NCBI GenBank assembly: GCA_009920495.1
Contig: RFZW01000001.1
Span: 4,191 to 68,190, forward strand
Reading direction: 5' to 3'
Length of the DNA stretch: 64,000 nucleotides
Origin: Chitinophagia bacterium
GTDB lineage: Bacteria; Bacteroidota; Bacteroidia; Chitinophagales; Chitinophagaceae
Each line of letters begins with the position of its first letter. Within the stretch, counting starts at the first letter, position 1. The notes under the pieces are model-generated. The model did not search any database and was not told where the DNA came from. It worked only from the letters and a program-made list of their open reading frames with translations. Positions 1-64,000 of this stretch are shown here, one piece after another. The position numbers were made by a program, and so were the translations under genes.

Positions 1-37
1 AATATTAACAATATATTTTGCCGAAGGAAAATTATAT

Positions 38-1537
38 TTGAAACATCTAATAGCTAAATATCTTCTTATGATTGTAAATACATTCAGAATATTACTAATA
101 TCAATGGTAATTATTGCTGTTTCTTGTAATAAGGCAAGTACCACAACAAGCACTACTGACACAAGTAATAGCGGCACCACAAACACCTATAACGAACTCT
201 TTGTTCCTCCTGCAATCACTGGAACAAATTTCAATTTAACCTTAGATAAGGCCACGAAGCAATTTAAAACTGGTGCATTAACTGCAACTTATGGGTATAA
301 TGGAAATAGTTTTTGGGGCCCTACGCTTTTTATGAATCAGGGAGATGATGTAAAAATAAATGTAAAAAATAATTTATCAGATCAAACCACAGTACATTGG
401 CATGGGTTTCATATTCCCGCAGTAATGGATGGTGGCCCCCATCAAATTATTGACGCTGGAGCAACTTGGTCACCCAATTTTAAAATAAAAAATAATGCGG
501 GTACTTATTGGTATCATCCACACCTTCATATGAAAACTTATGAGCAACTAGCGAAAGGAGCGGGTGGGTTCATTATTGTAAAGGACCCTGCTGAATCCGC
601 ATTGGCTTTACCAAGAACTTATGGTACTGATGATATTCCAATAGTATTTTCAAGTCGAAGATTTAATACAGATAATTCAATTGATATTACAGGTGCCTAT
701 GGAGATTATCTTATAGCAAACGGAACATTGAATGCACAAATTTCATTGCCAAAACAGTTTGTGAGATTAAGATTATTAAATGCTGAAATTGAGAGAGGAT
801 ATGATATCGGATTAAGTGATAATAGGACTTTTAACATTATTGGAAATGATGGTGGGTTATTAAATGCACCAGTTGCCGTAAATAGAGTAAAACTAATGCC
901 TGGAGAGCGTGTTGAAATATTAATAAATTTAGGAAACGATGTAGTAGGAAGTAGCATTGATTTAAAAGCGTTTAATACAGGTCAAAAATTTGGATTCCCT
1001 GGTGCAGAACCAGCTCCGGCGGGTGAATTTGGAAGTTTATTAAACAATAAAGATTTCAATTTATTACATATAATAATTGGGGCCTCTACATCTAATGCAA
1101 TAACTGCTTTGCCAAATAAACTAGCTAGTAATACTTATTGGACAAATGCGGAAGTAACAAATAGCAGAACTATTAATATTACAGGTGGTCAAGCAGGATC
1201 CGCTTTTAATTTTGACAATAATACGTATGGTTTTACAAAAATTAATCAAACCATCAATTTAAATGCAATTGAAAAGTGGACTATTGTTAATAATAATATT
1301 TTTGGTCATTCCTTTCATGTTCATGATGTTCAGTTTAAAATAATAGCTAGGAGTTCAGGAGCTGTTGGAGAACATGAATCGGGCTGGAAAGATACAGTAT
1401 ATGTTCCTTTGGGGGAAACAGTCACGGTGATAGCAAAATTTGATGATTTTTCGGATGCGGTAAACCCATATATGTATCATTGTCATTTCTCCAATCATGA
1501 AGATGGCGGAATGATGGGTCAGTTTTTAGTAAAATAA
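38..1537 (+). CDS. Multicopper oxidase (CueO/SufI family), probable lipoprotein
   Basis: Cu-binding motifs HWHG, WYHPH, HSFHVH, HCHFSNHEDGGMM; lipobox-like AVSC; the start may be the downstream ATG at 68. Confidence 0.92.
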   Translation: MKHLIAKYLLMIVNTFRILLISMVIIAVSCNKASTTTSTTDTSNSGTTNTYNELFVPPAITGTNFNLTLDKATKQFKTGALTATYGYNGNSFWGPTLFMNQGDDVKINVKNNLSDQTTVHWHGFHIPAVMDGGPHQIIDAGATWSPNFKIKNNAGTYWYHPHLHMKTYEQLAKGAGGFIIVKDPAESALALPRTYGTDDIPIVFSSRRFNTDNSIDITGAYGDYLIANGTLNAQISLPKQFVRLRLLNAEIERGYDIGLSDNRTFNIIGNDGGLLNAPVAVNRVKLMPGERVEILINLGNDVVGSSIDLKAFNTGQKFGFPGAEPAPAGEFGSLLNNKDFNLLHIIIGASTSNAITALPNKLASNTYWTNAEVTNSRTINITGGQAGSAFNFDNNTYGFTKINQTINLNAIEKWTIVNNNIFGHSFHVHDVQFKIIARSSGAVGEHESGWKDTVYVPLGETVTVIAKFDDFSDAVNPYMYHCHFSNHEDGGMMGQFLVK

Positions 1538-1543
1538 TTTAGA

Positions 1544-2101
1544 TTGAAAATTAATTCACCTATTATATTGACGGTTTGGGCTATAGTAACAATAGCATGT
1601 AATAGTAACTATGAGCCACCGAAAGTTGAAGTTAAAAACAATGACACACTTTTATCAAAAACCGATAGTGGTTGGATATACAATAAGCAACCATTTAATG
1701 GGTACATGGTACAAGTTGAAAATGATGGAAGGGTGGTGTACAAACTACCCGTTATAGATGGTAATGAAGAAGGCTTAGCTATAGGATTTTACAACACTGG
1801 TGAAAAATTATTAGAAAGAAAATTTGAGCATGGTCAAAAGCAAGGTGTTTTTAAGCAGTGGTGGCCAAATGGGAACCTAAGGTATTTATTTAATTATAAT
1901 CATGATAAATACGATGGGAAGCAAATAGTGTATTTTCATTTTGGGAAAATACAAGAAGAAAAAAATTACTATAATGGTAAAGAAGAAGGCGTTCAAAGAA
2001 TTTGGGATTCAATAGGTAATTTAATTTCCAATTACACTGTGAAAAACAATAAAATATATGGTGCTTTATCAGCGAAGGATTGCATGCCCGTTACTCGTTA
2101 A
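1544..2101 (+). CDS. MORN-variant repeat (YwqK-like) lipoprotein
   Basis: Repeated G-x-x-x-x-(Y/W)-x-x-x-G units (EEGLAIGFYNTG, QGVFKQWWPNG, DGKQIVYFHFG); lipobox-like TIAC. Confidence 0.75.
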   Translation: MKINSPIILTVWAIVTIACNSNYEPPKVEVKNNDTLLSKTDSGWIYNKQPFNGYMVQVENDGRVVYKLPVIDGNEEGLAIGFYNTGEKLLERKFEHGQKQGVFKQWWPNGNLRYLFNYNHDKYDGKQIVYFHFGKIQEEKNYYNGKEEGVQRIWDSIGNLISNYTVKNNKIYGALSAKDCMPVTR

Positions 2102-2702
2102 ATTATTTGCAATAGTATTGATTGTATTGCATTTGTCAAGCTGTAATGTCTTTTCAAATAATGAAATATTGCCTTATTATAATTCACAGGACTTAACCCC
2201 GAATTGGAATACAAAAAAAGAACATCGAATTACTGCATTTAATTTTGTTGATCAAAATGGGAAAAACTTTGGATCCAAATCATTAAAAGATAAAATATAT
2301 ATTGCTAATTTCTTTTTTACCACCTGCCCAGGTATTTGTCCTAAGATGACAAAATGCTTTAAGGTTTTACAGGATAGTATTTCTTTAATGAATCATGTTG
2401 AACTAGTATCTTTTTCTGTGATGCCATGGATAGATACCGTTAATAAATTAAAAAAATATGGAGAAGAGAATGGCGTTAATCCTGCAAAGTGGCATTTGTT
2501 AACAGGAGATAAATCAATAATTTATTCGCTAGGTCGTTCTTCATTTTTTGCTGACAATAATAAGTTAACTGATAGCACTACCTTTCTTCATACAGATAAA
2601 ATGTATTTAATAGATAAGAGCCAACAAATAAGAGGTGTTTATAATGCTACAAATATGGATGATATTTCTAGAGTATTAACGGATATTAAAGCTTTGAAGT
2701 AA
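2058..2702 (+). CDS. SCO family copper chaperone
   Basis: FFFTTCPGICP (CxxxC), downstream conserved His (FLHT), WHLLTG; exact start uncertain. Confidence 0.9.
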   Translation: MVLYQRRIACPLLVKLFAIVLIVLHLSSCNVFSNNEILPYYNSQDLTPNWNTKKEHRITAFNFVDQNGKNFGSKSLKDKIYIANFFFTTCPGICPKMTKCFKVLQDSISLMNHVELVSFSVMPWIDTVNKLKKYGEENGVNPAKWHLLTGDKSIIYSLGRSSFFADNNKLTDSTTFLHTDKMYLIDKSQQIRGVYNATNMDDISRVLTDIKALK

Positions 2703-2732
2703 TAAGAAACGGGTTGTATAATATTTATTCCC

Positions 2733-2794
2733 CTGCGTGAGGAAAACACCCCCTGAATTCGGTTAAAATCGGTTGATTTCCGTTTTGTATAAAC
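2733..2794 (+). repeat. att-like repeat copy 1 (left arm only, truncated)
   Basis: CTGCGTGAGGAAAACACCCCCTGAATTCGGTTAAAATCGGTTGATTTCCGTTTTGT closely matches the left arms starting at 3723 and 12489. Confidence 0.85.
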
Positions 2795-2905
2795 CTAATT
2801 TGCCCCCTTTTATTTTTCTTATAACTGTTTAATATTCAGTCATTTAATGGTTAATTCAACGAAAAAGTAGGCGTTCTTTAATTTAATTGTAAATTTGCTT
2901 TTACA

Positions 2906-3220
2906 ATGAATAAGATACAATACAATACAAAACAAGACCTAATGAGCGCTATCTCTGAAAACAGAGACGTGATTAAATCATTTGGGGTAAATGGTTTGGG
3001 TATTTTTGGATCCTTTTCAAAAGGAACTGCTGTTGAAACAAGTGATGTTGATTTATTAGTTGATTTTATTCCAGAAAAAAAGAGCTTTGATAACTTTATG
3101 GATTTGTCATTCTTTTTGGAAGGCTTGTTTGGCAGAAAGGTTGAACTAGTTACTCGACAATCATTAAGTAAACATATTGGCCCACATATTTTAAATGAGG
3201 TAATTAATGTCAGCCTCTAA
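2906..3220 (+). CDS. MNT minimal nucleotidyltransferase (MntA-type antitoxin)
   Basis: GIFGSFSKG...SDVDLLVDF (GS-x10-DxD); 104 aa; overlaps the HEPN gene. Confidence 0.9.
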   Translation: MNKIQYNTKQDLMSAISENRDVIKSFGVNGLGIFGSFSKGTAVETSDVDLLVDFIPEKKSFDNFMDLSFFLEGLFGRKVELVTRQSLSKHIGPHILNEVINVSL

Positions 3221-3536
3221 TCTTGAGTTGGTTCGTCATATTTTGACTGAAACAGCTTTTATTATCCAACATACTGATAAAAAATCTAAAGAGCAAGTTA
3301 TTGAAGATGAAGTGCTTTGTCGCGCTGTTGTTAGAAGCATTGAAATTATTGGGGAAGCATCAAAAAAAATTGATGAGGAATTTAAAGCCTCACATATTCA
3401 TATTGAATGGAAGAAAATGGCTGGTGCAAGGGATAAGTTAATTCATGATTACTTCGGAATAGATTATGATATAGTATGGGACATCATTCAAAATAAAATC
3501 CCAGATTTGGATCATTTTTTAAACGAGTTATTATAA
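3207..3536 (+). CDS. HEPN/DUF86 ribonuclease toxin (HepT-type)
   Basis: EIIGEA and RDKLIHDY (Rx4HxY) motifs. Confidence 0.9.
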   Translation: MSASNLELVRHILTETAFIIQHTDKKSKEQVIEDEVLCRAVVRSIEIIGEASKKIDEEFKASHIHIEWKKMAGARDKLIHDYFGIDYDIVWDIIQNKIPDLDHFLNELL

Positions 3537-3556
3537 CTGGTTTGTAGTAATTAAAT

Positions 3557-3703
3557 TTACTTTCTTTGCCTCTTCTTCTTGATGGATTTACCCTTCAACC
3601 ATTGTACTTGTTTCCTTGCTTCCTCTATGGTAACTGGAGGCTGTTTCGATAAGATGATGCTGCACATCTTAGCTCTTTCTTTAAATGATATATTGAAATA
3701 CAT
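3557..3703 (-). CDS. Small basic hypothetical protein (48 aa, below the ORF-track cutoff)
   Basis: Hand translation ATG..TAA: MYFNISFKERAKMCSIILSKQPPVTIEEARKQVQWLKGKSIKKKRQRK; convergent with HEPN. Confidence 0.45.
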   Translation of the reverse strand: MYFNISFKERAKMCSIILSKQPPVTIEEARKQVQWLKGKSIKKKRQRK

Positions 3704-3826
3704 CTTATAAAATTAATGTTTTCTGCGTGAGGAAAACACCCCCTGAATTCGACTGAAATCGGTTGTTTTTGGTTTTGTAAAAACATAACACATTACAAAT
3801 CAACGCTTTCATTTTCTCAAAAAATC

Positions 3827-3870
3827 TTCATAACCCTGAGGTCCCGGGTTCAAATCCCGGTCTCGCTACA
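3827..3870 (+). pseudogene. 3' half of elongator tRNA-Met(CAT) (att core fragment)
   Basis: TTCATAA anticodon loop, CCCTG, AGGTC, T-arm CCGGG-TTCAAAT-CCCGG, acceptor 3' strand TCTCGCT-A; no D-arm or 5' acceptor strand upstream. Confidence 0.88.
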
Positions 3871-3912
3871 AAGCCTTTCAACTGAACGCGAAGCGTTTAG
3901 TTGAAAGGCTTT
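3870..3912 (+). terminator. Long hairpin after the tRNA fragment
   Basis: AAAGCCTTTCAACTGAACGC-GAA-GCGTTTAGTTGAAAGGCTTT, 20-bp stem with one G-U pair. Confidence 0.65.
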
Positions 3913-4006
3913 GGGTAAGGCAAACTGTTTGGGAAGACAATGCGCAGATTGGCCATCCCGTTAAATCGTGGGTCCTTTGTTGTTTCTGCGTGAGGTTTTT
4001 GAATAG

Positions 4007-4216
4007 TTACTTCCCGTTCCACGCGTCTATTATTCCTGCTTTAATATCAGTATAACTTGTCATAAGCCAAATTACTAAAACAATAAATAAAATAGTTTTG
4101 CAATGGGTTTTTACCAAAGTTTTTAGGTCATTGAGGAATTGATTCATATCTGTGATTTTAAGTGTTAAATTAAATTCATAGGGTTTGGTATCAGGTTTTT
4201 TAACAAATTCAGACAA
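4007..4216 (-). CDS. Small hypothetical membrane protein
   Basis: One hydrophobic segment (ILFIVLVIWLM); last gene of the minus-strand operon; the start may be the internal Met. Confidence 0.55.
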   Translation of the reverse strand: MSEFVKKPDTKPYEFNLTLKITDMNQFLNDLKTLVKTHCKTILFIVLVIWLMTSYTDIKAGIIDAWNGK

Positions 4217-4218
4217 AT

Positions 4219-5178
4219 CTAATTTCCATCAAATCTAAGAAGTACAATATTATCTAGAATTAAGTTAGATGACCATATAAATTGTGCGCCGCTAAATTGT
4301 GAACTAAAGTTGGTAAAAGAAACTTTGGGTCCTACTTGCGTTGATGTAAAAATATTTGCCGAAGGCCATGCATTAAAATCGTAAGCTGCTGCATACCAGT
4401 CACTAGGAATTGCCCAATGTAATGCGTAAGAAGCATTTGCGGAAGTTGGATAAGTATTACAGCCACTTGAATTACGAATGGCGCCAGTTTCCGTAACACA
4501 ATTTACATTACTCAATGGGGCTATATAAAATGTTTGTGCTTTCCAATTTGAATTTGTAACTGTACCATCGCTAAATTTGGCTATAAATCCCCCGTCACCT
4601 GGGTAAAATGAATTTCCCCCATTAAGTTCACTGCCAATACCTAAATTTTCTTCCCAGTCAATAAGTTTAATTGCATATTTAATTGGTCGCTTTGCTTTAA
4701 ATTTAACAAAGCTTGAATTAAATGGTGTATATGGAATAGGATCAACACCTACTAATTTACCATTCACATAAAGTTCGAAATAATTATCGCCATATAAAAA
4801 ACCACTAATGATTTCTCCATCGTTATCAATAATAATGACTGGGGCTTTTGCTGTATCTGCTAAATTAATTGATGCAGGTGTTTTTCCAACACACTCATTA
4901 TACAAATCAAATAATTTTATACCTGTTGCAAAGCTATTTTCACCCGGTAGTATCCATGTTTTATTGTCTTTTGAAATTATACTACCCATATTTGTAACTC
5001 TACCTCCACTACAGCTATAAATGGAACTATTTGAAATGGCACCTGTTCCTTGCGTGATTGAGCCTGTTCCTGTATAAGTGGCAGGCTGAGTGATAATGTT
5101 ATTATCATTTTGTACAGTATTTTTTGTACAGCCTATTATTAAAATATTGATAATAAAGATTATTGATTTATTGTTCAT
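4219..5178 (-). CDS. Hypothetical lipoprotein, beta-sandwich/lectin-like
   Basis: Lipobox IIGC; DNYFELYVNG and GDGGFIAKF motifs; Cys pairs. Confidence 0.7.
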   Translation of the reverse strand: MNNKSIIFIINILIIGCTKNTVQNDNNIITQPATYTGTGSITQGTGAISNSSIYSCSGGRVTNMGSIISKDNKTWILPGENSFATGIKLFDLYNECVGKTPASINLADTAKAPVIIIDNDGEIISGFLYGDNYFELYVNGKLVGVDPIPYTPFNSSFVKFKAKRPIKYAIKLIDWEENLGIGSELNGGNSFYPGDGGFIAKFSDGTVTNSNWKAQTFYIAPLSNVNCVTETGAIRNSSGCNTYPTSANASYALHWAIPSDWYAAAYDFNAWPSANIFTSTQVGPKVSFTNFSSQFSGAQFIWSSNLILDNIVLLRFDGN

Positions 5179-5179
5179 A

Positions 5180-5389
5180 CTATTTTACTCTTGGTTTGTA
5201 TCTATATGTATTTAAATTTTTGCCAAGTCTCAAATTTGGTTTAGAAGAATAAAATAATGGGCGGTTATAATTATTTCGATAATTATTGTAACGATTATAA
5301 ACGACTACACTTTTCCGGGGATATCTGTATTCTGGATAGCAGCCTGAAATTATTAATGTAGTGATTAAAAAAAATAGAAATAATTTCAT
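5180..5389 (-). CDS. Small hypothetical lipoprotein
   Basis: Signal peptide ending ISGC; tightly packed in the operon. Confidence 0.55.
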   Translation of the reverse strand: MKLFLFFLITTLIISGCYPEYRYPRKSVVVYNRYNNYRNNYNRPLFYSSKPNLRLGKNLNTYRYKPRVK

Positions 5390-5406
5390 AAAGTTATATT
5401 TTAATA

Positions 5407-6825
5407 TTAACGTTGATAGTTTGTTGTAGTAACAATTCCTCCTGTATCAGTTAATGTATAAGTATATTTATTATTAATATCCCAACTGTATTTTACGAAA
5501 CCTGTTTTAGCTCCAATTTTATAAGTTAATAAATAGCCATTGGATCCTACAGCAGCAAAATCGAAAATGACAGCCCCTTTTAATGGGCTTGTTGCAGGTC
5601 GAACAGGTTTGGTAAAAGCTTGTGGCAATATTTGATTCTCGGGTGCTGGTGTTGATGGGTCTAAATTTACTTTTCCTTTCATGGCACCTACTACATATGG
5701 ATAATCACTGGTACCATGATAATGATAGATATTGTTACTTCCAACATGACCATGACATGAATCCAAGGCAATCATTGTACTACCATCTGGCTCTTTGCTT
5801 CCATAAACCGGGAATCCATCTAATGCAAAAGCAATAGGTTTTAATCCAGAAGTAGTTGATAAGTGAAGTGGTGCTGCATGATAGTGGTAGTCATCACCAC
5901 GTCCACAATGCCCACCCCAATTATCTAATTCACCAATTAAATAGGAATCCTCTCCGCGATTGTTCAGTGCATTAAAAATTGGAATACCATTTACTGCAAC
6001 AGCCACTGCGCCCTTCATTAAATTCGTTTTGGTACTTAATGGGGTAGTTGCATAAGCGGGTTGTAATGGGATAGACCAACTGTTGTTATCGGTATAAGGT
6101 TGCGAAATGGGGACTTGTTGTTGCCAACTGGTAATTCCAATCATCATATTATGACTGGGTATGCCAGTTGATCCAATATAAAAGTATGTATCATCCCATT
6201 TGGTAGTAATACTTGGCTTGTAAGGGGTGAAAGCGGAATCTATAAAACCAGTACTCGTTTTTGGAAGCGTAGCAATTGTGTTGTTATTATTTGTGTTCCC
6301 ATTGGTAATGTTGGTTGTAGCTGATTTGCTACATGCAATAGCAACCGTAGTAATGACTAACAATGAAATGCCAAGGAGGTTTAAGTTATTTTTTAAAACA
6401 TATTTATTAAACAAAATTGGTTTAAATATCTTGAATAGTGTAAGTGGTGTTAGTATAATTAATAGATATTGTAAAATTGTTATTAATATAGTTGAAGTAG
6501 AGTTGCCAGAATTTGTAATGTCAAAGTTGTAATTTATTTGGTTTAATTTATTAATCTTAAATTTTGCTAATTTTTGATCTTGTATACTTAAATCTTGGAT
6601 AGGAACAGCTAATAATTTTCCATCTTCTTTTTCTAAATAAATTACATCGCCTTTATTCATCAAAAAATTACCTTTTAATGAGTTGCCGTTTTTCAATTGC
6701 CATGTATTGTATATAGTTCCGTCTCCATGATGATAATGACCACCACTGTGTGCAAACGTTGATAGCGGTTTAGTAATTAATAGTAAAATCATGCATGTAA
6801 AAAACGCCAATAGCTTCTTTTTCAT
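5407..6825 (-). CDS. YHYH domain protein with His-rich N-terminus and SHD1-like domain
   Basis: GVAVNG-like AVAVNGIPIF, GGHCGRGDDYHYH, ALDGFPVYG, LDSCHGH, YHYHG; HSGGHYHH after the signal peptide; two internal TM segments. Confidence 0.88.
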   Translation of the reverse strand: MKKKLLAFFTCMILLLITKPLSTFAHSGGHYHHGDGTIYNTWQLKNGNSLKGNFLMNKGDVIYLEKEDGKLLAVPIQDLSIQDQKLAKFKINKLNQINYNFDITNSGNSTSTILITILQYLLIILTPLTLFKIFKPILFNKYVLKNNLNLLGISLLVITTVAIACSKSATTNITNGNTNNNNTIATLPKTSTGFIDSAFTPYKPSITTKWDDTYFYIGSTGIPSHNMMIGITSWQQQVPISQPYTDNNSWSIPLQPAYATTPLSTKTNLMKGAVAVAVNGIPIFNALNNRGEDSYLIGELDNWGGHCGRGDDYHYHAAPLHLSTTSGLKPIAFALDGFPVYGSKEPDGSTMIALDSCHGHVGSNNIYHYHGTSDYPYVVGAMKGKVNLDPSTPAPENQILPQAFTKPVRPATSPLKGAVIFDFAAVGSNGYLLTYKIGAKTGFVKYSWDINNKYTYTLTDTGGIVTTTNYQR

Positions 6826-6834
6826 ATTTGTAAT

Positions 6835-7413
6835 TTATCTGGTATAAGTGACAGTCATAACAGTACTGTCTAAAATTTTATTTCTAATGCCTGCAAGTAA
6901 TATATCCATAGTAACCTGCGAACTACTCACTGAAATGGTTGGTGCTGCACTTAATGCGTATAAAGTTAAAATATAAACCTTAGCCCCAGGACCTTGAGAA
7001 CAAGGAGGGGTGTATGTATTTTTTCTATCCACTGTGTTTATACCAAAGCTTCCAATACTTTTTGAGTTGTCAGATAAGGAAGTAACCGTATTGGGAATAT
7101 TATACAAAACAATGTATACATGTTTATCTTCAGTAGGGTAAGATGGAGGAAAATGATGCATGGTAATTGCATAAGAATTAGTCCCTGATGGTGCATTTGA
7201 CCACTGCAAACCTGGCGAAAAACCACTACTATCACAGGTATAAACTTTTGGATAAATGCCATTATTGGCAAATCCGTTCCCAGTAAATACGAGCTGTTTA
7301 GCAATAGTAGTTGGCAATGGAGTGGTGGAGTTAGTGTTACTATTTGTACTCGTGCTTTTGGAGCAGCTTAAAAAACTAACAAAAACAAAAAATGTTATTA
7401 AAATTGATTTCAT
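6835..7413 (-). CDS. YbhB/YbcL (PEBP/Raf kinase inhibitor-like) lipoprotein
   Basis: YTCD, SPGLQWSNAP, YTPPCSQGPG, YILTLYALS; lipobox FLSC. Confidence 0.85.
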   Translation of the reverse strand: MKSILITFFVFVSFLSCSKSTSTNSNTNSTTPLPTTIAKQLVFTGNGFANNGIYPKVYTCDSSGFSPGLQWSNAPSGTNSYAITMHHFPPSYPTEDKHVYIVLYNIPNTVTSLSDNSKSIGSFGINTVDRKNTYTPPCSQGPGAKVYILTLYALSAAPTISVSSSQVTMDILLAGIRNKILDSTVMTVTYTR

Positions 7414-7526
7414 AGGGGCATCAATATTGATATTTGGACAGATTTAAATAATTAAAGTTTAATTTTTATTAAACTTTATTTCTCTTCTTAAGTCTAATTT
7501 AACAAAGTTGTAAACGTTGAATCCAT

Positions 7527-9167
7527 ATGGTAAAAAATGTATTTTGTTTTTTAATGGTTTTATGCTTTTCCACAATTGTCAAAGGTCAAAATTATACCAT
7601 CATTCTAGGAAGACCTACTGATAAATCTGTGACTATAAGCATACTTTTTGATCTAAATGTTGATTATTACATTGAATATGGGACTAATTCCGGAGTTTAT
7701 GGAAAAACCACTACAAATTTTGTTGCGAAAGCAAATGTTCCTGATGAGATTGACCTTACAGGATTAAATGCTAATACGAAGTATTATTATAGGGTACAAT
7801 ATAAATCAAATTCAGTATCAAATTTTAAGGTTTCTTCTGAATATTACTTTAACACTCAACGTTCCATAAATACTGTGTTCACTTTCACTGTTGAATCAGA
7901 TGAGCATTTATATGATAAAAAGGGGATTAGAAGTATGTATCAGATAAGTTTGAACAATCAAGCCTTAGACAAACCTGATTTTATGCTTTCATTGGGAGAT
8001 ATTTTTGGGGATGATCACAATCCATTTACAATTACCTCTGCTGAATTAGATGTTTTACACAAGGACTATCGACAATATTTAGGGTCAATTTGTCATTCCA
8101 TTCCTTTTTATATTTCCTTGGGAAATCATGAAGGGGAAAATGATTTTTTTTTAGGTCAAACACCCCCCAACAATTTAGCAATATGGGGAACCCAGTGGCG
8201 CAAGTATTATTACCCTAATCCTTATCCAAATTCATTTTATTCTGGAAATGATGATGTTGAACCTTATGGCGTTGCTAATCCTGAAAACTATTATGCTTGG
8301 ACGTGGGGGGATGCATTATTTGTGGTTTTGGATGTATACCGAAATCAAAATCCAAATTCAGATAAACCACAAGGTTGGGATTGGTCATTAGGTGCGAAAC
8401 AATATAATTGGTTAAAAACAACCCTTGAAAAAAGTACATCTAAATATAAATTTGTTTTTGCTCATCATAATAGAGGTCAAGGACGAGGTGGTATTATTCC
8501 AGCAAAATTATTTGAATGGGGTGGTTATGAGCAAGATGGTAAAACATGGGGTTTTGATAAAAATAGGCCAGGATGGAGCAAACCTATTCATCAATTATTT
8601 AAAGATAATGGGGTAAATATCTTTTTTCAGGGACATGATCATTTGTTTGCACATGAAATGATGGATGGAGTTCATTATCAGGAAGTTCCTATGCCAAGTG
8701 ATTCAACTTATATGATCGGGAAACTTGCAAATGCAGATGCTTTCGTTTCAGACACTTTGGATGGCACAGGTCATATACGTGTTAGTGTTTCATCTTCCTG
8801 TGTAAAAGTTGATTATGTAAAAGCATACTTACCCAAGGATACTTTGGATGGTAAACATAAAAATAGAGAAATTGGCTTTAGTTATACAATTGGCAGTTGT
8901 ATAGTTACAGGCATAAATGACTTACCAAGTGCATCAAATAGTGAGTTTGTAGAAGTTTTTCCTAATCCTGCAAAAAATAAATTATTCCTTCGTTTTATAA
9001 ATAATATCAACAGTTTTGAAGCTAAGTTAATAAATATTAACGGAGATATTTTATTAATATCTAATAACAAAGAAATAGATGTTTCAGGATGGCAGCCAGG
9101 AATATATTTTTTAAATATACAGGCAGGCAATCAAGCTGCAAGAAAAAAAATTATAATAAGCAATTAA
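7527..9167 (+). CDS. Secreted metallophosphoesterase with FN3/PAP N-domain and T9SS C-terminal domain (paralog 1)
   Basis: SDEH, LGD, GNHE, GHDH; C-terminal VFPNPA...GIYFL T9SS sorting domain. Confidence 0.88.
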   Translation: MVKNVFCFLMVLCFSTIVKGQNYTIILGRPTDKSVTISILFDLNVDYYIEYGTNSGVYGKTTTNFVAKANVPDEIDLTGLNANTKYYYRVQYKSNSVSNFKVSSEYYFNTQRSINTVFTFTVESDEHLYDKKGIRSMYQISLNNQALDKPDFMLSLGDIFGDDHNPFTITSAELDVLHKDYRQYLGSICHSIPFYISLGNHEGENDFFLGQTPPNNLAIWGTQWRKYYYPNPYPNSFYSGNDDVEPYGVANPENYYAWTWGDALFVVLDVYRNQNPNSDKPQGWDWSLGAKQYNWLKTTLEKSTSKYKFVFAHHNRGQGRGGIIPAKLFEWGGYEQDGKTWGFDKNRPGWSKPIHQLFKDNGVNIFFQGHDHLFAHEMMDGVHYQEVPMPSDSTYMIGKLANADAFVSDTLDGTGHIRVSVSSSCVKVDYVKAYLPKDTLDGKHKNREIGFSYTIGSCIVTGINDLPSASNSEFVEVFPNPAKNKLFLRFINNINSFEAKLININGDILLISNNKEIDVSGWQPGIYFLNIQAGNQAARKKIIISN

Positions 9168-9174
9168 TTGTAAC

Positions 9175-10788
9175 ATGAAAAAATATATTATTATCATTTT
9201 GATTAATACATTCTTATTCACCGAAGTTAGTTCGCAAAACTATACTGAGGTTTTAGGGAGACCAACTGATTCCACCATTACCCTTAGTATTTTATTTGAT
9301 CAAAGTGTAAATGTGTATTGGGAGTATGGAACATCTCCCGGTAATTATTCTATAATTACACCAGTATATAAAACAATCGCAGATACACCATTAGAAGTAG
9401 ATTTTATTAATTTATTACCAGATACTAAATATTATTATCGAACAAAATATTTAGCAAATAAATCTTCCGGAAATTACATTTCTGGAGCGGAACACTTTTT
9501 TCAAACGCAACGAAAATCAACTACAACATTTTCATTTGTTGTTGAAGCAGATCCACATTTAGATAGTAATACTAATCCAGATGCTTATAAGTTAACCTTA
9601 CAACACATGCTTTCAAAAAAACCCGATTTTATAATTGATCTAGGTGATAATGCAATGAGTGATAAATTACCTGTAATTGATAAAACGTCTATTGTGGATC
9701 GAACCTTATTATTTAGACAATACTTTAATGAGCTTACACATTCTGTTCCATTATATGTAACACTGGGCAATCATGAAGGGGAATTAGGATGGCTTCCAAA
9801 TACAGGTTTAACAAGCTTGCCAACTATGGCTGCTTTAATTAGAAAAACGTATTTTCCCAATCCTTATCCAAATAAATTTTATTCGGGAAATACTATTCCA
9901 GAGGCCAATGTAGGAATTCGAGAAAATTATTATGCTTGGGAATGGGGTAATGCTTTATTTATTGTACTAGATCCATACATGTATACTAAATCAAAACCAG
10001 AATGGGGTTGGACCTTAGGTTTACAACAGTATAATTGGCTAAAAAATACCCTTGCTAATAGTAAAGCAAAATTTAAATTTTTATTTAGTCATCAATTGGT
10101 TGGAGGCTCAGGAACGGAGGGACGCGGCGGAACTGAATTTGCTCATTTATATGAAATGGGCGGTAGAAATACGGATTCTACCTATGGATTTTCAAACAAC
10201 AGACCAGGTTGGGATAAACCTATTCATTACTTAATGTTTGAAAATAAAGCCAGTGTTTATTTTCATGGCCATGATCACTTATTTGCCAAACAAGATAAAG
10301 ATGGCATTGTATATCAAGAAGTCCCTCAACCATCAGCGAAAAATATTACCACTATAACAGGAGCTCCTTATGGTTATGTAAATGGAACCTTATTACCCAA
10401 TAGAGGTTACATGTATGTCACTGTTAGTGCCGATAAGGCACAAGTGGATTATATCAGAACCTATTTGCCAAGTGAAGAAAATGCTACTAGGAAAAACGGA
10501 GATATATCATATACTTATACCATACAACCATCCCCCATTACGGGGATCAATGAAGTTATAAGTAATGATTTTGTTAAAATATTTCCCAATCCAGCAAATA
10601 ATAAAATTAGTATTCAATATAAAGAAAATAATAATTATCAAATTAAAATATTGAATATAATGGGAGAGTCTGTATTGGTTACAAAAACAAAAGAAATTGA
10701 TACAAGTAGATTACCCAATGGCATCTACTTTTTAAATTTCGAAACAGATAAATTTATATCAAGTAAAAAAATTATAATTCAACATTGA
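9175..10788 (+). CDS. Secreted metallophosphoesterase with T9SS C-terminal domain (paralog 2)
   Basis: ADPH, LGD, GNHE, GHDH; IFPNPA...GIYFL C-terminal domain. Confidence 0.88.
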   Translation: MKKYIIIILINTFLFTEVSSQNYTEVLGRPTDSTITLSILFDQSVNVYWEYGTSPGNYSIITPVYKTIADTPLEVDFINLLPDTKYYYRTKYLANKSSGNYISGAEHFFQTQRKSTTTFSFVVEADPHLDSNTNPDAYKLTLQHMLSKKPDFIIDLGDNAMSDKLPVIDKTSIVDRTLLFRQYFNELTHSVPLYVTLGNHEGELGWLPNTGLTSLPTMAALIRKTYFPNPYPNKFYSGNTIPEANVGIRENYYAWEWGNALFIVLDPYMYTKSKPEWGWTLGLQQYNWLKNTLANSKAKFKFLFSHQLVGGSGTEGRGGTEFAHLYEMGGRNTDSTYGFSNNRPGWDKPIHYLMFENKASVYFHGHDHLFAKQDKDGIVYQEVPQPSAKNITTITGAPYGYVNGTLLPNRGYMYVTVSADKAQVDYIRTYLPSEENATRKNGDISYTYTIQPSPITGINEVISNDFVKIFPNPANNKISIQYKENNNYQIKILNIMGESVLVTKTKEIDTSRLPNGIYFLNFETDKFISSKKIIIQH

Positions 10789-10902
10789 GTTATTTATAAA
10801 AATTATAAAGTAAATCAAATTTCTACAATGTTGGTTTAATTATTAATCAATTATCTAATAATATACTATGATTTCAGAAACCAATTATTAAAATAATTTA
10901 TT

Positions 10903-12396
10903 ATGCAGCCAAAAAAACTTATACCTTTTTTCTTTTGTACATCTTTATTGATTATAGTTTCTACAACAAGCTTCTCTCAAAAGGGGAAAAAATTTGAACA
11001 AAAAAAACAAAATCAAAAAGGATCAAAAAACTTTGGGAACAAAATGAGTGAATTAGCAATACCTATTGGAAACATGATTATTGGCTCCCCTACAAATAAT
11101 TCAGTCACTGCAAGTGTAATTCTTGAAAAAGATGCTGAAGGGTTCATTGAATATGCAATAGAAAGTGGTAAATACAATTATAAAACTAGTATGTTTAAAA
11201 CTACAAATAGTGAACCACTTGAAATCATTATTAATCAATTAAAACCAAATTCATTGTATTATTACAGATTAAACTATCGCCTAGCAGGTGAGAGTAAATT
11301 TACTGTAACATCTGAATCTTGGTTTGCAACTCAAAAAAATCCAACTACATCATTCTCTTTTGGAATACAAGGAGATTCACATCCAGAAAGAGTAGGTAAA
11401 ATGTTTAATTCAAATTTATATCAACAAACAATAGAACATGTTACTGAATATAAACCTGATTTCTATTTTATGCTTGGAGATGACTTTAACATAGATAGAC
11501 TGGTAGCAAGTAATTCAGCCACACGTGAAAATGTAGAACCTATTTATAAAACACAACGTTATTATCTAGGTAATCCAGGGACAAATCCACCACTTTACTT
11601 AGTTAACGGTAACCATGAACAGGCTGCCAAATATTTATTGAATGGTACACCAGATAACGCTGCTATACAAGCTGGGCTTGCTAGAAAAAAGTTTTTTCCA
11701 TTACCTGCACCAAATCAATTTTATAGTGGCGATAATGATACAGTTCCATTTATTGGATTACTAAAAGATTATTATGCATTTGAGTGGGGTAATGCTTTGT
11801 TTGTAGTGATAGACCCATATTGGCATTCAGATGTAGCAGTAGACAACCAGCCCAATATTGAAGGGAACAAGGGAAAGAAAGATCCCTGGAGCATCACACT
11901 TGGTATAAAACAATATGAATGGCTTAAAAAAACCTTGGAAAATTCAAAATCAAAATTCAAATTTGTTTTTGCACACCATGTTAATGGTACAGGACGTGGA
12001 GGTGTAGAAAGAGCAAAATATTATGAGTGGGGAGGTTTTGGACAAAATGGGCAATGGCAGTTTGACAGCTATCGAAGCGGATGGGATATGCCCATCCACC
12101 AACTATTTATAAATAACAAAGTATCCATATTTTTTCAGGGGCATGACCACCTTTTTGCAAAACAAGAACTAGATGGTGTTATTTATCAATCTGTACCTAA
12201 TCCGGCAGATGATACTCATACGGCTTTTAATAAAGAAGCTTATACAATTGGAGAAATACTTCCAAATTCTGGATTTTTACATATTACAGTTCATCCTGAG
12301 GATGTGAAAGTGGAATATATAAGATCATACTTCATGAAAAACTCAGAGCACAATGAAGATGCTTCAAAGACTTTTACTTATACCATAAAAAAATAA
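10903..12396 (+). CDS. Metallophosphoesterase without T9SS domain (paralog 3)
   Basis: GDSH, LGDD, GNHE, GHDH; shares YYAxxWGxALFxVxD with paralogs 1 and 2. Confidence 0.88.
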   Translation: MQPKKLIPFFFCTSLLIIVSTTSFSQKGKKFEQKKQNQKGSKNFGNKMSELAIPIGNMIIGSPTNNSVTASVILEKDAEGFIEYAIESGKYNYKTSMFKTTNSEPLEIIINQLKPNSLYYYRLNYRLAGESKFTVTSESWFATQKNPTTSFSFGIQGDSHPERVGKMFNSNLYQQTIEHVTEYKPDFYFMLGDDFNIDRLVASNSATRENVEPIYKTQRYYLGNPGTNPPLYLVNGNHEQAAKYLLNGTPDNAAIQAGLARKKFFPLPAPNQFYSGDNDTVPFIGLLKDYYAFEWGNALFVVIDPYWHSDVAVDNQPNIEGNKGKKDPWSITLGIKQYEWLKKTLENSKSKFKFVFAHHVNGTGRGGVERAKYYEWGGFGQNGQWQFDSYRSGWDMPIHQLFINNKVSIFFQGHDHLFAKQELDGVIYQSVPNPADDTHTAFNKEAYTIGEILPNSGFLHITVHPEDVKVEYIRSYFMKNSEHNEDASKTFTYTIKK

Positions 12397-12592
12397 AATT
12401 CTAATTGCCCCCAAGGGTTTATTATTTTATTTTAAAGTTTGGAGTTATAAGAATGAATTTCTAAACTTGATAAAATGATGAAATTCCTCTGCGTGAGGAA
12501 AACGCCCCCTGAATTCGGTCCAAATCGGTTGATTTCGGTTTTGTAAAAAAATAACCTATTAAAAATCAACACTTTCATTTACTTGAAAAATC

Positions 12593-12636
12593 TTCATAAT
12601 CCTGAGGTCCCGGGTTCAAATCCCGATCTCGCTACA
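12593..12636 (+). pseudogene. 3' half of elongator tRNA-Met(CAT) (att core fragment, second copy)
   Basis: TTCATAATCCTGAGGTCCCGGGTTCAAATCCCGATCTCGCTACA; 2 differences from 3827-3870. Confidence 0.88.
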
Positions 12637-12668
12637 AAGCCTCTCAACGCAAGTTGAGAGGCTTTTTT
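12637..12668 (+). terminator. Rho-independent terminator after the tRNA fragment
   Basis: AAGCCTCTCAAC-GCAA-GTTGAGAGGCTT followed by a T-tract. Confidence 0.75.
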
Positions 12669-13037
12669 AATGTGAAGCCGCGAAACAAGCTTGCTTGATT
12701 GAGCGGAGGAGCGTTAAAAAAGACAAACGCAAATCGAAGATTTGTGTTTGAAAGGCTTTGGGTAAGGCGACCTTGGAGGATGACAGCGAACGAAGTGAAG
12801 CTGGCAATCCCGTTAAATAGTGGGTCCTTTTTTGTTTTTACGTGAGGTTTTCTATTTTCTTACGAATGCCCTTTAATTACAATCTTCATTATTTTATAGT
12901 TCAGTATAAAAAAACGAATTAATTGAAAGAATATAGATCTCCTTAAAAACAATGTAAAATTATTAGGGGTAGGAGGATAATACTGCTCGGAGTATTTTGT
13001 TATAATGAGTCTGTTTTCCATTATGTTTTTTTTATTT

Positions 13038-14501
13038 TTATTCAGGAATCATCCACCAAAATGGCAAACCTTTTGCTTTGTATAAGAACATATAATGCAT
13101 TAACCACTTTAACCAATGTCCTGCCAATCCTGGTTCGCCCATGGTGGTTTTAATATCTCTTCCCCACTGAGGAAATTTTTCCCAATCGGGTACTACAGGG
13201 CTCACAGTCATGGTAGCCGCAGTTCCTTTTCGCATGCCATATCCAGCTGATACAATACAAGCTGCACCCATACGTCCCATTGATGCCTTGTGAATCATTG
13301 TGGCATTGCCAGTTTTTATCCAGTTTATGATATTGTCTGCTGTTACCTTGCCCATAATTCCTGAAGGCATACCAGTTCTTGGGGCTGATGCAAAAATGGG
13401 TGTACCATTTTTACTTGTCATGGGTTTAGAAATAGAGTGGGGAGGTGCAAATGCAATACCGGGTGCAAAGATGTTAGGATAACTTGGATTTTGATAAGTT
13501 TCAGGCCAATCTTTAATAGTCCATTGTTCAAATGGTTTTGGGGTATAGTCTGCATCTACTTTCATAAGTCCACTTAGTGCAAATAATTTATCTGAAATGT
13601 CTTTACCTGTTTTATCATAGGCTTTAAATCCATGTCCTGCAAAACCTGGTATGAGCATCGCGAAATCATAGGGCTGTTCTAAATATTCCCCATCTAAATT
13701 TTCGTAATAAATTGTATGATCGTCTAATTTTTTCACACCTGCTCTTTTAATCCAGGTAATGTTTCTTTCAACAAAATATGATTCTGCAAACAACTTAGTA
13801 TTTGAAATAAATCCACCTTTTGGAATAAAGGCGCCACCCATTCCAAAGTCACCTAATTCATATTCATTCGTAATCCAAATTACTTGGGCTTGCTTTTCTA
13901 ATCCTCTTCTTTTAATTTCAAAATCAACATTTAAAATATACTCAAAGGCGGCACCTTGGCAGGTTGCAGTGGGATAGCCTGTTCCAATGACAAAAATTTG
14001 TTTTTCGCCATTTTTCATTTTGTCCAATTTTTCTTGAAATAGTTCCCATGCATGACTGGCATGACCAAAAGTACATACCGATGCAATATTCCCATTTCCA
14101 GGAACTAGACCTTCTGTTGCTTCAAAGTTTAATTTTGGTCCCGTAGCATTAATTAAATAATCGTAAGCTACTTTTATTTTTTCACCTTTATTTTCTTCGT
14201 TGGTATATTCTACTTCAACAAATCCTGTATTCATATGCTCATCACCTTCAGGGTAAAAACTTTGCGCCTTCGCTTGAATAAATTCAATCCCCCATTTTTT
14301 ATACAATGGTCTTAAATCAAATTTAATTTCTTCAGGGGTCATTCTACCAACACCCACCCAAATATTGGATGGAATCCATTGATAGTTTGGAGTAGGAGAG
14401 ATCACTTTTATCTTATGCTCGTTTTTATTGAGTCCTTTTTGAAGGTATGCCGCAGCCGTATGACCAGCAACGCCTGCGCCTAATACAACAATATTTGCCA
14501 T
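13038..14501 (-). CDS. sqr: Sulfide:quinone oxidoreductase family flavoprotein
   Basis: GAGVAG Rossmann motif, WIPSNIWVGVG, SVCT, TCQGAAFEY, PRTGMPSG, amphipathic C-terminus; sulfur-transfer gene neighbours. Confidence 0.8.
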   Translation of the reverse strand: MANIVVLGAGVAGHTAAAYLQKGLNKNEHKIKVISPTPNYQWIPSNIWVGVGRMTPEEIKFDLRPLYKKWGIEFIQAKAQSFYPEGDEHMNTGFVEVEYTNEENKGEKIKVAYDYLINATGPKLNFEATEGLVPGNGNIASVCTFGHASHAWELFQEKLDKMKNGEKQIFVIGTGYPTATCQGAAFEYILNVDFEIKRRGLEKQAQVIWITNEYELGDFGMGGAFIPKGGFISNTKLFAESYFVERNITWIKRAGVKKLDDHTIYYENLDGEYLEQPYDFAMLIPGFAGHGFKAYDKTGKDISDKLFALSGLMKVDADYTPKPFEQWTIKDWPETYQNPSYPNIFAPGIAFAPPHSISKPMTSKNGTPIFASAPRTGMPSGIMGKVTADNIINWIKTGNATMIHKASMGRMGAACIVSAGYGMRKGTAATMTVSPVVPDWEKFPQWGRDIKTTMGEPGLAGHWLKWLMHYMFLYKAKGLPFWWMIPE

Positions 14502-14545
14502 GTTATCTTGTTTCAGTAAATGTACTTACTGCCTTTGCCAATAGT

Positions 14546-14561
14546 AGTGATATATATCACA
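14546..14561. promoter_or_regulatory. CRP/FNR-type palindrome
   Basis: AGTGA-TATATA-TCACA in the sqr / CoA-disulfide reductase divergent promoter region. Confidence 0.65.
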
Positions 14562-14602
14562 ATTGATAATTTAAAATCCAATTAATATCATAACTAGTGT
14601 AG

Positions 14603-14618
14603 CGTGATTTATGTCACA
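14603..14618. promoter_or_regulatory. CRP/FNR-type palindrome
   Basis: CGTGA-TTTATG-TCACA, 46 bp upstream of the 14665 start. Confidence 0.65.
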
Positions 14619-14664
14619 ATTAAGATTTTATTATTGATTGAACTTTGTGGTCTAAAATATTAAA

Positions 14665-16329
14665 ATGAAATACATAATAGTTGGCGCAGTGGCAGGTGGA
14701 GCAAGCACTGCAGCAAGGTTAAGACGCTTGGATGAGCATGCTGAAATCGTACTATTTGAAAAGGGCGAGTATATTTCTTATGCCAATTGTGGTTTGCCCT
14801 ATTATATTGGAAATGTAATTACAGATAGAAATAAATTATTTGTACAAACTGCGGCCTCTTTTAATCAAAGATTTAAGATTGATGTTCGAATTCAAACCGA
14901 GGTATTAGAAGTGAATGCTGCAACTAAAATCATTAATGCAAGAAATCAGAAAACAGGAGAACTTTACAGTGAAACTTATGATAAATTGGTTTTGTCTCCT
15001 GGTGCTGAACCTATGAGGCCGCCTTTATCTGGAATAATGAGTGAAGGGATATTCACATTAAGAAATGTGAATGATACGGATTACATTAAGTCCTATGTTA
15101 GTAATAGAGCAATTAAAAAAGCAGTGGTGATTGGTGCTGGTTTTATTGGATTAGAAATGGCCGAAAATTTGCAAGAATTAGGAATGGAAGTGAGTATCAT
15201 CGAAATGGGTAATCAAATATTAGCGCCATTAGATTTTCCTATTGCAGCCATTGTTCAACAGCATATCCGCAGTAAAGGAGTAGATCTAAGTTTAAATACA
15301 GCAGTTACAGGATTTGAGAAAGTAGGTAACCAATTAAAAGTCAATTTAAAATCTGGGGAATCCATAGATGCGGATGTTGTGATATTATCTATTGGAGTAA
15401 AGCCAGATACAAAATTAGCAGTAGGGGCAGGTCTTAAAATAGGAGAAACTAGAGGTATATGGGTAAATGAATTCTTACAAACCTCTAACCCTGATATATA
15501 TGCAGTTGGTGATGCGATTGAATTCACTAACCCAATTACGAATCAAGCCTTAATTACTTATTTAGCAGGTCCTGCCAATAAACAAGGTCGCATTTGTGCT
15601 AATAATATAGTGCTAGGAAATGTACAAAGCTATCATGGTTCAATTAATACAGCTATTGTAAAAGTGTTTGATATGACCATTGCTACTGCTGGAACAGCGG
15701 CTAAACATTTAACCACTGCCCATATCGAGCATAAGGTTTCCACAACACATAATGGATCTCATGCTAGTTATTATCCTGGTTCAAAACAAATGAGTATCCA
15801 AATTGCATTTTCGATAAAAACAGGTCAGTTATTGAGTGCTCAAATTGCAGGTTATGATGGAGTAGATAAAAGGATAGACATTTTATCGTCTATTATTAAA
15901 AGAAAAGGCACCATTGATGAAATGGTTGAATTTGAACATGCTTATGCACCTCCTTATTCTTCAGCAAAAGACCCTGTAAATATGGCTGGTTTTGTAGCTG
16001 AAAATATTATATTAGATAGGCTCCGTATTTTTTATTGGAATGAGCTACCTACTATAAGCCCTGACGATTTATTAATTGATGTAAGAACTGCAGCTGAATT
16101 TGAAAATGGAAAAATACCCAATGCAATCAATATTCCTATTGATGAGATTAGAGATAGATTAGGAGAGATTTCAAAAAATAAAAGAATTTATATTTATTGC
16201 GAGGCAGGACTTAGAGGGTACTTAGCACAACGAATACTTTTACAGAATGGCTATGAGCAAGTACAAAACCTATCGGGTGGGTATCAATTATGGAAGGCCG
16301 CAAGTACTGAGTTAGCTTTAGTTTCTTAA
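14665..16329 (+). CDS. CoA-disulfide/persulfide reductase with C-terminal rhodanese domain (CoADR-RHD/Npsr-like)
   Basis: GAVAGG, SYANCGLPY, GAGFIG, YAPPYS, rhodanese IDVR...YCEAGLRG. Confidence 0.9.
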   Translation: MKYIIVGAVAGGASTAARLRRLDEHAEIVLFEKGEYISYANCGLPYYIGNVITDRNKLFVQTAASFNQRFKIDVRIQTEVLEVNAATKIINARNQKTGELYSETYDKLVLSPGAEPMRPPLSGIMSEGIFTLRNVNDTDYIKSYVSNRAIKKAVVIGAGFIGLEMAENLQELGMEVSIIEMGNQILAPLDFPIAAIVQQHIRSKGVDLSLNTAVTGFEKVGNQLKVNLKSGESIDADVVILSIGVKPDTKLAVGAGLKIGETRGIWVNEFLQTSNPDIYAVGDAIEFTNPITNQALITYLAGPANKQGRICANNIVLGNVQSYHGSINTAIVKVFDMTIATAGTAAKHLTTAHIEHKVSTTHNGSHASYYPGSKQMSIQIAFSIKTGQLLSAQIAGYDGVDKRIDILSSIIKRKGTIDEMVEFEHAYAPPYSSAKDPVNMAGFVAENIILDRLRIFYWNELPTISPDDLLIDVRTAAEFENGKIPNAINIPIDEIRDRLGEISKNKRIYIYCEAGLRGYLAQRILLQNGYEQVQNLSGGYQLWKAASTELALVS

Positions 16330-16345
16330 ACTTAGATTAAGTAAT

Positions 16346-16380
16346 AAAAAAGGAGCCATCGTAATTATGGCTCCTTTTTT
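16346..16380. terminator. Bidirectional Rho-independent terminator
   Basis: AAAAAAGGAGCCAT-CGTAATT-ATGGCTCCTTTTTT between convergent genes. Confidence 0.85.
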
Positions 16381-16407
16381 ATTTAGCTATTTTCAACTAA
16401 AATTTTG

Positions 16408-16584
16408 CTACTTTTTTGAATTACTGTTCAAACCTAAAATAGTGTACAAAGGACAAAAACTAACAATACTCGTTAATAAAAAAACACCACCTACTACGAG
16501 TAAAACAATACCTGCTGTACCTTCTATGGTTTTAGTAATATAAAGCATTGCAAATGCAATGGCTATAATAATTCTAATTGCTTT
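16408..16584 (-). pseudogene. DUF2892 (YgaP-like) membrane protein lacking its N-terminus
   Basis: Hand translation KAIRIIIAIAFAMLYITKTIEGTAGIVLLVVGGVFLLTSIVSFCPLYTILGLNSNSKK*; FCPLY motif; no start codon, joined out of frame to the upstream gene. Confidence 0.75.
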
Positions 16585-16754
16585 GCAACTAAAAAGCCCA
16601 TTACTGCACCATACAAGGTACTGTTAATTGGCTTAGAAGTAATCATGCAGGTACCACTAGAACAACCTACAAATTTCCAATATAAGAAACCAGCTACCGC
16701 TCCAAGGGTAATACCTATTAAATCTCGTTTATACTTTTGAAAAAATAAAGTCAT
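16563..16754 (-). CDS. DUF6132 family small membrane protein (C-terminus probably altered by a deletion)
   Basis: GFLYWKFVGCSSGTCMITSKPINSTLYG motif. Confidence 0.8.
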   Translation of the reverse strand: MTLFFQKYKRDLIGITLGAVAGFLYWKFVGCSSGTCMITSKPINSTLYGAVMGFLVAKQLELL

Positions 16755-16756
16755 AG

Positions 16757-17065
16757 TTATCTAAGTTTTGATTGAAGTCCAAACCAAGAACCTCCATTAT
16801 ACACTTCGATACCTGCAGCTTTTAGTACTGATTTAGCCATACCGCTTCTAGCACCACTTTGACAAACTGTAATTACAGGTTTATTCCACTTTTTAATATT
16901 ACTTATTTCTCGTTGAACATTATTTACAGGAATATTTTTGGATCCCTTAATATTACCTCTATCAAATTCTTGAGGAGAACGAACGTCCAAAATAATAGCA
17001 CCTGCCTCTTTGAGTTCTTTAAAATCAGTTCCAGGGCCAAATAGTTTTTTGAAAAAGGGGAACAT
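16757..17065 (-). CDS. Rhodanese-like protein
   Basis: ILDVRSPQEF, VCQSGARS. Confidence 0.9.
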   Translation of the reverse strand: MFPFFKKLFGPGTDFKELKEAGAIILDVRSPQEFDRGNIKGSKNIPVNNVQREISNIKKWNKPVITVCQSGARSGMAKSVLKAAGIEVYNGGSWFGLQSKLR

Positions 17066-17066
17066 A

Positions 17067-17354
17067 TTAATTATTGTTTATGATGTTATTTAGGCTAAAA
17101 ATTCCGCCTCCATTATAAATGTCTTGTATACCATTTTGTTGCAAGATGCCAGTAGCCATTGAGCTACGGCCTCCACTTAAGCAATAGACAACAATTGGCT
17201 TTTGCATTGCAGAGATTTGCTTCATATTGGATTCAATAATATCTAAAGGGATATTGATCGCACCGGGGATGTGGTTTTCTTCAAATTCCATAGGGCTTCT
17301 AACGTCTAATAAAGTGCCCTTTTTTTCCTTAATGGATTTAATTATATTTTGCAT
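17067..17354 (-). CDS. Rhodanese-like protein
   Basis: LLDVRSPMEF, HIPGAINIP, YCLSGGRS. Confidence 0.9.
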   Translation of the reverse strand: MQNIIKSIKEKKGTLLDVRSPMEFEENHIPGAINIPLDIIESNMKQISAMQKPIVVYCLSGGRSSMATGILQQNGIQDIYNGGGIFSLNNIINNN

Positions 17355-17403
17355 TTTGATATATTTTTCTTGTACAAAAGTACATTAACCCAATACTTAA
17401 TTG

Positions 17404-17419
17404 GGTGACATATATCACA
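17404..17419. promoter_or_regulatory. CRP/FNR-type palindrome upstream of the rhodanese operon
   Basis: GGTGA-CATATA-TCACA. Confidence 0.65.
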
Positions 17420-17429
17420 CTACAATGTA

Positions 17430-17937
17430 TTATTTTTTGATCCAGTCAAAAGAGTTTCGGTTCATAATAATCCAGCCGTTATGCTCCATTTTCTTTAATA
17501 GGCGACTAATTACTTCTCTTGAGGTGTTTAAGTCATTGGCAATATCCTGATGGGTTAAATTCACAATGGCACCAAATTGTTTCACATATTTTAGAATATA
17601 AAATTCTAAACGCTCATCCATATTTTTAAATGCATATATCAGTCACCGCCTTAGCTAATACCTGGCTTTGCTCATGATGATAGTTGCATACCAAAGTGAC
17701 AGCACATGCTTCACCTGGATTTAAATGGTACATAAAATATTCACCACCGGTTTCGTCTTCCTGATAAAGTTTAATGGTTCCTTCTACCACCAACATGGCA
17801 GATTTGATATTCTGACCCATTTTTAATAAAGTAGTACCTGCTTTTACTTCTTTCAATTCTGCTTCATTGAGTATGGCATCGTATAAGCCGTCCTCCCAAT
17901 CAGGGAATAGTTTTGTAAGCTTTTCTTTTGATAACAT
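17430..17937 (-). pseudogene. Crp/Fnr family regulator split by an internal deletion/frameshift
   Basis: cNMP-binding domain ORF 17626-17937 and HTH ORF 17430-17621 (THQDIANDLNTSREVISRLL); the linker helix is missing and the frame changes near 17635. Confidence 0.85.
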
Positions 17938-17979
17938 ATAAAGTTAAATTCTACTGTGAATATACGCTATTTGAAGGAA

Positions 17980-17995
17980 TGTAATAATTGTCACA
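17980..17995. promoter_or_regulatory. CRP/FNR-type palindrome
   Basis: TGTAA-TAATTG-TCACA between the crp start and the divergent thioredoxin operon. Confidence 0.55.
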
Positions 17996-18038
17996 AACAG
18001 GCAGTTTTCATTGGTTTAATTTTGAAAAAATACTAAAA

Positions 18039-18296
18039 ATGAGAAATTTACTTTCTAAAATTGATTATACACTAACATTTAGATTACTGCTGAGTATAGC
18101 TATGTGTTATACAGGATACATACAAAATGATTACATGTCAGGTATATTTGGCTTATTCTTGGCTATATATGCAATTATAGGTGCAAAGTATAAAATTGGT
18201 TGTGGATACAACGGATGCGCTTATACGCCAACTCATAAGTCTAAAGAGATATTGGTGGAAGATGTTAAACATATTGATTTTACCGAAATAAAATAA
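18039..18296 (+). CDS. Small membrane protein (DUF2892-like, Cys pair)
   Basis: Two TM helices followed by IGCGYNGC; ATG 18039 preferred over TTG 17988. Confidence 0.65.
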   Translation: MRNLLSKIDYTLTFRLLLSIAMCYTGYIQNDYMSGIFGLFLAIYAIIGAKYKIGCGYNGCAYTPTHKSKEILVEDVKHIDFTEIK

Positions 18297-18301
18297 ATAA
18301 C

Positions 18302-18613
18302 ATGTCCAGTCCTGAAACATTTGCAACAATCATTAATGGTGATTTACCTGTCTTAGTTGATTTTTTTGCTGAGTGGTGTGGCCCCTGTAAAATGATGCCT
18401 CCCATTTTGGAACAAGTTAGAGATAAGTTAGGGGGTAATGTTCGTATTATAAAAATTGATGTAGATAAAAATCAAAAACTAGCATCAGAGTTAAATGTAT
18501 CTAGTGTACCAACGCTTGCAATTTTTTCAAAGGGAGAAATTAAATGGAGACAGCCTGGTGTTCAACAAGCCAACTCATTGGTTCAATTATTAAATAAGTA
18601 TATTGTGTCATAG
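18302..18613 (+). CDS. trxA: Thioredoxin
   Basis: DFFAEWCGPCK motif. Confidence 0.93.
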   Translation: MSSPETFATIINGDLPVLVDFFAEWCGPCKMMPPILEQVRDKLGGNVRIIKIDVDKNQKLASELNVSSVPTLAIFSKGEIKWRQPGVQQANSLVQLLNKYIVS

Positions 18614-18668
18614 TTGGTGTATGATATAATTTATTTTATATACCATAGAATCGAAATAATAAATAATT

Positions 18669-19265
18669 ATGAATTCATTTTGGAACGATAGATACAGTGA
18701 AACCGAATTTGTGTATGGAATAGCACCTAATATATATTTTGCTGAGGAATTAGGTAAATTAAAACCAGGTACTATTATTTTACCTTGTGATGGAGAAGGC
18801 CGTAATGCGGTACATGCAGCAAGACAAGGATGAAATGTACAAGCATTTGATTTAAGTGAAGCTGGAAAAGTAAAGGCCGATGGTTTGGCTTTAAAGTATG
18901 ATGTAAAAATTAGTTTTCAGCTACAAGATGCTGCCCTGGCTGTGTATCCAGCAGCAAGCGCAGATGCTGTTGCTATTATTTATACGCATTTGCCTACACC
19001 CATAAGAAAGGAATTATACAAGAATATAATCCAATGGTTAAAATCTGGCGGGAAAGTTATTTTAGAAACATTTTGTCCTGATCAATTAAAAAATAATTCT
19101 GGAGGTCCAAAGGACATTGATATGCTTAATACCAAGGAAATTCTTTCAGAAGATTTCAAAGATTTAAGCATTGATTATTTGGAGTATGTGCAAATTCAAT
19201 TGAGTGAAGGTAAGTATCATGAAGGTCAAGCAGATGTGATAAGAATGATCGCAACGAAGCTATAA
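18669..19265 (+). pseudogene. Class I SAM-dependent methyltransferase with an in-frame TGA at 18831
   Basis: MNSFWNDRY...LPCDGEGRNAVHAARQG*NVQAFD continues in frame into ORF 18885-19265. Confidence 0.85.
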
Positions 19266-19279
19266 TTATTACCTATCCT

Positions 19280-19392
19280 TGTGTGAGGAAAACACCCCAT
19301 CAAATCGGTCCAAATCGGTTGTTTTCGGTTTTGTGAAAACATAACCCATTACAAATCAACGCCATCCCGTTAAATCGTGGGTCCTTTGTTGC
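19280..19392 (+). repeat. att-like repeat copy 4 (both arms, core deleted)
   Basis: TGTGTGAGGAAAACACCCC...ACAAATCAACGC joined directly to CATCCCGTTAAATCGTGGGTCCTTTGTTG. Confidence 0.85.
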
Positions 19393-19393
19393 T

Positions 19394-19933
19394 TTAATGC
19401 AGTTTAGGTTTTGTTAGAACTTTTTTTAATTTAATTATTATTCCTATTAGGATTATCAGATAAGTAATACTTGATAATATAAATTTAAAAGAGTTGGTTA
19501 CAGATCCTATCGAAACTAATGTTTCTGATATTGGACCTGAATTTAAATAGGTTTTTAGCATAACTAATTCAACGTAATTCTCTGCCCAATCGGCAATCAT
19601 ACATAAAATAGGAATAATCAATAATAGACGCCTGTTATTAAAAAAGTACATAATCCAAGATGCGTACATCAAAGTATAAACAAATGCAAAAATTGCGTCC
19701 CAAATTTGAAGAAATTCTCTATAACATAGAAGCTGCTCCTGAGTCCTTGATTCAAAGAATTTTCGAACCATTTCTAAAGAGTAAGAGAAAGAAAGACCTA
19801 ATGAACTTGCTCCTGTATCAATTTTGAAGCAACTACCAAATGGAGCTAAAATGTATGTGATATACAAGGAAAAAACTAAAGTAAAACCTATAGCTAAATA
19901 TAGAGCTCGATTATTCTTGAAATATTTAATCAT
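19394..19933 (-). CDS. Hypothetical integral membrane protein
   Basis: Four TM segments, ADWAEN motif; 179 aa. Confidence 0.7.
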   Translation of the reverse strand: MIKYFKNNRALYLAIGFTLVFSLYITYILAPFGSCFKIDTGASSLGLSFSYSLEMVRKFFESRTQEQLLCYREFLQIWDAIFAFVYTLMYASWIMYFFNNRRLLLIIPILCMIADWAENYVELVMLKTYLNSGPISETLVSIGSVTNSFKFILSSITYLIILIGIIIKLKKVLTKPKLH

Positions 19934-19951
19934 TTTGATGATTTTTTATTA

Positions 19952-20524
19952 CTAGTTGGTTTTATCAAATACGGTCTTCCAGGAGCGCTCGCCTTCCCAT
20001 ATATTTGATTTTGCAATGGATTGAATAGTAATTGACTTGCCGTCATTACTCAACTTCCAAACCTCTGTAACGTTAGTATATGCTTGTTCCTGAACATTTG
20101 GATTGTAAGGAGTGCCATTCATAAAGTATACAATTGATTGAATTGTCATAGTTTCTCCATCAGCAGATAACTTTAAAGTAAACTTCTTTCTGTTTCCCTG
20201 GCCATGATTAATTTGACTTTCTTTACCATTGATGATCAGCTTCTCCCAGCTTAAAGTTGATGTTGCGCCTGTATCCGAGTTTGGATTTTCTATAGTTAGA
20301 AAATCTGCATCCTCCGCTATTTTCATTGTTTTTGAATTCATACGATCACCTTCTAGATAGGAGCAAAAAATATTTCCGCCTATACTTATCGGCTCTTTGG
20401 TTTTCCATTCACCAGAAAATTTAGTTCGATGAATGACATTTTTTTGTTGTGCTTCAACAGTAAAATAGAATACTACTGTTAACAAAATAATCATGCAGGA
20501 TAAAATGTATCTTTTATTTTTCAT
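19952..20524 (-). CDS. Hypothetical secreted protein (lipocalin-like beta barrel)
   Basis: Signal peptide; FSGEW; repeated LSxDG hairpins. Confidence 0.65.
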   Translation of the reverse strand: MKNKRYILSCMIILLTVVFYFTVEAQQKNVIHRTKFSGEWKTKEPISIGGNIFCSYLEGDRMNSKTMKIAEDADFLTIENPNSDTGATSTLSWEKLIINGKESQINHGQGNRKKFTLKLSADGETMTIQSIVYFMNGTPYNPNVQEQAYTNVTEVWKLSNDGKSITIQSIAKSNIWEGERSWKTVFDKTN

Positions 20525-20602
20525 AAGTTTTTTATTAATCCTTTATGGGTTGTCTAAAGATATAACATCGCCTTTAATTACAACCTATCATAAACCTTTT
20601 GG

Positions 20603-20653
20603 TGCCGAAAATACCCACTTATATCGAAGAAAACCGGTCGATTTCGGTTTTGT
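20603..20653 (+). repeat. att-like repeat copy 5 (degenerate left arm)
   Basis: GAAAATACCCAC...AAACCGGTCGATTTCGGTTTTGT aligns with left-arm GAAAACGCCCCC...AAATCGGTTGATTTCGGTTTTGT. Confidence 0.6.
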
Positions 20654-20986
20654 TCAATAACTGAATGTCCAACTTCCCTCTTCCATCTCCGCTTCCAATT
20701 CTCCCACATCCCATCCGCAATAGCCAATAAAAAGTTGAATTTCTTGTTTATTGGCACTCTTAGTGTTGATTGCTTCGATCACTTGGTCCATATTACCACC
20801 CAAATAAAAACCATTGGGTATTTTTTCGCCCCCCTCAATTAGATCGGGTCGCTTGTGCAATACAAAGAGGTGGTCTCTATCAACTGGGCCGCCATCCATC
20901 AGTGGAAATGGTTTAACGTGTTTGAATTCAATTAGTTCATGCAATGACTTTTCAAAGGATTTATTGGTTACAAACCCTAAACTTCC
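20654..20986 (-). pseudogene. YqgE/AlgH family protein, 5'-truncated
   Basis: GSLGFVTNK, GGPV, LFIGYCGWDVGELEAEMEEGSW; no recognisable family N-terminus upstream of GSLGF. Confidence 0.75.
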
Positions 20987-21099
20987 TAGTTGATATGTCG
21001 TTAATGATTGTGGGCACCTAATACGAAAATTATTAAGCTGTAAATCGCCAGCCTAAAGTAGACAAAAAAGTGGAGTTTTCTTAAAATCATATACTAACT

Positions 21100-21120
21100 T
21101 TAAATCCTGGGTCCTTTGTT
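21100..21120 (+). repeat. att-like repeat copy 6 (right-arm remnant)
   Basis: TTAAATCCTGGGTCCTTTGTT, 20/21 identical to 3961-3981. Confidence 0.7.
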
Positions 21121-21163
21121 ATTTTTTCTTCATTCTGTGCCTAAATTCGCTTAACTATTCAAT

Positions 21164-21194
21164 AAAAAAAGAGCCTTCTATTGCTAGAAGGCTC
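21164..21194 (-). terminator. Rho-independent terminator
   Basis: GAGCCTTCTA-TTGC-TAGAAGGCTC preceded by A7 (a U-tract on the minus strand). Confidence 0.8.
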
Positions 21195-21220
21195 AATTGT
21201 ATTTTTCAAACTTAAAAGAT

Positions 21221-21640
21221 TTATTGAATTTCCCAATCTGTATAGGAAGATGAAATTTTTCCCAGTTTATTTGCTTCATCAGAATAGGTTTTCAGTTTAG
21301 CAAACAAGTCGGTTCCTAGTTTATTTAATTTGCCATCAGCATCGAAGAAGTTATCCCTTGCTTTTGGCTCGAAAATATATAGTACAGCCATTTCATTATC
21401 ATTTTTTTTTGCATCCACACCTCTTATACCTGCAACTTCTAACATTTTCACTTTAAAAAGTTTGGTAAATTCTGCACCATACACATTAAAATAATAATCT
21501 TTAAACTGTGCCATAGTCACATTAGGGCTTAAGGTTACAGTGCCTTTGTGTAGTCCTAATAAACTACCTTTTTTGACAGTTTGCGAAAAGATGCAAGTTG
21601 ATATTAATAACATTAAACTTAAGAATAACATTTTTTTCAT
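21221..21640 (-). CDS. Hypothetical secreted protein
   Basis: Signal peptide MKKMLFLSLMLLISTCIFSQ; has its own terminator. Confidence 0.7.
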   Translation of the reverse strand: MKKMLFLSLMLLISTCIFSQTVKKGSLLGLHKGTVTLSPNVTMAQFKDYYFNVYGAEFTKLFKVKMLEVAGIRGVDAKKNDNEMAVLYIFEPKARDNFFDADGKLNKLGTDLFAKLKTYSDEANKLGKISSSYTDWEIQ

Positions 21641-21681
21641 GGTTCTATTTTTTTGTTTTACAAAATTTTAAATCGTACTAT

Positions 21682-22233
21682 TTATTTTTTTTGAGAAGCT
21701 GCTATTTCTTCTTTTAAAGCAGTAGGATCAAAAGAAAATCTTGCAACGGAAATTTTGTCATTTTCCCATTTAAATATAATATGACCAGGATTAGCAACTT
21801 TAGTATGTGTTGTCTTGCCAATACCATTCCAAGTAAACCAAACTACAGTATATATATTTCCAGCTTTAACAATGTTATTTTCATGTTTTTCATCCTTTAT
21901 GATAGAGTCTGTTTTTACATATAAATCATTCTTATCCCAATTAATACTGTCAAAATAAATATGATGTAATTGTGCCAATTCTTTCCATTGTGATTTGCTC
22001 ATAGGCATAGTAGAATTGAAATAAACTTTAGCCGAATCAGATACTATTTCATCAAATTTCGCATAATCATTATGTGTGTAATCTTCTAGGATATGTTTTT
22101 TAACTTTTTGAGAATAATTGTCGTCAATTCTCGCTACAGTTGATATTGACTCATCAACCTTGGATTCATTTTGTTTGTCATTACAAGCAAAAAAAGAAGA
22201 AATCATTAATGCAATGCATAGTAGTTTTTTCAT
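21682..22233 (-). CDS. Lipoprotein, SnoaL/NTF2-like fold
   Basis: Lipobox FFAC; VWFTWNG and FKWENDKI beta-strand pattern. Confidence 0.65.
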   Translation of the reverse strand: MKKLLCIALMISSFFACNDKQNESKVDESISTVARIDDNYSQKVKKHILEDYTHNDYAKFDEIVSDSAKVYFNSTMPMSKSQWKELAQLHHIYFDSINWDKNDLYVKTDSIIKDEKHENNIVKAGNIYTVVWFTWNGIGKTTHTKVANPGHIIFKWENDKISVARFSFDPTALKEEIAASQKK

Positions 22234-22492
22234 GTGGATATTTTTTCAATTTGAAATTAAAAATAAGTATCATTTTGGTGCTAAAAAATTTTATCTTGAA
22301 TCAGAGTTACACATAACATAATGATCATCTAGCTTCCCTTTTCTTATGAATACAAGCCTAATTTGTTCAAATTTGGTTAATTTCGGCATACTAGATATTC
22401 AACATGTTGAAAATCAAAAACTTAGACTAATTATTTTCCTAATACAAGCATTTGAAACAAAATAATTCAAGTAAACATTTATACCTTTATAT

Positions 22493-22750
22493 ATGACAGA
22501 TAAGCAAATACTATTTCTCATTTTAATGATTTGGAGTATTCCCAGCACTTATTTTAGGAGTAAGTTTAGAAAAATTGTTTACCAAACTGATGATTGGAAA
22601 ATAAATATTAAACCTCTTTTCAAAAAAGAGATTGTCGGTTTATTCACAAATATGTATCCCGATAATAAAAATTACCTCAAAACAAGAAATTACTACCAAA
22701 TCTATTTAGCTGTTTATCTGATTTTATTTATAATTTATAAAATTTCTTAA
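22493..22750 (+). CDS. Small hypothetical membrane protein
   Basis: Two TM segments around RSKFRKIVYQTDDWKINIKP. Confidence 0.65.
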   Translation: MTDKQILFLILMIWSIPSTYFRSKFRKIVYQTDDWKINIKPLFKKEIVGLFTNMYPDNKNYLKTRNYYQIYLAVYLILFIIYKIS

Positions 22751-22802
22751 TAGAAATATTCTATACTCATTAAAAAATACTATTTAGAAATAGTTTAATA
22801 TC

Positions 22803-23596
22803 ATGAAGCAAGCGCTACTTAATTTATTATTCTCACTCATCGCTTTTGCCATTGCATATTGTATTGCGTTATTAACTGGACTACAGGTGATTCAGCAAGC
22901 TGTATTGATCGCCTTTGTTATACAATGGTTTATGTTTATTCCGGCTTTTATATTTCAAACAGAAAAGTTTTATGACCTAACAGGAAGTGTCACCTACATT
23001 TCCATTGTAAGTTATATAAGTATTCAAATTTATTCTACAACCCATGTTAATTTAGGTAGCATGCTTTTAGCTTCTTTCATCATCCTATGGGCAATTCGTT
23101 TAGGAAGCTTTTTATTTACAAGAATTCATAAAAGTGGGGAAGATAAAAGGTTTAAATTTATTAAACCTTCACCAACAAGATTCTTCATGACATGGACACT
23201 GCAAGGGATGTGGGTTTCTTTATGTTCCATGTGCGCCTTAACAGCAATTGCAAGTAAAGATGGGGTAATACAAAATGGGATTTTTTATTTTGGGATGTTC
23301 GTTTTTATTTCTGGCTTTATTATGGTCTTTGGTATTATTCAAGACATCCAAACTATTTTGGTGAAATTATATTATGGTTGGGCATTTCAATCATGTCTTT
23401 TTCCTCCTTATCAAGTTGGCAGTATTTTACTTTAATTTCTCCTCTTTTTACATATATGCTATTGGTTTATGTAAGCGGTGTTCGAATTTTAGAAATTTCA
23501 GGGATGGAGAAATGGGGTCATTTAGAGAGCTATCAAGAATATGTCCGCACAACATCTTCCTTATTTCCAAATTTTAAGCTATCTAAAATGAGATAG
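22803..23596 (+). pseudogene. DUF1295 (steroid 5-alpha-reductase-like) membrane protein, internal deletion/frameshift near 23320
   Basis: EKFYDLTGS, GEDKRF; the hallmark GLWYYSRHPNYFGE lies in another frame and the expected E-x-x-ADxQK segment is absent. Confidence 0.85.
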
Positions 23597-23769
23597 TCAA
23601 CATTATTTTGACCATGGTAATAAACTAATGTTTAGTAATAAACGCATTAATTTTATTGATAATTTTCTTAGCCTGGTGGTGTTTTATTCAATCTTGGACA
23701 AGATAAAATCTATATATTGAAAACAATTTGAATCTGAAATTGTTAATTAGTTAGACTAAAAGTCACTAA

Positions 23770-25260
23770 ATGTCATTACAAGTTTCAATAATATTCCCCA
23801 ACCAATTATATAAGGAAAATCCTGCTATACACAACAATATACCCGTCTATTTGGTGGAGGAATGGCATTTTTTTAATCAATACCAATTTCACAAGGAAAA
23901 ATTAGTCCTGCATAGGGCGAGTATGAAGTTTTATGAGCAGTTCTTAATCAAGCAGGGAGTAATAGTACATTATATTGAATCAATAGAAACTCGAAATAGG
24001 ATCGCGTTACTTATTGAAAAGCTACATGCTAATAAAGTCAAACAAATTCATATAGTAGATCCAGTTGACAATTGGTTATTAGAAAAAATTAAATCAAGCT
24101 GTAAAAAATATGGAATTGAACTAACCATCTATGATAGCCCTAATTTTTTAAATACCATTAATCAGATAGCTGATTTTTTTTCAAAAAAGAAAACCTACTT
24201 TCATACCGATTTTTATACCTGGCAAAGAAAATCAAGAAATATTTTATTAGAAAAAGACGGTAAGCCTTTGGGTGGAAAATGGACTTACGATGCAGATAAT
24301 AGATCTAAATTCCCTAAAAAAGAAGCTGCACCTAAATTACCATCGGCTCCGCCAAATAAATATATAAGCGAAGCTGAAAGCTATATTCAGAAAAATTATC
24401 CGAACAATTACGGTTCAGTGAACGAACATCATTTATTTGCTATCAATTTTGATAACACTGAAAAATGGCTTGAAGAATTTTTACAAGACCGATTTGAAAA
24501 ATTTGGAATATATGAAGATGCCATTGTTGCTAAAGAATATGTTTTACACCATTCTGTGCTGAGTCCAATGCTGAATGTAGGTTTAATAAGTCCTCAGCAA
24601 ATCATAGATCAAGCAATAACATTTTCAAATAAAAATAATGTTCCATTAAATTCTTTAGAAGGGTTCGTTAGACAGATAATTGGGTGGCGTGAATTTATCA
24701 GAATTGTGTATGAGCGGGAAGGTTCAAAACAGAGGACTACCAATTACTGGAAGTTTACAAGAAAAATCCCGACAAGTTTTTGGAAGGGGACAACGGGTAT
24801 TACACCTATTGATATTACCATAAAAAAAGTTTTAGCCACTGGATATTGCCATCATATTGAAAGGCTTATGGTACTGGGTAATTTTATGCTTTTATGCGAG
24901 TTTGATCCCAATGAAGTATATATGTGGTTTATGGAAATGTTTATTGATGCATATGACTGGGTAATGGTTCCAAATGTATATGGCATGACACAGTTTGCAG
25001 ATGGCGGATTAATGACCACTAAGCCATATATCAGTGGTAGCAATTATTTAATGAAAATGAGTGACTATGAAAAAGGAGAATGGCAACCCATTTGGGATGG
25101 TTTATTTTGGCGATTTATGCATGAACATAGAACCTTTTTCTTAAGTAATCCAAGAATTGGGATGCTAGTACACACTTTTGATAAAATGAGCACGGATAAA
25201 CAAAAGACGCATTTAGACAATGCTAAAAATTTTTTAATAGAATTAGATAATCAAATTTAA
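23770..25260 (+). CDS. Cryptochrome/photolyase-related protein (PhrB/FeS-BCP clade, putative (6-4) photolyase)
   Basis: HKEKLVLHRASM, GGKWTYDADNR, FGIYEDA, EGFVRQIIGWREF, HHIERLM, TKPYISGSNY. Confidence 0.88.
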   Translation: MSLQVSIIFPNQLYKENPAIHNNIPVYLVEEWHFFNQYQFHKEKLVLHRASMKFYEQFLIKQGVIVHYIESIETRNRIALLIEKLHANKVKQIHIVDPVDNWLLEKIKSSCKKYGIELTIYDSPNFLNTINQIADFFSKKKTYFHTDFYTWQRKSRNILLEKDGKPLGGKWTYDADNRSKFPKKEAAPKLPSAPPNKYISEAESYIQKNYPNNYGSVNEHHLFAINFDNTEKWLEEFLQDRFEKFGIYEDAIVAKEYVLHHSVLSPMLNVGLISPQQIIDQAITFSNKNNVPLNSLEGFVRQIIGWREFIRIVYEREGSKQRTTNYWKFTRKIPTSFWKGTTGITPIDITIKKVLATGYCHHIERLMVLGNFMLLCEFDPNEVYMWFMEMFIDAYDWVMVPNVYGMTQFADGGLMTTKPYISGSNYLMKMSDYEKGEWQPIWDGLFWRFMHEHRTFFLSNPRIGMLVHTFDKMSTDKQKTHLDNAKNFLIELDNQI

Positions 25261-25262
25261 CT

Positions 25263-25877
25263 ATGAAAGTACAAATAACAGCAAGCGATTTACTACAGAT
25301 GGAGCAACGGAAAAGGGCACACTTAATCAATAGTGTCGGAGGCTTTAAAAATGTTTGTCTTATTGGTACCGTTGATAAAATTGGACAAACTAATTTGGCA
25401 ATTTTTAGCTCTATAGTGCATATTGGTGCTAATCCTCCATTAATTAGTTTCATCATGCGACCAGATTCTGTTGAACGACACACTTTAGCGAATATCTTGG
25501 AAACTGGCTCTTATACTATTAATCATTTGAACGCGTCTATTTATAAGCAAGCACATCAAAGTTCAGCAAGGTATGCTAAAGAGGTATCCGAATTTGATGC
25601 TACAGGTTTAAGTACCGAATATAAAGCTAATTGCAAGGCGCCATTCGTAAAAGAAAGTAATGTACAACTTGAACTTGATTTTAAACAACGAATTGATTTA
25701 ACCATTAACAATACTATCATGATTATCGGCGAAATTAAAAATATATTTTTCCCCGAGGGTTGTATGCAGGAAGATGGATTCTTGGATATTGAAAAAGCGG
25801 GAACGATCACCTGTTCGGGGCTTGATAGCTATCATTTATCTAAAAGTTTAGCGCGACTGCCTTATGCAAAAGTATAA
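25263..25877 (+). CDS. Flavin reductase family protein
   Basis: NLAIFSSIVHIGANPP, RHTLANI, APFVKES. Confidence 0.85.
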   Translation: MKVQITASDLLQMEQRKRAHLINSVGGFKNVCLIGTVDKIGQTNLAIFSSIVHIGANPPLISFIMRPDSVERHTLANILETGSYTINHLNASIYKQAHQSSARYAKEVSEFDATGLSTEYKANCKAPFVKESNVQLELDFKQRIDLTINNTIMIIGEIKNIFFPEGCMQEDGFLDIEKAGTITCSGLDSYHLSKSLARLPYAKV

Positions 25878-26988
25878 CCATTTGTTTCCAACGGATTACG
25901 AATCAATTCTGTCTAAAATAAATGCAATCCATCCTGAGAAATATTCAAAAACAAGAAATTTCTTAAATGGGGATATTACTTATTTGTCCCCATATATTTC
26001 AAGGGGAGTAATATCTACCAAGCAGTTAATGGATGCTGTTTTAAAAAATGGTTTTACTTTTTTACAAAGTGAGAAATTAATTCAGGAACTAGCTTGGCGT
26101 GAATATTATCAAAGGATATGGCAGGTTAAAAAAGAAAATATATGGGATGATTTAAAACAGGCACAACCAGGGTTTACTCATCATGAAATGTTAAATTCTT
26201 TATTAACCTGTGATACGGGGATTCAAGTAATTGATGAACATATTAATCATCTATACCAAGCAGGATATTTGCATAACCATATAAGGATGTATGTGGCATC
26301 TATTGCCTGTAATATTGGTAAAGCGCATTGGAAAATGCCTGCTAAATGGCTATACTATCATTTGTTGGATGGCGATATAGCAAGTAATAATTGCAGTTGG
26401 CAATGGGTGGCTGCATCATTTTCTTCAAAAAAATATTATTGTAATCAAGAAAATATTAATAAGTACACCAATACAAATCAAACTGATACTTTTTTAGATA
26501 ATACTTATGAGCAAATTGCTAGCATAAAAGTACCTGATTCTTTAACATTAACCACTTCAATACAGTTAAATACAATTTTACCAAATACAAAAAGCCCTGT
26601 ACTAGATTTATCTAAACCCACCCTTCTATACAACGCCTATAATTTAGATCCCAATTGGCGTGCAAATGAAAATGTAAACAGGGTATTGCTTTTAGAGCCA
26701 TCTCATTTTAATGCGAATCCAGTGAGTGAAAAAGTGTTAAATTTCGTACTTGCGCTTTCTAAAAATATTCCTGACATACAAGTGTTTGTTGGAGAAGTAT
26801 CAGAAATTTTAGCACTATATAAGGGAAGTGATTTTGAAATAAACGAACTAATCATTTCAAAAGAACATCCAGCATTTGAATATTATCCCGGTATTAAAGA
26901 TCAACGGGATTGGATGTTCCCGTCTGTTACTGGTTATTACCCTTCCTTTTTTAAATTTTGGGAAAAATGTCTCCAATCACTAATGTAA
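25864..26988 (+). CDS. DNA photolyase FAD-binding domain protein (short photolyase-like)
   Basis: LSPYISRG, QELAWREY, GYLHNHIRM, LLDGDIASNNCSWQWVA; lacks the N-terminal antenna domain. Confidence 0.85.
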   Translation: MQKYNHLFPTDYESILSKINAIHPEKYSKTRNFLNGDITYLSPYISRGVISTKQLMDAVLKNGFTFLQSEKLIQELAWREYYQRIWQVKKENIWDDLKQAQPGFTHHEMLNSLLTCDTGIQVIDEHINHLYQAGYLHNHIRMYVASIACNIGKAHWKMPAKWLYYHLLDGDIASNNCSWQWVAASFSSKKYYCNQENINKYTNTNQTDTFLDNTYEQIASIKVPDSLTLTTSIQLNTILPNTKSPVLDLSKPTLLYNAYNLDPNWRANENVNRVLLLEPSHFNANPVSEKVLNFVLALSKNIPDIQVFVGEVSEILALYKGSDFEINELIISKEHPAFEYYPGIKDQRDWMFPSVTGYYPSFFKFWEKCLQSLM

Positions 26989-27131
26989 ATGCATTTTTGT
27001 TAAACATATTTTCATTTTTATTTTGCCGGGGTAAAACAAATAGCAACTAACCCCATGGATGTCCAGAAAATATTTTAGCATACAACAATAGTCTTCATTA
27101 TTTGTTATAAAATTATAATAAAAGAACAAGT

Positions 27132-28757
27132 ATGACATTTCAAGAAAAATTGGATCATTTAATAATAGAAAAGAACACAATACCAGAGACATTTGTATTA
27201 CCAGCACTAATTGATCAAAAGACATACCTGTCTGACGGAGAATTAATTACATGGGATGGTCCAACCCATGAAGTTTTTTCACCGATTTGTATGCAAACTC
27301 CCAATGGAATAGAACGAATCAAAATTGGTTCATATCCCATTTGTACAGAGAAAGAAGCAAAAATAGCTTTAGATGCTGCATGTAAAGCCTATAATGATGG
27401 GAGGGGGGAGTGGCCAACCATGTCCGTTTCGGAACGTATAAAATGTGTTGAAAATTTTATTACTAAAATGCTTGAACAAAAAGCAATCGTTGTAAAATTA
27501 TTAATGTGGGAAATTGGTAAAACCTATGGAGACTCGGAAAAAGAATTTGATAGAACTGTTGAATATATTTACGCGACCATTGAAGCGCTAAAGGATATTG
27601 ACAGGGATTCGTCAAGATTTACAATAGAACAAGGTATCGTGGCTCAAATCAGAAGATCACCATTAGGAGTTGTTTTATGTATGGGGCCGTTCAATTATCC
27701 TTTGAATGAAACATTTACCACCCTGATACCTGCAATTATCATGGGGAATACCTTATTATTTAAAGCGCCTAAACATGGAACATTATTACATTATCCAATG
27801 CTTGAAGCTTTTAAATCCTGCTTTCCTAAAGGGGTCGTGAATACTATCTATGGACGTGGAAATGTGATTATTCCTGCATTAATGGAATCTGGAAAAATAA
27901 ATGTACTAACACTAATCGGTTCCAGTAAGGTGGCAAATCAATTAAAAAAATTACATCCTAAAGTAAATCGGTTAAGGGCCATATTAGGATTAGATGCAAA
28001 AAATGCAGCCATTGTTTCCAAAGATGCTGATATTCATTTAGCCGTTAAAGAAACGGTATTGGGATCACTTTCATTCAATGGACAAAGGTGTACGGCACTT
28101 AAAACAATTTTTGTGCATCAATCAATTGCCAATGAATTTATTGAATTGTTAAAAGAGCAGGTTGCAAAATTACAATTTGGATTGCCTTGGGAAAAAGGTG
28201 TCACTTTAACACCACTTCCAGAGCCGGGAAAGCCAGCCTATTTAAATGATTTAATTGAGGATGCAAAATTACATGGAGCAGCAGTAATGAATGAAAATGG
28301 TGGGACCATTAAGGAAACATTCTTTTATCCAGCTATTTTATTTCCGGTCAATAAAAAAATGAAAATATATAGTGAAGAGCAGTTTGGTCCAATCATTCCA
28401 ATTATCCCATTCGATGATATTGAAGAACCTATTCAATATATTATTGAATCAACACATGGCCAACAAGTTAGTTTGTTCTCACAAAATAAAGCAGAATTGG
28501 CAAGTTTGATTGATCCTTTAGTGAATCAAGTGAGTCGCGTAAATATCAATTGTCAGTGTCAAAGAGGACCTGATAGTTTTCCTTTTACGGGTCGAAAGGA
28601 CAGTGCAGAGGGTACTTTATCTGTGGTAGATGCTTTACGTTCATTTTCAATTAGGTCATTGGTCGCGGCTAAGCTAACAGAAGAAAATAAAGAAATCATT
28701 AACGATATTGTAGCTTCAGACGACTCTAATTTTTTGAGTACGAAGTTTATATTTTAA
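27132..28757 (+). CDS. gapN: NADP-dependent non-phosphorylating glyceraldehyde-3-phosphate dehydrogenase (ALDH family)
   Basis: GPFNYPLNE, SFNGQRCTA, EEQFGP, RGPDSFPFTGRKDS. Confidence 0.85.
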   Translation: MTFQEKLDHLIIEKNTIPETFVLPALIDQKTYLSDGELITWDGPTHEVFSPICMQTPNGIERIKIGSYPICTEKEAKIALDAACKAYNDGRGEWPTMSVSERIKCVENFITKMLEQKAIVVKLLMWEIGKTYGDSEKEFDRTVEYIYATIEALKDIDRDSSRFTIEQGIVAQIRRSPLGVVLCMGPFNYPLNETFTTLIPAIIMGNTLLFKAPKHGTLLHYPMLEAFKSCFPKGVVNTIYGRGNVIIPALMESGKINVLTLIGSSKVANQLKKLHPKVNRLRAILGLDAKNAAIVSKDADIHLAVKETVLGSLSFNGQRCTALKTIFVHQSIANEFIELLKEQVAKLQFGLPWEKGVTLTPLPEPGKPAYLNDLIEDAKLHGAAVMNENGGTIKETFFYPAILFPVNKKMKIYSEEQFGPIIPIIPFDDIEEPIQYIIESTHGQQVSLFSQNKAELASLIDPLVNQVSRVNINCQCQRGPDSFPFTGRKDSAEGTLSVVDALRSFSIRSLVAAKLTEENKEIINDIVASDDSNFLSTKFIF

Positions 28758-28771
28758 ATCTTAGTCAACCA

Positions 28772-29401
28772 ATGCATCCAATTCATAACGCCTTAAATGT
28801 GTTCAATGAACCATTAATCTTATGTGGGACAGACCCAATGACGGGTGTATACAGAGATGGTAGTTGTAATACAGGTACAAACGATAGGGGAACACATACC
28901 GTTTGTGCGGTAGTGACTAATGAATTTTTACAATTTTCAAAGAGTAAAGGCAATGATTTAACAAAGGATTACCCGCCAACTAACTTTAAAGGGCTAGTGG
29001 AGGGAGACAAATGGTGTCTTTGCGTTTCTAGATGGCTAGAAGCCTATCAAGCCAATGTGGCGCCTCCTATCATTTTGAAGGCGACGCATATTAAAACCTT
29101 AGAATACATTTCCTTAGAAGCGTTGATCAAGTTTGAATATATTCCTATGACATCTACTGATTGGACTGAATTAAATAATAAATTAGAAAAGACTTTTAAG
29201 TTTAATAACTACAATGAGGTGGTCATATTCTCTAATAAAGTAATGCAAATTGCCATTAATCAAGATCATCATCCAGAAATCAATGTCCATTATAATTTTG
29301 TAAAAGTGCGTATCACTGATTTTGAGAAAGGGGCAGTTTCAGAAAAATGTCACCGATTTATTAGTGCTGTCAATGAAATAATGCCTTCTCAGGTTTCCTA
29401 A
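28772..29401 (+). CDS. DUF2237 domain fused to pterin-4-alpha-carbinolamine dehydratase
   Basis: N-half CGTDPMTGVYRDGSC, HTVCA, WCLCVSRW; C-half LEKTFKFNNY...DHHPEI. Confidence 0.8.
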   Translation: MHPIHNALNVFNEPLILCGTDPMTGVYRDGSCNTGTNDRGTHTVCAVVTNEFLQFSKSKGNDLTKDYPPTNFKGLVEGDKWCLCVSRWLEAYQANVAPPIILKATHIKTLEYISLEALIKFEYIPMTSTDWTELNNKLEKTFKFNNYNEVVIFSNKVMQIAINQDHHPEINVHYNFVKVRITDFEKGAVSEKCHRFISAVNEIMPSQVS

Positions 29402-29439
29402 TAGATGAACTTTTAAATTAAATCCTTTTAGTATTTGTT

Positions 29440-30102
29440 TTAATTTTTAATGCACCTAATACTGCCTCCGTAAACTCTATTGTGCGTTAATACGAATGCG
29501 CCCGCGTTGCTAAAGTTGAAGTATCGAGATCCATCACCACTTACTGTACTGCTCCAGTAGCTACCACTAATGCCGGTATTGTTGATTATTATTTCACGAC
29601 TTCCTGCTACTGTAAGTTTTAGCGGAGAAGCATATGCGCCATCGGAATTTTTCAATGTCCAACTTGCCAATTCTGCATTCCACTCCGCTTCTGTTGGTAA
29701 TCGAAAACCAGTAGGACATGGATTATTAATACCATTTACGCCCTGCCATAAATTTATATTTTGAGGGTTTCTCCAATCAGTGAGAGGCGTAGCAGGCATA
29801 ATAAAATTTGCGTTACCTGGATTATCAGTAGTTGCCTGTGTTGCGATTGTGGTTGATTTTCTTAATTGATGTTGATCTGCTGCTCGTCCCCATTGGTATA
29901 AATCACCATAGGCGCTTGTATCGGTACTACTTGTTGCAACCCTTGATGCGCCAAGGTTTTGATCCATCCAAACTTTACCATTGGCACTTGTAACGGTGGA
30001 CGGTACAACATTTGGTGTTGGGGTGATTGGTGTATTTTCATTTTGTCGTTTATCACAACCAAAAAATAAGAAAATGGAACAAATGGTTATAAAATTTTTC
30101 AT
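29440..30102 (-). CDS. FISUMP (Fibrobacter major paralogous domain) lipoprotein
   Basis: WMDQNLGA, GDLYQWGR, CPTGFRLPT, YWSS, SIRCIK. Confidence 0.85.
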   Translation of the reverse strand: MKNFITICSIFLFFGCDKRQNENTPITPTPNVVPSTVTSANGKVWMDQNLGASRVATSSTDTSAYGDLYQWGRAADQHQLRKSTTIATQATTDNPGNANFIMPATPLTDWRNPQNINLWQGVNGINNPCPTGFRLPTEAEWNAELASWTLKNSDGAYASPLKLTVAGSREIIINNTGISGSYWSSTVSGDGSRYFNFSNAGAFVLTHNRVYGGSIRCIKN

Positions 30103-30179
30103 GCAATTTGTATATTATACTTTAAGATAAATATAATTATATTTTCTTTTTTATAGATAAATTTTATCTACATTTAGGG

Positions 30180-30566
30180 ATGCGAATCAAAATCATTAAA
30201 CAAATACTCTTCTACTTTTTGATTGTCTTTTATCTTTTTGCAGGATATAATCACTTTGCCACGCCTTCTTTTTATTTTCCTATAATACCACCTTATTTGT
30301 CCACTTGGGCCAAAGAGATCAATATATTATCAGGGATAGCTGAAATAGTATTAGCCCTACTATTAATACCTAAAGCTACACGCTCGTTAGCTGTAAAGTG
30401 TATTATTATCATGTTGATTGCGTTTATCCCAGCTCATATATATTTTATTCAAAAAGGCACTTTTACGCTTGGGTCAATTACCATTACACCTTTAATATCC
30501 TACTTTCGTTTATTGGTGGGACAACCTATATTAATTTTGTGGGTATGGTGGTCGAGTAAATTTTAA
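30180..30566 (+). CDS. DoxX-like membrane protein
   Basis: AGYNHF, IIPPYL, SGIAEI motifs. Confidence 0.75.
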   Translation: MRIKIIKQILFYFLIVFYLFAGYNHFATPSFYFPIIPPYLSTWAKEINILSGIAEIVLALLLIPKATRSLAVKCIIIMLIAFIPAHIYFIQKGTFTLGSITITPLISYFRLLVGQPILILWVWWSSKF

Positions 30567-30627
30567 GAATTGTTACGTTAAAATAAATATTATTTCCTAA
30601 CAGCAGTTCTAGAGAATAACTATTTTA

Positions 30628-31509
30628 TTATTCTACCGACTTATTTGTTGTATTTCTTAAGCTATATAAATAGAAAGATACTATTGAGAATAAAAAGCCA
30701 ATCAAAATTATAATATAATTCATTGGTTTTTCAATTGTCAATGACATTCTGATTAAAATAGTAGTAATAATAAAGCTGGCGTTTCTGAAAATAGTGAAAA
30801 ACGAAAAGTGGTAAATAAATGAAATTATAAGTAATAACACATCAACAAAAATCATGATTGAAAAGAAATCTGTATAAAATACAGTATTCGGATCGGGGTA
30901 ATTTTGTTTTAATTCTAAAGCCCCCAACATCTCTTTTCCCCAGACAAAAAAACTACTAATACTTAAAAGAAATAAAATCAGTATCATGCTTAATGATACT
31001 AGCTTTTTAATATTAATAAAATTATTAAGTTCGTTAACAATTTCTGATTTGCGATTATTTTGATATATTTTATAATACAGTATAGTGAGGCTCAGCATAA
31101 TCAATGAAGCTATTAAGTCATATAATAAGCTAATGAACTCTGGGTTATTAATATTAATTAAATTTTTTAAATCTAAATCTGCGATATCGTGAAAAAAACT
31201 TCTTAAAGTAATTAAGGTAATTACTTCAAATTGCTTTCCTATAAATTCAGATATAGATTTTGGAATTATGATGACTAGCAGAAATACCTCGTAAAATAAG
31301 ATAAAACTAAATGGGGTATATATAGCCTTTAAATAGCTGTGCTGTAAATTTTTGAAATAGATAAAATTATTTCCTAGAAAAATAATAATTAAGTGAAAAA
31401 GAAAAGCAAAAACAGCGACACGTAATATTAATAATTCTACGCTTCTTACACTCTTAGCATTAAAATGTTTATCAAAATAATCTCCTGAAAATTGTAATAA
31501 ACTATTCAT
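30628..31509 (-). CDS. Hypothetical polytopic membrane protein
   Basis: About 8 TM segments; AIYTPFSFILFYEV, GKQFEVI. Confidence 0.7.
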   Translation of the reverse strand: MNSLLQFSGDYFDKHFNAKSVRSVELLILRVAVFAFLFHLIIIFLGNNFIYFKNLQHSYLKAIYTPFSFILFYEVFLLVIIIPKSISEFIGKQFEVITLITLRSFFHDIADLDLKNLININNPEFISLLYDLIASLIMLSLTILYYKIYQNNRKSEIVNELNNFINIKKLVSLSMILILFLLSISSFFVWGKEMLGALELKQNYPDPNTVFYTDFFSIMIFVDVLLLIISFIYHFSFFTIFRNASFIITTILIRMSLTIEKPMNYIIILIGFLFSIVSFYLYSLRNTTNKSVE

Positions 31510-31525
31510 AATGCATTGTTAGCTT

Positions 31526-31621
31526 TTACTTTTCACCTCTAAATTTATTCAGCGCTAGAATAAATGCCACACCAAATAAGATGGTGATCAGTGCCGCGAA
31601 ATAGGGTATAATTTCTATCAT
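31526..31621 (-). CDS. 31-aa single-TM small protein
   Basis: Hand translation MIEIIPYFAALITILFGVAFILALNKFRGEK; ATGA overlap with the upstream stop. Confidence 0.55.
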   Translation of the reverse strand: MIEIIPYFAALITILFGVAFILALNKFRGEK

Positions 31622-31797
31622 TTTTGGTTATTTATTAATTTTAATAATACAGCAAACCCTAAAATAGAGGGTACCCATAAACCAATAAATATTCCCGCTT
31701 CCTTTTCACCTTTAAACCATAAATATTCAGAAAATATTAAGGATAGGAATGCTGATACAAGCATAAGCGTATCTGATAATGTAAACTTTTTAAACAT
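31618..31797 (-). CDS. 59-aa two-TM small protein
   Basis: Hand translation MFKKFTLSDTLMLVSAFLSLIFSEYLWFKGEKEAGIFIGLWVPSILGFAVLLKLINNQK. Confidence 0.7.
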   Translation of the reverse strand: MFKKFTLSDTLMLVSAFLSLIFSEYLWFKGEKEAGIFIGLWVPSILGFAVLLKLINNQK

Positions 31798-31991
31798 ACT
31801 TTTTATTTGTTGTAATGTAGAATTAATAATTCGTATTCATTAACAATTTAATTTGTTTATAAAGACGCACTAGAAATTATTTTTAATTAATCGGCTATTT
31901 GCAAATATTTAACAACTATGTTTAATATGATTGGTAAAATTTAGCCTATCAGTTCAACATTAAATTATTTCACTTGAATCTAAATTTTGAT

Positions 31992-32021
31992 AAAAAAGGG
32001 CCCTTATCACTAAGGGCCCTT
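31992..32021 (-). terminator. Rho-independent terminator of the fasciclin gene
   Basis: AAGGGCCCTTA-TCAC-TAAGGGCCCTT with an A-tract on the left. Confidence 0.8.
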
Positions 32022-32043
32022 AAAATAATTAGGTTTTCAAAAA

Positions 32044-32547
32044 CTATTTTGGCAATACAACAGCATCTATAACGTGTATTACACCGTTTCCTGCTTTTAA
32101 ATCAGTTGCAGTAACAGTTGCAATTCCACCTTTTTCATCTGTTAAAATAACCTTACCATCTTTGATAGAAGCAGTCAATGTTCCGCCACTTACAGTTTTC
32201 AAAGTAACTTTGCCTTTACCGTCTTTTATAGCCTTTAAAACAGCAGCTGCATCTAAATTACCAGCTACAACGTGGTATGTCAAGATCTTAGCTAAAGTAG
32301 CTTTGTTCTCTGGTTGTAATAAGGTTTCTACAGTTCCTGCAGGCAATTTTGCAAATGCAGCGTTTGTAGGTGCAAAAACCGTGAAAGGTCCTGCGCTTTG
32401 TAAAGTACTTACTAAATCAGCTGCTTTTACAGCTGCTACTAATGTGGTGTGCGCACTTGATCCAACAGCAACGTCAACAACTGTTTTTTGAGCTGATGCT
32501 GAGATAACACCTCCGATTAACATCGTCAATAAGAATTTCATTTTCAT
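32044..32547 (-). CDS. Fasciclin (FAS1) domain protein
   Basis: GPFTVFAPTNAAF, ILTYHVV, NGVIHVIDAVVLP. Confidence 0.95.
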   Translation of the reverse strand: MKMKFLLTMLIGGVISASAQKTVVDVAVGSSAHTTLVAAVKAADLVSTLQSAGPFTVFAPTNAAFAKLPAGTVETLLQPENKATLAKILTYHVVAGNLDAAAVLKAIKDGKGKVTLKTVSGGTLTASIKDGKVILTDEKGGIATVTATDLKAGNGVIHVIDAVVLPK

Positions 32548-32829
32548 AATTTAATATTTTGTTTATTTATTTACTTAACATCATAAGGGTAAAAAAAGTT
32601 TTTACAAATGTTGTATTTACAATTAATTAACAGCTTTGTTAATGAGAATACATAAAAACATAAGTTAAGGCTCTACATTATATATTGAAAGAGGATCGGC
32701 AAAAACTTACAATAAAATATTTGTGAAATTAGTTTAATTTTATTTTTAGGATTCGATACACAGTTTTTTAGGATTTAAAGCGCGCTTTCAACAAGTTTGT
32801 AAAAACATAATACTTTTAATAGGACTAGC

Positions 32830-33099
32830 ATGGAAAGAATAGATATTGATAGGGTGATAGAAATGGCTTGGGAAGATCGAACGCCTTTTGAGGCAATTGA
32901 AATTCAGTTTGGTTTATCTGAATCCGAAACTATTAAATTGATGCGATCTGAACTAAAACGAAATAGTTTTAATCTTTGGCGAAAGAGAGTAAATAGCGGA
33001 GTGAGTCAGAAGCATTTAATGAAAAGAAGCGCCGATATGAAGAGATTTAAATGCTCCATGCAAAAAACGATCTCAATGAATAAAATTAGTAAGCGGTAA
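32830..33099 (+). CDS. TIGR03643/DUF2805 family protein
   Basis: IEMAWEDRTPFEAI, SFNLWRKRV. Confidence 0.9.
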   Translation: MERIDIDRVIEMAWEDRTPFEAIEIQFGLSESETIKLMRSELKRNSFNLWRKRVNSGVSQKHLMKRSADMKRFKCSMQKTISMNKISKR

Positions 33100-33101
33100 G
33101 C

Positions 33102-33272
33102 TTAATTTATTTTAGGTGTAAACTTCTGCTTTTTACAAGCATCACTACAATACAATACCTGCTCCCAATCACTTGCCCATTTTTTGCGCCAGGTAAAAGG
33201 ACGCTTACAATGAAGGCATAGCTTAGTAGGGAGGTCACCTTTTTTTACTATTTTATTTTTGCTATTTTTCAT
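33102..33272 (-). CDS. DUF2256 domain protein (56 aa, missed by the ORF track)
   Basis: Hand translation ...LPTKLCLHCKRPFTWRKKWASDWEQVLYCSDAC... Confidence 0.9.
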   Translation of the reverse strand: MKNSKNKIVKKGDLPTKLCLHCKRPFTWRKKWASDWEQVLYCSDACKKQKFTPKIN

Positions 33273-33922
33273 TAATACCTATGGGGGTGCATTTGTCTAA
33301 AAGTTAAATTAATTCTAGATTCCGTAATTTTCTTTGACTTAGGTAGAGAATGCCACCAGTTTGCCTGAATGGTGCCTTTCATTTCTAGTAGGGATCCATT
33401 TTCAAGTTGAATTGATATTGTTTCTTTAGTTACTTTATGTTTAAATGAGAATTTTCTTGAAGCGCCAATACTTAAAGAAGCAATAGAGCTATTGGTCACA
33501 ATCTCTTTTTCATTGTCACAATGCCATCCCATTGCTTCTTCGCCGTTATGATACAAATTTAATAAACAGGCATTATATTTTTCATTCGTAATTGACTCAA
33601 CCATATTTTTTAGTATAATAAGTGTTTCTTTCCAAGGTAAACCAATTTTAGTTCTACTAGAATAGGTATAAGCAATGGAAGGATCACTATAAAATGCAAC
33701 TTTTCTTTTAGTAATAATTTCTTTTCCAAACATGACCACTCTTTCATTTTCCCAACTTATATGATAAAGTAGTTCATCAAATAGTTGCTTTATTTTATTT
33801 TCGGGAATTGCTTTCTCATAGTATAGTGCAATTCCATCCTGATGTAAGAGATTTGTCATATTCGTATTCATCAAATTGAAGTTACTTTTTTCGGTTTTAA
33901 CATTTCCTTTCACAAATATCAA
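33272..33922 (-). CDS. AlkB family 2OG-Fe(II) dioxygenase
   Basis: NACLLNLYHNG, WHCDNE (HxD), WWHSLPK, RINLTFR; the true start is probably a downstream Met. Confidence 0.9.
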   Translation of the reverse strand: MIFVKGNVKTEKSNFNLMNTNMTNLLHQDGIALYYEKAIPENKIKQLFDELLYHISWENERVVMFGKEIITKRKVAFYSDPSIAYTYSSRTKIGLPWKETLIILKNMVESITNEKYNACLLNLYHNGEEAMGWHCDNEKEIVTNSSIASLSIGASRKFSFKHKVTKETISIQLENGSLLEMKGTIQANWWHSLPKSKKITESRINLTFRQMHPHRY

Positions 33923-33958
33923 AACAATAAATCATTTTGCGATGCGTTTCAATAAGAA

Positions 33959-34348
33959 TTAAAGTAAAAACCTTTCTAAGTGATCTTTGGAAGGAATAGA
34001 ACAGCTATCCCTGCGACCCATTAATGTGTATCTATTTTTTGCTATTATATTGTAAAGCCCATCTCTTATAAAAGTTGGGAAAAGCCTGCCATATTTGAAA
34101 AGTTGAGGCCATCCAGTTATTTGTTTTGCAATTTCAATGACTGCATTTGATTTGGAAAATACAATACCCTCTTTTATAAAAAAAACTGATTTTTCTTCAT
34201 CCAAAATATTATATTGGTGCATTAATTTCTTTCCTGATTCAGTTTGTGTTGCAGCAAAATGTAAATTATGATTCGTATCGTATTTTATTAGAAACAAAAT
34301 TGTCGAGTTACATAAATTACATATCCCATCAAATAATACAATATTCAT
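33959..34348 (-). CDS. DCC family thiol-disulfide oxidoreductase (DUF393)
   Basis: FDGICNLC, YNIIAKNRY. Confidence 0.9.
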   Translation of the reverse strand: MNIVLFDGICNLCNSTILFLIKYDTNHNLHFAATQTESGKKLMHQYNILDEEKSVFFIKEGIVFSKSNAVIEIAKQITGWPQLFKYGRLFPTFIRDGLYNIIAKNRYTLMGRRDSCSIPSKDHLERFLL

Positions 34349-34367
34349 TTAGTATAAAAGTAAGAAT

Positions 34368-35105
34368 TTAATGAATCCTATTTAATTTAATGATACCCAT
34401 AAAATTAAAAACACGCATTACTTGATAGGTGAGATCAAACTCAAACCATTTTTTTGCAAAATTGGCATCATTTTTTGCATGATGATGATTATTTTGAAAT
34501 AGCTCCCCAAGTAAAAATAAACCCCAAGGACCTGAATTTTTACTTTGATCTGTACTTTCAAAATTTCGATAACCATACTTATGACCACACCAATTTACTA
34601 TTGCTCCTTGAATCGGGCCCATTAAAAAATGTATTGGTAATAATAGGAACCACCACAAACTAGGTGCAAAAAAATAATAAATCAGTACATAGCCAAGAAC
34701 GAAAGAAATCCTGGTTAATATGTGATGGCCAAATTTGTCTAGTTTTTCCCAAATAGGCAAATAGTCCTTTGTAAATTCTTTTTCAGGGGTATCCTCTTTT
34801 GATAAGAATGACCTATATATTAGGACTGTACTTTTCATCATTTCATAAATATCCTTAAAAAAATGGGGTGAGTGGGGATCTTTTTCTGTATCACTATACG
34901 CATGATGCATTCTATGCATAACACCATATGCTCTTGGGACTAAATAGGAGGAACCTTGAAAAAACCAAGTACTAATATAGAATACGCGTTCCCAATTCTT
35001 GCTCGTTTCATACATTTTATGGGAAGCAAATCTGTGTAGAAAAAAAGTATGAAAAAACAGCGACATAAACCAATGAATCAAGAAAAAAAGAACAATAAAT
35101 ATCAT
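34368..35105 (-). CDS. Acyl-CoA/fatty acid desaturase
   Basis: His boxes HRFASH, HRMHH, QNNHH. Confidence 0.9.
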   Translation of the reverse strand: MIFIVLFFLIHWFMSLFFHTFFLHRFASHKMYETSKNWERVFYISTWFFQGSSYLVPRAYGVMHRMHHAYSDTEKDPHSPHFFKDIYEMMKSTVLIYRSFLSKEDTPEKEFTKDYLPIWEKLDKFGHHILTRISFVLGYVLIYYFFAPSLWWFLLLPIHFLMGPIQGAIVNWCGHKYGYRNFESTDQSKNSGPWGLFLLGELFQNNHHHAKNDANFAKKWFEFDLTYQVMRVFNFMGIIKLNRIH

Positions 35106-35425
35106 ATTTGAATTAATTTATCGGCTAAGTTATTCATATTAATAGGATATGAAAGCTTTTATATGCGTTATTACATGATTGGTAGCGTTATATTTTGTTT
35201 ATTATTTTTATAGTTATTTAATATTTCATTTAACAAAATTGAATTTTGTATTAATTTTTAATTTTTTTTAACATTTTATTTATCCTAAATATTAAATAAA
35301 TTTTAAATTGTGTTTACAACGATTGAATTGCTATTGCTTTGTTTTATGTGTATTCGTATACATAAAAACAGCCTTAATGAATTGTGGAGTGTTGTGAATT
35401 AATATGTTCACCAAAACTCAAACAT

Positions 35426-36148
35426 ATGGATTTATTTCTTCTCGATGCCACGGTGCAAATTGCAAAGACTGATTATGTGTCTTTCACTTTCTTCGTTGGT
35501 ACAATGGCTATGATGGCCGCGGCTGTATTTTTCTTTTTTGAATTGAACAACACTAGCAAAGAGTGGAGAACTTCGGTACTTGTATCAGGTTTAATCACAT
35601 TTATTGCTGCTGTTCACTATTACTACATGCGTGGATATTATGCAGAAACGCATGATAGTCCAACTTTTTTCCGTTATGTAGACTGGTTATTAACTGTGCC
35701 TTTAATGTGTGTTGAATTTTATTTAATCACTAAAAAAGCAGGTGGTACAACAAGTTTATTATGGAAAATGATTTTAGCTTCTGTTGTAATGTTAGTTACA
35801 GGTTATTGGGGAGAAGCAGTTGCTCCAGCACAAGCAACATTATGGGGAACTATAAGTGCTATTGCTTACTTCTACATTGTATATGAAGTATGGTTAGGAG
35901 ATGTTAAGAAATTAGCAACTTCCGCTGGTTCAGCAGTAGCATCTGCAAATAAAGCACTTGGTTGGTTTATTTTAGTTGGATGGGCTATTTATCCTCTTGG
36001 ATATTTAATCGGTACAGCTGAAGGACAGTGGTATGCTAGCTTCGCTAATATTGGATTAAACATGGATGTTATTTACAATATTGGAGATGCAGTTAATAAA
36101 ATTGGTTTTGGTTTGGTTATTTATAGCTTAAGTAGAAAAGCTGCTTAA
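35426..36148 (+). CDS. Proteorhodopsin (DTE proton pump)
   Basis: RYVDWLLTVPLMCVEF (D-T-E, Met at the spectral-tuning site), AAVHY His, DAVNKIGFG retinal Lys; ATG 35426 preferred as start. Confidence 0.95.
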   Translation: MDLFLLDATVQIAKTDYVSFTFFVGTMAMMAAAVFFFFELNNTSKEWRTSVLVSGLITFIAAVHYYYMRGYYAETHDSPTFFRYVDWLLTVPLMCVEFYLITKKAGGTTSLLWKMILASVVMLVTGYWGEAVAPAQATLWGTISAIAYFYIVYEVWLGDVKKLATSAGSAVASANKALGWFILVGWAIYPLGYLIGTAEGQWYASFANIGLNMDVIYNIGDAVNKIGFGLVIYSLSRKAA

Positions 36149-36167
36149 TTTATTAAAATAACTTTAT

Positions 36168-36198
36168 GGGGCAAGTTGGTTACTTGCCCCTTTTTTTT
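36168..36198 (+). terminator. Rho-independent terminator between proteorhodopsin and blh
   Basis: GGGGCAAGT-TGGTT-ACTTGCCCC followed by T8. Confidence 0.85.
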
Positions 36199-36209
36199 AA
36201 TTTATACTC

Positions 36210-37121
36210 ATGCAAATTAAACTTCGGTTATACTTAATATTATTTGCATTCTTTTTATTTCTTTTAGATTGGGTTTTCGTTTTAACCAATAGTACCCAAA
36301 TTTCATTCTTAATACTTGTTTTAATTCTCTTTGGTGTTCCACATGGGGCTTTAGATTTATACATTGATCACCACTTACGCAAGTCAGAAAGCAATCAAAA
36401 AATTTTCCTATTAAAATATATAGGTAATATTATTGCCTATGCTTTAGTTTGGTATTTCTTTCCCATCGCAGCCTTGATCATTTTTATCCTAATTACTGCT
36501 TATCATTTTGGAGAAATTGACTGGATGGGTAAAACAGAAAACATTATTCACAAAATTGCCTATTCAGTTATCGGGCTTTTATGGATTTTATTTCTTCTTT
36601 CTAAGAATGTTAATTTTGCGTTAGAAGTTTTTATGAGGATGGAACGCTCTGCTTTTAATGAAAAGCAATGGATTCATCTAGCAAATAAAATTTATCCAAT
36701 TACTCTTATTGGATTATTTGCAGTGTATGCTATTTTATTCTTTTTTAAGGGATTATTCTTTTCAAAGAATAAGTATTATTACTATTTAATTACACAACAG
36801 TTGACGCTTATTGTTTTTGCCTTGTTTATGCCGCTATGGCTTTGTTTTGCCTTTTATTTTGGTTTTTGGCACTCTTTATTATCCTTTGATAAAATAAGAA
36901 TCACCTTTAATATGCCTAATAATTTCATAGGGTGGAAGGACTTACTTATCAAAGCTGCGCCCTTTTCAATCATGGCATGGTTTGGATTTGTTTATATTAC
37001 GCTCTTAACCCTAAATAGTAAAGATGCTTCTGGTATATTTACCTTGTTATTTATTAGTTTATCTGTACTAGCACTTCCTCATTTACAAATATTCACAAAG
37101 ATCAAGTTGAAAGAAGATTGA
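36210..37121 (+). CDS. blh: Beta-carotene 15,15'-dioxygenase (Brp/Blh)
   Basis: GVPHGALD, YHFGE, FWHSL, LALPH His ligands; adjacent to the rhodopsin gene. Confidence 0.93.
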   Translation: MQIKLRLYLILFAFFLFLLDWVFVLTNSTQISFLILVLILFGVPHGALDLYIDHHLRKSESNQKIFLLKYIGNIIAYALVWYFFPIAALIIFILITAYHFGEIDWMGKTENIIHKIAYSVIGLLWILFLLSKNVNFALEVFMRMERSAFNEKQWIHLANKIYPITLIGLFAVYAILFFFKGLFFSKNKYYYYLITQQLTLIVFALFMPLWLCFAFYFGFWHSLLSFDKIRITFNMPNNFIGWKDLLIKAAPFSIMAWFGFVYITLLTLNSKDASGIFTLLFISLSVLALPHLQIFTKIKLKED

Positions 37122-37244
37122 TCATTTATTCCACTTTATTTTTTAATCCTGGTGTCATCAAGCAGCCTATTTAGTCACCCTTTTTGTAAGATGTCTCTCA
37201 TATTAAGGAAAAAAATAAGCTAATTTTACACAAAATATTTTTCT

Positions 37245-39323
37245 ATGAGGGTCATTTATATTTTTTTATCATTTTACTTAATTTTTCAAATTGATGCAAA
37301 AGCGCAAAGTAAAAACATAGATAAATTATATTATGCACACATAGATAAAGAACTTTATTTACCAGATGAAAATATTTGGTTTAAAATATATATCCATAAT
37401 CCTTATTTTCTTGACAACAAATCAACTAATATTTATGTCGATTTGGTAGATGAAAATAAAAAAGTGCTAGAACATCAGGTCTATCTTACCTATTTATCTT
37501 CTATTAATGGGCAAGTTAAAATTCCAAACAATTATGCATTTAGTCAAGTCAATTTGATAGTTTATCAAATCAATGAGCAAAAGGAAAAAATTAATTTCTA
37601 TCAAAAAGAGATATCGGTTTTAAATAATGCTTTAATTAAAAGAAAGGATGTATTTGTCAATGAAAGTAATAAAGATAATAGCCCTTTGGAAATCACAAAT
37701 AAAAAAATTTATATTCAAAAGGATGCAAATGAAATTATTGTTCAAATTGACAACGAAAATAATGATTTGAATGAATTAAATTTCACTATAAAGGGGCAAG
37801 AAGATACTTTGTATGCTAAATCCTTCACCATTGGCGAAAAGAAAAAGTTAAAAATTCGCATACCAAAAGAGCAATTTACAACTGGGTACTATTTATTTTC
37901 ATTTAGTAACAATTCAAATGAAGTTATTCATCAAGAATGGGTGTATCATCTTTCCTCAAAACATTTATTACAACCAATAATCTCACTAGATACTTTAAGT
38001 TTCGGAAAGGAAGGAATGAATGTATGGAAAATCACCAATTTGCCTAATGCAAATATGAGTATTTCTATTGTTGATGCTGATATTCCTACAAGTAATAAAA
38101 ATATTGTTTCTGAATTACTATTTAACGGCATGAATAATCATTCTGTAAATAATCTGGGTAATTACTTCACTAATAATACACGCATGAATCAGATTGCAAT
38201 TGATAGTATTATTAAAATTAATCAAATTTCTCCATTACCTATTAGCGCACTTATTGATACTAATCAAAATAGTTATTTAACATTAAGAGGTAAAATTATA
38301 AAAACAACCAAAAAGGATGTGCCACTTCCCAAAGAACTAAGTGTTGTAATTGGTAGTCCCAATAAAAAATCTTCATTCATTCAAGCACCTGTTGATACCG
38401 ATGGCAGCTTTATTTTAAATAAACTCATATTTTACGATACTGTATTTGCTAAAGGGGTATTAGAAAAAAAAGAAACGAATGACTTTAAAGTTGAACTAAT
38501 CCAAGATACTAATTTTAATACACCATCATTTGATTTTATAAATGAGTTATCTCCTGCTATTCAAAAATTCATTGTAAATGACAAGTCGAAAAAATTAATA
38601 AAAAATTCCTATTTACTTGACTCTCTTATAAAAAAGTTTACATTACAACAAGTAACAGTAACAGCCAGACCAGAGCTCAAGCTTAATAATTTAGATAAAA
38701 TTTATTCTTTCGGTTTGTTTTCAAGCAGCAATGCATACAGATTAAATGTTGCTGATGATCAATTTTTTCAAAATTGTTATGACCTTGGAAATTATATTAT
38801 TTCTCAAATTCCTGGTATTTCCTACAGCAATAATTTTAATACGATGATGGAGTTTGATGCAACGCCATTTTCTTGGAGAGGCTCTCCAACATCGATATAT
38901 TTAGACGAAATCAAAGTAAGCTGGGATGTGGTAAGAGATATACCAAGAAATAATATTGGATATATTAAAGTTTTTAGACCCATATTTTTAGGTGATATTC
39001 AGAAAGGAACTGGCGGTGCTATTGTAATATATACGAAAAAACATTTTGATGGCCCTGTTCAATTTGACTCAAAAGAATCTAAATTGTTAAGGGGTTATTT
39101 CAGCGCAAACTATTTTGCAGATGAAGCAATTAAAATAGCAGAAAAATCAAGACAATTAAATACGACACTCTATTGGGAACCTTATTTTGTTTTTTACGAT
39201 GACCCTATAAAAGACAAATTTATCCGTTTCCCAAATAACGACTTTACTAAAAGGTTTTTAATTAAAATTGAGGGTATTGATGCCAAAGGGCAAGTATTAT
39301 ATTTTGAAAAAATAGTTGAATAA
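37245..39323 (+). CDS. Large secreted hypothetical protein (MG2-like N-terminus, plug-like C-terminal region)
   Basis: HIDKELYLPDENIWFK, LQQVTVTA, GGAIVIYTKK, TTLYWEP. Confidence 0.7.
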   Translation: MRVIYIFLSFYLIFQIDAKAQSKNIDKLYYAHIDKELYLPDENIWFKIYIHNPYFLDNKSTNIYVDLVDENKKVLEHQVYLTYLSSINGQVKIPNNYAFSQVNLIVYQINEQKEKINFYQKEISVLNNALIKRKDVFVNESNKDNSPLEITNKKIYIQKDANEIIVQIDNENNDLNELNFTIKGQEDTLYAKSFTIGEKKKLKIRIPKEQFTTGYYLFSFSNNSNEVIHQEWVYHLSSKHLLQPIISLDTLSFGKEGMNVWKITNLPNANMSISIVDADIPTSNKNIVSELLFNGMNNHSVNNLGNYFTNNTRMNQIAIDSIIKINQISPLPISALIDTNQNSYLTLRGKIIKTTKKDVPLPKELSVVIGSPNKKSSFIQAPVDTDGSFILNKLIFYDTVFAKGVLEKKETNDFKVELIQDTNFNTPSFDFINELSPAIQKFIVNDKSKKLIKNSYLLDSLIKKFTLQQVTVTARPELKLNNLDKIYSFGLFSSSNAYRLNVADDQFFQNCYDLGNYIISQIPGISYSNNFNTMMEFDATPFSWRGSPTSIYLDEIKVSWDVVRDIPRNNIGYIKVFRPIFLGDIQKGTGGAIVIYTKKHFDGPVQFDSKESKLLRGYFSANYFADEAIKIAEKSRQLNTTLYWEPYFVFYDDPIKDKFIRFPNNDFTKRFLIKIEGIDAKGQVLYFEKIVE

Positions 39324-39396
39324 TATTTTAATATTCAATTATATAATATTTTTCTTAAATTGGGTAGTATTGCACTTTTAATTTAAACAATTTATT

Positions 39397-40821
39397 ATGC
39401 CAATATTATCTAATTATTCAGATGGTTTTTTCAATGTGAGTGCTACTCATGGATTTTTGCCCATCAAAGCGCCATTGGTTAAATTACCCAGTATTTATAG
39501 TGATTTACAATCGGTGTTAGACAATATGCCAGTTGTTATGAATGAAACTGAGTTTGGTTATTTAAATAAAGAAGATGGTATTGTTGCGCCAACATTAGCA
39601 ATTAAAAATCATTTAGCAGCAGTTGAAAATGAGGAAGACATTTTTGTATTACAAGCCTTGTTTAGGTCTTATAGTTTTTTAGCATCTGCTTATTTATTAG
39701 AACCATCTTTCCAGCAATACAGAAAAGATGGCAAATATGGAAAGGCTAGAAATTTATTACCAGCAAATATTGCGCAACCTTTTTGTAAAGTTGCTGATAA
39801 GCTTAATGTGTTTGCCTGGCTTGATTATCATTATGCCTATTCCTTAGGAAACTACCAAAAATTAAATGAAGCTGGAGATTTGAATTGGGAAAATATTACC
39901 ATGTGTAACCGCTTTTCAGGACAACCTGATGAAGTTGGATTTATTATGTTGCATGTAGATATAAATAGGTATTCCCCTAATTTAGTGGGTACTGTCATGC
40001 AAACAATACAAGCCCTTCATAACGAATTGGGAACAGTAGCAGGCTTGCTTGAAAAAAATTGGGTTACAATGAAGCAAATGAATGAACGAAGAAAAGAAAT
40101 GTGGAAGGCTTCAAGATGGCAACGATACAATGATTTTAGAATTTTTATTATGGGTGTAAAAGGGAATACAGATTTGTTTGGAGATGGTGTTATATACGAG
40201 GATGTATGGGATGAACCTAAAGCCTTTAGAGGACAAACGGGTGCACAGGATGATATTATACCTATGCAAGATATTTTTTCTGGCGTCATTTTCTATTACC
40301 CTGAAAATGAGCTCACGAAATATTTATTGGATCTTAGATTATATCGACCTACCTGTGTGCAAGATTTCTTTAAAGATCTTGAAACTTCAATGAAAACATT
40401 GCATCCTAAAGGTTTGATGGGCAAATTATTAGACAATCAGGATGTTACTGGACTTTGCTATTTATTAGGCATATTAGAGGAAATTTATCATTTTAGAAAC
40501 GGTCATTGGCAGTTCGTACAAAAGTACATTATGGCTAATACAAAGTATGCCATGGCCACGGGAGGCACTCCAATTACATCATGGATTCCAAATCAAATTT
40601 TGTCGGTTATTCGTCAAATGGAAGATGTTATTGCAGCGATAGCCAAACTCGGAGTAACTGATCAAGAGCAAGCCAAAGCTATTTATGAAAAAAACGCAAC
40701 ACTGTTACCTACCAAAAAAGGATTAATAGATGGGCAATTGGCTTTAATACATAATAATGACTTTTCTGCTGAAGCCGTTTTTGCTTTGAATCAAAAGTTT
40801 GGATATGATGATACAAAATAA
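39397..40821 (+). CDS. Indoleamine 2,3-dioxygenase family protein
   Basis: GFLP, EVGFIMLHV, FRGQTGAQD, FRNGHWQFVQKYI, ATGGTP. Confidence 0.75.
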   Translation: MPILSNYSDGFFNVSATHGFLPIKAPLVKLPSIYSDLQSVLDNMPVVMNETEFGYLNKEDGIVAPTLAIKNHLAAVENEEDIFVLQALFRSYSFLASAYLLEPSFQQYRKDGKYGKARNLLPANIAQPFCKVADKLNVFAWLDYHYAYSLGNYQKLNEAGDLNWENITMCNRFSGQPDEVGFIMLHVDINRYSPNLVGTVMQTIQALHNELGTVAGLLEKNWVTMKQMNERRKEMWKASRWQRYNDFRIFIMGVKGNTDLFGDGVIYEDVWDEPKAFRGQTGAQDDIIPMQDIFSGVIFYYPENELTKYLLDLRLYRPTCVQDFFKDLETSMKTLHPKGLMGKLLDNQDVTGLCYLLGILEEIYHFRNGHWQFVQKYIMANTKYAMATGGTPITSWIPNQILSVIRQMEDVIAAIAKLGVTDQEQAKAIYEKNATLLPTKKGLIDGQLALIHNNDFSAEAVFALNQKFGYDDTK

Positions 40822-40916
40822 TTTTACAAATTAAAAAAGTTTATTTTTAAAATACCATATGCATATTCCAACTTTTTAAATATAGGTTGTAAAATAACAT
40901 CACAAAAAAGAAACCC

Positions 40917-42266
40917 ATGAAAAAAGTAATCTTATTGTCCCTACTTATCTTAACCATTTGTAGCGGAGTATACCAAAATATATATGCCCAAAATGCGAAT
41001 ACATCTGCCGCTTTAAATAAGGAGGAACAGAAAGTCATGGACTATATAGATGCCAATATGCCAAGGGCGATTGCCTTGTTAAAAGAATCAGTCAATATTA
41101 ATAGCGGTACCTTAAATATTGCCGGAGTAAAAAAAGTGGGTGAAATATTTGCGCGTGAATTTGAAAAAGCCAATTTTAAAACCCAGTGGATCTCTATGCC
41201 TGATTCCTTGCGCCGTGCAGGCCATTTGGTGGCGACCACAGGTTTTAATAATGAAGCCGTGGTTAACAATAATCCAAAAAGAAAAAAATTATTTCTCATA
41301 GGTCATTTAGATACTGTCTTTGAACCCGATATGCCTGCGAATCCATTTACGATGTTGAATGATTCTACTGCAACAGGACAAGGTGTGAATGATATGAAAG
41401 GTGGAGATGTTGTGATGATTATTGCCCTACAAGCATTGCATGCACAGGGTTTATTAAAGGACGCTGATATTATTGCTTATTTAACAGGTGATGAAGAACA
41501 TGCGGCTAATCCACGCGAAATAAGTAGGGGGGATTTTATTGAAAGAGCAAAGCAAACTGATATTGCACTTGCTTTTGAAGGCGCCAGTGGATTAAATTCA
41601 GTAGCCACGGCACGTCGTGGTGCAAGTGGTTGGTCGTTAAACGTAAAAGGAAAAACAGGACATAGTGCTGGTGTGTTTTCACCCAATGCCGGATATGGTG
41701 CTATTTACGAAGCAGCTAGAATTGTGAATGAATTCAGGGTACAATTAAGTACAGAAAAATATTTAACCTTTAATCCCGGCGTATTTATTGGAGGTTCTGA
41801 AATGAATTATGATGCAGCTAAATCCACTGGTACAGCCATCGGTAAAACGAATATTATTTCACCAGCGGTAATAGTAACAGGCGATCTCCGTTTTTTAACT
41901 GAGGAACAAAAGATAAATGCAAGAAAAAAAATGAGCGCCATTGTAGCTAATAATTTAGCAGGTACAAAAGCCACCATTAAATTTACAGATGGCATACCAA
42001 GTATGGCGCCTACGGAAGGCAACAATAAGTTACTTGAAGTGATTAGTGGTGTAACCAAGGATATGGGTTTGGGCGTAACAATGGCAGGTGATCCTGGCTC
42101 ACGTGGTGCAGGAGATATCTCATACATAGCTGCCTATGTTGATTGTATTGATGGCTTAGGTGCATCTGGAAAGGGAGCGCATGCGCCTGGCGAAACCATT
42201 AACTTAAAAGAACTACCTTTTTTGATCAAAAGGGCAGCGCTCACTATATATAGGTTAAGTAAGTAG
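40917..42266 (+). CDS. M20 family metallopeptidase (carboxypeptidase G2-like)
   Basis: GHLDTVF, GVNDMKGG, GDEE, GHS, GAHAPGE. Confidence 0.9.
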   Translation: MKKVILLSLLILTICSGVYQNIYAQNANTSAALNKEEQKVMDYIDANMPRAIALLKESVNINSGTLNIAGVKKVGEIFAREFEKANFKTQWISMPDSLRRAGHLVATTGFNNEAVVNNNPKRKKLFLIGHLDTVFEPDMPANPFTMLNDSTATGQGVNDMKGGDVVMIIALQALHAQGLLKDADIIAYLTGDEEHAANPREISRGDFIERAKQTDIALAFEGASGLNSVATARRGASGWSLNVKGKTGHSAGVFSPNAGYGAIYEAARIVNEFRVQLSTEKYLTFNPGVFIGGSEMNYDAAKSTGTAIGKTNIISPAVIVTGDLRFLTEEQKINARKKMSAIVANNLAGTKATIKFTDGIPSMAPTEGNNKLLEVISGVTKDMGLGVTMAGDPGSRGAGDISYIAAYVDCIDGLGASGKGAHAPGETINLKELPFLIKRAALTIYRLSK

Positions 42267-42433
42267 TTTTCAATCGAAAATTATATGATTAGCCCAAAGC
42301 TTCATTTTTTGAAGTGTTGTGTATTTTTTTGTAACTTTTGATTGAATCTATAATTTCAAAATGGCATACTGATTTTGGCCATTTTAATAATTATAATATT
42401 TTGTCCTTTACACTTAATTTAAATTGTTTTAAA

Positions 42434-43291
42434 ATGGTTAATATCATATGGTTAGTATTGGTTTTATTTGCCTTATTATATATTTATGTATTCGCGATTG
42501 ACATCATTAAAAATAAAAACAAACTAGAAAATGTAAGTTGGCTAAAAACCGGACTGATTGGTTTTGTTGTCAATTTTTTTGACGTATTGGGTATTGGCGC
42601 GTTTGCGCCACAAACTGCACTTTTAAAGTTTACAAAACAAACTACTGATAAATTAATTCCAGGCACCATGAATGTGGCAAACACATTGCCGGTTTTAATT
42701 CAAGCAATTATTTTTATTCAAGTGGTTGAAGTGGAACCCGTTACTTTAGTGGTCATGTTTTTAACCGCGATGATGGGTGCAATACTAGGCGCTGATATAG
42801 TTGGAAAACTTTCTGAGAAAAATATAAGGTTAACCATTAGTATTGCTTTATTAATTACTGCAGGGTTCATGTTTGCTAACAAAATGCACTGGATACATGG
42901 CGAAGGAGTAGCGATCGGGATTCATGGTTGGAAATTAGTAATTGCAGGCGTGGTTAATTTTATTTTAGGCGCAATGATGACTGCGGGTGTTGGTTTATAT
43001 GCACCTTGTATGGCCTTGGTTTATTTATTAGGATTATCACCGCAGGTAGCATTTCCCATCATGATGGGCTCATGTGCGTTTTTAATGCCACCAGCTTCCT
43101 ATAAGTTTATAAAATCAGGAGCGTACAATAAAAAAGCGGCATTAGGAATGGCCATTCCTGGAATATTGGCTGTACTAATTGCAGCACTTGTCATTAAATC
43201 ATTACCATTGGATACCTTAAGATGGTTGGTACTAATCATCATTTTATACACTTCAATAACTATGTTTTTGAGTGCTATTAAAAACAAATAA
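42434..43291 (+). CDS. TSUP (TauE/SafE) family permease
   Basis: NFFDVLGIGAFAP, GVGLYAP, FPIMMGSCAFL; ATG 42434 preferred as start. Confidence 0.8.
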   Translation: MVNIIWLVLVLFALLYIYVFAIDIIKNKNKLENVSWLKTGLIGFVVNFFDVLGIGAFAPQTALLKFTKQTTDKLIPGTMNVANTLPVLIQAIIFIQVVEVEPVTLVVMFLTAMMGAILGADIVGKLSEKNIRLTISIALLITAGFMFANKMHWIHGEGVAIGIHGWKLVIAGVVNFILGAMMTAGVGLYAPCMALVYLLGLSPQVAFPIMMGSCAFLMPPASYKFIKSGAYNKKAALGMAIPGILAVLIAALVIKSLPLDTLRWLVLIIILYTSITMFLSAIKNK

Positions 43292-43332
43292 AATGCTAAA
43301 TATTATTTGTAAATTTAATTAATGTAAAAAGC

Positions 43333-44910
43333 ATGACAAATTACCCAAGTATATTTAATGATGTTATTGGTCCAGTGATGCGGGGGCCTTCAAGTTCGCA
43401 TTGTGCTGCCTCACTTCGTATTGCAAGAATTTGTCGTGATTTGATGGAGGAACAAATCAAAGATATTGTTATCACCTTTGATCCGAATGGCTCATTAGCA
43501 ACTACACATAAAAGTCAAGGATCAGATATGGGTTTGTTTGGCGGATTTTTAGGATGGGAGGCTTATGATGAACGTTTGCAAGATTCTGAAAAATATTTAG
43601 CGACCGCTGGCATTAATTATGAAATAAAAATTGAAGAGCTTACTGAAAAACACCCCAATACCTATCAAATAGTATTGACAAATGATAATGAAACCAGAGC
43701 ATTAGTTGCCATTTCAACCGGAGGTGGTATGATTGAGGTAATTAATATCGATGGAAATAAAGTTTCAATGGCAGGTGATTATTTTGAAACATTAATTTAT
43801 TGTACCGATGCTACCAGTATCATTAATTATTTAACGGCAACCATCTTATTTGATGAAATCACTTTTCATCAAGGCGTTCATTCTTTCATTGAAATTAAAT
43901 CGCAAAATAGCATTGCTGAAAATATTTGTAATGAGATAAGGCAAATGCCTACAGTGACTTTTATTAAAGCGATTAATCCCGTGCTTCCTATTATGGCACG
44001 AAAAAATTTAAAGGTTCCATTTATTACTTGTAATGAAATGATGGAATACAATAAAGGAAAAAATAAAGCACTCTGGGAATTGGCGGTTGATTATGAAAGT
44101 ATCCGTGGTAATATTAGCCCCGCGTTGGTGATGGAAAAGATGAAAGCGATTATTCAAATCATGCGAAGTGCAATTGATACAGGATTAAAAGGGACTAAAT
44201 ATAATGATCGAATTTTAGGTAGTCAATCCCCTCAGTATAAACAATCATTTGAAGCGAATGAATTAATTGGCGGCGACGTTATTAATAAAACCATTATGTA
44301 TGTTTCAGCCATCATGGAGGTGAAAAGTTCCATGGGTGTTATTGTTGCTGCGCCAACTGCAGGTTCCTGTGGTGGATTACCAGGCGTAGTATTTGGTACT
44401 GCCGATTGTATCAATAAAAATGAAGATGCTATTGTAAAAGCAATGTTATCTGCGGGGCTTATTGGTGTTTTTATTGCAGCGCACGCAACATTTGCAGCAG
44501 AGGTAGGTGGCTGTATGGCAGAAACTGGTTCAGGGGGTGGAATGGCAGCTGCAGCACTTGCTGAAATGAATGGCGGAAGTTTGGAGCAATCCATTGCGGC
44601 TGCTTCACTCGCGCTTCAAAATTCATTAGGCATCATTTGTGATCCCATTGGCAATCGGGTAGAAGCGCCTTGTCTTGGTCGTAATGTTATGGCAGCAACG
44701 AATGCTATTTCATGTGCAAATATGGCCTTGTCAAATTATGAGCATCTGATACCACTTGATGAAGTGATTGAAACCATGAAGGCTGTGGGTGATCAAATTC
44801 ATCACACTTTACGATGTACGAATTTAGGCGGGCTTTCGATTACAAATACTGCCAAAAAAATAGAAGCTTTACTCGAGGAAAATCCACCCGTATTTTATAA
44901 AAGTTGTTAA
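43333..44910 (+). CDS. Fe-S L-serine dehydratase, fused beta and alpha chains
   Basis: VIGPVMRGPSSSH, STGGG, APTAGSCG, AEVGGC, CDPI...VEAPC. Confidence 0.9.
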   Translation: MTNYPSIFNDVIGPVMRGPSSSHCAASLRIARICRDLMEEQIKDIVITFDPNGSLATTHKSQGSDMGLFGGFLGWEAYDERLQDSEKYLATAGINYEIKIEELTEKHPNTYQIVLTNDNETRALVAISTGGGMIEVINIDGNKVSMAGDYFETLIYCTDATSIINYLTATILFDEITFHQGVHSFIEIKSQNSIAENICNEIRQMPTVTFIKAINPVLPIMARKNLKVPFITCNEMMEYNKGKNKALWELAVDYESIRGNISPALVMEKMKAIIQIMRSAIDTGLKGTKYNDRILGSQSPQYKQSFEANELIGGDVINKTIMYVSAIMEVKSSMGVIVAAPTAGSCGGLPGVVFGTADCINKNEDAIVKAMLSAGLIGVFIAAHATFAAEVGGCMAETGSGGGMAAAALAEMNGGSLEQSIAAASLALQNSLGIICDPIGNRVEAPCLGRNVMAATNAISCANMALSNYEHLIPLDEVIETMKAVGDQIHHTLRCTNLGGLSITNTAKKIEALLEENPPVFYKSC

Positions 44911-44922
44911 ACATAAACATAT

Positions 44923-46233
44923 ATGAATATTTCAAAAAAAATTAATCGTATTTCATTATTGCTGTTTTTCTTAATAATAGGAAATACTATTTTTTCACAA
45001 CCCGTTGATCGTTTTGTAAAAGTGATTGTTGCTGCGGATCATGGGGATTGGTTATATAAAAAAGGAGAAAATGTGAAGTTCACTATTTCAGTATACAAAA
45101 ATGGAAATTTAGTGAAAGGGGCTAAAGTGCGTTATGAAATTGCGCAAGAAAGACAGGAGCCAATAAAAAAAGAAACCATCACCCTTGCCACGGGAACGCA
45201 AACATTGGATGCGGGTACCATGAAAGTGCCAGGATTTTTAAGATGTATTGCTACAGCGGAAGTGGATAATAAAGAATATAGAAACTTAAGTACTGCTGGA
45301 TTTGATCCATTGGAGATTCAACCTACAGTGGAGAACCCAAATGACTTTGATCAATTTTGGAATAAAGCAATTGCGGATCTTGCCAAAGTACCGATGGATG
45401 CGAAAATGACTTTACTTCCTGAAAAATGCACTGAGAATGTAAATGTATATCATGTGAATTTGCAAAATTATAAAATAGGCACAAGGTTGTATGGTATTTT
45501 ATGTGTGCCTAAAAAAGAAGGCAAGTATCCTGCATTATTACAAGTGCCAGGTGCTGGTGTAAGAGCTTACGCGGGGGATATTGCAAACGCTGAAAAAGGA
45601 ATCATCACACTACAAATTGGTATTCATGGAATTCCAGTAACAATGGATCCTTCTGTTTATCTTGACTTAGCGAATGGTGTTTTAAATGGCTATCCAAATT
45701 ACAACTCCGATGATCGAGACCGTTTTATTTATAAACGCGTTTATTTAGGTTGCATCAGAGCTAACGATTTTTTAACCAGCTTGCCACAATATGATGGGTC
45801 TAATTTAGCGGTAGTAGGCGGAAGTCAAGGCGGTGCATTGTCAATTGTTACAGCAGCATTAGATGGCAGAGTGAAAAATTTAGGCGCTTACTATCCTGCA
45901 TTATCTGATGTTACTGGTTATTTATTTGGCCGTGCTGGAGGATGGCCGCATTACTTTGATAAAACCAATAAGGAGTTCAATAACACGAAAGAAAAAATAA
46001 AAACCTTCAGTTATTATGACGTCGTAAATTTTGCAAAAAGAATTAAAGTGCCCGGTTTTTATTCCTGGGGTTTTAATGATGAAACCTGCCCGCCTACTTC
46101 TATGTATGCAAGTTTTAATTCAATTTCAGCCCCTAAGGAATTATTTTTAGCGCTTGAAACAGGTCATTGGACTTATCCTGAACAAAATGAAAAAATGAGT
46201 AATTGGTTGGTTGGAAAATTGAAGGGCAATTAA
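44923..46233 (+). CDS. Acetyl xylan esterase (CE7 family)
   Basis: DFDQFW, GGSQGG nucleophile, DETCPP, TGHW. Confidence 0.88.
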   Translation: MNISKKINRISLLLFFLIIGNTIFSQPVDRFVKVIVAADHGDWLYKKGENVKFTISVYKNGNLVKGAKVRYEIAQERQEPIKKETITLATGTQTLDAGTMKVPGFLRCIATAEVDNKEYRNLSTAGFDPLEIQPTVENPNDFDQFWNKAIADLAKVPMDAKMTLLPEKCTENVNVYHVNLQNYKIGTRLYGILCVPKKEGKYPALLQVPGAGVRAYAGDIANAEKGIITLQIGIHGIPVTMDPSVYLDLANGVLNGYPNYNSDDRDRFIYKRVYLGCIRANDFLTSLPQYDGSNLAVVGGSQGGALSIVTAALDGRVKNLGAYYPALSDVTGYLFGRAGGWPHYFDKTNKEFNNTKEKIKTFSYYDVVNFAKRIKVPGFYSWGFNDETCPPTSMYASFNSISAPKELFLALETGHWTYPEQNEKMSNWLVGKLKGN

Positions 46234-46244
46234 ATTATTATAAA

Positions 46245-48176
46245 ATGAAAAGGAGACAATTTGTAGGTTATATTGGAAATACCAGTTTGTGTTTATTAGC
46301 AAGTCAATTTCCATTACTTGCCAATAATGAAAAAAAAATTCCATCGCAAGAATTTGCATTCATTGAAGCTGAGCAATTTGCAAGTCATGGTGGATGGGAT
46401 TTGGACCAACAATCAATGGAGCAAATGGGCTCTCCTTATTTATTAGCACATGGATTAGGTATTCCAGTGATGGATGCAACTACTGAAATTTCATTTCCTT
46501 CCGCAGGTACTTATCGAGTTTGGGTTCGTACCAAAGATTGGGTGGCGCCATGGAATGCGCCTGGTGCTCCTGGTAAATTTCAATTAATTGTGGATGGTGT
46601 TGCACTAAATGAAACATTTGGAACAAAAAGTGCAACCTGGCATTGGCATGATGGCGGTTTGATAAAAGTGAAAAGTAAAGCAAGTTTAGCATTACATGAT
46701 TTGACAGGATTTGAAGGTCGTTGTGAAGCTATTTTATTTTGCAAGGATATAAATTTTGAACCCACAAATGATATTGCATCACTAACAAAATTTCGTCGGA
46801 AACTTTTGGGCTTACCTGAAAACCCAGATGAGTTAGGATCCTTTGATTTAATTGTTTCAGGTGGGGGATTGGCAGGCACATGTGCAGCTATTGCAGCTGC
46901 AAGAAATGGTGTAAAAGTTGCATTGGTACAAGATAGACCTGTGCTTGGCGGTAATGGAAGTTCTGAAGTGCGTGTATGGCCCGAAGGGCACACCAATAAA
47001 GAGTTGTTTCCTCATATTGGTGATATTGTAAACGAAATTCTTCCTCCCATTATTAAAGGGGAAGGACAAATATTTAATGGGGTCGCCGCTAATTATTATG
47101 ACGATGCGCAAAAAATTAGCGTAGTAAAAAAAGAAAAAAATATCACACTTTTATTAAATCATCGTGTTTTAAAAGTTGAAACGGAATCAGATGTTATAAA
47201 AGCAATTGTGATTCAAAGCACGTTAACTTCACGACAATACCGACTGAAAGGAAAATTATTTTCCGATTGTACTGGGGATGCTAGCATTGGATTTAAGGCT
47301 GGTGCCCATTATGAATATAAGGTCGAAAACTTAATGGGCAGCACCAATCTTTTTAATATTCTTGATACTGAAAAAAAAGAAGATGTATTGGCCTGTGAAT
47401 GTAAAGACAAAAGTGCATTAGCCATGAAGTGTGAAATTGGTGATAATGATCAACCCTTTCCGCATTGTCCTTGGGCACTAAATTTATCTGATAAACCTTT
47501 CCCTGGCCGAAAAGGGGAAAAAACTTTTGGCAGAGAAGGTTTACAATCCTTTGCGAATATGTGGTATTGGGAAAGTGGGTTTAACAAAGATCAAGTGAAT
47601 GATATTGAACTAATTCGCGATCATAATTTTAGAGCCATGTATGGCGCTTGGGATGTGATAAAAAATATAGATAAAATGTATCCTAAGCATCGGCTAGGTT
47701 GGGTTGCCTATATCGCAGGTAAAAGAGAGTCTCGCAGATTAATGGGGGATATTATTTTAGATGCGGAGGATTTTAAGCAACAACGCAAATTTGAGGATAG
47801 TGCATTTCCATGTTCATGGCATGTTGATTTGCATACGCCTAAAAAGGAATACCAAGAAGGTTTTGAAAGCAACGAATTTGTTGCAGATTATACGAGAGGT
47901 GTGGAATATGAATATGGCGGTGTTTATTGGGCACCTTATAGAACATTGTATAGCCGAAACATAAAAAATTTATTTATGGCGGGTCGCTGTATTAGTGTTT
48001 CTAAATCTGGTTTGGGTCCAGTTAGGGTAATGAAAACTTGTGGTATGATGGGTGAAGTGGTAGGAAAAGCCGCATCTATTTGCATAAAACACAATATTTC
48101 ACCACGTGATGTTTACACGAATCATTTAAGTGAGTTACATGGTTTGATGAACAAGCCAGGTTCCGCCCGTGTTTAA
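46245..48176 (+). CDS. FAD-dependent oxidoreductase with Tat-like signal
   Basis: MKRRQF signal; GGGLAG, LGGNGSSE, DCTGD, RESRRL, NLFMAGRCIS. Confidence 0.85.
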   Translation: MKRRQFVGYIGNTSLCLLASQFPLLANNEKKIPSQEFAFIEAEQFASHGGWDLDQQSMEQMGSPYLLAHGLGIPVMDATTEISFPSAGTYRVWVRTKDWVAPWNAPGAPGKFQLIVDGVALNETFGTKSATWHWHDGGLIKVKSKASLALHDLTGFEGRCEAILFCKDINFEPTNDIASLTKFRRKLLGLPENPDELGSFDLIVSGGGLAGTCAAIAAARNGVKVALVQDRPVLGGNGSSEVRVWPEGHTNKELFPHIGDIVNEILPPIIKGEGQIFNGVAANYYDDAQKISVVKKEKNITLLLNHRVLKVETESDVIKAIVIQSTLTSRQYRLKGKLFSDCTGDASIGFKAGAHYEYKVENLMGSTNLFNILDTEKKEDVLACECKDKSALAMKCEIGDNDQPFPHCPWALNLSDKPFPGRKGEKTFGREGLQSFANMWYWESGFNKDQVNDIELIRDHNFRAMYGAWDVIKNIDKMYPKHRLGWVAYIAGKRESRRLMGDIILDAEDFKQQRKFEDSAFPCSWHVDLHTPKKEYQEGFESNEFVADYTRGVEYEYGGVYWAPYRTLYSRNIKNLFMAGRCISVSKSGLGPVRVMKTCGMMGEVVGKAASICIKHNISPRDVYTNHLSELHGLMNKPGSARV

Positions 48177-48186
48177 AATTTATACT

Positions 48187-49566
48187 TTATTGTAATTCTT
48201 CAGCTGCGTCCTTTGCGCGGGAAGGAACTGCATCTTTAAGCATTTCATTTAAACGCTTTTGCATAAGAATAACTCTTTCCGGATATTTTAATGCCAAATT
48301 TTTTGTTTCGCTAGGGTCATCTAATAAATTAAATAGCGCAACTGATTCGTATTTATTAAACGCTTTGGTTTTTAACTGGCTAGTATCTGCAGCTAATAAA
48401 ATCAGTTTCCAGTTATCAATTCTAATAGCAGAAATAACGGGACCGCGAGTTGAAACCGTTAAAATTGCATCATGCGGCGACTTTTGATTTTGGGTAATCA
48501 TGGGCCAAACATCTTTCCCATCAACGGTGGTTGTTTGATTTATTTTACCTCCTGCTAAATTAATTAATGTTGGATACCAATCAATAATATGCATGGGTTC
48601 GGTAATGGTAGTTCCGGAGTGAACATGCCCCGGCCAATTTACAAATGCCGCTGCTTTAATACCGCCTTCGTAAACGGTTGCTTTAAAATCACGAAGTGGG
48701 GTATTATCCCCAGGAGGTGGAGCGCCATTGTCACTTGAAAAAATAATTAAGGTATTTTCCCTAAACCCCGCTTTATCTATTGTACTTACAATTTTTCCAA
48801 TGGCTTCGTCAACTGCTGATAACATACCCGCTAGTTTTTGACGATTACCTTTAAGTTGCGGGTAAAGTTTTGTGTATGCTTCAGGGACTTGGTAGGGTGC
48901 GTGAATGCCATTAAATGGGATATATAAGAACAAAGGTTTTGTAGGGTCAGTTGTTTCAATGATTTTACAAGCTTCCTTAGTTATTAAATCAGTACTATAT
49001 CCTTTTTCATTTAAGGGAATCCCATTTCGATACCAGTCCAATTGGTTATTGCGACTATGCGTAAAGTAGTCAATGCTTCCAAAATAATGACCATATTGCA
49101 AATCAAATCCACGCGCATTGGGTTGATAGGCTTTTTCAAATTCGCCTAAATGCCATTTACCTGTAATTGCGGTTTGATATCCATTCGCTTTTAATGCATC
49201 CGCTAATGTGGTTTCATTTAGGGGTAACCCCCAAGTTGCCCCTGGCGTAATAATGTTGTAAACGCCTGTGTGAGTAGGGTATCTGCCTGTTAGCAAACAA
49301 GCTCTTGTAGGAGAACAAACGGGTTGTACATAATTGTTTGCTAATATTGCGCCACTTTTTGCGAGTTGGTCTATTTGTGGCGTATAAATTTCTTTGCCTC
49401 CATTAAATCCGCATTCCCCATAGCCTAAATCATCCACTAAAATAAAAACGATATTGGGTTGTTTTAGTTTCGCTGTTTGAGCAAGGGTGTAATTGCAATA
49501 AAATAAACTGGATAATAGTAGTAACTTAATCATCCACGTCCTTTGATTTTGATTTTTGTTTTGCAT
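48187..49566 (-). CDS. Arylsulfatase B-like sulfatase
   Basis: PNIVFILVDDLG, CSPTR, GKWHLG, SSDNG. Confidence 0.92.
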   Translation of the reverse strand: MQNKNQNQRTWMIKLLLLSSLFYCNYTLAQTAKLKQPNIVFILVDDLGYGECGFNGGKEIYTPQIDQLAKSGAILANNYVQPVCSPTRACLLTGRYPTHTGVYNIITPGATWGLPLNETTLADALKANGYQTAITGKWHLGEFEKAYQPNARGFDLQYGHYFGSIDYFTHSRNNQLDWYRNGIPLNEKGYSTDLITKEACKIIETTDPTKPLFLYIPFNGIHAPYQVPEAYTKLYPQLKGNRQKLAGMLSAVDEAIGKIVSTIDKAGFRENTLIIFSSDNGAPPPGDNTPLRDFKATVYEGGIKAAAFVNWPGHVHSGTTITEPMHIIDWYPTLINLAGGKINQTTTVDGKDVWPMITQNQKSPHDAILTVSTRGPVISAIRIDNWKLILLAADTSQLKTKAFNKYESVALFNLLDDPSETKNLALKYPERVILMQKRLNEMLKDAVPSRAKDAAEELQ

Positions 49567-50889
49567 TCATAGGTGGGTATAAAATTTCAGCATGTACGCT
49601 TTCTAAATATGCCATTAATCGCGACTCAAGCGCTTTCGCTTTTTCAGGGTTTGCTTTTGATAAGTCGTTGATTTCGCCAATATCATCTTTCAAATTGTAG
49701 AGTTCTATTTTTTTTGTTTTCCAAAATTTAATCAATTTAAAATCACCCACCCTGATGGCCGAATGTGGTTGTCCATAGTAATGAAAAATAAGTTCATCAT
49801 CTTTGCGATTTAATTTTTCAGTGTTGACATTTTCAAGAACTGATTTAAAACTTGTGCCATCAATATTTTCGGCCAATGAATTTTTGTTTCCTGCTAAGTC
49901 GCTAATGGTAGGTAAAATATCCCATCCTGTGACTGGAACATTGCTTTGACTTCCCGCTTTAATACCCGGGCCAATCACCATAAATGGGACGCGTATACCG
50001 CCTTCATACAAAGTCCATTTTCCACCTCGTAAAGGGTAGCTATTGGTAGGTGTCTTAAAAGCAGAAGGGAGGTCGAATTTATTTTTTACTGGTGGAAAAA
50101 ATTCAACAGATCCATTGTCAGCCATTAAAATCACATAAGTATTATCGCCAATTTTAAGTTGCTCAATTTTATCTAATATTTTACCAATGGCGGCATCCAC
50201 ATTTTCTAACATGCCAGCAAATCCTGGATTATTGTGAATGGCACCTTTTGTTTTTGCATTAAATTTATTGATACTTGCTTGTGTTGTCTGAAAGTCAACA
50301 TGTGTTGCATAATGGGAAACTTGCATATAAAATGGATGACCTGAATTTGCTTGTCTGGTCATAAAGTTCAATGCGCGCTCTGTTCTCCGTCACTTTCGTC
50401 ATAACCCAAATCTTCGGGAAAAATATCAGCACGTAAATCCCATTTGCCATAATGGGCGGTGCGATATAAAGGAGATATTGATTTTAATAATTGGGGTATG
50501 GAAGTGACCTTGTTTTTTGATGGATCATATTTTTCCGGGAATAGGATATCACCTTGGCGTGCAGGAGTTTGTCCAAATTGTATACTTCTTCGCGTAGGGC
50601 AACATACTGCACATGGTGCATAGCCACTTGAAAATCGTATTCCTTTTGCTGCTAATTTTTCAATTTGGGGTGTTTCATAATAATCGCTTTTCGAATTTGC
50701 AATTTTCCCATCCATTAATTGGGAACTACTGGTCCACCCTAAGTCATCAATTAATATAAAAATGAAATTGGGCTTTTGTTTTTGCTTTGTATTTTGAGCA
50801 TAACTATTATTCGAAAGCATTCCGCCGATGATAATAAAAACAAGTAGGGCACAGGCGGTGCTAATTTTTTGTTGCAGCGATTTTTTCAT
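49526..50889 (-). pseudogene. Sulfatase split by an internal deletion/frameshift near 50385
   Basis: N-part PNFIFILIDDLG, CCPTR, GKW; C-part ADNG, GKWTLYEGGIRVP in another frame. Confidence 0.85.
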
Positions 50890-50921
50890 TTTACTTTTAT
50901 TTGCAATAATAGTTTGTACAA

Positions 50922-53480
50922 CTATTTATTATTTTCAATTTTTGACATCATTCTTTTCATAGCAGGGGGCATTTCGTCCAACACTTCTTTAAAAATTATT
51001 TTTCCATCTTTCTTTTCAATCAATTTGGCACTTTTTATATCAGTTCCAATGTATTTATTTTTTTCAAACATAAGCGTGCCGCTTGAAACAAAACTCAAAG
51101 TATTTTCAATATTGTTAATTTGTATATGTGCAGCTTCGTTGATATTCATGCTTGCTTTTATATGATAATTCCCAACAGTGATATCTCCATTATCAATTGA
51201 TTTGATTATTTTTTCAAAACGGCCATCTGGCTTTATTTGTATTACAGCGAGATAGCGCATTTTTTCAGCTTTTTGTTTGGATGCTGCTTTTAAATGCCAT
51301 TGGTTTACAAAGTTAAGTGTGTCACCATCTTCATTTATTTTGTTGGTCCAATTATCAACGGGTACTGAAAATTGATCTGATACATTTAATTGTATATCAC
51401 TGGAGCTGAATAAAGTTACTTGTGCTTTTGCAGTTTCATTTTCCGCAAAAACAGTTTGTGTTTTAGCATCCATGGTAAACCCATTATAATTATGTAATAG
51501 CCAACTCCACTCAGCAGCATGATCTGCTTCTAGTTCATCGTAAATTATAATAATGGAAGGACGCAACATTAGGTAATGCCTTCTAAATAATTTCATGCCA
51601 TGGTCAATTTCTTTTCCATCCACAATGCCCGAATAGGCATTTGAGGCATCACCCATTGCATATGAAATTTGTTCGCCTTGTATACTTCTTGGGATCCATC
51701 CAAATGCGCCATCGCTAAATGGTTGACCATGACCATCAATCAAAACACCATTATGTCCTTGCGTGTGTTTATACCAGCCTAAAAAATGTGGGTCGCCCAT
51801 GGCTGGTCGATAGCCTGTATTATAAAATAATCTTTTACCACCATAGGCAATATTAAATGTGTTATGGTCGGCATGTGTGTGCGACATAGGTCCAAAAGGA
51901 CTGCTGCGCAATGAAAGAAACAAATCATTTTTTGTGTCTTGCACATTCGTATGCATATAGCCAACACCTACTTCTTGGAAAAATGCATCTTGCTTAAATG
52001 ATAATGGATGTAAAGCGGTTGTTTTTTTTATACCATCGCGAATACGAAACCATCTAAATTCTGCATCATCAGCAATTTCTTTTCCTACACTTTTGGCCAC
52101 CGCATTTGCATACCAAGCTGCAGATGGATTATTTGTTAATCTTGCTAGTGCATCTGTATATCCTGCATAATTGATCCAAGGAAATTTATATCTTTCGCCA
52201 TCATTACCAAAACCATCGGAAGTGGAATTTGGTGGAAAGGAATAAATCAACCATTTTGGATTATTTTGAAACCAAGGTGCAGTCATGAAATCAACGCCAG
52301 ATAATTTTTTAAAAATAGTGGGGATCTCAATTAAGCTTAAGGCGTTCATCCCAAAATAGGCACTGCCATTAATCCATGCACCATCCTCTTCGGCCATTTT
52401 AGGTGATTGCGCAATCCAGAGTTCATATATGTATTCGATCCAATTTTCAGCGGTAGGGTGTTCTCCTTTTAATGCCAATCCAGTTTCCAATAAATTGTGC
52501 ATGATATGCTGCCACACATGCATGGAAGATGATCTTACTTCCACTTGATTCATCCATAATTTATAAAATTGATCCGCACGCGTGCTTATATTTTTTTTGA
52601 TTAAATTTCGCTCCGTTTCCGTCAATAAATCCCAAAAGCTATCCAAACCAATGGCCATGCTCGACATAATACCACCATCGGCAAAATTATTGGTATGCGA
52701 AGGACCCAGTGGATCCCAGTTAGCAACTTCTAACATCCATAATTTAGCCGCTTTGAAATATTTTACATCACCAGTGAGTATATAGGCTTGTGAAAAAATA
52801 TTTAAGCTTTCTTGAATTTTTCTTCCACTCCATTTACTTGCAAGTGATGCGATTTTATCATTTTCGAATTTGTCTTTTCCTTGGTACTTGGGTAATGCGT
52901 CTCCTTCTTTTGGAATAGGAATTGTTAAAATTTTATTCGCTTCATTGATAATTGCAATGGCTTCTTTTGTTTTACTTGCAGTTATTCTAAAATTATTTAT
53001 TTCAGATTTGTTGACTAAAATTCTAGGATGCGCAGCGGGGATATTATTTATAATTTTTTCGACCGAAACTGTAGGAAAAATTCGCGTGGAAGCATTGATA
53101 TCAAAGGAATCTACAGGGTTCCAATTTTCATGATTTATTTTATATTGCCAGTACCATTTACCTTTTGTCAATTGTTGATGTGGATTAAATAGGGCAAATG
53201 CAATTTTGTTTTTTTCGATCAATGCTTGATCAAATTTTTTTGAAGTTGAAATTCGAATACTATAGTTTGCATTTTTTTTGGAAGGCCATTGAAAACTGGG
53301 CGAATTAAATTTTGGGGATTCGCCATTGGAAGGGCTAGTTGTATTTCGGATGGTCGGGTAAATTTCTTTACCCTTCAAATTATTTATTGCAAGGTTTTGT
53401 GCAACTAATTTATTGGGTATTGCACTAGTGCCAATTAAAATAAATAGCACTTTTATTGTTTTATAAATTGCGTTGTTCAA
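50922..53480 (-). CDS. DUF4962 plus heparinase II/III-like polysaccharide lyase
   Basis: HPRIL, EDGAWINGSAY, SHTHADHNTF, HNGVLIDG. Confidence 0.8.
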   Translation of the reverse strand: MNNAIYKTIKVLFILIGTSAIPNKLVAQNLAINNLKGKEIYPTIRNTTSPSNGESPKFNSPSFQWPSKKNANYSIRISTSKKFDQALIEKNKIAFALFNPHQQLTKGKWYWQYKINHENWNPVDSFDINASTRIFPTVSVEKIINNIPAAHPRILVNKSEINNFRITASKTKEAIAIINEANKILTIPIPKEGDALPKYQGKDKFENDKIASLASKWSGRKIQESLNIFSQAYILTGDVKYFKAAKLWMLEVANWDPLGPSHTNNFADGGIMSSMAIGLDSFWDLLTETERNLIKKNISTRADQFYKLWMNQVEVRSSSMHVWQHIMHNLLETGLALKGEHPTAENWIEYIYELWIAQSPKMAEEDGAWINGSAYFGMNALSLIEIPTIFKKLSGVDFMTAPWFQNNPKWLIYSFPPNSTSDGFGNDGERYKFPWINYAGYTDALARLTNNPSAAWYANAVAKSVGKEIADDAEFRWFRIRDGIKKTTALHPLSFKQDAFFQEVGVGYMHTNVQDTKNDLFLSLRSSPFGPMSHTHADHNTFNIAYGGKRLFYNTGYRPAMGDPHFLGWYKHTQGHNGVLIDGHGQPFSDGAFGWIPRSIQGEQISYAMGDASNAYSGIVDGKEIDHGMKLFRRHYLMLRPSIIIIYDELEADHAAEWSWLLHNYNGFTMDAKTQTVFAENETAKAQVTLFSSSDIQLNVSDQFSVPVDNWTNKINEDGDTLNFVNQWHLKAASKQKAEKMRYLAVIQIKPDGRFEKIIKSIDNGDITVGNYHIKASMNINEAAHIQINNIENTLSFVSSGTLMFEKNKYIGTDIKSAKLIEKKDGKIIFKEVLDEMPPAMKRMMSKIENNK

Positions 53481-53859
53481 TTTTAAATGTTTTTTATAAG
53501 GGGGTAAGCTATCGTTTTTGGGAAATTATTGGTTTTTATTAAATTTTAATAGCGCTTTTTGACAATAAAAAAATGAATTAGATTAAAGGTACCAAATTCA
53601 AATTAAACATAATACAACTAGTTCATAAACAGTAGATTGTGTTAATCTGTCCAGCTGAAACTTAATTTTGATAAAATAGGGATCTTCAAATTTTAACAGG
53701 CGGAAAAGCCGGCTTTTCAATTTTTTTTAATTGTTAATCAATGAGTTAGCTGATTATCTTCATCGATGTTTTTTAATTATTATTTTTCAAATATTAACAT
53801 TTCTTTATTATATTTGACCTTCCATTAATAATGGGTACTAAATTTTAAAATTAACTAAC

Positions 53860-56800
53860 ATGAGAAAAATCTTGTCTAGTCTCGTTGTCGCGATGCTATT
53901 TTTTGCCATTGCGGGCCAGTCTCAAGACCTGACCATATCCGGTAGGGTTACAGATGACTGCATCTGTTGTCATTAAAACAAACAAAAACAAGGGAACTGC
54001 AGCTGACGATCAAGGTCGTTATAAGATCAGCGCAGCTAAAGGAAACGTATTAGTTTTCTCTAGTGTCGGATTTGGCACTAAGGAAGTTACTGTTGGTGCA
54101 AGCAATGTAATTAACGTTACACTTACATCTACAGGATCTAATTTATCTGAAGTCGTGGTAACAGCGATGGGTATTAGACGTTCTGATAAAGCATTAGGTT
54201 ATGCGGTATCGAAAGTAGATCCTACAACAGTTTTACAAAAATCAGAACCAGACATTTTGAAAGGTCTTGCTGGTAAAGTACCTGGTGTTGATATCAGATC
54301 AGGACAAGGTGCTCCAGGTGCGGCTAGCCGTATTCAAATTAGAGGGGTTTCCTCTTTTAATGGTGGTGAGCCTTTGATTGTTGTGGATGGTATTCCTTAT
54401 AGTAATCCAGTAGTAAATACTTCAAACCCTTTTAGTGGTGGTGGTGCTTATGGCTCTGGTTTTGGTGATATTGATCCGAATGATATTGAATCAATCAACA
54501 TCTTAAAAGGTGCTGCAGCTGCTTCATTATATGGATCAAGAGCGGCAAACGGAGTTTTATTGATTACGACTAAATCAGGAGCGCCTAGAAAAGGAAAAAA
54601 ATCTTTAAACGTTACATATAGAGCTGGTTATAGCCAAGAGTCTATTGCTGCTTTACCTGAGTTTCAAAATTCATATGGTGCTGGTGCCAACTTTAGAGTT
54701 CAAGGATCGAATGGTTCTTGGGGTGGTAAATTTGGATCTGCTAATATTTATGATGGATCAGGTAATGTGCTTCGTAGATCATCTTCAATGATTGACTCTA
54801 TTCCAGCAACTACTTGGGCTACTATGTATAACTCATATCCTGAGTTATTTCCGAACGGCATGATTGCTTACAAAGCAAATCCTAATAACGTTTCTTCTTT
54901 ATTTAATACAGGAAACTTATTTGAGAATTCAGTAGGATTAAGCGGAGGTGAAGGAAATACTTTGTTCAACGTAACTATTTCTCGTGTTGACCAAAAAGGT
55001 TATATCTCAAATACGAGTTACAAGAAAAATAATATCAGTGTCGGTGGTCAAACAAGTATTGGAAAATTAACCATAGGATCTAGTTTATCGTATGCGAGAT
55101 CAGAACAAGTGGGTGGATTCATTGGAGCTGCTCAAAGCTTCATTTCTCAGTGGGGTCGTACATTTACAATGGCTAGAAACTGGGACATCACTGGATGGCC
55201 TACTGAAAACAGAGCGGGTGCACAAATTGGTTTTAATGATGGTCAGTATACAAACCCAGTTTGGGCTGCTAAGCATAACGTAATTACATCAATTGATGAT
55301 CGTTTAGTTGCAACTTTAAGAGCTTCTTATAAGTTCAACAGTAAATTCAGAATTGATTATAACGCGGGTGTGAACAGTTACGCGCTTTACAGAGATCAAA
55401 TTATTGACAAATCTTCATTAGGAAGCAGTGATAATACTTTAGGTACTTTGACTGAAGTTATCAACAGACAACAAGAATTACAATCTACTTTGGTTGCAAT
55501 TTATACACCAAAAATTAATGATGATTGGTCTTTGGATATGAAAGTGGGTAATGATATCAACCAAAGAATGTCAAGAGCACAACAAGTAGTGGGTGTGAAT
55601 TTTGTTATCCCTGGTTTATTTAACTTAACAAATACTGCAACACAACGTTTTAGTGGTGATAACAGATCAAAAAGAAGATTGGTTGGTTTCTTCGGTGAAG
55701 CGTCATTAGATTACAGACGTTACGCTTATATCAACTTTACTGGAAGAACAGATTTAACTTCAACACTTCCTTATAAAAATGCTACTTACTTCTACCCAGG
55801 TGTATCTACTTCATTAATATGGACAGATGCATTTAAAGTGAAGAAAGGTATTATTGATTATGGTAAACTTCGTGCTGGTTTTGCGAAAGTGGGTAACGAT
55901 GCTGCACCTGGAAATGGGGAAGCGATATTTGGATTAAACTCTGCAGGTTTCCAAGGTCAATCTTTGGCTTCAAGAGGTAGTTCAAACTACGATCCAAATT
56001 TAACACCTGAGTTTACACAGGAATTAGAACTTGGTTCTGAAATGCGTTTCCTTGGTGGCCGAATTGGTTCTGAACTTACTTGGTATGATAAAAAATCAAC
56101 GAATTTGATTTACGCAATTGGTTTACCTCAAACAACTGGTTATAGTTCATTCTATACTAACTTAGGTGAGGTTCGCAATACAGGTTGGGAAGCAGCGGTT
56201 GATTTAAAAATTATCGAGAAAACAGATTTCCAATGGAATGTAAGAACCATTTTTACTAAGAATAAAAATACAGTTGAAAAATTAGTAGCTGGTTTAACAA
56301 GAGATATCATTGGTGGTTACAACTATATTGAAGCTGGTTTCCCTTATGGTTATTTAAGAGGTGGCCGTTCAGCACGTACCGATGATGGTCGATTAATCAT
56401 TAACCCAGCCAATGGTGCTCCATTTGTTGATCCAAATGCACAAATGGTGGGTGATCCAAATGCAGATTATAAAATAGGTATTACCAACAGATTTGCATAC
56501 AAAGCTTTTGAATTAAGTGTGCTTTGGGATATGACGAAAGGTGGTGATTTTTATACTGAAACCATCAACAGTATGTTAGGTCGCGGTGTTACGATGGATA
56601 CATGGGACAGAGAAAAAAATGCAGTTGTTGAAGGGGTTTACGGTAATGCAACTCCCGTGCCTGGTAAAGATGGTTTAAACCATTACGTTCCTTTGTTGGT
56701 GAATGGTCAAATGGTGCCTAACCAAACAAGAATGACAACCAATGACTTGTATTTCTCACCTTCTGGAACCGGTGCAACATTCGCTACAAATGGTGCTTTT

Positions 56801-57073
56801 GAATACTCCGTATTTGATGGTACAGTATACAGATTAAGAGAGATTGTATTAGCCTATAACGTGTCTCCTAGTTTAATAAAGAGACTAAAGTTATCTGCTG
56901 CAACACTTTCATTTAGTGGTCGTAACCTTTGGTTCTTGGCACCTAATGTACCTAAATACACACACTTCGATCCAGATATGAACTCAGTTGTTTCTGGTAC
57001 AGCGCAAGGTGTTGAAACTGGTGGTGCTCCAAGTACAAAAAGATTCGGTCTTAACTTAAACATAACTTTCTAA
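53860..57073 (+). CDS. susC: SusC/RagA TonB-dependent transporter (signal peptide out of frame; frameshift near 53955)
   Basis: ATG 53860 gives MRKILSSLVVAMLFFAIAGQSQDLTISGRVTD; body ORF 53954-57073 has LSEVVVTAMG, ILKGAAAASLYGSRAANG and a terminal F. Confidence 0.9.
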
Positions 57074-57096
57074 TCATCATCCTTAAATTTTCAACT

Positions 57097-58770
57097 ATGA
57101 GAAAGAAAATATATTATATAAAAACTTTTACCGCATTGGTAATGTTTGCGCTTGTTTTACCAAGCTGTCAAAAATTCCTTGACGTAAATAAAAATCTTAA
57201 CAGTCCAACTGCAGTTCCTGTAGCTTTGCTTTTAAGTAATGCTGAAGTGGCAATTGCCGGTAACACAGCATTAGGATCAGGACTTGGAAGTATCGCTTCA
57301 GTGTATACACACCAAACAACTGGTCGTGTGAGTGCTGACAGATACGGTGCTGGTTCTGCTGGATGGGAAGGTCTTTATGGCGCTATCAAGGATTTGGATG
57401 TAATAATTAAGCAAGGAACTGCGGAAACGCGTTATACTTATGCTGGTGTTGCTAAAATTTTGAAAGCATATGCATTCAGTGTTTTAGTTGACGTTTATGG
57501 TGATTGTCCTTTCTCTGAATTCAATAAATTTGAAGCAGGAATTAAACAACCTAAGTTTGATAAAGGTGCTGATATCTATCCGCAATTAATTAAATTGATT
57601 GACGAAGGTATTGCTGATATCAAAAACACAGCGCCAAATGCTTCTAAGCCTGCAAATGACGATTACATTTACAAAGGAAATACGACTAACTGGATTAAAG
57701 CAGCGAATACACTTAAATTAAAGTTGTATACGCAAGTTAGATTGGTACAAGATGTTAAAGCACAAGTTGCTGCTTTATTAGCTTCACCTACAACCTTAAT
57801 CAATTCACAAGCGGAAAGTTTCATGCTTCCTTACGGACCATATGGTACTACGGATGACAGACACCCTGCTTATGGTGATTATAATGCTACACAACGTGGT
57901 TCTCAGTTATTTAGCCCTTGGTTATATGAGATCATGAAAGGTAGAAACACAAATATTTTAACTGGTATCGCAGATCCTAGAATCCCATACTACATCTATA
58001 ATCAAAAGGCGGCAAATGGTACACCTGAAAACTGTACTGATTATCGTGATGGTGGTTTTATCACTATTTTATTCGGATCAAACGGTCCTTGTCGTGATGG
58101 ATCTAACAGTTCAACCTATTCCTTGTTAGGTTTATACCCTGCAGGTGGTAGATATGAAGATGGCGGTGCAAAAACTATTACTACATTAGGTGCGCTTAAT
58201 GCAGGAACTGGAGCACTTCCTCATCAGTTTATTACTTATGCTGACAGATTATATCTTGAGGCTGAGTTAATCAATGCAGGTGTTGCAACTGGAACTGAAA
58301 GAGCGGTGTTTAGTAAAGCATTAGATGAATCATTCTTACAAATGGATCATATTATCACCAACTTTATTAAGCCAGGTTCTGCAGGTGCTGCACAAGTTGT
58401 TCCTGCAATTGCAACCTTAGCTGCGACTACAACCTATAAAACTGCTGTATTAGCTGCTTTTGATTTGTCAGCTACTGCATCAAAAAGATTGGAATATATT
58501 ATGACTGAAAAATGGATCAACAGAATTGAAAATCCTGTTGATAGCTGGACAGATTACAGAAGAACAAAGTTCCCTGTATTATTCTCACCTGCACCCATTG
58601 GTACTGTTACTAGCGTAACTACTCCAGAACCAAAAACGGTTCCTGTATCTAACGATAGAGCTTACCCTTGGTCTTTACCATTCAGCACAAATGAAATATC
58701 ATTAAACTCTAGTTCACCACCACAAAAAGTACCAGAATCTTATCGTGTATTTTGGCAACCAGCTGGATAA
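57097..58770 (+). CDS. susD: SusD/RagB lipoprotein
   Basis: Lipobox PSC, LVDVYGDCPFSE, IMTEKWI, WTDYRRT; follows susC. Confidence 0.9.
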   Translation: MRKKIYYIKTFTALVMFALVLPSCQKFLDVNKNLNSPTAVPVALLLSNAEVAIAGNTALGSGLGSIASVYTHQTTGRVSADRYGAGSAGWEGLYGAIKDLDVIIKQGTAETRYTYAGVAKILKAYAFSVLVDVYGDCPFSEFNKFEAGIKQPKFDKGADIYPQLIKLIDEGIADIKNTAPNASKPANDDYIYKGNTTNWIKAANTLKLKLYTQVRLVQDVKAQVAALLASPTTLINSQAESFMLPYGPYGTTDDRHPAYGDYNATQRGSQLFSPWLYEIMKGRNTNILTGIADPRIPYYIYNQKAANGTPENCTDYRDGGFITILFGSNGPCRDGSNSSTYSLLGLYPAGGRYEDGGAKTITTLGALNAGTGALPHQFITYADRLYLEAELINAGVATGTERAVFSKALDESFLQMDHIITNFIKPGSAGAAQVVPAIATLAATTTYKTAVLAAFDLSATASKRLEYIMTEKWINRIENPVDSWTDYRRTKFPVLFSPAPIGTVTSVTTPEPKTVPVSNDRAYPWSLPFSTNEISLNSSSPPQKVPESYRVFWQPAG

Positions 58771-58814
58771 TAATTATATACTCGTTTGATATATTAAAAT
58801 AAAATTAATAGATT

Positions 58815-59702
58815 ATGAAAAATAGAAAAATAAACATATTTGTGGCCTTAACCTTAGGCCTTATGATCGCCTTCGCTGGTTGTAAGAAGGATGACGGAGG
58901 AATTAGGTCAAGTGTTGTAATCAAATCTGTTCCAGTAGTATCAACTAAAATTGAATCTACAGGATCACAGGCAATTGATTTGTTGAACCTTGCAGGGTTC
59001 TCAGGTAAATTTAAAGTAGAACTTTATTTTCCTGGTGCTACGCCTCCAGACAAAGTGGACATCGTAGTTAGAAAAAATGGTTCTAATGCCAATGTAAAAG
59101 TGGTAAAAAAGGATGTAACCACACTTCCATATTCATTAACAGTTACATCTGCTGATATTACAGCCTTATTTGGTGTTGCGGTTGCTTTGGGTGATACTTA
59201 TGATTTTGCACCTGACTTATATGTTGGTGTAAATAAATATGAAGCATTCCCAACAACAGGTACAGGAAATGGTGCTGGTGTTATTGCATATCCTTTATAT
59301 AGTGATTATGCGCGTTTCGCAGCAATTTGTGCTTACGATCCAGCAATATACGAAGGTGACTTTGTGGTTGTTTCTGATGCATTTGGTGATTTCAGCCCAG
59401 GTGAGGTTGTGAAATTTACAAAAATCAGCAATAACTCATTCTCATTCATTGACCCTTATGTAACTAGTCCTTTACCAATTATTGTTACTATTAATACATT
59501 GAATAACCAAGCGACCATTGCTAAGCAAAAAATAGGTAATCAATTTGTTTGGGCAAGTTACACAAACCCGAATGTAGCTGTTGCAGCTAGTTCAACAAGT
59601 GTTGTTGCACCATGTAGTAAAACAATCACACTTGCGATTGCTTATACAGTGGATCAAGGTTCCTTCGGTACTTATAATTTAGTATTAAAGAAGAAGCCTT
59701 AA
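58815..59702 (+). CDS. SusE-position lipoprotein of unknown function
   Basis: Lipobox FAGC; downstream of susD. Confidence 0.75.
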   Translation: MKNRKINIFVALTLGLMIAFAGCKKDDGGIRSSVVIKSVPVVSTKIESTGSQAIDLLNLAGFSGKFKVELYFPGATPPDKVDIVVRKNGSNANVKVVKKDVTTLPYSLTVTSADITALFGVAVALGDTYDFAPDLYVGVNKYEAFPTTGTGNGAGVIAYPLYSDYARFAAICAYDPAIYEGDFVVVSDAFGDFSPGEVVKFTKISNNSFSFIDPYVTSPLPIIVTINTLNNQATIAKQKIGNQFVWASYTNPNVAVAASSTSVVAPCSKTITLAIAYTVDQGSFGTYNLVLKKKP

Positions 59703-59742
59703 TGATCTTTTAGCTTAATTTACATTAAGCGTGTTCGATATT

Positions 59743-59776
59743 AAAAAAGCCTTTCCGATTTCGGAAAGGCTTTTTT
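59743..59776. terminator. Bidirectional Rho-independent terminator
   Basis: AAAAAAGCCTTTCCGA-TT-TCGGAAAGGCTTTTTT between convergent genes. Confidence 0.88.
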
Positions 59777-59816
59777 ATTTAAGTCGACACAGACTCAGAC
59801 CTGAGTTCATCAGCTT

Positions 59817-61888
59817 CTATTTCGTTTTAAACTCCCAGCTTACTTTTCCAATATTGTTGGGCTTTCCTTTTTCTCCTACTGAAATGTTACCAATCAATTG
59901 GCCTTTACTATCTCTTTTAATAGTTACTGTTCTCCAGGAATAAGCTCCGCGTTCATAGTCATAAGTTTTGCCGTCATCATCATATAAACGGTAGCTTGCT
60001 TCTTTCTCACCATAATGTTTAATGACCAAGTCATATTTTCCTTCAGCAACAGTGGTGCTTTCGGTCATTGGAATTACACCACCATCTCGCACAAATACAG
60101 GGATATGGTCTAATCCAGGAGTAACGGTGATTACTTCACCTTCGCCCACCAATTTACCGGTATAAAAATCATACCATTTACCTGCAGGTAAAATTACTTT
60201 TCTGCTGGTTTCTCCTGTAAATAAGGGCGCAATTAGTAATTGATCACCTACCATATATTGGTCCTTTATTTCTTTTTTTACAGCCATTTTATATGGATTT
60301 TTTTCGGAGTCAAGCTGTGTGCTTTCTTCTTTACTTGTTGCAGCAAACCCATCCACTAAATTCATTGCCCTAAAAGGGGGACGACCATAAAAGGCATACT
60401 CCGCAAAACAAGTATATAAGTAAGGAATTAATTGCATTCTTAAATTAGCCACATCGGCCACTTGTTTTTCCACTTCGGGAAAGGTCCATGGTTTAGTGCC
60501 AGTACTTCAGGGGTCCATAATGTGCCTATAAAGGAGCTATTAATGAGTGCAGTAATAAAGTCACGATGACTATAGTAATCGTTATAAATGACAAATGGGA
60601 ATGCCGTCGCCCCCGCATTGGTTGCACGAACTAAGCCATAAGTGCGTGTATTATTTGCACGAAATAATTGCGTGTTTAATTTTTGCATCATCACACCATA
60701 AGTTTGTCGCATTACTTCGGCTGGAATTTTGGAAGGGAACTTAGTGACATCAGGCCATAACCAAAAATCGAATCCATCATTTTCATCCATCTTAAATCCA
60801 CTCACACCAATATTCAATAAGTTTTTTTGAAAGTGATTTCCAATAATAGTATTGGTTTGCTTCATGGAATAGTCAGGAATAAATCCAGTCCAAACCGTGT
60901 GCGATGCAGTGTAAGGTTTCAAAGCAGGCAATATTTTTGCATCAGGCGATATGTAGGGGTTAATCCAAAGGTTGGTGTAAATGCCCTTGGTTTTTAAATT
61001 GCTAATCAGCCCTTTTGGATCAGGGAAACGTGTGCTATCCCATTCGTAAGTACATGGGTAGGCCTTACTTTGCCAACCTGGTTCCAAACCAATCACCGTC
61101 AATGGAAATTGGTGTTTGGTAAATCCATCTACTTCGGCTAGTAGTTGTTGGTCATTAAATAAAGTAGGCGTACGATGCCAAAATCCCAGGCCCCATTTGG
61201 GGGGCAAACATCCACCACCTTGGTATAAATTAAATCGGCTTACAGCATCAAGTGTACTTGGGCCACCAAATACATAAAGTTCAACCCCCTCCGCCGGAAT
61301 GAGTACTTCCACATTATCTGAATAGGGGGCAGCCGACCACTTGCGATCCGTATTGCGGTCACGCACTACAGGCGGATTTTTACTATCCACGCGAACGCCA
61401 GTGCCTACCCATATATCAATATACCTGGATGAATTTATAAATACCCCATAGCCTTTGGAGGAAACATAAAAGGGAATGGGTGCATGTGATCGGCCGTTGT
61501 CCACGCCGTCGTAATGGTCCTCGTGTAGTCGAAGTATTCGGCCTCTTTGTTCCACGGTTTTAAAATTCAATCCTAAGCCAAATATTTTTTCCGCTTTTTC
61601 CAGCGGAAATCTTAAGTAAGTTTTACCATCAAAAATTTCAAATTTTATTTCATTGGGGCTCAGTGGAAATGCTACAGAACTCATTTCATTGATAGCGGAT
61701 GTTTTAGGCTTTGATTCGGAAATACTTAATAAGTTGTTTGTTTCAGGCTTGCCTACTTTTGCTTTCCAAACGCCATTGGCCATTTTCTCCCAGCGTAGTA
61801 TGGGGGTTTGTGAATTTGCAGCCATCAATGATAGTTGAAAAAATACAGATAGGCAGCTGTATAATAAAAGGTTGCTTTTAATTTTCAT
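59817..61888 (-). pseudogene. GH31 glycoside hydrolase split by an internal deletion/frameshift near 60502
   Basis: PPKWGLGFW, RFPDP, GFKMDEND; C-part LRMQLIPYLY, DQYMVG, YDDDG in another frame. Confidence 0.85.
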
Positions 61889-62128
61889 TATAACGATATT
61901 GATTATTAAAGGAAGTTAAATAATGTTTTACAAAAAGTTATATTTTTCTATTCATACAATTAAGTTGTTTAATGAGGGTAGTACATAAATGATATTTTTG
62001 GCAGTAGATAAATTTTTAAAAGGCATCAGATATTCCATCCGGTGATTCGTTCATTTAGTTAAAACTTTATACGGATAAATCGCATTACTGCCGCCCTGAA
62101 TCCTTAATTTTACGTATAAATCAATGTC

Positions 62129-64000
62129 TTGGAATCACCTGTATTATTAATAACACCTCCTTTCACACAATTAAATACACCGTATCCGGCTACTGCGTAT
62201 TTGAAAGGGTTTTTTAATACAAAAAACATTGCTACTGTTCAAGCTGATTTAGGAATTGAAGTAACTATGGAATTGTTTAGTAAGCGAGGGCTTGAAAAAC
62301 TTTTCTCAACCATCCAAGCAAAAACCGAATCCAGTGACCTAACACTTTCAGGAAATAGCTTGCGCATGATTGCATTACGCGACACTTATATTCAAACTAT
62401 TGAGCACGTTATACAGTTTTTACAGGGTAAGCAAAATACATTAGCACATACTATTTGTACGAGACAATTTTTACCAGAAGCAAATCGATTTGCCCAAATG
62501 GATGATTTAAAGTGGGCTTTTGGTAGTATGGGTAAACAAGATAGGGCCAAGCATATTGCCACTATGTATTTAGAGGACTTGGGTGATTTGATTAAGGAAA
62601 CGGTCGATGTGCATTTTGGATTTAGTCGCTATGCAGAAAGCTTAGGAAGATCTGCGAATTCATTTGATGAATTATATAATGCACTACAATTACCCTATAC
62701 TTATTTGGATGAAATATTAGTTCAAATTTTTGCAGATCGTATAGCTCAAGTGCAGCCAAAACTGGTTTGTATTTCGGTGCCATTCCCTGGTAATTTATAT
62801 ACCTCACTAAGGTGTGGTCAGTGGATTAAAAAAAATTGGCCGCATATTAAAGTAGCGATGGGTGGTGGTTTTGCAAATACGGAACTACGATCATTAAGTG
62901 ATGTTCGCGTATTTGAATTTTATGATTTTATCACCTTAGATGATGGAGAAGCACCATTGGAAATTTTAATTGAACATATTGATGGTAAAAAGGAATTAAC
63001 TGAATTAAAAAGATGTTTCACACTTGTAAATAATTCAGTCACCTATATTAATAATACCAGCTGTACTGATTATAAACAAGGCCAGGTGGGAACGCCTGAT
63101 TATGAAGGTCTTTTATTGGATCAATATATTTCTGTCATTGAAATAGCCAATCCAATGCATAGTTTATGGAGCGATGGTCGATGGAATAAACTAACTATGG
63201 CGCATGGCTGTTATTGGGCAAAATGTACATTTTGTGATATTTCCTTAGATTACATTAAAAACTATGAACCCATATCCGCTAGCTTATTGGTGGATAGGAT
63301 GGAGGAGTTGATTGCTAAAACTGGCCAAAATGGATTTCATTTTGTAGACGAAGCTGCGCCACCTTCCATGATGAAAGCGGTATCCATTGAAATTATAAAA
63401 CGAAAATTAGTGGTGAGCTGGTGGGCCAATATTCGTTTTGATAAAAGCTTTACTCAAGATTTATGTTATTTGTTAAAAGCATCAGGATGCATTGCAGTGA
63501 GCGGTGGTCTTGAAGTTGCATCTGACCGATTATTGGAACTCATACAAAAAGGTATTACTGTTGCACAGGTGGCTAAAGTAAGTAAACATTTTTCAGAAGC
63601 AGGTATTATGGTGCATGCTTATTTAATGTATGGATTCCCGACACAAACAGTACAAGAAACTATTGACTCCTTGGAAATGGTCAGGCAGTTATTTGAAACC
63701 GAAGTATTACAATCTGCATACTGGCATTTGTTTACCATGACAGCGCATAGTCCAGTAGGATTGGCCCCTGAAAAGTTTTTGGTAAAAAAAGTTTCCAATG
63801 AAATTGGCACATTCGCCAATAATGATATTGCACATACTGATCCTACTGGTGCCGATCACGAATTGTTTGGTTTCGGATTAAAAAAAGCATTGTTTAATTA
63901 CATGCATGGGAATTGTTTTGAATTTTCATTACAAAAATGGTTTGATTTTAAAGTGCCTAATACAACGATTGCACCCCACTTCATACAAAAAGCAATTACG
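62129..64000 (+). CDS. B12-binding radical SAM protein (runs off the window end)
   Basis: TTG start, ITPPFTQLNTPYPATAYLKGF, GCYWAKCTFCD (CxxxCxxC), FHFVDEAAPP, HAYLMYGFP; absent from the ORF track because there is no stop in the window. Confidence 0.88.
   Translation, partial: MESPVLLITPPFTQLNTPYPATAYLKGFFNTKNIATVQADLGIEVTMELFSKRGLEKLFSTIQAKTESSDLTLSGNSLRMIALRDTYIQTIEHVIQFLQGKQNTLAHTICTRQFLPEANRFAQMDDLKWAFGSMGKQDRAKHIATMYLEDLGDLIKETVDVHFGFSRYAESLGRSANSFDELYNALQLPYTYLDEILVQIFADRIAQVQPKLVCISVPFPGNLYTSLRCGQWIKKNWPHIKVAMGGGFANTELRSLSDVRVFEFYDFITLDDGEAPLEILIEHIDGKKELTELKRCFTLVNNSVTYINNTSCTDYKQGQVGTPDYEGLLLDQYISVIEIANPMHSLWSDGRWNKLTMAHGCYWAKCTFCDISLDYIKNYEPISASLLVDRMEELIAKTGQNGFHFVDEAAPPSMMKAVSIEIIKRKLVVSWWANIRFDKSFTQDLCYLLKASGCIAVSGGLEVASDRLLELIQKGITVAQVAKVSKHFSEAGIMVHAYLMYGFPTQTVQETIDSLEMVRQLFETEVLQSAYWHLFTMTAHSPVGLAPEKFLVKKVSNEIGTFANNDIAHTDPTGADHELFGFGLKKALFNYMHGNCFEFSLQKWFDFKVPNTTIAPHFIQKAIT

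Follow-up and report, generated by a model that had tools for sequence, protein, structure and literature searches.

A tandem array of integrase-less gene modules bounded by attP-like junctions of a probable tRNA-Met-specific element in freshwater Chitinophagaceae, with a candidate parental integrase

We analyzed a 64,000-nucleotide stretch of DNA (the window) from a Chitinophagia bacterium whose left part holds a series of gene modules separated by copies of one repeat. We read the repeats as attachment-site junctions of a tandem array behind a tRNA-Met gene, and the modules as derivatives of a parent element that have lost its integrase and that are likely excised and re-inserted as circles by the lambda-like integrase of that parent; we put the probability of this reading at about 0.7. 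The evidence comes from the anatomy of the junctions, the cognate integrase found in relatives, the integrase stubs left on modules, the reuse of modules in new orders and the decay of junctions away from the tRNA gene.

A first-pass annotation had placed six copies of the repeat in the window, and all six were recovered, all on the plus strand. Copy 2 (3723-3998) has a left arm that resembles a P arm (3723-3823), with an arm motif (3724-3732), phased short repeats and an IHF-like site at 3798, whose roles are putative. There follow a core with the 3′ half of tRNA-Met (3827-3870), starting exactly at the 7-nt anticodon loop (3827-3833), a separate hairpin insert (3871-3958) and a right arm (3959-3998) with the 3′ half of a terminator hairpin and one arm motif (3987-3995). 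Copy 3 (12489-12850) has the same layout: left arm 12489-12589, core and tRNA half 12593-12636, again beginning at the anticodon loop, insert 12637-12810, and right arm 12811-12850 with a mutated arm motif. The two copies are 89% identical over 161 nt. Both had been called full, which holds for the left arm, core and tRNA half but not for the right-arm start, where the hairpin insert substitutes for an IHF-like site and half of the terminator. A repeat related to this insert also lies 3′ of other tRNA fragments on two further contigs (C61 and C46). Copy 1 (2733-2800; arm motif 2734-2742) is a truncated left arm only, and copy 4 (19280-19396) is a left arm fused to a right arm with the core deleted. 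Copies 5 (20602-20661) and 6 (21083-21127) are a degenerate left and a degenerate right arm, the former next to a YqgE/AlgH (DUF179) gene, a marker for the distal, old end of arrays. In relatives, intact tRNA-Met genes and junctions share sequence only from the start of the anticodon loop onward. In the window junctions themselves, the IHF-like site of the right arm is missing, as are most of its motifs, and these junctions may be inactive. The junctions gave no match in Rfam above a gathering score.

By Pfam content the junction copies coincide with functional module boundaries, as had been proposed for copies 1-4. Left of copy 1 lie genes for a multicopper oxidase, a MORN protein and SCO1 (38-2702, plus strand), a block with a 91% identical counterpart in a relative (G110). 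Between copies 1 and 2 is an MNT nucleotidyltransferase with a HepT RNase, resembling a type VII toxin-antitoxin pair (2906-3536, plus strand), with 91-97% identical copies in four other genomes. The next module (4007-12396, no single strand assigned) encodes a YHYH protein, a PEBP and three metallophosphoesterases, two of them with a T9SS tail, and near-identical DNA occurs in freshwater sequencing runs. The sulfide module (13038-19265, likewise no single strand) encodes SQR-like and CoA-disulfide-reductase/rhodanese proteins, rhodaneses, a Crp protein and thioredoxin; it is 94-96% identical to DNA in G230 and G020, and its neighbours in G230 differ. Two hypothetical genes (19394-20524, minus strand) are common to several relatives, and from 19395 on the window runs collinear with the DNA of one relative (G222). 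Pfam found no recombinase among the window open reading frames from 38 to 31509.

Such an array could be mimicked by a dispersed repeat of the MITE/REP type, or by assembly errors at a repeat. MAG contigs do often end at the repeat, and the hairpin insert within copies 2 and 3 is itself a repeat of that dispersed kind. The arm profiles, however, match only 3 of the 348 contigs of this genome (C1, C298 and C135), so the repeat is clustered rather than dispersed, and 630 of the 632 arm and tRNA elements share one orientation, where a MITE or REP would occur in both. On a 1.5-Mb contig of one relative (G011), the 23 kb next to the tRNA gene contain eight junctions, and in other genomes an integrase gene abuts the arm. 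We regard this explanation as largely refuted and assign it only a very small probability. For the window itself, contigs from independent runs bridge copy 1, the toxin-antitoxin module and the copy 2 left arm, and also the YHYH cargo with the left arm and core of copy 3; no contig among the matches listed reaches from one cargo through a complete junction into the next, so the module order at copies 2 and 3 depends on this assembly.

Tandem arrays at tRNA-Met were found in 82 of 280 genomes of the genus (freshwater Bacteroidota, Chitinophagaceae), nearly all of them MAGs, in which joins across repeats can be wrong. Their target is the elongator tRNA-Met, and the intact gene, which the first-pass annotation had expected to exist, heads arrays in relatives. 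The arms lie clustered at a single locus and are accompanied by tRNA cores, and none of the contrary findings named in the first-pass annotation was encountered. The tRNA halves of junctions carry compensatory T-stem variants that are also present in intact tRNAs. We delimited 136 strict modules with a median length of 1,909 bp; among 209 segments a full cognate integrase occurs in two and integrase fragments in five. Twenty-four module clusters span genomes or species at 77-99.8% identity. Module order is not fixed: the neighbours of shared modules differ in 42 of 43 comparisons, a count in which partly shared neighbours can pass as different because modules were clustered at 70% coverage. 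Some neighbours do travel together, one module pair having a 97% identical upstream flank. In G011 one copper module occurs twice, 99.4% identical and non-adjacent, with one copy adjoining the tRNA gene. The suggestion that older junctions decay was borne out, in that decay rises with rank from the tRNA (rho -0.43, p 0.005; 41 junctions in seven arrays).

The linked tyrosine integrase whose existence had been anticipated is a 422-aa protein, encoded directly behind tRNA-Met and a right arm in 11 genomes, with the 3′ end of its gene abutting the arm. These are 11 of 26 regions chosen by arm or integrase matches, so the figure is not a population frequency. Near-full-length copies (at least 64% identity) occur in 15 of the 280 genomes. 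The protein is divergent and scores below the Pfam cut-off. Catalytic residues of the R-K-NxxR-H-Y type are present, and the best match of its predicted fold is full-length lambda Int (E 9e-10). Its alignment reaches only to about 40% identity. The model shows three strands and a helix at the N-terminus (residues 15-75, mean pLDDT 78), suggesting a three-stranded arm-binding domain for which binding to the arms is predicted. A single-sequence AlphaFold model was unusable (pLDDT 34), and a PDB sequence search with the integrase gave a best E of only 0.25. Variants of the arm motif track the tree of the N-terminal domain, on which they need three changes, the minimum, but not that of the catalytic domain, on which they need five.

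Other recombinases were considered. Host XerC/D was suggested by the finding of only two PF00589 matches each in three genomes (G000, G012 and G015), and was rejected once the integrase described above, too divergent for the Pfam threshold, turned up at the arm. Bacteroidota integrases of the PF13102 type showed no arms at 39 loci, nor in one second-locus region of G011. A large serine recombinase beside one array (G150) belongs to a tRNA-Glu element, whose end has nothing in common with the arm.

The same arms also flank integrase-bearing elements in G050 and G087. The parent gene set comprises the integrase, an xis-like gene, a phage-type replication gene (with PHROG replication-initiation and primase matches), a second small tyrosine recombinase and cargo. 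A gene for a 126-aa protein lies upstream of the integrase gene. No relaxase or T4SS family was found by Pfam among 57 + 16 proteins, nearly all from parent elements of which several are cut by contig ends; viral contigs gave neither an arm match nor a relative of the integrase. Between 24 and 122 nt of the integrase 3′ end follow 25 of 124 right arms that lack a full integrase, with 15 different endpoints. Because these C-terminal stubs are often retained, we take the modules to be deletion derivatives of a tycheposon-like parent, which refines the earlier description of them as arms without an integrase. Behind copy 3 of the window there is only a faint trace of a stub, with no BLAST match. 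The recombinase had been proposed to act in trans; since it often heads the same array, 'in trans' may mean a neighbour. This genome, too, probably carries a parent element at that place, cut by an assembly gap between contigs C29, C298, C135 and C1.

Many different stub endpoints and parent elements at array heads would also be expected under classical CIME decay, in which each module is what remains, at its original position, of a complete element of its own and moves only in cis with an intact neighbour, as a composite; a published three-step accretion model, in its available text, is of this kind (PMC5704250). In G084 a 607-bp integrase-less module lies between the tRNA and an integrase-bearing element and recurs in three other genomes. 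We count this in favour of the main reading, though a composite circle re-entering through an inner junction could also give that order. This account is, however, at odds with the recurrence of a module with unchanged boundaries beside different neighbours in up to four genomes, and with eight arrays in which the tRNA is followed by 2-11 junctions and no cognate integrase in the stretch fetched. We consider it improbable.

The left arms are mosaic: the 157 copies comprise 156 distinct haplotypes, with r2 down to about 0.01 at distances above 10 nt. In five pairs whose flanks are about 99-100% identical, the arms nevertheless differ at 3-12 of 101 positions. The prediction that left arms would co-segregate with their own module failed, linkage being at background (0.85 versus 0.83, p 0.16). 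Crossover in the core alone is therefore insufficient, and additional exchange between junctions is indicated. The same data lend something to the possibility that modules are dead remnants of parents, whose gain, loss and reshuffling are due solely to RecA-type homologous recombination at near-identical junctions, for instance after natural transformation. ComEC is present in all five genomes tested, and only nine of the 82 arm-bearing genomes have a near-full cognate integrase. Still, we judge RecA-type exchange as the sole process unlikely. The arm, phased-repeat and IHF-like motifs are retained in 132-147 of 157 left arms while the spacers vary, as if a protein still reads them. A 9-mer is repeated on both junction sides. 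Homologous crossover would be expected to favour the longest identical block (tRNA half plus right arm) and thereby to keep left arms linked to cargo, which they are not, and the gradient of decay from proximal to distal fits entry at the tRNA. Right-arm starts match an IHF-type consensus in 137 of 165 cases; these are candidate IHF sites.

Movement by the parental integrase would proceed as follows. A parent would integrate by crossover in the anticodon loop, and deletions would then take out int, xis and rep, leaving both arms. Int and Xis of a neighbouring or visiting parent could recombine two junctions, and the resulting circle would insert at the tRNA, displacing older modules outward, or at an internal junction. 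Left arms would, in addition, be scrambled by exchange between junction copies, which are roughly 200 bp long. Transfer between cells would most plausibly occur by natural transformation or by carriage in phage or vesicle particles. Among the assembled contigs examined there was no excised circle and no empty site. Contig joints between junction copies were discounted as signs of excision, having short sides and deriving from the repeat; nor were coverage gaps used, the sulfide module being uncovered in one run (X19) of which 62% was read, and much of C298 in another (X7). More tentatively, and at somewhat less than even odds, the arrays may amount to a cassette system that spans the genus and resembles an integron, with phage-type attP sites as its building blocks, in which minimal integrase-less modules circulate singly between freshwater Chitinophagaceae species, moved by the integrase of a transient tycheposon-like helper. 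Entry would be at the tRNA or at an internal junction, and recombination from junction to junction would keep scrambling the arms.

Such a system offers a concrete, testable mechanism by which a freshwater lineage with small genomes samples a shared gene pool. Array cargo includes a clade II nitrous-oxide reductase with NosD, a C-P lyase phosphonate operon, ACR3 arsenite efflux, CusA/CzcA metal efflux, copper oxidases, TonB receptors and toxin-antitoxin pairs, so that species may exchange traits relating to N2O, phosphorus and metals in the form of ready-made modules. Continued mobility of integrase-less cassettes is a long-assumed step in models of additive islands and, with enzyme and sites now specified, can be assayed directly. 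The arm profiles could also be used to pull cargo out of metagenomes, and the integrase might serve as a tool in Bacteroidota. A literature search that took in few subscription journals found no description of this junction and array family.

In integrons (IntI, attI, attC), recombination sites delimit arrayed gene modules that have no recombinase of their own, and an enzyme whose gene lies outside the modules shuffles them. The comparison with integrons made earlier holds for the mode of working only: there is no IntI, attI or attC-type hairpin here, and the sites are double-armed, contain a tRNA half and go with a lambda-like enzyme. The dif modules of Acinetobacter are likewise recombinase-free, site-bounded and served by an enzyme encoded elsewhere, as far as the available texts describe (PMC6449649, PMC13141974). 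The present arrays differ from both in their directly oriented, lambda-type attP-like junctions with half a tRNA, in an enzyme that is a mobile-element integrase rather than IntI or XerCD, and in modules that hold multi-gene operons in either orientation. The general kind is already known from CIMEs and additive islands. CIMEs of the ICESt1 type have lost integration and transfer genes, keep attL and attR and stack in tandem by successive site-specific integration, according to the part of that account available (PMC5704250). The array in the window similarly has no integrase or transfer genes of its own and retains the arms of a related autonomous element; unlike CIMEs as described there, arrays have up to 11 junctions, median 1.9-kb modules and nearly intact long arms, modules are reused in new order in many species, and no conjugation genes occur among the scanned parent proteins. 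The ssrA-specific islands of Dehalococcoides also lie in tandem behind one RNA gene, with 15 of 31 lacking an integration module and with shared cargo of high identity; in the available text they use serine recombinases and a direct repeat of 20 bp, and no strain contained duplicates (PMC3146451), whereas here we find a tyrosine integrase, attP-like junctions of roughly 200 bp with arm sites, and a duplicate within one array. Prochlorococcus tycheposons (bioRxiv 10.1101/2020.12.28.424599) resemble the parent in gene content and layout, that is, in a tyrosine integrase, xis-like gene, replication gene, second small recombinase and cargo, with integration at a tRNA, older material pushed into the island and small host genomes. 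Their remnants, from what is available of that report, are without clear boundaries, while the integrase-less remnants here keep sharp limits, set by full arms, and seem to be the form that mainly circulates. In the additive flexible genomic islands of Alteromonas, as the available text has them, cassettes at tRNA hotspots vary in number and order, are near-identical between species, as here, and are accompanied by partial tRNA repeats (PMC4898812), a text that describes neither an integrase nor the arms; in the arrays described here both the integrase and the anatomy of the arms are identified.

The six-copy repeat family of the first-pass annotation is real and lies where it was placed, at 2733..21127 of the window. 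A search of the source genome, a 78%-complete assembly, confined arm-profile matches to three of its 348 contigs: C1, which holds the window, C298, with four further junctions, and C135, as for an array and not for a dispersed repeat. ARAGORN found no whole tRNA in the window. In relatives an elongator tRNA-Met follows the FAH hydrolase gene of a prs-rplY-pth-FAH block, and contig C29, which carries that block, breaks off within the FAH hydrolase gene; the array head is therefore inside an assembly gap. The part of the array in the window is its old end, closing at the DUF179 gene seen distally in many arrays. C298 is 96% identical over its initial 4.2 kb to an integrase-bearing parent element of G087, ending 40 nt before that element's xis-like gene, so the source-genome array probably has its own, unassembled integrase. 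Contigs of other runs have approximately 78, 125 and 102 additional bases at 16585, 17634 and 20987; the window's split Crp gene and its truncated DUF179 gene probably reflect gaps in the assembly or deletions in the strain. An Rfam V_AS7 match at 14684-14852 (64 bits, cut-off 90), antisense to a CoA-disulfide reductase-like ORF, is likely coding-sequence similarity.

The 101-nt left arm of a junction opens with a 9-mer motif and also contains an IHF-like site and three short repeats, which are phased at 10-11 bp; between 132 and 147 of the 157 left arms conserve these motifs, whereas their spacers are variable. Next comes the tRNA-Met 3′ half, beginning, as first noted, at the anticodon loop, from its first base. 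In right arms the left-arm 9-mer recurs in as many as three direct copies, beside a terminator-like hairpin (~-16 kcal/mol) and, in 137 of 165, a match to the IHF-type consensus. In lambda attP, arm, Xis and IHF sites surround a 7-bp overlap; the junction layout, with arm motifs and IHF-like sites about the 7-nt anticodon loop, resembles it, and by analogy the sites may have the same roles.

In full copies 2 and 3 the right-arm start is replaced by a second, hairpin-rich repeat (3871-3958 and 12637-12810), present in 18/150 tRNA-plus-right-arm junctions. It is inserted at tRNA 3′ ends, also at C61:1-230 and C46:1-200 of the source genome and in loci L019 and L018:7563-7805. It is tandemly amplified in G015 and in G020 is flanked by a tRNA-end duplication; its position is taken in G012 by a GIY-YIG nuclease gene. 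Possibly it is the non-autonomous partner of a GIY-YIG element.

The left arm was found in 82 of 280 genus genomes (44/174 among those of high quality) and in none of 300 other genomes sampled from the order. The intact tRNA-Met that had been expected heads arrays of 2-11 co-oriented junctions across 4-42 kb in eight relatives (G011, G015, G012, G209, G148, G230, G263 and G147), that of G011 on a 1.5-Mb contig. Titles of exact right-arm motif matches (80 of 143 listed) are mostly Sediminibacterium, Chitinophagaceae and Bacteroidetes MAGs, with a few other labels; runs with the window's YHYH module, where labelled, are from freshwater, lake, river or plankton. G230 has tRNA-Met on two contigs (L096 and L037), followed by an integrase element in one and integrase-less modules in the other, which suggests two alleles within one population.

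A 423-aa ORF adjoining the right arm in G019, only weakly matching PF00589, led to the linked tyrosine integrase that the annotation had sought. As a query it matched 33/280 genomes at E <= 1e-20, with near-full-length copies (at least 64% identity) in 15 genomes and none in the source assembly. In 11 of the 15 the integrase stop codon lies just beyond the last arm motif, behind an intact tRNA-Met; in G084 the gene follows a full junction, G019 and G110 have one or two intervening genes, and in G087 a contig end cuts the locus. The structure model (52-sequence alignment, pLDDT 78) predicts an N-terminal three-strand-plus-helix domain, a core-binding domain and a catalytic domain, with full-length lambda integrase giving the best structural matches. 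Three arm-motif variants require the minimum number of changes on the N-terminal-domain tree and more on the catalytic tree, suggestive of covariation with the N-terminal domain among 11 mutually related cognate sequences with modest support. A sister clade (~40% identity), with a different arm motif, lies behind a 5′ half of tRNA-fMet that stops at the anticodon loop (L103-L113, L116); since L104 and L107 hold junctions of arm, tRNA 5′ half and arm, a mirror-image array may exist there.

Parents also encode a 126-aa putative xis-like protein, so labelled by position and matching no family, as well as phage-type replication-initiator or primase genes, and their cargo is rich in defence genes; the proteins scanned gave no match to capsid, terminase, relaxase or T4SS families. 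A second, catalytic-domain-only tyrosine recombinase (189-207 aa) between replication genes and cargo (L139:4201-4770, L141:3976-4545, L146:3658-4281) may serve to exchange cargo or resolve dimers. At L036:9427-11040 the C-terminus of a large serine recombinase runs through the antisense strand of tRNA-Glu; it carries a three-gene block resembling one in the tRNA-Met parent, which suggests integrase swapping.

Integrase-less modules derive from such parents. Among the 136 right-arm junctions examined, 12 are followed by a full integrase. Twenty-five of the remaining 124 run into 24-122 nt of integrase 3′ end, with 15 distinct endpoints, one runs into a long fragment, and four give matches too short to count. 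Our survey (109 regions, 70 genomes, selected by arm or integrase matches) gave 209 inter-junction segments, two with a full integrase and five with a fragment; the 136 bounded by left arm plus tRNA half or right arm have a median of 1,909 bp (range 340-23,097). Cargo lying between junctions includes a clade II nosZ/nosD cluster (G015, L015:8322-12621) and a C-P lyase operon (G167, L038:8166-18672).

Module order varies: 24 clusters, comprising 60 segments, recur in more than one genome at 77-99.8% identity, and neighbours of recurring modules differ in 42/43 comparisons, a figure that clustering may overstate and that wrong MAG joins over repeats may affect. Four other genomes carry the window's toxin-antitoxin module, G230 and G020 its sulfide module, and G011 holds one copper module in duplicate (99.4% identity); against free reshuffling, some neighbouring modules travel together. 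That modules move as CIMEs in cis only is improbable. Older junctions decay as anticipated: junctions are less complete the farther they lie from the tRNA (rho -0.43, p 0.005).

Crossover in the core should leave each module its own left arm; that linkage is absent. Linkage to the downstream module does exist for the tRNA half, right arm and adjoining bases (p 1e-4, partly trivially, as adjoining cargo bases are counted in). Left arms are nearly all unique (156/157), nearly all combinations of their variable blocks occur (r2 ~0.01 past 10 nt), and likeness is no higher within than between genomes. We infer that paired junctions exchange sequence in patches, through RecA or through branch migration of Holliday junctions made by the integrase. 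The mosaic may instead reflect assembly chimeras, but an independent run reproduces the copy 3 left arm exactly, with its cargo; that the whole array is an artefact is very improbable. Homologous recombination as the sole agent, which would fit the mosaic arms, is unlikely.

We favour, at roughly 70%, integrase-driven movement with homologous exchange in addition. A parent would integrate at tRNA-Met, deletion would strip int-xis-rep and leave an arm-bounded remnant, and the integrase of a neighbouring or visiting parent would excise and re-insert bounded remnants. No excised circle was observed among the contigs examined. ComEC, in 5/5 genomes tested, makes DNA uptake possible and nothing more.

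The tRNA-Met array is real and mechanistically well anchored. Our literature searches found no description of this junction and module family. The literature consulted describes tandem accretion with CIMEs (PMC5704250), ssrA tandem islands without integrase (PMC3146451), additive islands with cassettes common to different species (PMC4898812), tycheposons (bioRxiv 2020.12.28.424599) and dif modules (PMC6449649, PMC13141974). Of the proposed 'integron-like accretion array', accretion stands: the array has the structure of a CIME and works like a cassette array, although it is not an integron. It stands out for its many small modules, for long arms that have stayed intact, for reshuffling across species and for a cognate integrase that is now identified.

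Follow-up and report, generated by a model that had tools for sequence, protein, structure and literature searches.

The att sites of phage lambda have an overlap of 7 bp, and the excisionase sites X1, X1.5 and X2 lie in order between an arm site and a bender box. Integrons are polarized rows of exchangeable, integrase-less cassettes that decay away from the entry point; their attC sites form hairpins, and IntI is encoded beside attI. In the available parts of the published accounts, lambda Int and its att sites constitute a heterobivalent tyrosine recombinase system with Xis sites X1, X1.5 and X2 (PMC4880445); streptococcal CIMEs have lost their integration genes and kept attL and attR, and are stacked with intact elements at one target, with a chimeric attI between them (PMC5704250); the Islander tandem call needs an integrase in each member and gives four tandems of at least three among 3919 islands (PMC4383910); and Prochlorococcus tycheposons encode their own integrase (10.1101/2020.12.28.424599). 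The same kind of excerpts describe for CTnDOT (IntDOT) and NBU1 arm-type sites and the need for a host factor of the IHF/HU family, for which E. coli IHF substitutes in vitro and which is BHFa in Bacteroides, and contain no cassette arrays (PMC2817482, PMC6606824, PMC5704250).

Here we analysed a stretch of 64,000 nucleotides (the window), in which an earlier note had read a repeat as a recombination site. The repeat is very probably the junction of neighbouring gene cassettes stacked at tRNA-Met(CAT). It likely serves a tyrosine integrase, absent from the assembly, as a composite attachment site of the lambda type, in which the attR of one cassette abuts the attL of the next. Judged from its sequence, the array is not an integron. 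It is, like an integron, a polarized row of exchangeable integrase-less cassettes that decays away from the entry point; unlike one, it has double-stranded lambda-type att junctions with a tRNA core, its recombinase is neither IntI nor resident at the array, and its cassettes are multi-gene and lie in either orientation. IntI was not found in G000, the assembly that holds the window.

The array appears instead to resemble a lambda-type att system and to fit the concept of CIMEs and tandem accretion. The likeness to lambda extends to a three-domain integrase with an arm-binding N-domain, probable arm sites far from the core on both sides with candidate bender-type boxes between, three phased repeats on the attR arm, an Xis-like partner gene and a 7-bp overlap. 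Unlike lambda, the left arm has one conserved repeat and no P1/H1 equivalent, a tRNA anticodon loop forms the core, the integrase shares ~15% identity with lambda Int and carries a CxxC...CxH motif in its N-domain, most sites lie in integrase-less cassettes, and the int element is not a phage, with one match in viral contigs. As in CIMEs and tandem accretion, the cassettes are bounded by attL and attR and lack int and xis, and their decay from an intact element is supported by int remnants; unlike CIMEs, they form long rows, are common (60/200 genomes) and small, share one arm family and usually lack a helper. No conjugation genes were seen beside int in the ORF lists. Islander islands and tycheposons, as far as their accounts were available, share the anticodon-centred crossover (Islander site A), the displaced 3' tRNA fragments and the outward push by successive integration; the cassettes here, unlike Islander tandems and tycheposons, are integrase-less yet have full arms. 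CTnDOT and NBU1 likewise have a Bacteroidota tyrosine integrase with arm-type sites and differ in target.

The att layout is textbook, and integrase-less tandem accretion is here an unusually common variant. No description of this array was found in the literature searched. Of use here is an integrase-less array linked to its likely recombinase, an excisionase candidate and binding sites, which makes it directly testable; the case adds a matched int-xis pair, the covariation of arm and N-domain and a helical-turn spacing. Such arrays escape island finders that demand one integrase per member.

Cassette junctions at a half tRNA-Met(CAT)

At its centre the repeat contains half a tRNA, the 3' portion of an elongator tRNA-Met(CAT) (3827-3870 and 12593-12636), which begins at the anticodon loop TTCATAA. 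The copy at 3827-3870 agrees base for base with the intact gene of G011, G015 and others. It was recognised from the sequence and the relatives' intact gene; ARAGORN gave no tRNA in the window, and an Rfam scan of the window gave no match at the gathering threshold. The relatives' intact tRNA carries a right arm only and stands behind pth and a FAH-type gene (names from sequences), and their internal junctions have the order left arm, tRNA 3' half from the 7-bp anticodon loop, right arm. Taken together, these arrangements define a cassette as right arm (attL), cargo and left arm (attR), with an attP-like junction. Identity in the short overlap shared by attB and attP starts (Met clade) or ends (tRNA-fMet clade) at the same 7-bp anticodon loop, from which we infer TTCATAA as the probable crossover (overlap) region.

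The G000 assembly is 78% complete and has four further cores on contigs C298 and C135, usually followed downstream by a perfect IHF-consensus box, then a terminator-like hairpin and a tandem of at most three GCGTGAGG repeats. Within 25 kb, G011 has four partial sites besides five additional tRNA halves, and the core-to-core distance has a median of 4.3 kb (24 intervals). One junction, at G000 C298:938-1056, has collapsed between the left and right AAATCAA boxes, with the tRNA core deleted. At G000 C135:61-1675, a cassette for a 453-aa AAA-type ATPase (named by sequence) has inserted into the tRNA 3' end and shows a short duplication only; its insertion point differs from the anticodon loop.

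The window holds the following junctions (J1 to J4) and cassettes:

2734..2790 (+): J1, left arm alone, truncated ahead of box and core; the cassette upstream ends in a complete junction in L222
2906..3536 (+): MNT-HEPN toxin-antitoxin pair (nucleotidyltransferase and HepT; Pfam), 91% identical to a tRNA-adjacent cassette in G012
3724..3732 (+): J2, single left-arm (attR-side) repeat TGCGTGAGG at the outer edge of the conserved arm; likely integrase arm-type site
3746..3775 (+): J2, three 10-bp phased repeats with cores TCGAC/TCGGT/TTGGT, candidate excisionase sites (lag-10 self-identity 0.61, p = 0.0004)
3798..3810 (+): J2, left IHF-like box, one mismatch, 29 bp before the core; position kept in divergent arms
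3827..3833 (+): J2, anticodon loop TTCATAA, putative crossover; identity with the intact tRNA begins here
3827..3870 (+): J2, tRNA-Met(CAT) 3' half, from identity to the relatives' intact gene
3871..3958 (+): J2, hairpin-rich (REP-like) insert (fold z = -6.25), in place of a 17-bp segment that holds the perfect IHF-consensus box
3959..3980 (+): J2, rest of the right-arm terminator-like hairpin, from comparison with intact right arms
3987..3995 (+): J2, sole remaining right-arm (attL-side) repeat, 71 bp beyond the normal core distance; three are usual in an intact attL
4000..12480: cassette B, 8.5 kb, with a YHYH protein, a PEBP-family protein and three metallophosphoesterases, two with a T9SS tail (Pfam)
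12490..12847 (+): J3, full extent; arm repeat at 12490, TCGGT at 12515, 12525 and 12535, box at 12564, core at 12593
12593..12636 (+): J3, tRNA half with two changes and a mismatched T-stem
12637..12810 (+): J3, insert, followed by a hairpin remnant and the arm repeat at 12839
12855..19275: cassette C, 6.4 kb, with pyridine nucleotide-disulphide oxidoreductases, rhodaneses, a cNMP-binding protein and a thioredoxin (Pfam)
19280..19387 (+): J4, left arm joined straight to the insert end and hairpin, core deleted
19395..20600 (-): cassette D, 1.2 kb, two ORFs without a Pfam match; other neighbours in L196 and L225
20602..20653 (+): decayed left arm at the distal array end; in L196 and L225 the preceding cassette has a full junction at its end
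21098..21122 (+): decayed right-arm hairpin

The window covers the distal end of the array, and the DUF179 gene that follows is also distal in six relatives. Both J2 and J3 have lost the right-arm IHF-consensus box, with the hairpin-rich insert in its place, and the surviving right repeat of J3 lies 157 bp further out than normal. The insert of G020C27 and L188 is followed by a duplicated tRNA end and then an intact box, and G001 and G015 have the same insert join as the window; the window form could be explained by a later 28-bp deletion of the duplicated tRNA end and box. The left arms of J2 and J3 look intact, and their right arms, which lack the box and two of the three repeats, are probably poor attL sites. 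Related hairpin-rich inserts follow other tRNAs at G000 C46:29-175 and C61:35-207, and members also occur at C121:2230-2320 and C161:240-290. This insert family stands right behind tRNA 3' ends, duplicates the tRNA end from the T-loop, clearly so in G020C27 and L188 and in tandem in G015, and looks like a second, tRNA-3'-targeting miniature element.

The cargo is found in other contexts as well. Cassette C is 96-98% identical in G020, where it has different neighbours and an intact right arm, and the copper-oxidase cassette before J1 and cassettes C and D occur elsewhere at 91-98% identity with other neighbours and breaks at the junctions. Such comparisons show modular exchange, not its agent. 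Fourteen DNA runs contain 94-99% of the sampled words of 3600-13200, and six of them are possible sources of this DNA. Contigs from four other runs cover cassettes B and C and break at the repeats, the joints being explained by other junction copies. These read contigs carry 125 additional letters at 17634 in 3/4 runs and 102 at 20987 in 4/4. Two window genes, a cNMP-domain regulator (17626-17937) and the gene before J4 (18660-19265), are shorter than their 210-aa and 198-aa counterparts in G020, which may reflect strain deletions or assembly collapses.

Arm repeats and the likely integrase

The earlier note had placed a 9-mer in direct orientation at both ends of the repeat. The 9-mer is present there and direct throughout: TGCGTGAGG starts at 3724, 3987 and 12490, each one base after the position given (3723, 3986 and 12489), and TACGTGAGG starts at 12839, as described. 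Additional arm copies lie on the forward strand of the window at 2734 and 19280 (TGTGTGAGG). The genome contains 15 exact copies of the 9-mer, 11 of them inside the array; at one mismatch, six were observed against 4.25 expected, which is no enrichment, and all six lie within junctions.

For the left arm, 86 of 108 unique upstream sequences were compared, the 22 others being less than 70% identical (other arm families, indel variants, unrelated flanks). The majority-base frequency rises at the repeat from 0.45 outside to 0.90-0.93 inside, and five of the 86 arms exchange GCGTGAGG for GTGTCATG in place. The distance from repeat to core is constant in 123 of 129 arms. There is one repeat only, conservation ends at -104, and no conserved second site like lambda P1/H1 was found; the Flavobacterium-type left arm of L152 has two repeats. 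Another family of left arms shares the tRNA-Met core and has a pair of GTGCGC/TTGCGC-type repeats near -105; it includes G011C1 (oriented 36023), L164, L188, L218, L219, L232, L238 and L252.

A candidate for the protein that reads these repeats is a 423-aa tyrosine recombinase encoded behind attL in G019 (family ~422 aa). Among 39 loci of its family the gene ends directly at the tandem repeats in 34, has cargo in between and the repeats at attL in three, and is cut off in two. Going by record titles, most relatives that carry the integrase belong to freshwater Sediminibacterium or Chitinophagaceae, and some to Flavobacterium. R262, K290, R369 and a tyrosine at ~400/401 are conserved in the relatives' integrases, and the His positions vary. 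The protein falls just below the cut-off of Pfam PF00589, and its profile matched no solved structure by sequence. Its model (mean pLDDT 71) has lambda Int structures as best matches (Foldseek E 8e-10); the structural alignment with lambda Int spans 301 residues, among them lambda residues 19-64 (Z 14.6, rmsd 17). The N-domain is modelled as three strands and a helix, and its nearest Atlas clusters are the arm-binding families PF09003 (lambda) and PF02920 (Tn916), at a score of 0.95 with only 124 and 120 of 256 features shared. An invariant CxxC...CxH at A1 positions 18-30 of the arm-binding domain is a possible zinc site.

The arm repeat differs with the integrase, the alleles being GCGTGAGG, GTGTGAGG, GTGTCATG, GAGTGAGG and GTGTCGGG, with TGCGCTAG in the tRNA-fMet sister clade. 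Within 17 full-length Met-clade proteins we compared GCGTGAGG integrases (4) with those of the GTGT type (7). Thirteen of 69 N-domain columns were diagnostic, as against 0/115 in the core-binding and 0/215 in the catalytic domain (0/330 elsewhere). In the tree of the N-domain each group comes out as a clade (with support of 94 and 97), and the remainder of the protein rejects the same groupings (AU p = 0.0002 and 0.008); for GTGTCATG alone as a group, the C-terminal part gives no rejection (p = 0.11). The arm allele follows the N-terminal domain of the integrase. Since the repeats adjoin the catalytic end of int, physical linkage would predict the opposite pattern. The covariation comprises 11 related proteins and few independent events. 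No paper matching such arm-domain swaps was found in the literature searched; as natural swaps they offer ready integrase/arm pairs for studying how arm specificity changes.

With a likely integrase found, an arm allele that tracks its N-terminal domain and phased spacing, the view that the TGCGTGAGG repeats serve as integrase arm sites is well supported, and we regard it as highly likely. The same observations give good support to the broader proposal of the earlier note, that the repeat would be a directional recombination site rather than a passive duplication.

No int or xis was present among the window cassettes. Searches of G000, G011, G012, G015 and G027, which are incomplete or fragmented assemblies, did not detect int (the positive control G019 was detected), and the two tyrosine recombinases of G000 are XerD- and XerC-like only. 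The contig with pth and FAH, C29, ends just before the tRNA, so a tRNA-adjacent int element could be unassembled.

Many int elements have, besides int, a short tyrosine-recombinase-like gene (160-207 aa) that comprises the catalytic part only (L123:3976-4545, L053:3446-3931, L073 and L136:2238-2807). A sister integrase clade (L159-L163, L165-L176) splits the initiator tRNA-fMet at the anticodon loop; its int side keeps the tRNA 5' half only, and the far end rebuilds an intact gene with upstream DNA supplied by the element (L161, L170, L171).

Phased triplet, excisionase candidate and putative bender boxes

Three TCGGT repeats lie exactly 10 bp apart at 12515, 12525 and 12535, as the earlier note had described, and its statement that they are partly conserved in other left arms holds for the 3724 copy, which reads TCGAC/TCGGT/TTGGT. 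With up to two mismatches, the phased triplet has three matches against 0.03 expected, all of them copies of one arm. Exact TCGGT occupies sites 1, 2 and 3 in 35, 77 and 49 of the 86 arms, and a 10/11-bp periodicity is significant in 85 of these. Divergent arms show no general pattern of this kind (p < 0.05 for the 10-bp periodicity in only 1 of 9), and six divergent arms keep the second TCGGT in two cases and sites 1 and 3 in none. The triplet is truly phased, yet clade-specific and polymorphic. The named left-arm motifs together had an entropy of 0.29 versus 0.39 at the remaining arm positions (P = 0.14), which is no significant excess conservation. A concentration of conservation on the motifs, the check put forward earlier, was thus found in part: the whole arm is conserved in the close family, whereas divergent arms focus on the arm motif and the box.

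Directly upstream of int, and mostly overlapping its start, a gene of ~126 aa is found in 25 aligned loci. Its product has a wHTH fold with BldC, Pukovnik Xis, RdfS and GIsul2 Xis as nearest structures, at middling Z scores of 5.4-6.6 (below 8). It had no significant match in Pfam, PHROG or NCBIfam and no Foldseek match at E <= 0.001; most of its Atlas neighbours are clusters without a name, and HTH_17, at 0.88, is no more than a lead. The gene was not found in G000, G011, G012, G015 or G027, all incomplete or fragmented assemblies. That the triplet represents excisionase sites is plausible, with the balance about even: an excisionase-fold gene is coupled to int, but TCGGT is not extra-conserved and the triplet is lost in divergent arms.

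The IHF-like sequence AATCAAC(G/A)CTTTC begins at 3798 and 12564, exactly where it had been placed. It was scored against the string given in the earlier note, which we take to be the IHF consensus. At one mismatch, this consensus has 241 matches versus 215 ± 15 expected, a number reached by 5 of 100 shuffles and so at chance level; without mismatch, the genome contains the consensus 424 times. Since neither the 9-mer nor the one-mismatch IHF motif is enriched, both are informative by position only.

Position is where the boxes stand out. A perfect IHF-consensus box is present in 76 of 83 distinct intact right arms. Among 24 int-linked attL sites, 21 have the box at +48 (16) or +57 to +59 (5) and a box-to-arm distance of 41/42 (15) or 52/53 (6), variants that are steps of one helical turn; the other three, of Flavobacterium type, lie outside this rule. 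The tRNA-fMet sister clade has unrelated intervening DNA, yet its first arm is at +88/89 in 14/14 loci and its box at +47/48 in 12/14, several of the loci being near-identical. Some integrase-less right arms are displaced by about half a turn (+84 in 18), and right arms at internal junctions retain 0-3 repeats. On the left, five of six divergent arms, with 23-54% identity to the window arm, keep WWTCAA at -29. A terminator-like hairpin overlaps the right-arm box, and part of the conservation of this box could be due to the hairpin stem. The host has a single IHF/HU-family gene (G000:C327), below the IHF cut-offs.

The boxes on either side of the core are probably sites for a host bender of the IHF/HU family. 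The box named by the earlier note was right in kind and fixed in position but is the weaker example, with a chance-level motif; the perfect box belongs to intact right arms and is absent in the window. A perfect IHF consensus also recurs between prs-like and ribosomal-L25-like genes in several relatives (L120:13331; downstream of prs in L063, L065 and L068), hinting that a host protein reads the motif.

A doubtful alternative retains the att reading and takes the triplet and boxes for a promoter or terminator feature or for neutral tandem remnants, not Xis or IHF sites. The absence of excess conservation, the loss of the triplet in divergent arms, the chance-level one-mismatch consensus, the abundance of the perfect one and the hairpin under the right box would all agree with it, but it does not account for WWTCAA held at -29, for the helical-turn spacing with the same offsets in the fMet clade, or for an Xis-fold gene coupled to int; in addition, a set of three phased sites placed between arm site and box is reminiscent of X1/X1.5/X2 of lambda, sites named in PMC4880445.

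Distribution and mobility of the cassettes

Of 200 genomes of the genus, 60 contain the left arm, and a metagenome scan for it returned at least 145 stretches. Integrase relatives (at least 64% identity, at least 280 residues) occur in 11 of 200 genomes, six of which are among the 60 with the arm, both 200-genome sets being taken as one, with agreeing identifiers. C-terminal int codons follow 13 of 139 examined right arms without the full gene, including one on G000 C135, and 16 more lead into long int sequence. Because some cassettes retain the last int codons, they likely derive from int elements by internal deletion. Int elements stand in tandem with cassettes in G146, G171 and L164; full int elements are found beside the tRNA as well as inside arrays (L164, G171), so new integration into arrays happens.

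These observations suggest a mechanism in which an integrase from a helper element would cut at the 7-bp anticodon loop, its N-domain binding the arm repeats, one on the left and three in tandem on an intact right arm. A host IHF/HU-family protein would bend the DNA at the boxes flanking the core, and the excisionase-like protein encoded beside int would bind the three phased left-arm repeats and permit excision. New cassettes would likely enter beside the tRNA and push older ones outward, where their sites decay, and cassettes would move only upon the visit of a helper element. It is possible, and we propose it tentatively, that freshwater Sediminibacterium has a population-wide integron-like cassette system made of full lambda-type att sites, in which a rare int-xis element excises single cassettes, transfers them and stacks them anew in trans, and natural N-domain swaps (GCGTGAGG, GTGTGAGG, GTGTCATG) set the helper range.

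Rather unlikely, in our view, is that the att scars are genuine but dead, each cassette being the decayed remains of an element, and that homologous recombination, through shared flanks and the ~250-bp copies of the junction, does the reshuffling in place of a visiting integrase. Ten junction copies, and no intact tRNA, have mismatched T-stems, most of which look like two-allele hybrids, which points to homologous recombination as well. A full integrase in only six of the 60 arm-bearing genomes, the many deleted or truncated junctions (J1 and J4 in the window), the wear of internal right arms down to 0-3 repeats and the lack of a usable circle sign in the read contigs would also fit dead scars. 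Against this stand the unchanged distance from left arm to core, which was measured mostly in int-less cassettes, the perfect box kept in intact right arms, and the full int elements beside the tRNA and within arrays (L164, G171).

A passive duplication, a MITE with TGCGTGAGG as 9-bp target-site duplications or an XerC/D dif-like module is very improbable: the 9-mer does flank both window copies directly, and XerC/XerD-like proteins are the only tyrosine recombinases in the assembly, but the same 9-mer accompanies every copy whatever the neighbours, is present three times on intact right arms and varies with the integrase N-domain, and the centre is a tRNA half, with the intact tRNA having a right arm only. 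The target-site-duplication and dif-module readings were rejected on these grounds.

The arm is present in 30% of the genomes sampled from this common freshwater genus, and the arrays carry copper-oxidase, sulfur/redox, phosphoesterase and toxin-antitoxin cargo. Outside the array, at 35384-37121, the window also contains a rhodopsin gene beside a beta-carotene dioxygenase.
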